Source: Rhynchobatus australiae
Lineage: Eukaryota
Direction of reading: 5' to 3'
Assembly: GCA_034780895.1 (NCBI GenBank)
Contig: JAUZTB010000087.1
Location: 104,834,152-104,898,151 of the forward strand
DNA: 64,000 bases
The notes below the pieces were generated by a model. That model saw only the letters and a list, made by a program, of their open reading frames with translations, was not told the origin of the DNA and made no database searches. A program made the translations under genes and the position numbers. Positions 1-64,000 of this stretch are shown in pieces. Position 1 is the stretch's first letter. Each line of letters starts with the position of its first letter.

Positions 1-100
1 GTAACTGCACTGTGTAATGAATTGACCTGTACGATCGGTATGCAAGACAAGTTTTTCACTGTACTTCGGTACAAGTGGCAATAATAAACCAATACCAATA
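1..100 (+). mobile_element. Rex1/Babar-type LINE 3' tail
   Basis: GTAACTGCACTGTGTAATGAATTGACCTGTACGATCGGTATGCAAGACAAG...AATAAACCAATACCAATA matches 18238-18338 and 41816-41917. Confidence 0.75.
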
Positions 101-1450
101 TCACTTTCCAGCATCTGCAGTTTCTCTTTTGTCTCCATATTTGTTTGCAATAGTTGTATCCAGCTTTGGGTGTTCTGAAGATGGTCTTAACCATGGAGAA
201 GTGTAAAAAATATGGACACATAGATCATTGGGAAGAGAGGCTTAGACCATGGTGAGAGACTACAGAAGTTTTATTAGGTTAATGGAGATGCTCAACATTT
301 TGAAGATTTTAACAAGGTAAATAGTGAAAAATTATTTCCACCAGTCAGTGGGTTATGGGAGGGTTTAAATTTAAGGTCACCTTTAATAGAATGAAAGAGA
401 AGTTAGGATCTTTTTGCATAGAGGGTTGTCAGAACTTGTAGTAAAACAAATATTGAATGTACAATTTTGGGGAGGTGGATAAATAAACTGGTTTATGGAA
501 AGTACTGAGAATGGACTAAGTTGGTGGCATTTCTAGTGAAATGATGCAGACCTTCCTTTCAGCGCTGGATTGCAAAGGAAATACTCAAAATGCTGCAAGT
601 AACATCATCAACAAACATAGTGCCTTGCTTGTAGGTGCACACTTCAGGTAGTGATACAGGCATTCCCATCAACAGGAATTGACTATTCCAATAGGGTTAT
701 TGAAAGCTGGGTTTTCTGTGAGTAAATAAGAACTGCTGTTCTTTGAAAACTTCACTGCGAGTGAATTTTATATGTTGTACTACAGTTGATGTTGTTGGGT
801 AAAATTTATATGAGAAAATAGGTCCAGGGTGAACAAAACCCCTGCCAAAGAATGAGGAGGTGAATTTCTCAACAAGCGCTAAGTCACCCAGAATTGTGCG
901 CAAATTTGCTCTGCTTGGGTTTGACAGAGGCAAATGACACACTTCCTTTTTGTTTTGGAACTATGTGATTGACTTTCTAGCCCACCCTGCTGTACATGAA
1001 GTGAGAGTTTTACATAAGTGGCACATTTCTCTGAAGTGGTGTGAAGCTGTCATGGGCTGTGGTAAAAAGTACTCATTCAGTAATCCAACTGGAGTCTAGC
1101 ACACTGCGGGCCAGCAGGAATAAACAGGTTGGCCAAGAGATTATATTGTTACATTGTTTGGGAATGTTTTACCGCCATTCCATTCAACTTATCTCCCCTT
1201 ATATCAAACCCTATATTGCAAGGTATGTGAATCTCTGATCAATTGTCACCTTGGAGCCAAACCATAGTAACTCAGTAAGCTGGTGATAAATCATTCTCGA
1301 TGTTTCTCCACAAAATACAACTTCATATGTAAAAGGAATGAGATGTTAACACAGTTAAGTCTGTGATTGGCATTGCCCTTAGAATGTTAACCAATAAAGA
1401 ACTGAAATCTTTGTAGTCCTTACTTGTCCTTATCAGTTTAAGGTTCTTAC

Positions 1451-1650
1451 CTTGAGTCCAGAAATATGAGTTTGAGGTCTAGACTGGCTCTGAACATGAA
1501 CATGTTGCTATGAAGTTTGATTTCAGTGATAGCGCTGGGTGGCAATGAGTGTCCCACTGCCACCAGTCCCACAATCTGGTAACAGCCATCATAGAGAGAC
1601 ACGTCAAAGACATACTGGCGTATTTTCAAATATCCACTGCAGTGGATAAC
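1451..1650 (-). CDS. SIM2: SIM2 coding exon 6 (into PAS-B)
   Basis: Acceptor CTGTAG, 200 nt encoding [66 protein letters not shown](R), donor GTAAGA. Later exons lie left of the window. Confidence 0.97.
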
Positions 1651-4184
1651 CTACAGAGAAGGAAGGTTTGATGTTGAACTATGCATGGTGTGATTATCTA
1701 AACGGACAGAAGAATCTAATTTTAAACCTGATCTATTTCTTTCAAAAGTTTCAAAGTAGGAACATTACTAAATAATACTAAGCAGTGCACTTATGTTAAT
1801 ATTAATTCCCAACAATATTTTTAGTAAAGGAATTTGACAAAGGAGGGCAAGTTAGGAGTGATACAGCCTCCTGACAATGCAATATGGAAGGAAGACAATG
1901 CATTGTACTTGCTGTTCATAACACATTGGTCAGTAGTGGAGATGGAAAGAATACCAAGAACACAAAAACCTTATTATCATGGTCTTTGCACTCTTATTAA
2001 TGGGAAATTTTTGGCCCATACTCCCAAGAAATCACTCACCTTGATCAGGATAGAAATTAATATGAATAATTAAAAAAGAAGAAACTACATGTAAAGAGAA
2101 TCTAATCCAGTTTTTCTGTTTAATAACTGAGCCAAGCCTTTAAAAAGGAGCTTGCGTAAACCTATGATTTAGAATGTGATTAAAGGTTGTTTGGATAACT
2201 ACGGACAGATGATTGAATGTTGTCTGTTGAGTGACGTTTCCTAAGCTGCTGGCATCAGGGAAATGTCACGCCAAGGACAGCAGCCCACCAGCGATCGATA
2301 ATGTAGAGTGCAGGGATAACTAGACACTTTTGAGTCTTCCCATGAGATCAGAACAAAGTTCCCAATTTTATTTTTGTAGAAGGTTGTTTGGTTCCATATT
2401 TATATTGTGTCTTGGCCCATATCTCAGAAATGTCTCAAAGTGCAATTAACTTGAAAGGAATTACATTGTACAGTTATCATTGTTATTTGCATATAACTGC
2501 ACAGTCTATGGAAGGAATAGATTTGTTAGCTAAGAGACTCCCATTCAATTAATCCTTTGTTATGACCATCTATATTTCAGCTTTAGATTTTTGCAATGGA
2601 CCAAAAATTGAACCAAATGATCTTATTAGAATTTTTTGGCTTCTTGGCATATTTAACCCCGTCAGTGACTTGCACCTGTCCTGTTTCATACAGTGTCACT
2701 CACCACCATCCTCTGTGGTGATGGTGGGAGAAAGATGGTGGAAAAAAAAACCTTCCAGAGCACTTCCACAAGAGTTGTTCTCAATCATATTTGCTGCCTT
2801 GTGTTAGTTTGTGGTGCATTATTTTAAATTATTGAAAGCTCTTCTTATCTTCTAGACTTTCCTTTTCTGTCGCCCATGAAGAGTGTGTGAGCTGGACTGC
2901 AATAGCTCCTGAATTGCATGCCCCGTAGATCACACTTCCTGACTGACTTATTTTTCCAGATTCCACTCTCCAGCTATGGTTGGAATGCAGACATTGGAAA
3001 ATTCAATTTCAGAAAAACCTGAAAAGAAGCTGGTAAATTAGAATAATCCAATAAAATACAAAAACCTCATTGTAATAGGATGTCGAGGCATATAACGCAT
3101 GCTGTGGTATGAAAGAAATTCAAGTTGGCAGATAGTCTCTATTTAGCCATCATTACTTGCTTGAACGGCCATATAATCTTACTTATAAGGGAAACCATCC
3201 AAGCTCCCTGTTGGGTCTGTTGATTAATGTACTTCCTAATTCAGAACTGAGTCATGGAGATGAACAAAGGGAGCAGATCCTATTCCTGACCTTTTCTACT
3301 GATTTAACTAATCTAAGGTGTTAATAAGCTCCAACTGGTATTTGTAGTCCTTGGCTAGAAACTTTGGCTGAGTAGGAACAAACTAGCTAAACTATCAATT
3401 ATTGGGAAGCAATGTATCAGTGTTCTTGTCATACTCCAGTGAGTACCTAGTTAATCAGATTCACACTGGGTCCGTATTTGGAAGGGAGACCATTAGATCT
3501 AATAGGCTTGCTGCAAATGATCCAGCCAGAAGATAGAATTCAATAAGGAACGCAGCCGTACTACAACGTGCATGCTGAACATATTTCTTAGTATTCAGTG
3601 AGGTCTCTTAAAAAATTCCTGTGCATGGTCATAAAGTTGTTGCAGGTAGAGTGGAGCTGTGGAATATTGGGAAGTGTACAAATATTTACACCCCCACAGT
3701 ATAAGTTGGTCTTGCATCTGTACCTTGCATGCTGCAGTATGCTTGCATGCTCCATCGCTGAAATTTACATAACATAGACATTCAAGACAACATGCAATCT
3801 CTGATGATTTCCAAATAAGTAATAGACAAGAGAGGTAATTTTAATATTTGGTCCAAGAATAAGATAATATCACTTCAGAGCCCTGCATCATTTTTCCTAG
3901 CAATGGAATTCACACAAAGTGTGGAAATAAACTATAAAGTGCAGAAGTAAAACTCAAGTACGACTCTCACTTTATTGATGATGAGTAGTTTGTATTTCTG
4001 TGCAGTGTTATCTTATTTCTATATCGATAGGTATATCATAGCAGTACCCATCAGGGGATGCCTGTGATTGGACCATGTCATTTAATAACACATGATATTG
4101 TTTTGTTATTGCTTATTTAGAATTACTGCACACCTTTATTAAATGTGTTTTACAGTGCAAGTTAGTATGTATATTTTTAATTGT

Positions 4185-4870
4185 CGTATCTTTTAGGATC
4201 TGGGCATCACTGGGAAGGCCAGCATTTATTACCCATCCTTAATTATCCTTGAACTGAGTGATTTTTTTTGGGGCATTTAATAGTCAATTATGTTAGTGTG
4301 TTGGGAGTCACGTGTTGTCACTCTAGGTAGGTATGCCATATTTCCTCTCCTGAAGGAGATTATTGTAAAAACCCATTTGGTTCACTAATCCAATAGTTTC
4401 ATTGTCTTTTTATTGAGTCATATAGCTCGGAAACAGGCCCTTTGGCCCAAATGGTCCATGCTGACCAAGTTAGTCCTATTTGATAGAGTCAGTTACAGGA
4501 CAGCTGAAGCCCCCAGTAACATGGACACATTGCAGTGCAAGGGAGGCCACTGCCCACTGTTGCCCTGATGCCAATCTACACCCACCCAGCCCAAGCAGGA
4601 GGCCGCTTGCTCATGGCTCCTTGCAGGCAGACGGTCTGCTGCCTGCTGCTGCTTGCTGCTGCCCACCTTGCCCCACTTGAAGGGCGGCGCTAACGTTCAC
4701 GGCCCCGCCCGTGGTCTTGACAACTAATGACAAGTCTTTTTTTGTTTTTAGTTCCAGATCATCAAGTGAATTTAAATTCTGCAGCCGCATTAGAGAGGTT
4801 TGAGTTTGGTTCTCTGGACAGTTAGTTATTATTAATTATTAGTCCAGCAATCTAACAGGATCACCACCAT
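4185..4870 (-). mobile_element. Same SINE family as 16780-17155, split by a nested insertion
   Basis: GGCCAGCATTTATTACCCATCCTTAATT tail at ~4217-4245, core to ~4410, head at ~4735-4870. Between them lie a CR1 tail (4415-4480) and a GC-rich segment. Confidence 0.55.
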
Positions 4871-5439
4871 CCTGTTCTACAATCCACAAACTTTGATATT
4901 GTCAAATAATCTTGGATCTCCCTGAGATCAAGTCTCAAGCAAATATACAACAGCAAAAGCTGTTCTGATACTAACTTCTATAAATCCACTTCAGATCTGT
5001 CTCCAGAGAGATAATGTAGCAAAGCAGAGTTTTTAGGTATTGGTTCCAAGGCCACTAACTGAGAGCAAAATGAAGAAACCAAACACATATAAAAACTTTC
5101 CTTGTCTGAAACTGATTTGATGATTCATGAGTGATAAAACCATTCATGATTTACAGCTGATCTGATGAAAAGGAGAAATGTTTTTCTGATTTTCACCCTT
5201 TTTACTGAAGAAACACGTTCCTGCTGGGATATGGCCCGACTGCTGTCATCAATCCTACGTTACCAAAGTAGTCAGCAGTTTATTTGACTGGAGGGGACTA
5301 TCAGACAAGCACAGACTTGTCCACAACACATCTTTACTTTCCAGTAAGTTGGTAACAAGGATCAGGACCATCAAAACAGTGAATTAGTTTTCATTACTAT
5401 TGTTAATAATATGTATTGGTGGGCAAGCATTCAATTGAA

Positions 5440-5635
5440 CAAAGTCCTTAGCTTAGGGACTCTTCTCCAAACCTCTCTACGGCTCTTTACTCTGTTAAGA
5501 TATTTCCTAAAATCCAACTTTGACCAAGACTGCCCTAGTATGTGGCTCAGTGTTAAATTTTCTCTCTCAGTGAAGCACTTTGGGATATTTTAATAAATTA
5601 AAGGCACTTTACAAAGTTTATAAAGATGTTGTAAC
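5440..5635 (+). mobile_element. L2-type LINE 3' end remnant
   Basis: CCTAAAATCCAACTTTGACCAAG...TGTGGCTCAGTGTTAAATTT...GTGAAGCACTTTGGGATATTT...TTAAAGGCAC, with a similar copy at ~49700-49860. Confidence 0.5.
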
Positions 5636-5850
5636 TTGAAAATACTGTACAACTAATGTGGTGTTAATAAAAAAGAAATAATACAATTTCTTGAAATATG
5701 TTTTCTTACTGGTGTCCTCAGAAAAGAGTGCTATGTCGTCATCTTAATCAAGCAAGCAGTGGGGTATCTCCCAAAGGAAGAATCAAGTGATTATAAACTT
5801 GACCACAGTATTTTTACATATTACTTGTGTGTACCCTTTTCAACTTATTA

Positions 5851-6003
<153 letters not shown>

Positions 6004-6814
6004 TCATGGAATGTTATTGTACAAGAGCCACAGGACTATCGCCACTCAGAAAAATGCCTATTTTATTATGATTTTTATTATTACTATTTGTTCTCTGGAT
6101 GTGGATGATGCTGTATGGCCAGGTATATGGCCCACAGTTCCCCTAAGAAGGGGTGGTGGACCACTTTACTCCTGAAATATAAAAAGATAAGTATACTTTC
6201 ATGCATCATATGGAACTGTATTGGTCAAAGATTACATGTTAGTGCAAAGTATTCTAGGCATTCATGCTTGTACATTTTTCTTGATATTGTAAGACATACC
6301 CTGATTTACTAGAGATTTAACTGTTCTGGGTTTTTTAATATGAATGCATATTTTTAATTAAAATGTGAGAACTCAATTGAATAGCATCAAATTGAAGGGT
6401 GCAGAAATCCTTATTGGGGGTAAGAGGATGAGTGCCGTTGTGGTGAAGGGTGGGCAAAAGGAGAATTGTATGGGAAGTGAGTGAGCTATACGGGAATTTT
6501 TTACCTTTATGTCATTTTAATAAACCGTTGAAGGAGTTAAATAAGTTGTGAAGGTCACACCTTGAAGTCTAATGTGGTGCATCTGGGCAGAAGATGAGAG
6601 GAACTAAAAGGAAATTATGACTGCATTTTTTTAGGAATAATCAAACTCTTTTAGATATTTGTGATGCCTACTGGTTTTATTTATATGAATTTAACAAAAG
6701 GATGGTTTGGACTAACATCTTGAGTCTACATCATCACTAATGTCATTTTTTTTAAAGAACTGTGTCAGTGATGTGCTGAAAGGCAGTGAAGTAGTTGTTA
6801 AAACATTTTCATTC

Positions 6815-7100
6815 AAAACAAGGGTAGGAGAGTCTAAAACTAGAGGGCAAAGGTTTGAGCTGAGAGGGGAGGAATCTAAAGGAGATCTTGAGGGGCAAGT
6901 TTTTCACACAAAGGATGGTAGGTATATGAGCTGCCAAGGAGGTGGTGGAGGCAGATACAATTACAATGTTTAAGAGGCATTTGATCAAGAAAGTAATAGA
7001 GGGATTTGGGCCTAATGCAGGCAAATGGGATTGGCCTAGACAGTCAGCATGGATGAGTTGGGCTGAAGGGCCCACTTCTGTGCTCTATGGCTCTATTACT
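6815..7100 (+). mobile_element. CR1 LINE 3' end
   Basis: ESKTRGQRFELRGE...FFTQR-like remnant and tail GGGCTGAAGGGCCC...CTGTGCTCTATGGCTCTAT. Confidence 0.8.
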
Positions 7101-7978
7101 TATTCAGGAAATTGATTCCATTCTTGAGATTTTTAAACAAACTTCCAAACTAATCCTTTTCTAAACTTGAAAAGGGTTATTGGGATCAGAGACTTTGAAT
7201 ATATCACTAAAAAAAAGGCCCATCTGTGGAAACACTTGTTAATCCCAATGGAATAATCCCAATTATTCATTGGCTTTAAGATTTGGTCTGCCTCCCAAAC
7301 AGCACTGTTGGGTTTTGGCTGCATGGCTGGTGGTGACTGGACTATTACGACAGATTATTTACCTCAGCAAAACCTACTGTAACAAAACCACTGTTATCAG
7401 GTGATTGTCAAAAGAAGTACAATCTGTACTCCCTAGTTTTGCCTTTGTTGTGTAATTTGCTGCGTGCTTCAGTGATTATAGACAGATAGCCACTGAATCA
7501 CATCTGTGCTCCTGACTCTTACTTTCATTGAAATAACCAGGATAATGTTCTGGCAGCAGCATTGATTCCAATGCTTCATAAGGAAATACCTTCCAAGCCA
7601 ATGAATAAACATAGACACATGTTTCTGGATAAGTGTGGTAGATTACTGAGGAGGCTTATTTTTAAAAAGATCTCAGTAAACTCTTACAAATAGCTGGCAC
7701 TTCTGATCTGTATTGAATAATGCCAGATATAACATCAGCAGTTATAAATTTGTACATTAGTGAGCTGTTTTTGTTTTCCTGATTCATGCTGGGACCGCAA
7801 TTCCATCAATGAAGGTATTTCTCCATCTGTGCAGATATGGTTGAATTAATGAGGATGGGCAGAATCCACATGGCCACTGAACGGCCTGCTAACATGGATA
7901 TTCTATGTAATTCTACACAGTAGCATACCCCATGCCCAAAATAACTTGTGGTAATTAGAAAACTGATTGAGTTGGTAA

Positions 7979-8320
7979 ATTGGTTTATCATTGTCATGTA
8001 TTCAGGTACAGTGAAAAACTTTGTTTTACATGCAATCCATACAGATCATTTCATCGCATCAGTATATTGAGGTAGTACAAGGGAACAGCAATAACAGAAT
8101 GCAGAATATAGTGCTACAGTTACAGTTACAGAGAAAGTGCAGTGCAGATAGACAATAAGGTGCAAGGCCAGGATGAGGTAGATTGCGAGGTCAAGAGTAT
8201 GTGTCTGGATTGGATGTTTTCTGTGGTGCATCTATAAAAATTGGTGACGGTCAACAGGGACATCTGAATTTTTTTAGTCTCCTGAGGAAGTAGAGGCCTG
8301 GTGCACTTTCTTGGCCATGG
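7979..8320 (-). mobile_element. Older Rex1/Babar-type LINE fragment with internal deletion
   Basis: Reverse complement of a related 3'UTR (7979-8198), joined to an ORF remnant ...MSLLTVTNFYRCTTENI (the LTNFYRCTIESIL motif). Confidence 0.65.
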
Positions 8321-9879
8321 CATCTGATTAGTTAAATCAAATTTATAAAATGGTACAAAAACAAAACACTCAGGATGCTGGAAGTTTATATATAGCACAA
8401 AATACTTGAACTACTCAGGTCAGGCAGCATCTGACCTGCTGAGATATAACCTGATCTTCTGTTTTAATAATTTACAAAACCTACACTATTAAAAGAAATT
8501 TTAATAGTTGTTGCCTGACCTGCCAGGTATTCCAGCATTTTCTGTATTTCCTATAAATAAGGAGTCCAGTTATATTCTGTACTACATAAATGCCGGCAAG
8601 TTGTAGATGCATCATCTTTCTCCAGTGCTTGGTTACACCAAGGGACCAACTTGGAGGGAGCAGCACCACTCACTATATTTGCTTTGCTAGCTGCACGAGA
8701 CATATGTTTTTGTGAACTGTGTTTGTGCTCTAAATATTTACCTGAGAGTCACTAATTTTGAATAACATGGGTTAACATCTAACCTTGGACTGGTGGCTTG
8801 CATGGTGGACTTGATCCTTTCTTTAATGAAATATTTTCCAACCTGTCTTTGGTTGAAGGCAATACAGGTTTGCTTGTTGCCTTGTCCAAGCCTTCACATG
8901 TTGCTGTTTTGATGTTTCATTGAAGCATACTTGGTGTAAAATTTTTAGTTCTATGGTAAGTTTTCAGACACTATTATTCAGTGCTACCCGATATAAATGC
9001 CACTTGATTTTGGAATCAAGTAACTTTGGAGTGGTTTGTAATCAGTGATGATTGACAGTAGCAAAAGCTTTAAATTGGGTGTTCGCTGCCACATTAGAGC
9101 ACCTTTGTTATCGCTATGAAATGGAACAGGTGTCACTGTTTGTAACAATTTTAAAGTAGGACAGGTTTGTTAATTTAATTGATGATTGATTGTAATTGGC
9201 ACCATGAAATAGAGAAGAAACAGGTGCTGGTGTCAGCAACTCTCAGCAATCACATGTGTTAACTGTCTCCTGGCATCTTTCTGTTTAGACTCCTGCTNNN
9301 NNNNNNNNNNNNNNNNNNNNNNNNNNNNNNNNNNNNNNNNNNNNNNNNNNNNNNNNNNNNNNNNNNNNNNNNNNNNNNNNNNNNNNNNNNNNNNNNNGAG
9401 TCTTGTTATTCAAGTCACCAGTTCAACTCAATCCAAATCTTCTCTCACATCCAGATCTTGCATGAACCTCACACCTTTAGTCTGAAGAAACTAAATGAAA
9501 GAGGAAAAGTATGAAGTGTCTCTGGGATAAAATTGTAAACAATAAGGCCTGAATGTGTTGCTGAGTAGGAGTAGTGTGGCAAGTCCCTCCACTAACCCAA
9601 TGTAAGCAATACCATTCCCTGACCTGCAATGTCTTGAATGACTAAGTAACTTTGGGTTGAACTGCTACAGTCCAGAGGATTAAAATCAGAGTCCGTTTTA
9701 TGTGCAATGATCTTACACTCCTTGCTGCTCAGATTAATTTGGCTGAATGCACATGAGGTATGTCCTCTGTGCTGTGAATACGTGGTACTCATCTGTCACA
9801 GAGCCGATGATGTCCCCATCCTGACTACCTCTGCTCCCCAATTCTCCCTGTAGTGCCCACTGCTTCACTTAATGTTGTA

Positions 9880-11050
9880 CTTTCAATGCCTGCACCACAA
9901 AAATGAAGAAGCTCCAGGTCCCACGTTTGGTCTTTCTTCTTTCTTTGGCAATTCCTCTGATTTCAGGATGACTTGCTACCACTCCAGTTCTGTGGGTTCT
10001 GATGTGGTTGCTGAGGTCAGTTTGTGGTCCACAGACTATGCCAGAGATGGGGCAGGAAGTACCTGATGGAATGGGCAGATTGGTAGTTTGGGAAGTGATT
10101 TGCTCCTGACACATGGGTCAAGTTCTCCATATCATCCTGAATGATCCTTCTGCATGAGCCAGAGATTCCCACGAGTTGGCAGGGATGGTACACTTTTTCA
10201 AGGGGGTTTTGAGTACATCCTTGAATCTTTTCCTCTGTTGACCTAGTAACCTCTTCCTTTGACTGAGCTCAGTATAGAATGTCTCTTCTGGAAGTCTGGT
10301 ATCGGGCTTGCTAATGATATGGCCTGCCTAATGGATCTGACTGAGTGTAATTTGTGTCTCGATGCTTGGTAATACTGTCAATGGATGATTTGCAGAGGCA
10401 GTGTTGGTGTCATCTCTCTGGTGCTTCGAGGCAATATCCACAGGTAGCCCAGGTCTCTGAAGATTACAGAAGAGCAAGGATCAGTGCTGCCCAGTAGACC
10501 ATGAGCTCTGAGATCTTGAGCCTCAGTATTTTGCTTGGATGTCCAAAGGCAGTCCATATTTTTCGGGGTCTCATCATGGACCATCATTGACAGGGGATGG
10601 TGTTGTACAGTGGAGACAGGTTGGTGGAGGACTTTTCCTTTGTATATGCCCTTTCTCTCATATGATTCAGTGAAGATGGGACTCAGCTCCTGAATGGGTA
10701 TATATTGCATCATCTGCACACTTCAGCTTGATGATTGAAGTTGGAGTGACCTTGGTTCTGGAATAGAGGCAACGTATGTTGAACAGTCTCTCATGTGTCT
10801 TAGTGGTGATGAAGTGCAGTACAATAAGGAGAAAGGTTAAGAGAAGTATTAGGGTACAATGTAGCCTTGGTTGACCTCAGTCTGCACTTGCAATTGGTCT
10901 GTTGAGGACCTATTGTTTAAGATCATGATTTGCATGCCATCATGAAGTAGATGCAAGATAAAGATCAACTTCTATCAAATTTAAGAAAGGATCCTCTGCC
11001 GTTCCTCACAATTAATGAAGTCAAAGGAATTTGTGGGTGAAAGAAGGCTA
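9880..11050 (-). mobile_element. Decayed RTE (BovB-like) LINE, RT region to 3' end
   Basis: Frameshifted remnants resembling AFFDL.KAFD, QV.TEVNQGY, QLRW.GH..RM and KRFKD, ending in an SNHIRTHRTG-like C-terminus and a GAAGAAAGA tail. Confidence 0.7.
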
Positions 11051-11349
11051 ATCCTGCTCCTGGCATTTCTCTTGGGGTTGGCCATGTGCCTTGGGCCTCC
11101 AGATGGAAGAGATCCACACTGTGATTCAGGGAACAGCTCTTTAGCAACTTGTTATTGGTGGTACCCAACCCCATCTATGTATATAGCCATGAGTGGAATG
11201 GTGATACATGTAATTGTTATGGTATTTGTGGTTGTCTGTTAATGCAAAAATGCACATCAAATGTTGTACTCAAGGGTATTATAGCTACCTCCATTGTTGA
11301 AACAGTATCCACCTTTATGGTTGTCATAGTGTAACACTTTGCACAATAG

Positions 11350-12580
11350 TACAATGATTGACTTTCATCCTTCAATATGAATCTTGGGATGTGGAGCATC
11401 AGGATGTTGATGAATGGTCCCAACAGCAGCAATGCTAAACATTGCTCTGCTTTCAGTGCCCAGGAACTCAAGCCTTTTAACATTGACATTGCTCTCCTGA
11501 ATGAGACAACACAGGTGTGAAATGGTCAATTCAAAGAACAAGGCAGTGGGTTCACCTTCTGGAAGAACAAGCTAGAAGAGGAATTCCTTTTACATGGAGT
11601 AGACATCGTCATCATGAGCTAAGCTCTGTGTGGGATAATTGACCATCCCATCACTGTCCAGCCCACTCAAACATGGCACCAGCATGCAGTGGTCATCAGC
11701 AGGTCCATCCCCACTCTTGAAGCTGCAAGTGAGGCTAAGGAAGACTTGTACTTTGAGCTTGAGTAAACACTGGTCCACGTCCCAGATGGAGACAAACCGA
11801 TCCTCTTGAGTGACTTCAATGCCCCAGTCAAAAGAGATGCAACCTTTTGACAAGGCATGATTGGCAAGGAGAGGATGGGGAGAACTAACTCCAGTTGAAT
11901 CATCCTCCTGATAAAATCTTCTTTGTTTGGTATATTCAACATCCAAAACAAAAGACCCTTACTGAAATGCAATAACCCTGACTGAAATGTTGTTACAAGA
12001 ATATCAATGTTAAGAAGCCCACAAAGATAGCTCGTCTCGGACTACACCCCACAGACAACCTGAGACCCCAGCTAACAGGTGCGGAGAGTGTCTGAAATGT
12101 CTGGATTGCCCTGAAATCCACCATAATTAACATCTTTGAAGAGTCTCTTGGCTTTTCTACCAGAGAGGAGTGGGACTGGTTTATTGAGAATGACTGAGAA
12201 ATCCAGAAAATAATTGCAAGGTGTTCATGGAATGGAAACTCAAGCATGCCTCAAGGGAAAAGTAATAACTCTGCAGGCACCTAAAGGCATTGATCCAACA
12301 GGGGACACCTAGCCTAANNNNNNNNNNNNNNNNNNNNNNCCTGCCACTCACTCAGCACATGCAGAGATCTTTCAGCACTGTCAAGGCTGTCTCTACCCCA
12401 AATATCCCGGAGCCCCACCTGCTGAGAGCCAAGAACAGAAGTGAATTTCTCAAGGGCAAGGTACCATTTATGATTCACAGGAAGGAACACCCTTGACTCA
12501 GTCTCACAAAAAGAAGGCTTTCATCCAATACTGCCACTACCTACAACTGATGAAAAGTTGAAAAGACTACATTGCAACAG
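11350..12580 (+). mobile_element. Decayed RTE LINE, endonuclease and linker region
   Basis: Remnants of NIDIALLNET, GQFKEQGSGFTFW, HAVVISRSIPTLEA..EAKEDLY and PDGDKPILLSDFNAPV, which are APE endonuclease motifs of RTE elements. Confidence 0.7.
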
Positions 12581-12719
12581 AAATGATCTCTACTGATATA
12601 GTTAGTGTCAAACAAGGCAGTAATTGGAAGATCAGAATTGTAAGGTGGGGGCAGTGGGATGGCTGTGGAGAAAACAACCCTGTTTCAATACTAAATAAAT
12701 AGCTTTCTCTCTGTGTTTA

Positions 12720-12880
12720 CGTGTATCCTTTCCTCCACTCTTTCTCCCCATCTCAAACCCTGCTTTATCTCTGACTTTAACCCTTCTGATGAAGCATCAT
12801 TGATCTGAAAGGTTAACACTGCTTTTCTCTCCACAGATGCTCCTGATCGACAGAGAATTTCTGGCAATTTTTGTGATCAT
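12720..12880 (+). mobile_element. Decayed Penelope-derived terminal repeat with hammerhead remnant
   Basis: CTGATGA-AGCATCATTGATCT-GAAAGGTTAAC at 12786-12817, preceded by a C/T-rich tract and followed by TTCTCTCCACAGATGCT. Confidence 0.65.
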
Positions 12881-13139
12881 TTAGCTTGGAGAGGGACTGA
12901 GAGAGAAAGTCTGTAAAACCAAAATGGTAGTGACATCAGTGGTAATAAGATAATGAGAATAGATCTATTAATAGATGATGAAGACTATCTACAAAGATGT
13001 CTCAATTTGTTCTTTGCTATATCTAGTATTTTAATCCCTTGTTTGTAGGAACAATTCTTACTGAACTATTTTTAAGTATAAGAGAGATATCAATAGTAAT
13101 TATGTTTCAATCAAGTTGCAATGACTTTAAATATGTATA

Positions 13140-15200
13140 TCTCCTCCTCAGGCAGTCCCTTAGGATGGAGGATGACTTGTTTCCACTGCAGTTTTGTGAG
13201 TTACGAGATGGTTCATTGAATAGTTGTACAGCATGGGAACAGGCCATTCAGCCCAACATATCCACACTGACCAGTAGGCACCCTTCCATATTAATCCCAC
13301 CACTCAGGACTTTGTCCACCCTAAGTGATTCAAGTGTTCATATGGACACTTCTTAAATGCTGTCAGCCACCCAGCATCAACCACTCTCTCAGCCAATGCA
13401 TTCCAAGTACTTACTGCACTCTGGATTAAGAAGGTCCCTGTTATATCCCCTCTAAATATGTCCTCTTTACCCTAAACCTATACTTTCTAGTTTTATCTAC
13501 ATCTAATAGGGAAAATAATNNNNNNNNNNNNNNNNNNNNNNNNNNNNNNNNNNNNNNNNNNNNNNNNNNNNNNNNNNNNNNNNNNNNNNNNNNNNNNNNN
13601 NNNNNNNNNNNNNNNNNNNCATCTAATAGGGAAAATAATTCTGCATTCTACCATAATTATACCGTTCATAATTTTAATTCTCTCAATCATGTCCCCCCTT
13701 AACCTCCTCTGCTCCAGGGAAAACAGATACAGCTTCTCCAGTCTCTCCTCATAACAGAACTGCTCCATCCAAGGCAACATCCTGGTGAACCTCCTCTGCA
13801 CCATCTCTATCACATCCTTCCTATAGCATGGTGACCAGAACCACACACAGAGCTCCAACTGAGGTCTGATGAAGGTTTTATAAAGTTGGAGCATAACCTC
13901 CCTACTACTGTATTTAATGCCTGAGTAATGAAGCCAGTATCCCATATACCTTCCTCACCATGTTATTTACCCGTGTTGCCACTGCCAAGGATATATGGAT
14001 GTGTACTCCAAGATCCCTCTCTTCCTCAATACTCCCTAAGCACCCGGCCATTCATGGTCTATGTCCTAGCCTCATTAATGCTTCCAAAATGCATTGTCTC
14101 ACATTTCTCTGGATTAATCTCGATCTGCCATTTTCTAGCTCAATTCACCAACACGTTGCTATCTCTCTGCAACTTAAGATACCTTCTACATTATCAACCA
14201 ATCATCATCATATCTGCAAAGTTACTAATCATACCTCCCACATCCACATCATTTACATATATTACAAACAGCAAGGATCCCAGCACTGATCATAAAAACA
14301 GCCCTCTACCATCACCCTCTGTCTTGTATTGCCAGGCCAATTTTGGATCCAGTTTGCCCACTTGTCCTGGATCCCATGGCTGCTAATGTTTTGAACCATT
14401 CTCCTACGTGGGATCTTGTCAAAGGCTCCATGAAAGTCCATGTAAGTCACATCTACTGCCCTGCCCCCTCATTGGTACACTTTGTTACCTCTTCGAAAAA
14501 CTTCAATCAAATTGGTCAGACAGGATCTGCCCTTGACAAAGCAACATTGGCTGTCTCTGATTAGTCCCTGTTTTACAAAGGGTTAATGAGGCTGCAGGGG
14601 GAACTGTAGCCGCTTGCACAGTTAGTGCGAGAAGTATCTGGTGGGGTTGGTGTGGAGATAGTTTGTGAGGTGGTGCATCCCTTCCATCACTTACCTATGT
14701 CTTCTGTGTACTCCTGATGCATGAATATGAGATGCAAAATACAATCCAAATGTTCCTCCTCCACTTTAGCCAGAGATTCCCAGGAGTCAGTGGGGATGGT
14801 GCATTTCTTCAAGGGGGCTTTGAGCACATCCTTGAAACTTTTCCTGTGTCCGGCTGGTAACTTCTTCCCAATGATGGACAGAATGGAGTGAGTGTTTCAA
14901 GAGCGTTCAAGAGTTCAAGTGTTTCAATCAGGGAAACAAATGATGTGGTTGGCCCAACATAACTGACCAAGAGGTCTCAGGAGGTCTCAGTGCTGGGACT
15001 GTTGGCCTGGAAGAGGACAATGATGTTAGTCCACTAGTGAGTTTGGAAGATCTTGCAGAGATAGTATCAGTGGTATTGTTCCAGTGCGTTGAGATGCCCG
15101 TTGTCGGTAATCAGTGTCTCAGAGGCATTCTTGAGACCTTGATCTTCAATAACTTTTTCCTCAATTAACCAAAGACAGTGCTGGCACACTGTAACAATGG
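13140..15200 (-). mobile_element. Decayed RTE LINE 3' part, interrupted by the CR1 at 13215-14575
   Basis: Tail CTCAGGCAGTCCCT...GATGACTTG at 13147-13210 resumes near 14582. 14770-14870 resembles 10160-10260 and 31965-32060. Confidence 0.6.
13215..14575 (-). mobile_element. CR1 LINE fragment (RT to 3' end), nested in an RTE
   Basis: ORF remnants YMDFHGAFDKIP, WIQNW..TRQRVMVEG and [31 protein letters not shown]...LFSLEQRRLRGDMIE. Confidence 0.88.
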
Positions 15201-16779
15201 GACAACCCCACAACGCCATCCGTGATACATCTTAGCCCTGAACATTCCCGGTGAAGCCAGGAAGGTCATTTACACTAACCTTGTTAAAATCTTGTTCTTC
15301 TGCTAGTTTATGCTGGATGAACGTTCATCTGAGATGGCCTGGGGTATGTTGTTCACTTCACACGTTTCACTCAAATAGCAGCATTTCAATTAATCCCAAC
15401 CCAAAGAACAAATGATTTAAAATTGGACCAGCTTCTTAACACAGAAGTGTGACAGCAAAGTACTGGAACCAGATAATGACTTTTTCCTGAGCAGTTCCCT
15501 CTTGTCCATTTACACCCAGTGGGTTAGAGTGGGACTGGCAGAGATGTGAGAAAGTTGGTGAGAGGTGGTTGTGAGGCACGAGGGTCAGAACAAATGGGCG
15601 AAACGATATGTTGTTGTGAACTGCTGACGGAGAAACTGCTCCAAGTCCTCGCAGCCGACCTCAGAGATTGAGGGTAACTGTGACTGTTGGAGACACTCTC
15701 TGTGGAGAGAGGATGCATTGCCATTGGAAGTCACCAATGCCACAACCAGCGGTGACAGAGTGGTATATTTAAGCAGTTAACTCTCGCTCACTTCAGCAGA
15801 CAGTAGCAGTAATTCCTGCCAAACGGCCTCGTCTTCCCTCAGCAAAAATATGCAGAAATAAAGTAAGATGAATATAAGACGGCCAATTCCTAAATTGGTT
15901 CAAATACAGATAAACATGAATCAAATTCTGGTGGCTGCATTCTTCTGGTTATAATTTTAAATAATCTACCCGTGGTTGTAATTTTCGCATCTGTTTTCTT
16001 TTCCTTTGCTTCACCCGTTTCAGGTCTGCATATCTGAACGAGGTTCTGTTCCATCAGTTCGGGAACACCGGCTTCCCCGCATCTTAACCCATCAGTAAGT
16101 CCCTACAAGTTGCCAACCTTGGCTGTCAAGAGTCAGTCCATCCTAGTCTTGGCAGCTCCGTTCATCCCGCCATCGGCAGAATTTTGGGAAGAAAGTATTG
16201 CAAGTTTTCCGCTGGACTTTGTGCAAATAAAAACGTCCCAATTTCNNNNNNNNNNNNNNNNNNNNNNTGTCGATGTAAGATGGTAAGTGATGGACGTTGA
16301 AACGCCAGGATCAAACATCCACTGGCGCGTCGGTCAAGTGCAGAAAATTACCCCGTGACACATCTCCAACAATATGTTTCGTTTTCTCCGACATACCTTC
16401 TCCGGTTAACGAGCCCGCACAAAGATAATTCATTAAAACAAAAATATATTTTGGGGCGTGCGGTGATATTTGGTGTCCATTAGTTTCAAATCACGAAGAG
16501 TGAATTACAGACTCGCATTTCATAATACCTGGTGAAGACCATTTCAGATCACTTCAAGAGAGAAAAGACTATGTTCCCTTAGTCTGGGCAGGATTTGAAC
16601 CCACCGTAGGAACTCACCTCTCTGAAGTGCACTATATGAACAGACCAGTCAGATTCTGCCTCGCCAGTTTTTAACGGTGCAACTCTTATATCTTTAAAAA
16701 TTAGATATCAGTTTGCAAATGACTGAAATATAGCACATAACTGCAAAAGAAAAGATTTACAATTATGACCTACTTTGAA

Positions 16780-17155
16780 CAGAAGCCTGATAACTAACCT
16801 AGTAATCTGGGGGCTTGGGTTAAGGCTCTGGAGATACGTCTAAATCTTAATGCAACATCTGGTAAATATGAATTTAGTTAATTAAATAATCCTAAACTGA
16901 AAAAAATATATATCAGTCATGCACTAGTGGCTTATTGTAAAGCCCATCTGGCTCATTAAAGTCCTTTGGGGAAGGAAATCTTCCCTGATTAGCCAGTTTG
17001 ACCTATATGTGACTCGAGTCCCAAAGAACTGTGATTAATTCCTAACTTTTGGAATGACCTAGAAAGTCACTTTGTTGAGTGTGGCTCACCACCATCTTCC
17101 TGGTTTGAACTGGGGATGGGCATTGAACAGATGCATCCCACAAGGGAATAAAAGA
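16780..17155 (+). mobile_element. Decayed shark-type SINE with a LINE-derived tail
   Basis: Core TTGTAAAGCCCATCTGGCTCATTAAAGTCCTTTGGGGAAGGAAATC and tail GCTCACCACCATCTTCC...GGGGATGGGCA. A related copy lies on the minus strand at 4185-4870. Confidence 0.55.
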
Positions 17156-17851
17156 GAATTATAAAGTATAATCATTTATTCACAGACAGGTTTCAAAACA
17201 TCTCATGGACAATTATTGGAAATTAATTTTGTTTTATCTGCAAAACACATTGCCCATTTGACATATGCAAAAATCCAACCGATAAAGGTGATCTGTGTAT
17301 GAAGGGATTATCTTGAGTGGACCATAAGGAGAACTGTGTTGAATGTTATCACAAAACCTTTGACAGCCACCTGAATCAACCTTTGTTTACTATAGCACTT
17401 ATGGGCCAGCAGATCAGATAAGGTAGCATTCTGGTACTGCACTGGATTGTTGGCCTATATCAAACCCTGAAAGTGATTTCCTGACTCAGAATCAAGAAAC
17501 TACTGATNNNNNNNNNNNNNNNNNNNNNNNNNNNNNNNNNNNNNNNNNNNNNNNNNNNNNNNNNNNNNNNNNNNNNNNNNNNNNNNNNNNNNNNNNNNNN
17601 NNNNNNNNNNNNNNNNNNNNNNNNNNNNNNNNNNNNNNNNNNNNNNNNNNNNNNNNNNNNNNNNNNNNNNNNNNNNNNNNNNNNNNNNNNNNNNNNNNNN
17701 NNNNNNNNNNNNNNNNNNNNNNNNNNNNNNNNNNNNNNNNNNNNNNNNNNNNNNNNNNNNNNNNNNNNNNNNNNNNNNNNNNNNNNNNNNNNNNNNNNNN
17801 NNNNNNNNNNNNNNNNNNNNNNNNNNNNNNNNNNNNNNNNNNNNNNNNNNN

Positions 17852-17924
17852 TGAGGACTGCAGTCATCTCATCATGATCAGAGGGATGAATATACTCATA
17901 AATACTGTTCCCTGTTAGCTCCAC
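17852..17924 (-). CDS. SIM2: SIM2 coding exon 4 (PAS-A), visible part only
   Basis: Acceptor TACCAG, then [24 protein letters not shown] running into the N gap 17508-17851. If the exon has the usual 109 nt, it ends near 17816 inside the gap. Confidence 0.95.
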
Positions 17925-18013
17925 CTGGTAAAGGAAAAGACATTCAGAGCTTACTAAAGCATATAAACACATTGTTTGTGACATTGACCACATTATTTAT
18001 TATTTTTTAAAAT

Positions 18014-18338
18014 ACCAGGCTCAAGGACAACTTCTATCCCACTGTGATAAGACTATTGAATGGTACCCTTATACATTGAGATGGACTCTTGACCTCACAA
18101 TCTACCTCGTTGTGACCTTGCACCTTATTGTCCACCTGCAATGCACTTCCTCTGTAGCCGTGACACTTTACTCTGTATTCTGTTATTGTTCTTTCCTACC
18201 TGTACAACCTCAATGCACTCTGTATTAACTCAATATATCTGCACTGTGTAATGAATTAATCTGTACGAATGGTATACAAGACAAGTTTTGCACTGTACCT
18301 CAGTACAAGTGACAATAATAAACTAATACCAATACCAA
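18014..18338 (+). mobile_element. Rex1/Babar-type LINE 3' end
   Basis: Begins with sequence encoding TRLKDNFYPTVIRLLNG (the RLKNSF.P.AIRLLN C-terminal motif), then a 3'UTR ending AATAAAC-(AATACC)n. Its tail is near-identical to 1-100 and 41815-41917. Confidence 0.75.
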
Positions 18339-18544
18339 AAGCCTGGAGGCTGAATGGTTAAAATTGCCCATGGCACTTACCTAGCATTAAGATGACCTAA
18401 CTGTAACATGTGCATCATGGTGTTCAGCAAGATTTGGCAGAGGGAAATTGAATTCCCTGTACATTGCAATCTGCCTCAACCACATCTGTGAAGGAACATC
18501 CATATTGCAGTTGTACAATATTTCAAATTCCCAATCAATCGTCA

Positions 18545-18900
18545 GGTGGTACAGTAGTGCAGCTAGTTAGAGTTGCCACCTCACAGTGCCAGAGACCTGG
18601 GTTCAATTCTGACCTTGGGTGCTGTTAGTGTGGAGCTTGAACATTCTCCATGTGACTTCGAGGGTTTCCTCTGGGTGCTCTGATTTTCTCTCACATGCAA
18701 AAGACATGTAGTTGGTAGGTTCGTTGGCCACTGTGAATTGACATTAGCGTGTAGAGCAGTAGAATCTGAAGCCAGTTGATGAGAATGTGGGGATAATTAA
18801 AAAAAAGCTTTAATGTAGGGCTAGTGTCAATGGGTGGTTGATGGTCAGCATGGATTTGATGGGCTGAAAGGCTTGTTTCTGTGCATACTCTCTATGACTG
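18545..18900 (+). mobile_element. tRNA-derived V-SINE (HE1-like) with CR1-type tail
   Basis: A-box-like TGGTACAGTAGTG, B-box GGGTTCAATTC, V-domain-like GGGTTTCCTCTGGGTGCTCTGATTTTCTCTCACATGCAAAAGAC, and tail GGGCTGAAAGGCTTGTTTCTGTGC...CTCTATGACT shared with the CR1 3' ends here. Confidence 0.8.
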
Positions 18901-20329
18901 TAAGTCAGTGCTCCTTCTCTGTGAGACTGCTAAAATAGTAAATGGTTTGTAATCTGGATGAGCACCATGATTATATGAGCCTCTAAACTTTCTTGTGGTA
19001 TCACTCAATTGGTAGCATTCAAGGCTCAAAGATTTATGAGTAAAAAATCTAGGTCAACAATCTAAAATGGCACTGAATGATTGGTTTACTCTCACACATA
19101 TTCTTTCTTGGACGAGATGTTAAACCAAGTCTGCAATGGGGTAACACATCACTGACACAATTTTGAAGAAGAACCANNNNNNNNNNNNNNNNNNNNNNNN
19201 NNNNNNNNNNNNNNNNNNNNNNNNNNNNNNNNNNNNNNNNNNNNNNNNNNNNNNNNNNNNNNNNNNNNNNNNNNNNNNNNNNNNNNNNNNNNNNNNNNTG
19301 CCAGTTTAAAGTTAAAATTTTCTTTCAAGTAGCAATGCATTACCATGTTTGACATTTTACTACAGTTCAACAGGTGGCCAAAGAACAGCTTGGCACAATA
19401 CAACAAATTACAAGCAGCAGAGGTGGGCCCTTGGGTATAAATTCTCAACATTGCTTAAAAATTTTGCATTCAGGCTCTTTGCTCAGTTTTGATAGGCCAT
19501 TTCCATTTAAAACATGTAAATCAATCTGGATTGCTGATATCATGAGCAATTTTGTGACTTAAATCTAAATTTATTCCTGAAACATAACTCATACCTTAAA
19601 ATTCTCCTGTAGATGAATGAAATGTTTAAAGCATTACATATAAAGAAATGCAAGTAAATTTTCAATCTTGATTTCAAAGGTGAAAGCTCAAATGAGTTGC
19701 AATCTTCATTTTATATTTTAGGAATGCAACTTTTATGATTAGAGGAGGCTATGTTTCACTTAACATATTACTTGTGCTGCAAAGTGCACAATGCCTCTTT
19801 TCTGGTTACTGTGCACAAATTTGCTTCATTGATTAAAAATTCTCCATCTGAGGCATGGAGTGCATTTTGAGAGATGTGATCTGTGGACTCCAGTTGGAAC
19901 CTTTCTGTCTTGGAAAGGGTGCACACTCAGCAGGTAGTGAAGGTGACAGAGTTAATGTAGTGATCAGAAATGCATGTCATTTATTATATCATGCAGATTT
20001 GCTGTTTTCTTTTTTGTTCAATCTTAGTGGTGCATTAGGAAATGAATATTTGTCTATGCTTCATAATATAATTGCAGACAGGGATAGATATTTAGCCTCC
20101 CACCACTTAATTAGTTCATGAATGATGTGTACCTTAATCTCCAATTACCTGCCTTTACTCCACAATTCCTTGATACTTTTACCTAAATATCAATATTTTG
20201 AAAGCTCCAGCTGTCCTATCTATCTGGAGGGGAGCTCCATTTGCCTGCTGTTTTTGATGTGAACAGTGCTTCATAATTTTTGCTAATCTCCAAATGGGTA
20301 TTGACCAAAGATCAATCAATCTGTGAAGA

Positions 20330-20765
20330 AAAACAGAAAATACTGGAAATACTCAGTAGGTCTGGCAGCATCTGTGGAGAGAGAAACAGAGTTAATGTTC
20401 CAGGTTCATGAACTTTCATTATCATCCCAAAGAAAGATTATCAGCATTTTCTATTTTAATTACAGATTTACAGCATCTGTAGTTTTTTGCAGATGAAAGG
20501 TCATCATCCTGAAATATTGCCAGTGTTTCTCTCTCCACAGCTGCTGACTGACCTGCTGAGTGTTTCCAGCATTTTCCATTTTCTGTTTAATTTCAGATTT
20601 CTGTCAAATTGTTTTTCCATCAAATTCTTGGGGAGTTTGATGACAAGCCATGGACCTGAAACACTGATCGTGTTTCACACTCTGCAGATGCTGACTGGTC
20701 GTGGAGTCTTACAGCATGGAAACATGATCTACTGGATACTTCCAACATTTTCTGTTTTTGTGTCT
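20330..20765. mobile_element. Cluster of three decayed short Penelope-derived elements (one minus, two plus)
   Basis: Minus copy at ~20330-20420. Plus copies start near 20490 (CAGATGAAAGGTCATCATCCTGAAATATT) and 20637 (TTGATGACAAGCCATGGACCTGAAACAC), each followed by a CTCTCCACAG/GCTGACTG-type body. Confidence 0.65.
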
Positions 20766-20799
20766 ATAAATCTGATATTGTGGTAGAAGGTGTAATATG

Positions 20800-21390
20800 G
20801 TCATAGAGTCACACACCATGGAAACAGACCCTTTGGCTCAACTGGTCCATGCCGACTAAGATGCCCATCTAAGCCAGTCCCATTTGCCCATGTTTGACCC
20901 ATATCCTTCTAACCCTTTCCTATCCATGTACCTGTCCAAGTTCCTCTTAAATGTTGTTAATATACCTCCCTTAACCACTTCTTCTGGCAGCTTATTCCAT
21001 ATACCGACCACCCTTTGGGTAAAAAAGTTGTTCCTCAGGTTCCTATTAAATCTCTCTCCTCTCACATTAAACCTGTGCCCTCTACTTCTTGATTCCCCAA
21101 TCCTGTGTGTATTCGCCCTATCTATGCCCTCCCCCCATGATCTTATTCGCCTCTGTAAGATCGCCCCTCATGATCTTATCCACCTCTGTAAGATCACCCC
21201 TCATTCTCCTACGTTCCAATGAATAATGTCCCAGCCTGCTCGAACCTCTCTCTATAACTCAACCCCTCGAGTCCTGACAGCAATCTTGTAAATCTCCTCT
21301 GCACTCTTTCCAGGGAAATAGCACCTTTCCTACAGCAGGGTGACCAAAACTGAACTCAATACTCCAAATGCAGCCTCACCATTGTCCTGT
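20800..21390 (-). mobile_element. CR1 LINE 3' end
   Basis: ORF remnants RGERFNRNLRNNFFTQRVVGIWNKLPEEVV and YRTMVRLHLEY. Confidence 0.88.
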
Positions 21391-22914
21391 AATGTTGCCA
21401 GTTATTAACNNNNNNNNNNNNNNNNNNNNNNNNNNNNNNNNNNNNNNNNNNNNNNNNNNNNNNNNNNNNNNNNNNNNNNNNNNNNNNNNNNNNNNNNNNN
21501 NNNNNNNNNCAATACTCCAAATGCAGCCTCACCATTGTCCTGTAATGTTGCCAGTTATTAACCAACTGGTGAAAACAAGGACGTTGGAAATAAAGTATTT
21601 TGCTATAACTTAAATACGCCTTGGAACCTGGCAACAAGATGTAAGTAGTGTTTAAAAAAGAGCATTGCTTTGAACCAGAGGGAAAGGATACTTGAGTGAA
21701 AATGTTGCAAGTGTAACCATCTGGCTGGAGACGGTGAGATTTCTTCCAGACAGGGGCTGAGAAAGGGTTCGGTTTGGAACTAACCCGCAGATCACATTAG
21801 CATGTGAAAAGTAAAAAGACACTTTGATCCTTCATTTCAAAATCTGAGGGTCAAAATAAAGATTGGACAGGTCGCGGCTTAACACCTAGTGTACAAATTA
21901 TTTTGTTCAATGGGTCAACCGATCAGATTAGGAATCTTAAAAAAAAACAAATTAATAATGAAGCGACGAAAACTAAAGTAAAAAAAAACTTGAAAACAAA
22001 CTGCAGTATGCAATTGTGGGATTCGACTAATCTCCCGACTTCCCCATTTGTAAAATATCGGGTGAGGTTGGGAATATAAACGGCAGCAGAAATGAGTGCT
22101 GAGGGAGCAGTACATCTGGTGAAAAGCTGCGCATTCTTGAGCTAATTCTGCACCAATGCGCCATCTATGTCGGAGAAATTTGGGAGACTACAGGTCACAT
22201 TTCGCTCCATTAAAACTTAAGAAAATTGGACGCGTATTTGTAGCAATTCTTATCATTTCCAACTGGCAACTCAGTTAGTCAGTCCAGTTTCTCTTACAGG
22301 CTGTCCGCCTGCGTTTCGATCAATAGACATGTAGAAATAAAAGATAAAATGACGTGTTAATAATTCAGTACAATATTAATTCTATTTTATGAAAAACTAG
22401 GATATGAAATACCAGAAATGTGGGGTTATCACTTGAAAGAGGGCGTGAAGTTTGATGGAGAGCATTCTTTGAACAGCACATTTCGCTGAGATTTTCCTTT
22501 CCAAATATTCATTCTCCATTCCTAGAACAGGCATCTCTCTCATCTCCACAACCATTTTTGCTTTGGTTTATTCTGTAACCCGCTCACTTCTCTGCTGCAA
22601 CAGTCAGTTGCTGATTGTCCCATGAGACTGCATATAATGTTCTTTACATTCTGGCATTTGCTGCTGATATTTCACGTTTTATTTATCTGTTTTGTTNNNN
22701 NNNNNNNNNNNNNNNNNNNNNNNNNNNNNNNNNNNNNNNNNNNNNNNNNNNNNNNNNNNNNNNNNNNNNNNNNNNNNNNNNNNNNNNNNNNNNNNNTATT
22801 CTATGTTACATTGGGGACCAAGGAAATAGTTTTATTTATCTGTTTTGTTTTTGACGAGGATTTAAAAACAGCGCCCTGCAATGCACGTAAACGACTGTAA
22901 AAGTAGTTTCTTAC

Positions 22915-23004
22915 CTGAGACAAGCCCAAGTGGACGGAGGCAGTTTCCGAAATGTACATGATTTTGCCATCGGACGCGACTACAAAGACGAAGCCATCCA
23001 GAGT
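22915..23004 (-). CDS. SIM2: SIM2 coding exon 3 (start of PAS-A)
   Basis: Acceptor TTTCAG, 90 nt encoding [30 protein letters not shown], donor [15 protein letters not shown] is SIM2-type. Confidence 0.97.
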
Positions 23005-23339
23005 CTGAAAGACATGGAAACCACGAGGAAAACGGCCGTCAGTCTACATGGAATGGCTAGCATCTTTAACAACGTGTCTAACTGCACTCACCACAGCATA
23101 ATACAACGATACTGGATCAATACAAAACATTTCAGTGCAGAAGTCAATAATGAAGTTTCAGACGGGAATACAGGTGGTACTAAATGATTTGAGATGTGGG
23201 AATATAAAGAAGGCACAGTGAAAATGATCTCTTTCTGCCCATTATATTCCCCCGCCTGTGTTTCAGGCCTATTGTACTGTCTACTGACCTGCCCGCTTTA
23301 TAAATACAACGGGTCAGTTTCATTGAGAAGTTCTGTTAC

Positions 23340-23422
23340 CTGAAGTAAGTGGGATCCTAATTCTTTTGCCATATTGTCCAAGGGACTCACACGGCTGGAT
23401 TGTCCCCAGGCGTCTCCCAGGC
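23340..23422 (-). CDS. SIM2: SIM2 coding exon 2
   Basis: Not in the ORF track. Acceptor AAACAG, 83 nt encoding (G)[27 protein letters not shown], donor GTAACA. Phase matches exon 1. Confidence 0.96.
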
Positions 23423-24729
23423 CTGTTTGAGAAACAACATCGTGTATCAGCAGTGTTCAAACCATTTCAGTTGTTAACTGTAGTTGGTGAAAGCTACTAG
23501 ACAGAAACATTATGTTTCACTGTGAGGACAGATTTATGACGGATCGTCCGTTAATAACTAGCAAATTCTGCAGAAAAAATATTTGCGGAATTTTCACTTT
23601 ATTATTCGGCGACGCGCGGTGATTCGTTTCGTTCACCCTTATTTGCGCGAGGAAATATTTTCTATATATTTGACATAGATTGTGCATAGCTGCTGCTGAA
23701 CCTGCAACACCGATATGAAACCGAGTGGCTTGGTTAAAAACTGTGTGCATGTTTGGGTACGTTGTGTATCAATGTGTCTCAGCAGCGTTTAATGCTTTAT
23801 ATAAATTGTTTTTTTTTGTTTGCGTATTGTGTTTTTATTGATGATAGTATTCGTGCTCATGTCTCCATGGTTGTGGACAGATTGTGTTCGTGTGATGTAT
23901 ACATGTGTATGTATTTTGCTGAACATGTAGGTGTGTAATGTGATATGTTGGTGCTCATGGAGTGCATCTGTGTTCATGAGGCGCGTATGTCTACTGTGAA
24001 TTGCATCAAAGGAATCGTGTTAATCAATCCTTGGTTATAATATGAACACATGAATTTAAATGACTGTAAGGTGGTATATGTGCTCCTTGCTACACTTTGG
24101 TTACAACTGAGTTCGAATTCGTTGCCCTTATTGGTCTAGGAGTGACCGGAGCCTTTGACGACAGCCCCGGTTCACCCCCGCTCTCTACAAAACTCGTCCA
24201 GTCGAACAGTCCGGTAAGTTTAACTCTGAGGTCCTCGCGTACCTTTCTGTTGGCAGTCCCGACGGTTCACATAGGAAACTGTGCACCAACATAAACATAA
24301 GCAGAGATTGCGTTAGGTTTTGAAAAGGAGACCGACCTCTCTTCGCCCTCAGGACCCACACGTACATTGTTCTCTCTGGCCTGTTGTTAGACCGCACTTG
24401 CTATTAACATTGCGGAGCAACACACAAATGAGCTGGAGGAACTCAGCGGGTCAGGCAGCATCTATGGAGGGAAATGAACATCGCAGTGCTGCCGCCGGTA
24501 AATTTCATCCCTTGCTGACTGGTAACCTACATTGCCACAATCTAAATAGCATGGGTTTGGCGTTGTAGAAAACTGTTCTACTCTATTAAAGGATTTTCCT
24601 GTTGACTTTGTGTGCGAGATATTCTGTATTACTTATTCGTGTGTGAAGTGAGTATGAAATGGTTGCGAGACGCAGTTAAATGGGGGATGGCTGACGCACA
24701 GTAACATATTGCATCTGCATCTGTGCATT

Positions 24730-25125
24730 TACGCATGTGAAATATGGAGAGTGAGAACCCCCAGATCCGAGCATCCACTCCATCCAACATCGCCTGCAGC
24801 GTGCACCGTCTGTACTGCAGCAACTCGCCAGGGCTCTTTCCACCTCTCCCAAACCCACGACCTTTACCACCTAGGCGGACAAAGGTGGGGGGGCGCACGG
24901 CAACGCCACCACCACCTGCAAGTTTCCCCAGAAATCACTCACAATCGCGACCTGGAAATATTGCCCCTGAGTCAAAATCCCGCAACTCAGTGGGCCGAAG
25001 GATCTGTTCCTGTGTTGTCCTGTTCGCTGTTCTATGTAACTCCGCACTCAGGAGCAGCGTAGGAGCTCCGCAAGGATTCATGGAATGTGCTCTCCACCAA
25101 CTTCTCGAGAGCAACATTAGTGATG
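24730..25125 (+). mobile_element. Decayed CR1-superfamily LINE 3' end
   Basis: CACGACCTTTACCACCTAGGCGGACAAAGG...CACCACCACCTGCAAGTTTCCCC matches the second copy at ~33110-33180. Confidence 0.6.
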
Positions 25126-26479
25126 CCGAATTCAGTGCAGTTGGTGTGTGCGCAGGAGGCGGGTGGGAGAAAGGATGCTCTGACCATGTAGGTGGTTAGT
25201 TTTTAACGTGCAAGTGTGTTCTACCTGTGGCGCATGTTTCTGTACACAAGTACACAAGCTGAAACACAGAACCTTTCACATTTGCAAGCTTGCCACGTAC
25301 GTGTGTTGGGTTTTGGCATATGCAAATTATGCAAGTACTATAAGTGATCTGTGGGTTAATGAGTCGTTGCACGGACATTTGCATCGTCTCCGCTTGCTGT
25401 TTTACATCTCCAAGTAATCTAAACTCAGCCATCAGGTAATAGTCTGACCAATCCTCTCCTCATGACTATTTATGTCCCAGTCACTGGGCGGGGACGAATG
25501 GTCTCACTTCTCTGCGTAACTGTTTTATGTCAATGAAGTTGATCAGATTCCGATGGAATCACTCAAGACCATGGGGATGTCAAGTCTCTCATTTGAGATC
25601 GCGTTGGCACATGCTGATTGCACCTGAAAAGGAGGCAGCCCCACAACCAAGGGGAAGGCCATCAGATAAACACAGAGAGAAGGAAACACCCAACCAATGT
25701 CCGTCGACGGCATTCGAAAGACTAATGATGTAATTGGATTGCGGAGAAGTTGCAGGCAGCTCTACGGCGAACGATTTAACGTTGGAATTATTTATGTGGA
25801 TCACATCATCAATGCAGACGACTGCTGGAATCATTCTGTTGGAACCNNNNNNNNNNNNNNNNNNNNNNNNNNNNNNNNNNNNNNNNNNNNNNNNNNNNNN
25901 NNNNNNNNNNNNNNNNNNNNNNNNNNNNNNNNNNNNNNNNNNNNNNNNNNNNNNNNNNNNNNNNNNNNNNNNNNNNNNNNNNNNNNNNCTGACCAAGTAC
26001 TTAAATAAAACCAGCAACAGGTGTTGCTGTTGTATTTCTAACTACTTCTAATTCCGCCGAAAGTTTATCCACCTGAGGCATGAAGCGGTTCAGTCACTGC
26101 AGACGCTGCCCGGCCCGCTGAACATTTTCAGTGTCCTCTGGTGTTAATTTCCAATTTCCTTTTCACCTGGAGTATTTTGCAGGTCAGCCCGGCTAAACGA
26201 CTGAACGAGGCTAAATTCCCTTCATGAATGATGGCCCTTCATGGATTTCTCAGCAAACGATAATTGCTGAGGTCTGGATGTGATAAATAGCCTCCTCCTG
26301 AGCCGTGACAATTCTACGATATTTCATAAAAAAACCCGCTGCCCCTCTCAGAGTGAGCCGATGGCAGGTACACGAGCATTTAGAATCACCCGGAACTCGC
26401 AAGACAGTGGAACAGCCCCGAGTCCCACCTTCAGCACCAGGTCGGTAGCTGGGCGGGTCGTAGTTCTTCAATGACACGA

Positions 26480-27780
26480 CCCAGGGTTTATTTTTAACGT
26501 GCGGAGCGTTTCTGTCTCCACTACCGTTTCACGCAGAGTTCCAGATCCCAAACACCTTCTGGGAGAAAACACATTTCTTCATCTCATTCTAAACGCTGTT
26601 CGAAATCGACGTACCTATGTATTTGTCCCCTCTACCAAGAGAAACAGGGCTTCCTAATTGTATACACGGCAATTACATCTCCCCTCAATCACCTCTGTTC
26701 CAAAGAAACCAATCGCAGCCCCTCCAATCTATTGTCAAATCTCACAACTTCCAGTCCTGGGAACATCCTCTGCACCCCGTCCAATGAAATTGCTTCTTCC
26801 TTGTCATGTGGTGACCAGAACTCTGTATAGTTTTGACCCATCTAGCGTTATAGATTCTTCCAGACTAACCTTCCTGCTCTTACAAGAAAGAAAGAATCCC
26901 ATATGTCTTTCCTGCCATCTCAATGAGCTGCCTTGCAACTTAGAAGGATTTCTGGAAATACATTCAGAGTACCTCCTTTTCTTCCACACCTCGTCGTATC
27001 GATTAGTGTGTTGTGTAACTCAAAAGCAAATAAAAAAACCTGAAAATGCCAGAAATCTGAAATTAAAACAGGAAATGGAAACACTCACGAGGTCAGGCAG
27101 CACCTTTGGAGAGAGAAACCAAAGTTACCGTTTCAGGTCGTTTAATTCGCTGTATCGCACACATCGCCAAATTGAATTCATTTTGCTTCCTTTCTGCCCA
27201 ATTTACCAGACAAACTTAACTTTCTGCAAGTTACAGCCTTTCTACTGACTGTCAACCACACAGCCAGTTTTCGAATCATCTGAAAACTTCGCTTTCATGT
27301 TCGTTACATTTAAATCTAAGTCATTAATATATGTGACATAGAAAGCAAGGACTGAGTACTGAACTCCGTGGAATCCCACTGGTAACAGCGTTTCCGTACC
27401 AAACATAAAATTAACCATTAGCGTTTTGTCACTGGGCTAACTTTGATTTTCTCTCTTCCTTGGATTCCACGAATTTATATTATTTGACCAGCTAACTGTA
27501 TGGGATCTTGATGAAAGCCATGCCAAAACCCTTGTTGACCATGTCAAATGTACTCTGCCCCTTATTATACCTCTTCTAAAAAAAATCAATTAATCAATTA
27601 ACCTTAACAAATCCATACTGACTGAGCTGGATTAAACTGCTCCTTTCAAATGATTCCGATCATTTTCCACCATCAGAATTATACTAACTGCCCTGAACTT
27701 GCTCAATTTATCTCTTTCTACCTTTTTATACCACGCGATGTTATTAGCACCCCTTGAATTCTCTGTAGCCAGGAAAAATT
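26480..27780 (-). mobile_element. Old decayed CR1 LINE fragment(s)
   Basis: Remnant KSRKVSLEESITLDGSKLYRVLVTT..., a CR1-like RT region further right, and a short Penelope-type insert at ~27030-27140. Confidence 0.55.
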
Positions 27781-28034
27781 GGAAAAAGAGTTTGCCGCCA
27801 AAAAAAAATGTTCTGCTGAATACAGTTTAGGATTCCTTGCCCTTTATGCATTTTTACACAAATTGCATCCCAATTAATTTTAGGGCAATTAAATTCATCC
27901 CCCCGCCCCACTATTACTACTCTATTGGTTTTGCAATTGCCAGAAGTTTGCTCGCCTATCTCCTCTGGTCTATTTGGCAGTGTATATTATCTTCCGGCAG
28001 GGTGCTTGAATTCAACCCAGAGGTAGCTTCAGTT

Positions 28035-28780
28035 TGATCAGAAATCAAACTCCAGGAAGAACTCAGCGGGGTGAGCAGCATCTGTGTGTGTGTGTGTGTG
28101 TTTGTGTGTGTGTGGTGGGGTGGGTGTTGGGTGGTGGTGGTGATGGGGTGGTGGGGGGTGGGGATGGTTGGGGTGGGTGGGTAAANNNNNNNNNNNNNNN
28201 NNNNNNNNNNNNNNNNNNNGAGCGCCGGTATACAGAAGCGGGGGAGGGGTTTTGGTGAGATAGTGGGTGATAGGTGGACGGAGGAGGGGCGAGGGATGAT
28301 GGACAGAAGGGGTACAGAGGCAGGAGGGTTATAGGTGGGAGCAAACAAGGTATAAAGAGGCAGCTGGGCCCAGGTGGCGGGTGGGGAGGGTGGAGCCAGT
28401 GACTAGGGGGTGATAAGTGGGGACGCGAAGGCTGCAAGTGCTGGAATCTGATCATTAGGAAGGTGATAATAGGAATCATTAAGGGAGAGATGAAAGGCAA
28501 GTGGAACCAGATGGGGAAGGGGATATGGTTGGTGAAGTGTGTGGGGAGTAGGTGGATGGAAGCAGGACGTGGAGGGGGACGAAAATCGGTGGTGGCTGGA
28601 GGGAGGGGTACGGGAATCGGAACAAAAACAGAGGGACCGTAGGTGAATCGGAAGGATAATGAGTGGGTGGGGGGAAGGGGGCATAGGAGGTAAGGGTTAC
28701 CTGAAACTGGAAAATTCAATGTTCACACCATTGGGTTGTAGACTACCCAGGCGGAATATGAGTTGCTGTTCTCGAACCTC
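28035..28780 (-). mobile_element. Penelope-like element 3' end (GIY-YIG endonuclease C-terminus, pyrimidine-rich UTR, terminal repeat)
   Basis: 28780-28697 translates EVREQQLIFRLGSLQPNGVNIEFSSFR*, resembling the E..I..L..L.P.G.N end of Penelope GIY-YIG domains. A C/T-rich UTR follows, then the same CAGATGCTGCTCACCCCGCTGAGTTCTTCC body as the short elements. Confidence 0.75.
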
Positions 28781-29799
28781 ATTTTGATGATCCCTGTAAC
28801 ATATCATCCCTTCACAAGATTTTAAAAGTCAATATCGCCTCCTCCTTTCGTTTGTATTACCCTCTCTCTGTCTCGACAAAACGCCTTATACGCAGGATCG
28901 TTAAGCTTCCATACCGGCCCTCTTTAAAGGAAAAAAAAGACTGCAGGTGCTGGAATCTAGATGAAAAACACGATGATGCTGGAGGAACTCAGCAGGCCGG
29001 GCATGGTCCTCACTGGCCTCGTTTGCCCGGCCCTGCGCTCTTTGAGCCGCGTTTCAGCAATAGTTGCAATATCATACTTTTACATCTCATCTGGTTTAGT
29101 CTTTACATTTAGGTAATTAAACCTAAATACGGCGAATGCAGGCATTGAAAGGAAATGTCTGGAAAACTATACATCTTTTTTTCGATCCCAAAAGGAGTGT
29201 TATAATGCAGTATCAGAAAATAAACAACACAAAGAATTTTTTCTCCGCTGGTCAAGGGAGTGAGAATGTTACAGGTTCTGGATCTTAATTTATATGACTT
29301 CTATAAGATGAAAATGCCAGGAATATTGTCTGCGAGGAGCCATAATGCACCCCATGCTCACTATAAATTGAAAAGGACTAATTAATTTTAGGAACACTTT
29401 AGATCTAGCGCGGTATGGATTATTATTCTAATATAACCTTTGGGTCTTTCCATTACTGGCGTTTAGATTGAGTGCATTTTGTGGGCCAATAATCCGCAAC
29501 ACTTCTCGACTAATAAGATTTCAGAATCGACATAGACCTGAATGCGCTCTAACAAATGGCGACTACTTTGCATGGCACTTAAAGTAATGTGAAATTTCCA
29601 CTGTTGCCGGGACAGAGAATTACGTATTCTGGTATTGCAATCTTGGCTCCTTGTTGCGTTCTGACAGAATTTCTCTGTGATCAAGTGTGAAGTATTTCTG
29701 GTCAAATGTGTCGCGCTGCTACTTGCTAACCTTGTATTGTGAAACGCTCTCGGTACCAGGATAGAAGCAGTTACCATCAGAATGTTTAAATCAACGGGA

Positions 29800-31210
29800 C
29801 TCTCCCACCTTAAGAAATTATTTCTATCGATCATTTAAAATCGTTTAATTTATACTTAAAGCCTCTATTAGACCGATCTTTAATTTTTTATACTTAAGCC
29901 TCCATGCCCGTATATGCAAACAGACTTCATAGTTTAAAATTTTAGCCCTATGATCACTCTGTGCTCTAATCTCCAACAATATATCCCGCCGGATGAAGCC
30001 CCCAGAACTGAATTTACTACGATAGGTCTAAATAGAGCACGAGACAGCTGTTAGAAAAATTTCAGCCCTTGAAATAAAAAAAACAACATTCCATTAATCC
30101 ATTAAATTATTTCTGTCCTTATACAATTGTTTAGTGATTTATGTTATCGGAACACATAATCTCTCTTGTTCACTCTTCTTAACCTCCACATTTGGAGATA
30201 ACGATGTTGTGTTCTATTCCTGGATCCAAAGTAGGTATCATAATATATTCCCATTTTGAACTACATTTGGTGCAACCTTACACATTCACTAACACATCAT
30301 AACGTTATGCTCTCCCATTTGTCACTCAGCATCCTCAGCACAGTTAAGATATATGGTTCTCTATTTCTTTATGTCATTTATGAATATAACCAGTAGTCAT
30401 ATGGCGTCAATTCAGTGCATACCCATTGGTCTTATATCATCTCAGTCAATTGCCTGTCAACCGCAATAGATTGCCTCCAATTCCATGTCCTATATATGAG
30501 GGGTCGTAACAAAATCAATACATCCATTCAGCACTGGAGACATGCTATTAATTCAGAGTTACTGTGAAACAAAGCTGGAAGTTCGACCAAGGACCTGAAT
30601 TAGCAACTTGATTTATCAGCACAGGGCTATGAGTTTCATAGAGTGAGTTCCATGTCTGAGAATTTTCCCCAACGTGGAGTGCACGAGTGTTACTCGTATC
30701 CGCCTTATTTCTCACTATACTTCAGTTTTTGTCTTCATAAAGAAGAATGTATTTGCCTTGAAGTCAGTGGAGCATAGATTTCAATATATTGATTCCTGAG
30801 TAAGAGGCTTGCCCCGTAAGGACAGATTGAATAAGACTGGTCTATTATCACTGGAGTTCAGAAGAATGAGAGGTGACCTCATTGACATGTAAAAGATTCT
30901 GCAAGGGATTTACAGGGTAGATTCTGACAGCTTTGGCTGGGAATCTAAATGCATCAGGTATAGTCTCTAGGAAAAGGAGGTTAACCTGTTAAGACTGAAA
31001 TGAGGAGTAACATCTATACACGGAGAATTGTGCATCTTTGGTATTCTGAACCCCAAGGAGGGTGGTAGACCACCAATTATTGATTATATTCAAAGCTGAT
31101 AGTAACATGCTTACGGACAACAAGAAAATCAGAGCATATGAGGAGTGGATGGGAAAGTGTGGCTGGGGGACAAAATCAGTATTGCTATTGAAATGTGGAG
31201 TAGGCTCAAG
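29800..31210. mobile_element. Old CR1 fragments (minus ~29800-30520, plus ~30740-31210)
   Basis: The plus part contains CTGGAGTTCAGAAGAATGAGAGGTGACCTCATTGA (LEFRRMRGDLI) and AAGACTGAAATGAGGAG. The minus part is only weakly recognisable. Confidence 0.6.
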
Positions 31211-31354
31211 GAATGCTATCATCTGTGGATATTGTTACTTTTTGAGCTTTGAGTGGAACTTCAGTATATCTCCAAATGGTCTCATGCATGTAGACTCAGA
31301 AACATATACTTCATCAGAGTAGCCAGGATAAATACATCCATTTATTCAGTTTCC

Positions 31355-32640
31355 TTCTTCTTCCTCTTAGGCAGTCCCTCGGGTACAAAGATGACTTGTT
31401 TCTGTCATGGTTCTGAGATCTGGCCCTCATTTGGCTCCATTAATGCCTTGTTGTCCAGCACATGCATTCCATGCTGGACTGATTGCATAACAATACACAC
31501 CTGAGCCCCATCAGGGGCCTAGCATAAGTACCTGGGTTTCTCNNNNNNNNNNNNNNNNNNNNNNNNNNNNNNNNNNNNNNNNNNNNNNNNNNNNNNNNNN
31601 NNNNNNNNNNNNNNNNNNNNNNNNNNNNNNNNNNNNNNNNNNTGTCCTGAGGAAGTATCCTGACTCCAGTCTTGTATCGGTGTGCTGCATTTGGGTTCTC
31701 TGTGAGTTTGCTCTCGATCGACATTGTGACAGTTTCCAGTCTTGGTTCAGTGATTTCTGAGGTGGCTAATGAGGCCAATGTGTGGACAGCAGACTCTTCT
31801 ACAAATGGAGCAGCAGGTAGTTGGTGGGGACGAGAGGGTGGGTAGTTAGTAAGGTGCCTCGCACCACTTTATGTGTGATTTCTGTGTGTTCTTCATGCAT
31901 GGCCAGGGGGTTTTCAATACCATCCTGAATGCTCCTTCTCCACTGTCAGCTGTCATGGGCCTGGGGTCCCTGGGAGTCGGTGGGGATGTTACAGTTCTTC
32001 AGAGAAGCTTTGAACACAACATTGAATCTTTTCTTCTGTCTGCCTGTTAACCTTTTCTCATGATAGAGCTCGGAAAAGTGTACCTGTGTTAGATGTCTGG
32101 TATCAACATGTGAATGACAGGGCCAGCCTAACATAGCCAACTGAGTGTAAATACCACCTCAGTACTGGGAATGTCGACGTGGGAGAGGACGTTGGCGTTG
32201 GTTCGCTTTTCCTGTTACAGAACTTGGAAGACTTTTCAGGGACGGAATTGGTGGTATTCTTCCAGCACAGTAAGGTGCCTGCTCTACATTATCCAGGTGT
32301 CAGAAGCATATAGGAGGACAGGGATCACTGCTCCCTGGTAGACCGTGCATTTTATGCCAGGTCAGAGATCTTGATCTTGAAAGGCTGCTCTTGTGCGTTG
32401 AAGGTGTTAGTGAACTTCATCATCTCGCCGAGGTCACTCCTGTGCCATGGGAAGTGGTCCCCAATTTCCATAGTCTCATCATGAACACTTGTAGTGTGAT
32501 GTGTAGTTGTGACAGATTAATAAAGGATCTTGGTCTTGCGGATGTTGAGCAAACGGCCCATCTTCTTTTGTGCTTTGGCGAATTAGTCAACAATGTCTTG
32601 GAGCTCAGACTATAAACGTGTGCAAGTGTAAATGTATACT
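31355..32640 (-). mobile_element. Decayed RTE LINE 3' part
   Basis: ORF remnant LGWPCHSHVDTRHLTQVHFSELYHEKRLTGRQKKRFNVVFKASLKNCNI, with the same tail as 13147-13210. Confidence 0.72.
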
Positions 32641-32699
32641 ACAGTTCAACTACCCAATACAGTCAGTAATAAAGTTCCTTAAAATGCCGTCAGACCACT

Positions 32700-33390
32700 A
32701 TAATGCTCTTACTTGAAGCAAATAACTAAGCTTTATGTAGTGATAATGTCATAGAAATCTTCCAAAGTCGCCAGTTATGCAGCTGAACTTCACTACTATT
32801 CAAATGTTGAATTCGTCCCAGTTGGTAGACGAAGACAAGAATCATAATAGACTCTACCAAAGTGAGAGGGACTGGTGGCTTAGTCCAATGTTTTCTTCTA
32901 CCTTGTTTCCAGGAGCATGATAGAATATTCTGCACTTGCTTGAATGAGTGCAGCTTCAATAGCACTCCAGAAATTCGACTTCATGCAGGAGAAAACAGCC
33001 TGCTAGATTGGCACCCCGCCCACCAAGGCATTCCTTCCTCCATCACTTGTCCACAGTGGGACCTATCAACAGAGCGCACTGCACCCAAGCTTCTCCAGCA
33101 TTACCTCTCACGCTGATGACCTCTACCATCAAGAAGGACAAAGCATGGGCACACCACCACCTGCAGGTATCGCCCCAAGTGGCATACCGCCCTGAGTTAG
33201 AAATATAACCCCGTTCCTCCTGTCCTCCATCGTCGCTGGAACTCCCTCCGCATAGCAGAAAGGGAGCAGTTTCACCAGGAGGTCAGCAAGCAGTTCAAGA
33301 AGCCTCGCCACTACTTTCCGAAGGTCGTGAAATAAGTGGCAACTTTGCCAGCGACACCCGCATCCCCCCACCCCCACCCCCCATAAAAAG
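32700..33390 (+). mobile_element. Decayed CR1-superfamily LINE 3' end
   Basis: GACCTCTACCATCAAGAAGGACAAAGCATGGGCACACCACCACCTGCAGG...GCAGTTCAAGAAG...TTGCCAGCGACACCCGCATCCC, homologous to 24730-25125. Confidence 0.6.
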
Positions 33391-34919
33391 ATTTTAAAAC
33401 ACGGTCATAATGTGCCCTAAATGTCTAGCTCCGTGCAACAGTATAACCGGGTCCTAAAGTTTAAAGTGCACACTAATTGAACACGGCTGGTGAGACAGCG
33501 GCAGTTTAATCTTGGAGTTCCGGTGACAATCATAAAACCTCGGCGGAGTCTTTACATGTTGTTCTGAAACTGGAGTAAACTATATCATTACCATTACATT
33601 TGATGTAAATTTAATATTTCAACCTTCTTTAATTGTAAAGGAGCCGAACGGTCGGTTTAAGAAAACTTACTTTCGTTTTTGGGGTGGCGGCGGGAAGGTA
33701 GGCCGCACTGTGGTACAAGAATGTTAGAACTACTTGTGAATTTTTGCATTTTACCAAATTATTAACAGGAAAACGCAGTCAGAGCAATTTTTCAAACGTT
33801 TTTCACCTGGTAGCTGTCATTGAAGCGCGGAATCCCGATCTACGTTTAATCAGCCTCGTATACAGAATCTCATCAGGATTCTTTATCCAATTTCCAAGAA
33901 TTTTCGTGCGGATTAATTGCCGCAACTACTCGCCAACCAACGCTGACAAAAGAACATCAAATCGGATTGGATTTTTTTTTAAAGTTAATTAAGATTTGAC
34001 TTGTAATTTAAGGGAAAAACGACACACATTCAGAAAGTTCGTGGGCAACGCTAATTTAATAAAATCCCCACAGTATCGAGCTCAAGATTTCTATAGTACT
34101 GGCTGAAAGCATATCTTACTCAGGGGAAGGTGTATAGCATTAGTTTGTTAAACTGGCGGACAGTTCCATACCGTTCCTGCGACAAATGCGTGGAAGGAGA
34201 CAGTATTAACGTGAGGAGAGGTTCTTAACTTCAAGATCAAACAGTAACAGTCCCCGCCCTCGCTTTCTGGAATTATAGAGTTCCTTTGCTAGCGCAACAA
34301 TCTATCAGCTTCAGCTTCTGTTCGTAGATTGAAAAGCATCAGACAATGCACCTCTGCTGTAGGAATTGGAAGCTTGCCATTGGAGCGAATTAGTTGAACG
34401 CTTGCTCAGTGATTTACACACAGACATCCATGTGAAGTAACGTATTAATCTCCATGTTGTGTTATGGAGGTGTGGACTGGGTGCAAAATATGGTAGACTT
34501 ATCTATACACACATTCCAAATAAAAACAGTCGGACAGCGAATTTTAAGATATGCAGCCGGATAAATGTGTTTGGATACGATGCAACAAAGAAGATTCCGC
34601 CCTTACAACAAGGTATTTATGAAAGAAGTCTATGCCTTTGATACTCACGTCTTTACTAGAGTGTATGCGCTGTACACTTTGTAAAGAGGAAATCACAAGA
34701 AATCAAATAAAATTTAAAATGGTGTCTCCGGAGGTTTTGGAAAGAATAAAAAAAGAATTAGGTTACTGTCAACATACAGGGGGGGGGGGGGGAGAGAGAG
34801 GGAACCCCGATTAGTTGGGGAAAAAAACATGATAATGGTAAACAATCGGAAACATTCGAAGAGGAGATTTTTAAAATAGATGCTGAAATAATGCCAAAAG
34901 TAAGAAGCGAACGTCTTCC

Positions 34920-36530
34920 TGAGTAACAAGAGGATGACTAGGGTGAAGAAGGGTCATGACCCGAAACGTTGACCACCTGCTTTTCTCCANNNNNNNNNNN
35001 NNNNNNNNNNNNNNNNNNNNNNNNNNNNNNNNNNNNNNNNNNNNNNNNNNNNNNNNNNNNNNNNNNNNNNNNNNNNNNNNNNNNNNNNNTGACCCGAAAC
35101 GTTGACCACCTGCTTTTCTCCACGGATGCTGCCTGGTCTGCTGAGTTCCTCCAGCATCATCGTGTTTTACATCTGCTTGAGGAACAAGAGGATGACTAGG
35201 GTGAGGGTAGGACCGCTCAGGATAAGGGGGGAAATGTGTCTGGAGGCGAAGGAGGTAGGGGAGATCCTAAGTAAATATTTTGCTTCAGTGTTCACCAGGG
35301 AGAGGGTACGTTTAGCGTAAAACAAACAAATGTGTTGGAGCATGTCGAGGTTAAGAAAGAAGCAGTGTTGGAGCTACTAAAAATCGTTAGAATAGATAAG
35401 TCCCTGGGGTTGGACAGGATATACCCCAGGTTACTATAGGAGGTGAGGGAAGAGATTGCTGGAGGGTTTACAATGATCTTTTGAGTCCTCCCTGGCCACA
35501 GGAGTGGTACCAGAGGATTAGAGGATGGCAAATGTTGTTTCATTGTTCAAGAAAGGTCAAAGGGATAATCCCAGGATTTATAGACCAGTGAGTCTTAACA
35601 TCAGTGGTGGGCAAACTATTGGAGACTATTCTGAGGGACAGGATTTGTGAGCATCTGGACAAGCATAGTCTTATTAGGACAGTCAACATGGCTTTGTGAA
35701 GGTAGGTCGTGTCTCAGGAACCTAATAGAGTATTTTTGAGGAAGTGACAAGACAAATTGGTGAAGGAAATGTGGTGGATGTGGTATATACGGATTTAGCA
35801 AGGTGTTTGACAAGGTTCCCTATGGTAGGCTCATTCAGAAAGTCATGAGGTATGGGATCCATGGAAGATTGGCTGTGTGGATTTGAAATTGGCTTGCCCA
35901 CAGAAGGCAGAGGGTGGTTGTAGAAGGGGAGTATTTGACCCGGAGGTTGGTGACTAGTGGTGTTCCACAGGGATCTGCTCTTTATGATTTTTATAAATTA
36001 TTTGGATGAGGAAGTGGAAAGATGGGTTGGTAAATTTGCAGATAACCTGAAGGTTGGTGGTGTAGTAGATAGTGAAGAAGGTTGTCCTAGGATACAACGG
36101 GATTTAGACAGGAAGCAGAGCTGTGCAGAGAAGTGCTGAATGGAGTTCAATCCAGAGAAGTGTGAAGAATGAACTTGAAGGTGGAGTACATGGTTAATGG
36201 TGGGATTCTTAGCAGTGTGGAGGAACAGAGAGATCTTGGGGTCGAAGTACATAGATCCCTCAAAGTTGCCACATAAGTGGATAGGGCAGTTCAGAACGCA
36301 TATGGTGTGCTGGCCTTCATTAGCTGAGGGATTGAGGTCAAGAGCTCAGAGGTGATGTTGCAGCTCTATAAGGCTCTGGTTAGACCACACTTGGAATATT
36401 GTGTTCAGTTCTGGTCACCACATTGTAGGAAGGACGTAGAAGCTTTGAATGGGGATAAGGTTTATTTCGGTTGTCACAACATGGTGGGCTGAAGACCCCG
36501 TATTGTGCTGTACTGTTCTATGTTCTACGT
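34920..36530 (+). mobile_element. CR1 LINE fragment (linker and RT, internally deleted, with 3' tail)
   Basis: Remnants KRMTRVRVGPL, EILSKYFASVFTRE, DKSLGLDRIYPRLL, YRPVSL, DFSKVFDKVP, FINYLDE..KFADNLK and [19 protein letters not shown], with stops and frameshifts. Tail TGTACTGTTCTATGTTCTA. Confidence 0.9.
34944..35177 (+). mobile_element. Short Penelope-derived hammerhead element inserted in a CR1 fragment (spans a gap)
   Basis: TGAAGA-A-GGGTC(AT)GACCC-GAAAC-GTT-GACC, body GATGCTGCCTGGTCTGCTGAGTTCCTCCAGC. Flanked by a 27-bp direct repeat (34920-34946 and 35178-35204, one mismatch). Confidence 0.72.
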
Positions 36531-36949
36531 AAGCTCAATTTATGAGGACCGATAGAAGTTAAAAAAAATACTCTCTAGAAAAAGTGCTGAGGTTAGTTTT
36601 TCGCAGTATTCAACTTCTTGCGCCAGAACGTAGCATCTGCAGTCTCTTGTGTCTCCATTCAGATAGGTTGCTATTAGTATGGATAAATCGCTGAGCACTG
36701 GAAATTGGGAATAAATGTAAGATCGTCACAGCAAAAATCGGGAAGGAGTAAGTTTGGGTTGTTAGGCATTGAACGGCTCCTATGTAACAACCATTGCGTG
36801 AAATCCCCAGCAGTGAAAGGAGTTTGAAAAATGCAACGGGGAGAAGGAAAGAACGGAACCGCTCTATCATTTCGCCCGCTCAGACTTCAGCACTGAATGG
36901 ATCTCTTCTGCATTGTAAAAGTCTATGCTTGGATCCAAGAGAACCCTGA

Positions 36950-37310
36950 AATAAGGCCATAAGATACAGGAGCAGAATTAGGCCATTTGCCCCATCCAGT
37001 CTGCTTGGCCATTCAATAATGGTTGATTTTTTAAACTCCATTCCCCGTCCTCGCCCTGTAACCATTAACCCTCTTACCAGTCAAGAACCTTTCAATGTCT
37101 GGCTTAAATACACCCAATGACTTGGCCTCCACAGCCCTCTGTGGTAACGAATCCCACAGATCCACCACCCTTTGGCTGTAGAAATTCCTCCTCATCTCAG
37201 TTTTAAAGGGACGTCCCTTTATTCTGAGTCTGTGCCCTCGGATCCTCCATTCTCTTACAAATTGAAACATCCTCTCCACGTCCACTCTATACAGGCCTTT
37301 CAGTATTCAG
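36950..37310 (-). mobile_element. CR1 LINE 3' end (younger family)
   Basis: ORF MDVERMF...RGHRLRIKGRPFKTEMRRNFYSQRVVDLWDSLPQRAVEAKSLGVFK, same family as 57165-57415. Confidence 0.9.
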
Positions 37311-48460: not shown

Positions 48461-51400
48461 TATTTTAATGGATGTGCTTCCCGACAGCAGACATATTGGT
48501 CAATAATTGGGCATGGTTGACTTATGTCTGAGATGTAGTTGAAGCACTGAATGGGAAAATTGAATAAGGTGAAGAAGTACAACTTTTAGTTGAGGCACTA
48601 GACCCAACCAATGATGTGTAACACAACCAAAAGCCAGGTTTCATAGAGTCTGAAAAAGACGGAAGGTGAAACAGGATAACTGAATGTTCTGATTGAAATT
48701 CTACTGTAGATTCATATATTGCACAAACGGTAACTTGCGGTCTTATAATTTATACTTAACTGTATAACATGATAATGCTTCAGTCTTATACACTTTGACT
48801 GCTGGTACTGAATCAGCTTGGAATGTTAAGCTTTCCTTTGAAAGGTCTGCTGTGATTCAATGTGAAAAGCATGGCAGCTCATTAAATTAAGAGCCAAAGT
48901 GTAACACAGATCCCACATTCAGGGTTGGAATGCCACAGCTGTATTGCTTAAAACACATTCACTCATTTTCGTGAAGGAAGTGTGCAACTTGCAGCTGGCG
49001 CCGGAATCCATTCCTTTTATCCAGTTCATTGACTTCTGGTGTATAGTTTGCATTTACAGTATACTGTATGTTGGAGACCTGTGGCAACAAACTAACTCAA
49101 GGTATTAATTTGTTGTCTTGGCCAGATCTTGATTTTGAGTCTATTTGTAAGCATGCATGGATGCAAAAGCTGCCTCATGACAAGGCACCAGTCAGATTAA
49201 TGGAGTCTATTTGCTTGATAATGAGTGGATATTCCATTCAGCCAGCCATTTCCTCCAGGGTCACTAAGAAACGCTACCAGGTTTAAAGCTGCACATCAGG
49301 TTGGTATTTTGAAGGTTGCTTTGATAATATTCAACCCCGGTATTAAAAATGTATCTCAATATATTATTTCTAATATTTTTGTCTTCTGTTATCAATTATA
49401 GTTCATGAACAAATAATTTTGGCAGAAATGTTTTGGGTGAATTGGAGTGAACATGTCAGAGTGATGTATCCTACATGATGGACAATATTTTGGGTAATAT
49501 TCTTATTTTCAGATTCAAATAACACATCTCTGAAATGAACAGCTAATAACTCAGTAGCATATTCCTTGCAATTCCCAAAAGCAGTATTGTGGGGTCCATG
49601 ATTCACTTGAGGTTCTAACATCTACCATTGAATTTAATTGCTCCATCATTGGTCACAACTGAAAACTAGGTCTAAGATTTACAGTTGCCTTTATTGTCTT
49701 CCTTCCTTTCTTCCTTTTTAAGGCATTACCAATAGTCTACTGATTTAGTTGAGCTTTTTGTCTTTTGCTCTGGTATGTAGCTTAGTGTCACATTTTATTT
49801 GATAATGTTCCAGTGAAGTGCCTGGAGATGTTTTATTGTGTTAAAGGCATTATATAGAAATACCATTTTATACAGTACAAGAATAAGAGAAGCAATTCTA
49901 TCCTTCTAATAAGTACCATCATCAGATGTAATCAGTGTATTATGGTGATAATTGGGTGCAGTGTTCCACACCAGATGCATGTGCACAAATCTGATGACAT
50001 GACTGCAATGTGTTCATTGTAGTATGATTTTGCTTTTTTGTAAATTGGGATCCCTATAAAGTAAGAGCAGTATCTGAGCAACATTCCTTCTGCAATACAC
50101 TATCCACACAAAACAGGCACATCTAGGGAGGGGTGATTTTGCCAGTGATGCCTGAGATGAATTCTTGTTAAATGTATTACAATTCTGTAATGCTTAAATC
50201 AGCATTGCATATAATAATTCACATCATCTAGAAAAGTTAAAGGTGTGCATTGAAATATGCTAGACTATTATAATGATATTATTGACAATTCTACTTATTT
50301 ATAATGGCAGTTACAAAATGGGCTCAGAGTAATTGTTCCACCACTATTCTCGCGTGTTGGAGGTACCCCCGTCTCCATTGTATAACTGAAGTGACGGCTG
50401 GGTTATTACTATTGCTTGGTCCAGTGCATCTGCAGTAGGTAAGCCTTTATTTCACACTGCAGCAAGACAGGCCGCATATATCATGGAGTGGGACGTTGTC
50501 AGTTTATTTAGTTATTCATCGAACATTAACCAGGATTTAATGAAATTTTTAAAGAGCAGAATTTTATTGCACTGTGTACATACACAATGACTTGGTAACA
50601 AATTGCCACCTGATTCTATCTACGATTAACCGCATATGACCTCTTGTTCCTGTAGCCTGAACTATGTTGGGTTATTAAAATGGCGATTCTAATTATTCAG
50701 TTCTAATTGCAGAGAGATAAACGGCCGCGAATAAAGACGGGACGGAGAATGATATTTTTGCTTTACCATCTTAATCTCAATTTGTTTATTTTACAGTATG
50801 GCTATTGTATAGAATGATGGTTGTGCATTATACTTAACGAAAGGTCGGGACCTATCTTGAGGTCATATTGCTGCACAATATTGAAAATCAGCTGATCTCT
50901 TCTTCCGTGCATTTGACATTTCCAACTAATTGATAATTCCAAACTGAAACCCGAACAATCTTTCTGAAATAATTATTCCCCCATAGTCTCTGCAAAAGAA
51001 CACTCTTTCATCATTGTAGAAATCGTTTTCTGTTTAGGAATGCGTACCCTTATTGTAAGTGCACCTGCATGTAACTCATGGACAAGCCCCATTCTAACCG
51101 TTGGGCTACAAGTCCATTGTGGGGTTGGTGGAGATCGCGCTGGTCACTTCGTGTGGCAATGTTGTAATTATATTTTAAAATGTTTATATCTGAAATACCC
51201 GCACACGTAAAAATGAATGCATCTTAGAATATGCTGCACAGAACCACCAAAACAACTTCAGAATCTCCGCCCTCAAACACACATTTAACCTTAATTTGTG
51301 TTGTCTGCAAATCGTGCGCCCTAATAACGCCATGTCTATATTAAAGCGTTCATGATTATTTCCAGAAGCAAATGACCTTTTCTAAAAATGTTTTAAGTAG

Positions 51401-52182
51401 AGTAATAGCAGATATGTTCTTATTAGGACAATGCACAGATATATGACTAGCAACCAAAAACAGTTCAGTCTTCACTAAAGGAGTCAATGAAAGATCAAAT
51501 CAACAGTGTCCTGGCTGACAAGGAGATGCTTCGGAAACACTTAAACTCAGAGGTTCGGGGATGGGAAATGGGGTGCCGGTCAAAGTCCAATTAACTCACT
51601 TGCAAAACAAAGAAGGTACGAGAGCAAGAATTTGTTTAAGCTCCGGTTAGTTAAGCACTAAGACTAATGGTATAAGACTGTGGCCTACAGATTAACAGGA
51701 AAAGCTGCCGAGAATATTCGAGTGTTAAAGAGAATTTTTACCATGAAATCATTCAGAAAATTTCTCAAATAACGCAATTTAAAACATACTAAATACAAAT
51801 GGGTTATAAAATCAAGCAAAACACTGCAATGTGTCGAAAAGCTTAAATGCAAATCCATAATTACAAAAACTACACACCATTTAGGAACCGATATGAATGT
51901 AATATCATCACATCTCCAAGTTTATAAATAGAAATGGACATGTTTCTTAAATCTGACCTAAGTTCAAGCTGATTTCCATCGTAAACATTCTACCTTTTAA
52001 CCTGATTGTGGTTTGAAGATAAAACATGCTCAATTTGCCTGTGATATTGCAGTTTTACAGGAGTTAACCTTAATAGAGGAGAGTTTAATTTTTATAGAGG
52101 GGTTTGGATTCAACCAGCGAAGGAGCTTTAAAGAGACTTGAGTTACCGACGGCGACCTGGGTTTTGAATTAAAACAGAACTA

Positions 52183-53949
<1,767 letters not shown>

Positions 53950-53950
<1 letters not shown>

Positions 53951-54700
53951 CACTCACTTTCACTCATTCACTAACTCTCCAGTTCAATATCTCACTCACT
54001 GTCTCTCTCACTCACTCGCTGTCTCACTCACTGTCTCTCTCATGCACTGTCTCATTCACTGTCTTTCTCAATCACTGTCTCATTCATTGTCTCTTTCACT
54101 CACTGTCTCTCTCACTCACTGTCTCATTCACTGTCTCACTCACTGTCTTACTTACTCACTGTTTCTCACTCACTGTCTCACTCACTGTCTCTCTCATTCA
54201 CGGTCTCTCTCACTCACTGTCTCATTCATTGTCTCTTTCACTCACTGTCTCTCTCACTCACTGTCTCATTCATTGTCTCTCTCACTCACTGTCTCATTCA
54301 TTGTCTCTGTCACTCACTGTCTCATTCACTGTCTCACTCACTCACTGTCTCACTCACTCTCTCTCACTCACTGTCTCACTCACTCTCTCTCACTGTCTCA
54401 CTCATTGTCTCTCTCACTCACTGTCTCACTCACTGTCTCACTCACTGTCTCTCTTACTCACTGTGTCTCTCACTCACTGCTTCACTCTTGTCTCACTCAC
54501 TGTGTCTCTTACTCACTGTCTCATTGTCCCTCTCACTCACTGTCTCACTCACTCTCTCTCACGCACTGTCTCTCTCACTCGCTGTCTCTCTCCCTCAGTC
54601 TCCTTCACTTAGTAGTTGAATGTCTCACTCATGCACCGTTCCACTCAATTTCACTCACTTATTTCCTCATTGGTTCAACGTCCCAGTCAATGTCTGATAT
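53950..54700. repeat. Compound (CACT)/(CACTGTCT) minisatellite
   Basis: Dozens of CTCACTCACTGTCT-type units with variable CT and CATT spacers. It accounts for the low-complexity ORFs 54042-54737 and 54229-54612. Confidence 0.95.
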
Positions 54701-55349
54701 GTCTCCCTCACACTCTTTCACACATTTTTATCTTTAATCTGCGCTCTTATCTCATCATTGGACTATCACTCTTATCTCATCTCTGGACTATCATTTCACA
54801 CGCACATACATTTCCCCATTCACTGGTTCATGCGCTAATTCACTCTTTGTTCTATTCATTCGTTCAAAGACTGGTTCATTCATTCCCCACTCGCCCACTT
54901 GGAATGCAACAGCTAATCAAGAAGCTAGATTTGGCGCTATCTAATCGGATGGGGGGAGGCAGCGCAGTGTACGCACGTCCTTCAGCTGAGGAGNNNNNNN
55001 NNNGTTCAAGTTCAGAAAGTTTCGCACCACGACGCCTCTGCACTGTTATACTCGAAATATCGCATTTTCTGTGCAATCCATGTTAATCCTAACTGTTATT
55101 GGAATGTCCGCCATTATATCAGGTTGACTTGCTTTCAGCGGAATTCATATTTTGGACATACCATACCATAATAGGGAAAATGCTGCGCGTTCGGCTTCTC
55201 TCCGTCTGGGCCATGTTGTTTGTAGGTGGGTGAGTGAGCCGCCTGACTGAAATGGTGCCATGTCACGCGTGCTACTTACCAGTGTTTCCCTATGCAGAGT
55301 GACAACACACTGTGACCTTGATCACTGAATGAAACTTCCAACTCCAACA

Positions 55350-56500
55350 TTTGGTTTTCTGACTGACATTATTATATCCTAAACAGGGGACTGATATTAT
55401 GAACTTGATTCTCATTACTGTAGTGCTAGTAAGGCACTATCCATTACATTGAAGTTACCTGACCAAACGAGATAACGGTACTGCTGTTAGGTCATTAATA
55501 TTATACTTATGTGATATTGTAGTAACTATGCGGGATTACAAAACTGATGCTATTACATTGTAGTTAAAGCATTGTGTAGTTACATCATTTTGCCGTTATA
55601 TAGCGGACATATACACGTGACGTTGACTTATTGTTTGATTGACATGTTTTAGCTTGAGGCTGATACCTCAATACCGTTCCTATTAGGCCAGCGTTATTAT
55701 ACTGTTATTAGGTGAGTCGCAAGAATTATATTGTAGTATATCACTGACTGTTATTTTAAACTCATCTGATCGACGATTATGTGTGATCGACATATTCCAT
55801 TGCAATTATGTGACATGTTATGGTATTGTCTGATATATTGCAGTTTTATGATTGACATTATATTAAACATACGTGTAACTAATTATACTTTAGTTATGTG
55901 ACGATATATGTGTGTGATTATATGACAAACACAATTATGTTTTAGTTATAAAATTCACATTATCACACTACAGTTATTAAGTTGATATTATTAAATAGTT
56001 GCATAATACGCAACATATTTAATCATTGTATCATATTACTATTGCGTATTAACATAACTGATATACCGCGGTTAAAGGGAAATGTAAGGGAACCTTTGCT
56101 ACGGAGAGAATAGTTATAATTTGGAACTCACTGTGAGGGTAGTGGAAGCAAGCGTCAATCAATGCTTTCGAAAGGGACTTCCTTTGGCGTTTAAGAGGAT
56201 GCAGTTCGCAGCGTTACGGCGAAAGAACGGGGAAATGGGGCTGATAGATTGTTCTGCTAGAAAGTAGTTGTGCTGTAACAATTCAATAGTTTTATCAAGG
56301 TGTAATTAGTATTATTATATCCATATGTCTAAGTCTTGAATATTTATATGACTGAATTGTGTTTATATGTGACTGATATTATTGTATGGCAGTTATCTGA
56401 CTGGGATTATTATGTTATTGGATGTTGATTAACATTATTTACATATTTGTTTTGTGACTACTATGACTGAGTTATAATATGTGATTGAAATTATATAACA
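55350..56500. repeat. Decayed AT-rich tandem repeat (unit roughly GTTATGTGACTGATATTATTATATTGTA)
   Basis: Recurring TGACTGA(C/T)AT(A)TTATT and TTGTAGTTATGTGA motifs, interrupted by a CR1 piece at ~56070-56290. Confidence 0.65.
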
Positions 56501-58980
56501 CCATGGAAGATGGCAGTTCAATTTGGGGAGACCTTTTAAGAGTATGAACTCTTTGGCTTTATATGCAGACAGTGTCAAAACAAAGGAGTAATGTTAAACA
56601 TAATGCATCATTGGTCAGGACCCAACTGAAGTACTGTATTTGATCCAGTCTCTGAAATAATTTAAGGTCTTTGAGAGCACATGGGAATATTTGGTAAAAG
56701 GTTACTAGAAATCCTGGAATTCAGATGGAAAATCTGTGTTGACATCTTGAGAGCAGAGAAAAATGACTATGGATTTAACAGAAGGGTTCAAAATCATTTG
56801 ATTTTGATAGTGTATACAACAACAGCTTAAACATTGTGCCTTTCATACAGGTGAATGATGCAAATTTGAAGGACTGTTAACATGTAAAATTTAAGACTGC
56901 GACACAAAGAGGTATTAGGACGGGTCTGTTCCCTGCTCTGTCATGCAAGTTTTAAGTAGTTTCTCTACAGAGGAGAGGATGGAAGAAAGGCAAAGAATTT
57001 GGGAGGGATTTCCAGAGCTGGAGTCCAGGCAGCTGAGGGAATGTTCTCCAGTGATGATACATAATAAACAGGACTGGCATGGGCAAAAGCCCAGCACTGG
57101 AGGAACACAGAGATCTCAGTAGGCTGTAAAAATTAAGAATAGGCTAGGCCTTGGAGAAATTTCTGAGGAGGAATTTCTTCAGCCAGAAGGTGGTGAATCT
57201 GTGGAATTCATTGCCACAGACGGCTGTGGAGGCCAAGTCATTGGGTATATTTAAAGTGGAGTTTGGTAGGTTCTTGATTAATAAGGGTGTCAAAGGTTCT
57301 GGGGAGAAGGCAGGAGAATGGGGTTGAGAGGGGAAAATAAATCAGCCGTGATTGGATGGCAGAGCAGACTCGATGGGCCAAATGGCCTAATTCTGCTCCT
57401 GTGTCTTATGGTCTAAATATAAAAGTAGAATGAGAATTGAAGAGTAAGTGTAGGTAAGTGAACCTGTGAATGCACAGGAATCCTCAGAGCTAATGTAGAT
57501 TGTAGGTTAGTAGTAGAAGGCAGAGATTTAATATAGTTGACAAAAGAACCAGTGTTGAAAAGAGGATGATTTATTTTACCCAATTACCCAATGGAATATG
57601 CTGCCTGAAAGTGTGGTTGAAACTGATTCAATAATAACTTTCAAAAGGTAATTGGATAAACACTGTAAGTGAAAATATTTTCAATGTTGTGGTGAAAGAA
57701 TGTGAGTCTTTTTTACTTTTGGTACAAGCAGGATGGGTTGTTCTGGTCCCTTAGTTGCATCATGCTATGACTCCATATTGTAATCTTGGGAATTGCTATA
57801 TTGATGGTAATCTGTACATTAATATTTCTGTCAAGTGTTTGGTCTTTTGTGTTGCAAATAATGCTTGCAATTTATTGATTTTAATCACTCTTCTTGTAAT
57901 TTCAACTGGGCCACTGACTCTCAGATACCATCATCTCACCCCGCCAGCGCCCCCCCCACCCCATGCTCTGGTATCAAATCTTTGGATGGTTTTCTGTGTT
58001 AATGATGCTAAATAAACGTCAGACAAAGGATAGACAATGGTAGGATGACAGAAGGTCGAATTTTGAAGATATTAGCCATTTCGTTCTTCAAGAATGTTTG
58101 ATATGTTACCAAATGGGGGATTACAGCTAAGGCCAGGACATGTCAAAACAGGGGACAGATTGTAGGATGGGTTATAACTGGTTATAAAACAGAAACCAAA
58201 ATAGAGGAGGAGATGACGATAATTATTGTAACTGGCTGAAGCGATGTTCCAGAAGAATTAAAACCGAGATCTGCTTTAATGCTGTTTAACGTTTATATAA
58301 TGGATTAAATGTGAGAACTGGAAGTACAATTTCCAAATGTCCAGGCTACAGAGAACTGCGAATTATAATTAGTACCGAGGAGGGCTGTGACAGGCTACAG
58401 GGAGTCAACACATTTTTTGCACACTGGTTACAAACAGAAATCAGTGTGAATATATGTGTACTGATGCATTTGGTAGAAAGAACAAGGACTCCATATAGGA
58501 AATATGTAGCTCAATGGGTTAGGGGAGCAGAGGGATCTGAGGGTGGAGTAATAAAAATAAGTAAAGACTGTAATGCAGATTTATAACTCCCCGAAAAGGC
58601 AAACAGTTATGCTAAATGTATAAAACATTCGCTTTGACCTGACTTGGAATAGTTCTGCTTTTTATATTATTAAAAAAATGCTACGGGGGCTCTAGGGTAG
58701 GTGTAAAAACAATTTAATAAAAAAAGCTTAAACGGGCTCTAGAACAGAAGGGGCTGAAAGATGACCTGATTCAAAAATAGTGAACTTAAGGGAGGGTTCT
58801 TTATCCAGACAGGCAGGGATTTTGAACCTCTGTCATAGGTCGCTAATAAAGGCAAGGATAGAATCAGTGTTAGATAAAGGATAGCAATTGATGTGGGTCA
58901 GACGAAGAAAAACTGGAGGAAGTTTGTATGGATCATAAGGATCTGCAAGGCTTATTGGATTGAACGGCCTGTTCCCGCAA
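56070..58980. mobile_element. Patchwork of old CR1 and L2 fragments
   Basis: CR1-like pieces at ~56070-56290, 56550-56810, 57500-57770 and 58100-58980 (plus). L2-like piece at ~56810-57150 (minus). All highly decayed. Confidence 0.5.
57165..57415 (+). mobile_element. CR1 LINE 3' end (younger family)
   Basis: GAGGAGGAATTTCTTCAGCCAGAAGGTGGTGAATCTGTGGAATTCATTGCCACAG...GGCCTAATTCTGCTCCTGTGTCTTATGGTCT. Confidence 0.88.
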
Positions 58981-60447
58981 CCATAAAGCGAAATGCAGCA
59001 GATGATGAAACTCTGAAATTAAAGCAGGAAATGCTGTTAATAATCAGCAGGTCTTGGTGCTTTAGATGCCACGTAAGGCCATGTAATTTGTTATGTCATT
59101 GCTTATTATATTGCAAATGTAAGCTTTACATTATTAATTAATACGATCAGCTAAATTATAGTATCAGAAGGTGACTGAGATAGTACCATTACGTGACTAT
59201 CTTTTTCTTAATGAAATTATCTGACTGATGTTTTTATAAGGCCTCGTTCTGATGTGATACTGTGCCTTTGACCTGGCGCTTTCTGATTACCCGTAATTAT
59301 TTTTGTTAACGCCAGATCCAAATGATTGCTCCAAGTGAATTCTGAATGACAGACTGCGGGTGTGAACGCGGGACTTCGCCACAATTGTTTGGTAGCAATG
59401 AGAAGGCGAAGAAAGTTGCAGCCCGATGGAGTTCCTTAGGTATGGAGAGCAGATCTCACCCTCTAGGGCAGACTATTTGAAAATCTTGGAGTAATTCATT
59501 CCAGCAGTACATCTGCACGACCCAGGATTACGCAACCTTCTACTTACGTTGTTGCATAATAACACTACATTTTTGTTTTTTTTCAAATGTGCTGGATATG
59601 AGAAAATAAAGTTTGCAATATTTCTGTATCGAATTAAATATACATATGTCAAACCTACTATGTTGTTAGAACATCAGTGTTTCGATTCAGTAATGTTACA
59701 AGAGGAAACGAGCAGTGTAACATTTGAACTGCATTTCTTAATTGATATAAATACTGCTAAATAATATAAAAATCAGAAGTGAGAATTGGTAAATAAAAAC
59801 GGAATTCAAGCAGAAAGTGTTCCAATGTTACCACGCCAGGCTAAGTTCTATTTGGCAGACGGTGTGTTCCACTTTCTACATTTCTCCTCTGAGTTAAGTA
59901 CCAAAGTGCATAAAGAACTGGGTTTATCGGGCTGAGGTGTTTGTCGTTGCGACTTGTTACCCAAGTCTTTCAAACACTGGCGGTAAAATCCAACGAGCTT
60001 GATGCAATACGTCGATATAATAGTACACGCTCTATTTGCACTCATTCAGTCTTAATCAGAAAGAAACGCGATGACCCAGTATGTGCAAACATTCACTCCT
60101 AAGTATGCGTTCTAAAATTGTAATTCTAAATATGACCAATTTATCTTATCACCTTGCCCGCCCATTTGAATAAACGCACTCTCGTTCACATGTGTACTTT
60201 TTTAAACATGTGGACTGTTATTTTCCCGGTTCAAAATCATAAAGGGCGCAGCAAAATGAATAACATGGCATTCCGGATGCTTCGTCAATCGTCTGGGCAT
60301 TTTTATTTGTCNNNNNNNNNNNNNNNNNNNNNNNNNNNNNNNNNNNNNNNNNNNNNNNNNNNNNNNNNNNNNNNNNNNNNNNNNNNNNNNNNNNNNNNNN
60401 NNNNNNNNNNNNNNNNNNNNNNNNNNNNNNNNNNNNNNNNNNNNNNA

Positions 60448-60575
60448 GCATCGGCGCAGAGGGAAACAATGTCAACGTCTGAGTTCAAGAAGCCTTCATC
60501 AGATGGCGTTTGACCAGCTGAGAGCTTCAAGAATTTTCTCTTTTGGTTTCAGATTTCCAGCATCTGCATTTTATG
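60448..60575. mobile_element. Inverted decayed short Penelope-derived element
   Basis: Minus strand 60503-60471 reads TCTGATGAAGGCTTCTTGAACTCAGACGTTGAC. Plus strand 60511-60575 reads TGACCAGCTGAG ... TTTCAGATTTCCAGCATCTGCA. Confidence 0.6.
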
Positions 60576-63465
60576 CTCCAAAGACATGTGTCCTCCACAG
60601 ACACTCGAATAATTAATTTTGAGAGTATATGTTGCTTGGTTAATGTGAACTACTGTATACAAAATTATTTATTTCTATTATCTCTCCATATCTATATTAA
60701 CTATTAATAAAAATAATTTCATATCTATCTCAATAGTATTTCTTTTCTGCCCTCTTCCCATGAATGCAAATCTGCTTCTTAACTTGCGGGTTGTTTCTTG
60801 GTTGATGGGAAGATAGCATACTACGGGGAATGGAATATCACTTTGGAAGAACCGGTTCAGTTGCAACGGGCCGAACAGCCTCGTTCTGTTTTAGGAGAAA
60901 TCTCATTCTCCACAGGTTTCTACAATTGCCGTTTTACCTCATTTAAGAAAAAGCCAGTGGTATATTCATATGTGGGGCCTCTTTGCAAAAGGGANNNNNN
61001 NNNNTTGCAAAGAATCGCTGGCCGTGTTATAAAAATTACCTGCTCTATTGACGCCATTCGATCATTTAAGACGCACTTCAATTTATAAATACTTCGCCGC
61101 GGAGATTATTTTATGTAATTAATGGGGATTATCCTTGGCGCAGTTTTAAACGCTAATTGTGAGGCAACATGATTTTCAGCAACACTCAATGTACCGCAGA
61201 TTACGGTCTCTTGCGGTAAAACCATTTATACAGGAAAACTCCATCTGCCATTCTTAACTTGTAAATGAATTATTTGTCACTTGAAGATCATGCATTCCCA
61301 CGCTCTGTGAGACTTAACCGGAGCGCGGAAATTGAATTTAATGCATCGACACCGTGATTTTATATAATATGTCCTCTTTTATTTATGATCCAATTGCACA
61401 GGTTACACATGGATAAACTATGGTTTTCCCGACCCATTGTTATAACGGAGATGTTGTCCGGATACTTTGCAGATGGAAGGATCAGAGCATCTGAAGGACA
61501 AAGAGTAATCCCTGCCAAAGGATGTGGCGAAAGAGCAAACGGGTCAGCAAATGTATCAAAACATAGATGGACGTAGGGATTACAATATTAAAGGGTTAAT
61601 TAAAAGACTTCTTAAGCATAGCTGGGAAGTTTTCAGTGTCATTTCCACTTGCATTATTAAGCTATTTTTTCACCTTGACAAGACAATGAGAAGTTCAGAG
61701 AGGACTGGGAATAAAAGATTTTTTTAAAAAATATAATCCTGCAGAAGTATCGAGTAATTAAACGAATGGGTCGCCGGGCTGTTTCCCTTAGAGGTACGAC
61801 AGTGATTTAGAAACACAAATTGGACAAATTAAACCGACTTTGATAGTTTTACATTTCTGAATTCCGATAGTTTTAAAGAAACATTTTGAATTTTTTTTAA
61901 AGCAATCGAATCGGAGCTGCATTAAAATCTGCATGATGTTCAATTTTTTTTTAAAAAAAGAATACAAGCATAGAAAGAAAAATAGATCGGGTAACTGCGA
62001 ATAAAAGGTGACTTTTTTAAGCGAACTCATTAGTCTGGTCCATAGCACCGCTCGACAGTTCGGATTAATTTGAACAGAATGCTTAAATAGTAACTCTGTT
62101 TTAGTGAACTATTTCAAGCTTCCCACGAGTGCGTGCTGCTGGAACCTATTCAGGGAGCAAGTGGCCGAGAATACCTGAGCCCTCTACAGCTGCGAAGGGT
62201 TCTTGTGGACTAATCAGTTAACTTATTTATTTTGTTTCACTAGCTGCGATACTTAAGCTATCACTTTCTTACAACCTGCCATCTCTGATGGATTAATGCA
62301 AGTGGCCGATATGGAAAAAAAAACCCACCAGATGCTTAGCACTGCCGGCATGTGAACCGGTAAGGTTCTGAAATCCTCTCGCTCCTCTTCCCCTAGCCTT
62401 TCACCGTTTCCCGGCTCGAATTTGTAGTTCTCTCGAGTTGGGCTACACACTATCCAAACTGACCGAACATCACCAATTGATAGCCTTCCTCTTCAATCTA
62501 TCTTTGCACTTGTCGGTAATCAAACTCTCTGCCCAGAATCGTCAGTTTAGTAGGCGCCATCCAAAACAAAAATAATTGCTTTTTTAAAAAGTCTCGTTTT
62601 TAAACTGGTATATTCTCCGCGCCCCCGGGCGCCTNNNNNNNNNNNNNNNNNNNNNNNNNNNNNNNNNNNNNNNNNNNNNNNNNNNNNNNNNNNNNNNNNN
62701 NNTTAAATTCAATCTGCAGCCTGGTTTTGAAATAACACTGTGGTAATTTGCTGCATTTGTAATTATTCAAGCATTTGTCTGTTTCAATGTTCGAATAATT
62801 ACAACGGAACAAACCCAGCCAAAGACGGATAGACTAATTGAAGAGATTACTGGATGAGTCGTGATATATATATATAATATGAACGCGAATAAGATCAAGC
62901 GCTTTCAAAAATTCTACTGCAGTACATATATCACACGCCCCTGTCAAGTGGTGTTTATGTATCCGCGCGGTGGGCTTTCTACTGAATGGTTAACGTTTAC
63001 ACAACTCGAAAGCACACTGTCGAACTCAAAGCAGAGCCCACAGAATGTCTGGAGAGAAATCCATTAACGTGAAAGTTACCCTAAATATGATAGCATGCCT
63101 TGAACACCGAATATAGGTACTAGCTGAAATTCAGATTACTTGAACTGAGACAGATTTTCATGGAGAGAAGTATTAAGTTGTTCCTTAATACAGCTCCCAT
63201 CTGGTGAACGAATGTTGAACGGGTGATATCAGCCGACTAACGTGAAAAAGCGCGAGCAAAACCTCTCAGAGTACCTGAACTTTAGAATGTAAAAATGTAT
63301 TGAGGAAGCTTTTAGAAATGATCTGCATTAACAGGACGAGTGCCACTGAGACCAGTGAAGTCTCACTGCTGCCAGGTACATCGAATTTGCTTGGATTTCC
63401 CAATGCATATAAGGAAAAATAAGCAGACAATATGGGTTGTAATCGGACACTATTAGTTGGTTAGT

Positions 63466-63596
63466 GGAGACACGAGAGACTGCAGATGCTGGAATGTGGA
63501 GCAAGAAACAACCTGCTGGAGGAACCCAGCGGGTCGAGCAGCATCTGTTGGGGGAAAGGAATCGTCGACTTTTGGATCGAAATCCTGCATCAGGAC
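63466..63596 (-). mobile_element. Short Penelope-derived element (~130 bp) with decayed hammerhead
   Basis: Minus strand reads GTC-CTGATGC-A-GGAT(TTCG)ATCC-AAAA-GTC-GAC ... CAGATGCTGCTCGACCCGCTGGGTTCCTCCAGC ... CATTCCAGCATCTGCAGTCTCTCGTGTCTCC. Flanked by TTAGTTGGTTAGT and TTAATTGGTCAGT (11 of 13 match). Confidence 0.75.
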
Positions 63597-63797
63597 TTAA
63601 TTGGTCAGTTTTCATTTTTCTTTGCAATTGCCCCAATTCTTTCGATATTGACACCAAATAATTCTGGCAGCCCAACAAGTGATTGGGATACTGATGTAAA
63701 GTAAATGGTGTACCGGAGATTTCGGACGAGCGGTTGGATGCTTGTGATTTCTGTGGTTTAAGCTCTCCTGGAGGTTGGGATTTTGAAGTGTCGACTC

Positions 63798-63922
63798 TTT
63801 CTGATGAAGGCTCTTCGATCTGCAACGTAAATTCGACTTCTTTTCCACAGATGCTGCCTGTACTACTGAACAACGTTAGCATTTTCCAATTTTATTTCAG
63901 ATTTCCAGCTTCTGCAGTTTTC
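63798..63922 (+). mobile_element. Older short Penelope-derived element with decayed hammerhead
   Basis: CTGATGA-AGGCTCTTCGATCT-GCAACGTA, then TCCACAGATGCTGCCTG ... TTTCAGATTTCCAGCTTCTGCAG. Confidence 0.65.
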
Positions 63923-64000
63923 AGAATTTCAATTACAGTAAAGTGCCTTTGGCAGTGGGATGCTCTCTTAGAGTTGCGGAGCTAAACGACTTTAGGTCTT

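What the first reader, a model, noticed from the sequence alone, without database searches (positions are those of the whole stretch)
12783..63922. Dispersed ~130-bp ribozyme-headed non-autonomous retroelement family (retrozyme- or SINE-like)
Seen: about ten hammerhead-like heads (12786, 20391-20420 minus, 20490, 20637, 27124-27140 partial, 34944, 40200-40233 minus, 40808, 60471-60503 minus, 63564-63597 minus, 63801), and more body-only or tail-only copies. They share the layout head - TCTCCACAGATGCTGCCTGACC(T/C)GCTGAG - CAGATTTCCAGCATCTGCAG..GTCTCC. Stem II varies but keeps pairing (GGGTC/GACCC at 34951, GGAT/ATCC with a TTCG loop at 63574-63585). The three best-defined insertions (40773-40911, 63466-63596, 34947-35177) have flanking direct repeats, and their hammerhead segments begin at or within the ribozyme head. 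Inference: the terminal repeat of a Penelope-like element has spread as a small ribozyme-bearing unit in at least two age classes. I cannot tell whether this family is already in repeat libraries.
Basis: partly seen in the sequence, partly recalled or inferred. Interest (0 to 1): 0.72.

Follow-up and report, generated by a model that had tools for sequence, protein, structure and literature searches.

The report
Truncated Penelope retroelement ends with hammerheads
The scattered 130-base repeats are the decayed, cut-short tail ends of ordinary Penelope-type jumping genes in a shark- or ray-like fish, each with a relic of a small self-cutting RNA motif, not a separate small mobile element.

Summary
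The repeat is real: 23 pieces at E<0.01 and none in the reversed control. It is best read as the 3' end (pseudo-LTR) of several Penelope-like element (PLE) families, not an independent unit. One copy is preceded by a 3'UTR and the C-terminus of an RT + GIY-YIG protein (28700-28801). A zebra shark PLE protein reads through its UTR into the translated head. In four sequencing runs, other genomic copies continue 5' of the head into one shared pyrimidine-rich sequence. 19 of 21 3' ends fall in two classes about 25 nt apart, the optional PLE 'tail', and several loci are inverted, both PLE hallmarks. The hammerhead is the minimal type I form; its predicted cut site lies 3' of the head, so self-cleavage cannot make the 5' ends. 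No head passes a strict descriptor, and covariation does not beat the shuffles. Two of the three claimed target duplications beat a null. Left open: three young copies start within 7 nt of each other at the head, possibly marking the RNA's 5' end. The scan found the same kind of element before in another genome (e1-7858586).

The parts
28032..28801 (-). Longest PLE 3' fragment: last ~34 codons of an RT + GIY-YIG ORF (28801-28700, stop 28699-28697), ~610-nt pyrimidine-rich 3'UTR with an N gap and simple repeats in place of the head, then the body of the repeat (28086-28032), no tail
63466..63597 (-). Head-body-tail copy in normal order; core mutated; body closest (76%) to the ORF-bearing copy; flanking repeat not significant
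40773..40806 (-). Tail alone, inverted, at the left end of the 40773-40911 insertion
40807..40911 (+). Head and body; best-kept hammerhead (core intact, one stem II mismatch; predicted cut after 40841); 12-bp target duplication 40761-40772 / 40912-40923; a contig of organism B has the same right junction
34944..35177 (+). Tail-less copy starting inside the first core box, 27-bp target duplication, next to a LINE-like ORF fragment; the N gap with a 33-nt overlap is probably an assembly artefact
28932..29003 (-). Body-tail copy, 93% like the 35105 body
24410..24483 (-). Tail-less body copy, 91% like the 40846 body; starts within about 1-4 nt of the predicted cut site
12720..12886 (+). Old copy with a pyrimidine-rich 5' extension (0.82 in the 60 nt before the head; 0.9% of background windows reach 0.75), probably UTR
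20305..20766 (.). Compound old locus: inverted head-body (20305-20424, minus), body end + tail (20442-20489), head-body-tail (20488-20613), head-body (20638-20765)
60447..60573 (.). Old inverted pair: head on minus (60503-60447, runs into an N gap) joined to body-tail on plus (60493-60573)
40198..40335 (.). Old inverted pair: weak head on minus (40233-40198, E 0.36) beside a forward copy (40231-40335)
8360..8549 (.). Two old body pieces on opposite strands, 70 bp apart
27033..27142 (-). Old copy starting inside stem II
26052..26179 (+). Very decayed old copy
   Evidence: E 1e-7
39900..39993 (+). Old body-tail copy
58987..59053 (-). Old body-tail copy
63799..63925 (+). Old head-body-tail copy

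Best explanation
The copies are dead 3' ends of autonomous, endonuclease-bearing Penelope-like retroelements, from at least four sequence groups of different age. The element's own RT + GIY-YIG protein cuts the target, starts reverse transcription at one of two internal sites about 25-30 nt apart (end of body, end of tail), copies through the body and the uncleaved minimal hammerhead, and usually stops early. That gives pieces from 30 nt to 770 nt that share 3' ends, differ at 5' ends, and are often inverted when both target strands prime. The hammerhead was under selection in the source elements, not in these copies. Shown here: homology to the PLE 3' end, shared upstream UTR in other copies, two 3'-end classes, inversions, two target duplications, decay of the heads. 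Inferred from published PLE biochemistry: internal priming, two-strand priming, an uncleaved template.
For: ORF end: 28801-28700 minus matches the C-terminus of P0002 (20 of 34 identical), of 8 of the 9 relatives tried with tblastn and of 5 of 96 longer, mostly full-length RT + GIY-YIG proteins; P0004 (named as whale shark) has Pfam GIY-YIG above cut-off and RVT_1 below cut-off. It is followed by UTR and the body. P0006 (named as zebra shark) continues ~110 residues past the endonuclease and ends in a peptide whose best ungapped match among 127,930 six-frame positions is the head at 40813 (score 37, next 22). Loose ends before 40807: 147/140/30/12 contigs in X1-X4 with agreement 0.47/0.48/0.52/0.65, last 12 letters identical in 4 of 4 runs; unrelated flanks would give 0.32/0.32/0.36/0.41, 99th percentile 0.33/0.33/0.39/0.45. 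3' ends: 6 of 21 at profile position 101-103, 13 of 21 at 122-130, 2 elsewhere. PMC8557442 describes 5' truncation, adjacent inverted copies and a 30-40 bp tail at either end; PMC11167929 ties the tail to two RT start sites and finds both strands extended; PMC4209133 reports minimal hammerheads mostly as single motifs, probably truncated PLEs.
Against: Only 1 of 23 pieces carries ORF sequence and only one more (12786) has a visible UTR-like extension. The ORF-bearing copy has lost its head, and a 19-nt motif from the loose-end consensus matches its UTR only at rank 126 of 12,794 windows, so ORF-UTR-head-body-tail was never seen in one piece of DNA. The agreement values fit only about 30-50% of contigs carrying the shared upstream sequence (my model of the statistic), so many copies may really end at the head. 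The rows at 40808 agree less (0.39 in X1, 0.46 in X4), and 510 loose-end rows were not shown. The second 3'-end class is bounded by the end of the profile.
Confidence: 0.85

Rival explanations
1. Same autonomous PLE source, but the ~130-nt class has a defined 5' end: RT starts at the tail site near the 5' end of the PLE RNA and runs off at a transcription start or splice junction lying on hammerhead stem I. This refines the best explanation rather than excluding it.
For: Three young copies with defined ends start at -6 (40807), -4/-5 (63597) and +1 (34944) of the first core base; 11 of 22 pieces start at the profile's 5' edge. The shared upstream sequence is a pyrimidine tract followed by CAG just before the core (plus window 40807-40812), which looks like a 3' splice site or an initiator (both consensus patterns recalled). 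In D. virilis Penelope the intron ends at the 5' end of helix I (PMC4209133) and lies 46 bp after the start site (PMC2377424).
Against: Three copies only, and the profile edge is a ceiling. No common first-exon sequence precedes the heads in the window. An RT that stalls on leaving the structured head for the C-rich UTR gives the same pile-up. CAG is also the 5' strand of stem I, which alone could explain its conservation.
Confidence: 0.3
2. A non-autonomous non-LTR retrozyme: a ~145-nt monomer that is transcribed, self-cleaved, circularised and copied by PLE proteins; the dispersed copies would be its monomers.
For: One tail-to-head junction at 20489/20490 and a further head 147 bp on. bioRxiv 10.64898/2026.07.22.740005 finds retrozymes in 1 of 1 cartilaginous fish sampled and derives them from PLE pseudo-LTRs.
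Against: No tandem repeat of the unit. The two junctions at 20.5-20.6 kb differ by about 20 nt and neither head has an intact core. Copies extend into UTR and ORF. Four or more sequence groups are 49-76% alike between groups. The published definition needs two consecutive units with complete hammerheads.
Confidence: 0.1
3. A SINE with an internal Pol III promoter that borrowed a PLE 3' end.
For: Size, high copy number and target duplications at two loci.
Against: No tRNA gene in the window, no Rfam family at gathering score, the one B-box match lies outside all copies and is at chance level; the whole length is accounted for by PLE-end sequence.
Confidence: 0.03

Closest known systems
Minimal type I hammerheads in the pseudo-LTRs of metazoan EN+ Penelope-like elements (Cervera and De la Pena 2014, PMC4209133)
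   Same: Core boxes, one extra base before stem II, 4-5 bp stems I and II, no stable stem III with a palindromic junction, several sequence groups per genome, mostly single or opposite-strand motifs from truncated copies.
   Different: The parts of that paper read here (parts 1-2 of 4) name bony fish, coelacanth, Xenopus and reptiles, not cartilaginous fish; its supplements were not seen. No copy here is an intact ribozyme.
Poseidon element PAc of Anolis carolinensis (Frangieh et al. 2024, PMC11167929)
   Same: Hammerhead about 100-130 nt upstream of two 3'-end classes that define an optional tail; templates need not be cleaved; both target strands can be extended.
   Different: PAc is Poseidon. 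The shark relatives found here carry a CX4CxxC linker, which PMC8557442 gives for Neptune/Nematis; that region is not in the window. Whether body and tail begin the ORF here was not shown.
Non-LTR retrozymes of animals (Cervera and De la Pena 2020, PMC7229834; Li et al., bioRxiv 10.64898/2026.07.22.740005)
   Same: Type I hammerhead, PLE pseudo-LTR origin, dispersed monomers, long target duplications.
   Different: Retrozymes are tandem arrays of 150-450 bp units with a complete hammerhead in each; here the copies are single, truncated or inverted, and run on into PLE UTR and ORF.
Twin-priming inversions of L1 (Ostertag and Kazazian 2001; seen only as a passage and a reference in PMC2246262)
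   Same: 40773-40911 splits one unit into an inverted and a forward part that overlap by 5 nt, inside one target duplication.
   Different: The split falls on the PLE's own inner 3'-end class (position ~100), so it may use the two native RT start sites rather than chance microhomology.

Membership tests
EN+ Penelope-like element (3' fragment) | Single ORF with RT and C-terminal GIY-YIG endonuclease | tested here: met
   Only the last ~34 codons lie in the window (28801-28700); they match RT + GIY-YIG proteins. RT itself is absent from the window.
EN+ Penelope-like element (3' fragment) | Hammerhead motif in the terminal repeat downstream of the ORF | tested here: met
   P0006 read-through ends in the head peptide; shared upstream UTR in other copies; body follows the UTR at 28086. 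Indirect: no single DNA piece with all parts.
EN+ Penelope-like element (3' fragment) | Optional 30-40 bp tail at either end | tested here: met
   6 of 21 ends at 101-103 and 13 of 21 at 122-130; inverted tail at 40773-40806
EN+ Penelope-like element (3' fragment) | 5' truncation and adjacent inverted copies | tested here: met
   5' starts from ORF to position 100; inverted neighbours at 8.4, 20.3, 40.2, 40.8 and 60.5 kb
EN+ Penelope-like element (3' fragment) | Partial tandem with a full-length copy; RT phylogeny and clade | not testable with these tools
   No genome held; no full-length cartilaginous-fish PLE named among the 96 long hits
Minimal type I hammerhead | Core boxes with paired stems I and II | tested here: inconclusive
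   Layout is clear at 40813, 63593 and 34943, but 0 strict matches; covariation reached by 47 of 500 shuffles, though above all six slid controls
Minimal type I hammerhead | Self-cleavage | not testable with these tools
   Needs an in vitro assay
Non-LTR retrozyme | At least two consecutive tandem units with complete hammerheads | tested here: not met
   the 20.4-20.8 kb locus has unequal junctions and broken cores (window only)
Non-LTR retrozyme | Unit-length linear and circular RNA | not testable with these tools
   No run on record as RNA, contigs only
SINE | tRNA/5S/7SL-derived head with internal Pol III promoter | tested here: not met

The most novel reading that the evidence does not exclude
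A large share of these insertions are run-off products with a fixed 5' end: the PLE reverse transcriptase starts at the internal tail site near the 5' end of its own uncleaved RNA and falls off at a transcription start or splice acceptor on hammerhead stem I. The many fossil copies would then map both RT start sites and the in vivo 5' end of a vertebrate PLE transcript, and show that the hammerhead is mostly uncut in the template.
Probability: 0.3. Interest if true: 0.45.

Novelty: new member of a known kind. Interest (0 to 1): 0.17.

Why it matters
As a system it is ordinary: hammerhead-bearing Penelope ends are published for many animals. Its use is as data. The repeat is very abundant in these genomes (thousands of contigs pile on 110 bases), so a genome-wide end map could test open points of the PLE cycle: whether the hammerhead is cut in vivo, where reverse transcription starts and stops, and how the tail comes to lie at either end. 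It also warns that short hammerhead repeats in cartilaginous fish should not be filed as SINEs or retrozymes without looking upstream.

Tried and rejected
No whole genome is held, so no genome-wide end map was made. Rfam: 0 matches at gathering score in the window; in 40700-41000 only one chance match at E 3.8. A 22-nt body pattern found 0 loci in viral and 0 in metagenome contigs. The first protein search with the 43-aa window peptide found nothing; Pfam found nothing for the 30-aa peptide; of 2 phmmer hits one (P0001, bacterial Ig repeats, no matched stretch) was dropped as spurious. No RNA holder was listed; X4 is only guessed to be RNA, so expression and circles were not tested. Depth is not a copy number and was not used as a truncation profile. 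No empty-site allele was seen; no listed contig spans the whole stretch. A match seen by eye between the loose-end consensus and the 28-kb UTR was not significant (rank 126 of 12,794). Pairwise comparison of upstream flanks found only neighbouring copies of the repeat itself; a possible 15-nt shared extension at 20421 and 20637 was seen by eye only. The idea that body and tail start the ORF (26 open codons in the 63466 copy) stayed untested: 1 of 96 long relatives had a head-like N-terminus, a chance-level pattern, and none is named as a cartilaginous fish. Head folds are no better than shuffles (z -1.7 to +0.3); the body-tail hairpin is strong in 1 of 7 copies (z -3.8). The sigma-70 promoter scan does not apply to a vertebrate. 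Self-cleavage as the cause of 5' ends at the head was rejected on geometry: the cut site lies about 28 nt 3' of the first core base. Literature: six searches showed no paper describing this family in cartilaginous fish; Repbase and Dfam could not be searched, so it may be catalogued there.
Full report
Setting. The window is vertebrate DNA, 39.9% G+C with 23 N gaps. It holds exons of a bHLH-PAS gene on the minus strand (exon starts near 52392, 23001, 17921, 5937 and 1551), by recalled motifs a single-minded gene, probably SIM2. Most repeat copies lie in its introns. The nearest named protein relatives of the retroelement piece come from whale shark and zebra shark, so the source is probably a cartilaginous fish. 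No genome is held.

The observation. A profile built from window copies finds 26 pieces, 23 at E<0.01, covering 3.2% of the non-N sequence, and none on the reversed window. They follow the minimal type I hammerhead layout: stem I 5' strand, first core box, one extra base, stem II, second core box, a short palindromic junction, the cut site, stem I 3' strand. They are decayed. No head passes a strict descriptor; 2 of 11 keep both core boxes and 2 of 11 keep four outer stem II pairs, none both. The basal pair of stem II is paired in 11 of 11 and switches between G-C and A-U across groups, but over the whole structure 78 of 500 shuffles reach the pairing and 47 of 500 the covariation score; the structure does beat all six slid controls. 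Rfam has no match. Of 19 boundary pairs tested for target duplications, two beat a null of 300 random pairs: 27 bp around 34947-35177 and 12 bp around 40773-40911; the one around 63466-63596 does not (p 0.15). The 34947 locus contains a 100-N gap with 33 identical bases on both sides, as two other such gaps have, so it is most likely a single ~100-bp copy. Body identities define at least four groups: 40846 with 24480 (91%), 35105 with 29003 (93%), 63560 with 28086 (76%), and an old group.

What it is. At 28801-28700 on the minus strand lie the last codons of an ORF that match the C-terminus of P0002 (20 of 34 identical) and of 8 of 9 relatives in tblastn. These relatives are RT + GIY-YIG proteins, and P0004 finds 96 longer proteins, most of them full-length and of the same build, 5 of which match the same window codons. 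The stop is followed by about 610 nt of pyrimidine-rich UTR and then by the body of the repeat; the head is replaced by simple repeats. Second, the zebra shark protein P0006 reads about 110 residues past its endonuclease and ends in a peptide whose best match among 127,930 six-frame positions of the window is the translated head at 40813 (score 37 against 22 for the next), which places the head at the far end of a PLE UTR. Third, contigs of four public runs from three organisms were laid on 40550-41149 at 80% likeness: 7038, 6618, 1247 and 267 contigs, nearly all on the repeat. Those that run past the head's 5' edge (147, 140, 30 and 12 contigs at 40807) share one pyrimidine-rich consensus whose last 12 letters are the same in all four runs, with agreement 0.47-0.65; unrelated flanks would give 0.32-0.41 (taking agreement as the mean majority share per column). 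So the family boundary is not the head. The same model fits only 30-50% of these contigs carrying the shared sequence; contigs through shared sequence collapse many loci into one, so this is probably an underestimate (inference), but it leaves room for many copies that end at the head. Rows at 40808 agree less (0.39, 0.46) and 510 rows were not shown.

Ends and inversions. Leaving out two pieces that end at N gaps, 6 of 21 3' ends lie at profile position 101-103, 13 at 122-130 (a class bounded by the profile end at 132) and 2 elsewhere. This is the optional tail that PMC8557442 describes as a 30-40 bp extension at either end of PLE insertions (passages) and that PMC11167929 maps between two internal RT start sites, with both target strands cut and extended and hammerhead cleavage not needed for insertion (parts 1-2 of 4 read). 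The insertion 40773-40911 shows this: head and body forward to position 104, tail inverted at the left from position 99, inside one duplication, while other copies continue from body into tail in normal order. A contig of organism B covers the same right junction, so this insertion appears older than the split of the two species. Opposite-strand neighbours also occur at 8.4, 20.3, 40.2 and 60.5 kb. 5' starts, leaving out one at a gap: 11 of 22 at the profile edge, 11 spread from 17 to 100.

How it works. An autonomous PLE protein nicks the target, primes at the body end or the tail end of its RNA, copies through the uncut hammerhead and mostly stops within 30-130 nt, sometimes reaching the UTR or ORF. 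Priming from both strands gives the inverted forms. The cut site lies about 28 nt 3' of the first core base, so a cleaved template would give copies without a head; only the 24480 copy starts near it. The priming steps are inferred from the Anolis element, not shown here.

What is left. Three young copies with defined ends start at -6, -4/-5 and +1 of the first core base. The sequence just upstream is a pyrimidine tract and CAG, like a splice acceptor or initiator (patterns recalled), and in D. virilis Penelope an intron ends at helix I (PMC4209133, parts 1-2 of 4 read; PMC2377424, passages). A run-off product from the 5' end of the PLE RNA would give a fixed ~130-bp insert without any non-autonomous family. 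Stalling at the border of structure and C-rich UTR would do the same. Three copies cannot settle this.

Comparison. Membership of the PLE group is met on the ORF end, hammerhead position, tail and inversions; the clade is probably Neptune or Nematis by the CX4CxxC linker of the shark relatives, which is outside the window. The retrozyme test of two consecutive complete units (bioRxiv 10.64898/2026.07.22.740005, parts 1-3 of 5 read, supplements closed; PMC7229834, passages) is not met in the window; the one tail-to-head junction at 20489/20490 is the only point for it. The SINE test is not met. The preprint notes that most PLE insertions are 5'-truncated with one terminal repeat and reports retrozymes in its one cartilaginous fish; its supplements may list this family. 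PMC6155905 and PMC2246262 were seen as passages only. Six literature searches showed no description of this family; Repbase and Dfam were not available. An earlier agent of this scan reached the same reading for another shark-like genome, which is not independent evidence.

Verdict. A real, abundant repeat; a new instance of a known kind; interest 0.17.

Noticed in passing
window 52392 to about 1470, minus strand: Exons of a single-minded-type bHLH-PAS gene (probably SIM2, by recalled motifs); most repeat copies lie in its introns.
   Followed up: partly
window 63466-63550, minus strand: Body and tail fold into a long hairpin (z -3.8) closed by a 9-bp stem whose 5' arm is the most conserved part of the repeat; a candidate RT binding or start structure. 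Strong in 1 of 7 copies folded.
   Followed up: partly
window 34850-35900: The 34944 copy lies directly beside a LINE-like RT ORF fragment (35192-35409, 35735-35878), probably inside it; another such fragment lies at 14364-14503.
   Followed up: no
window 13520-13619, 21410-21509, 34990-35089: Three 100-N gaps have identical 20-53 nt on both sides: unmerged contig overlaps that mimic tandem duplications.
   Followed up: yes
window 53900-54600: A ~650-bp array of 12-16-bp pyrimidine-rich units about 1.5 kb upstream of the SIM-type start codon.
   Followed up: no
window 40670-40729: A second short repeat, left of the studied insertion, draws contig depth of 50-300 in three runs; family not identified.
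   Followed up: no
window 36954-37194, 48082-48185, 57164-57414; 2-103, 18236-18337; 9936-10350, 13140-13213, 14768-14868, 31958-32150: Other dispersed repeat families (LINE 3' ends or SINEs), unrelated to the finding.
   Followed up: no
window 46197-46230, minus strand: A possible further, very weak head (E 0.35, absent).
   Followed up: no
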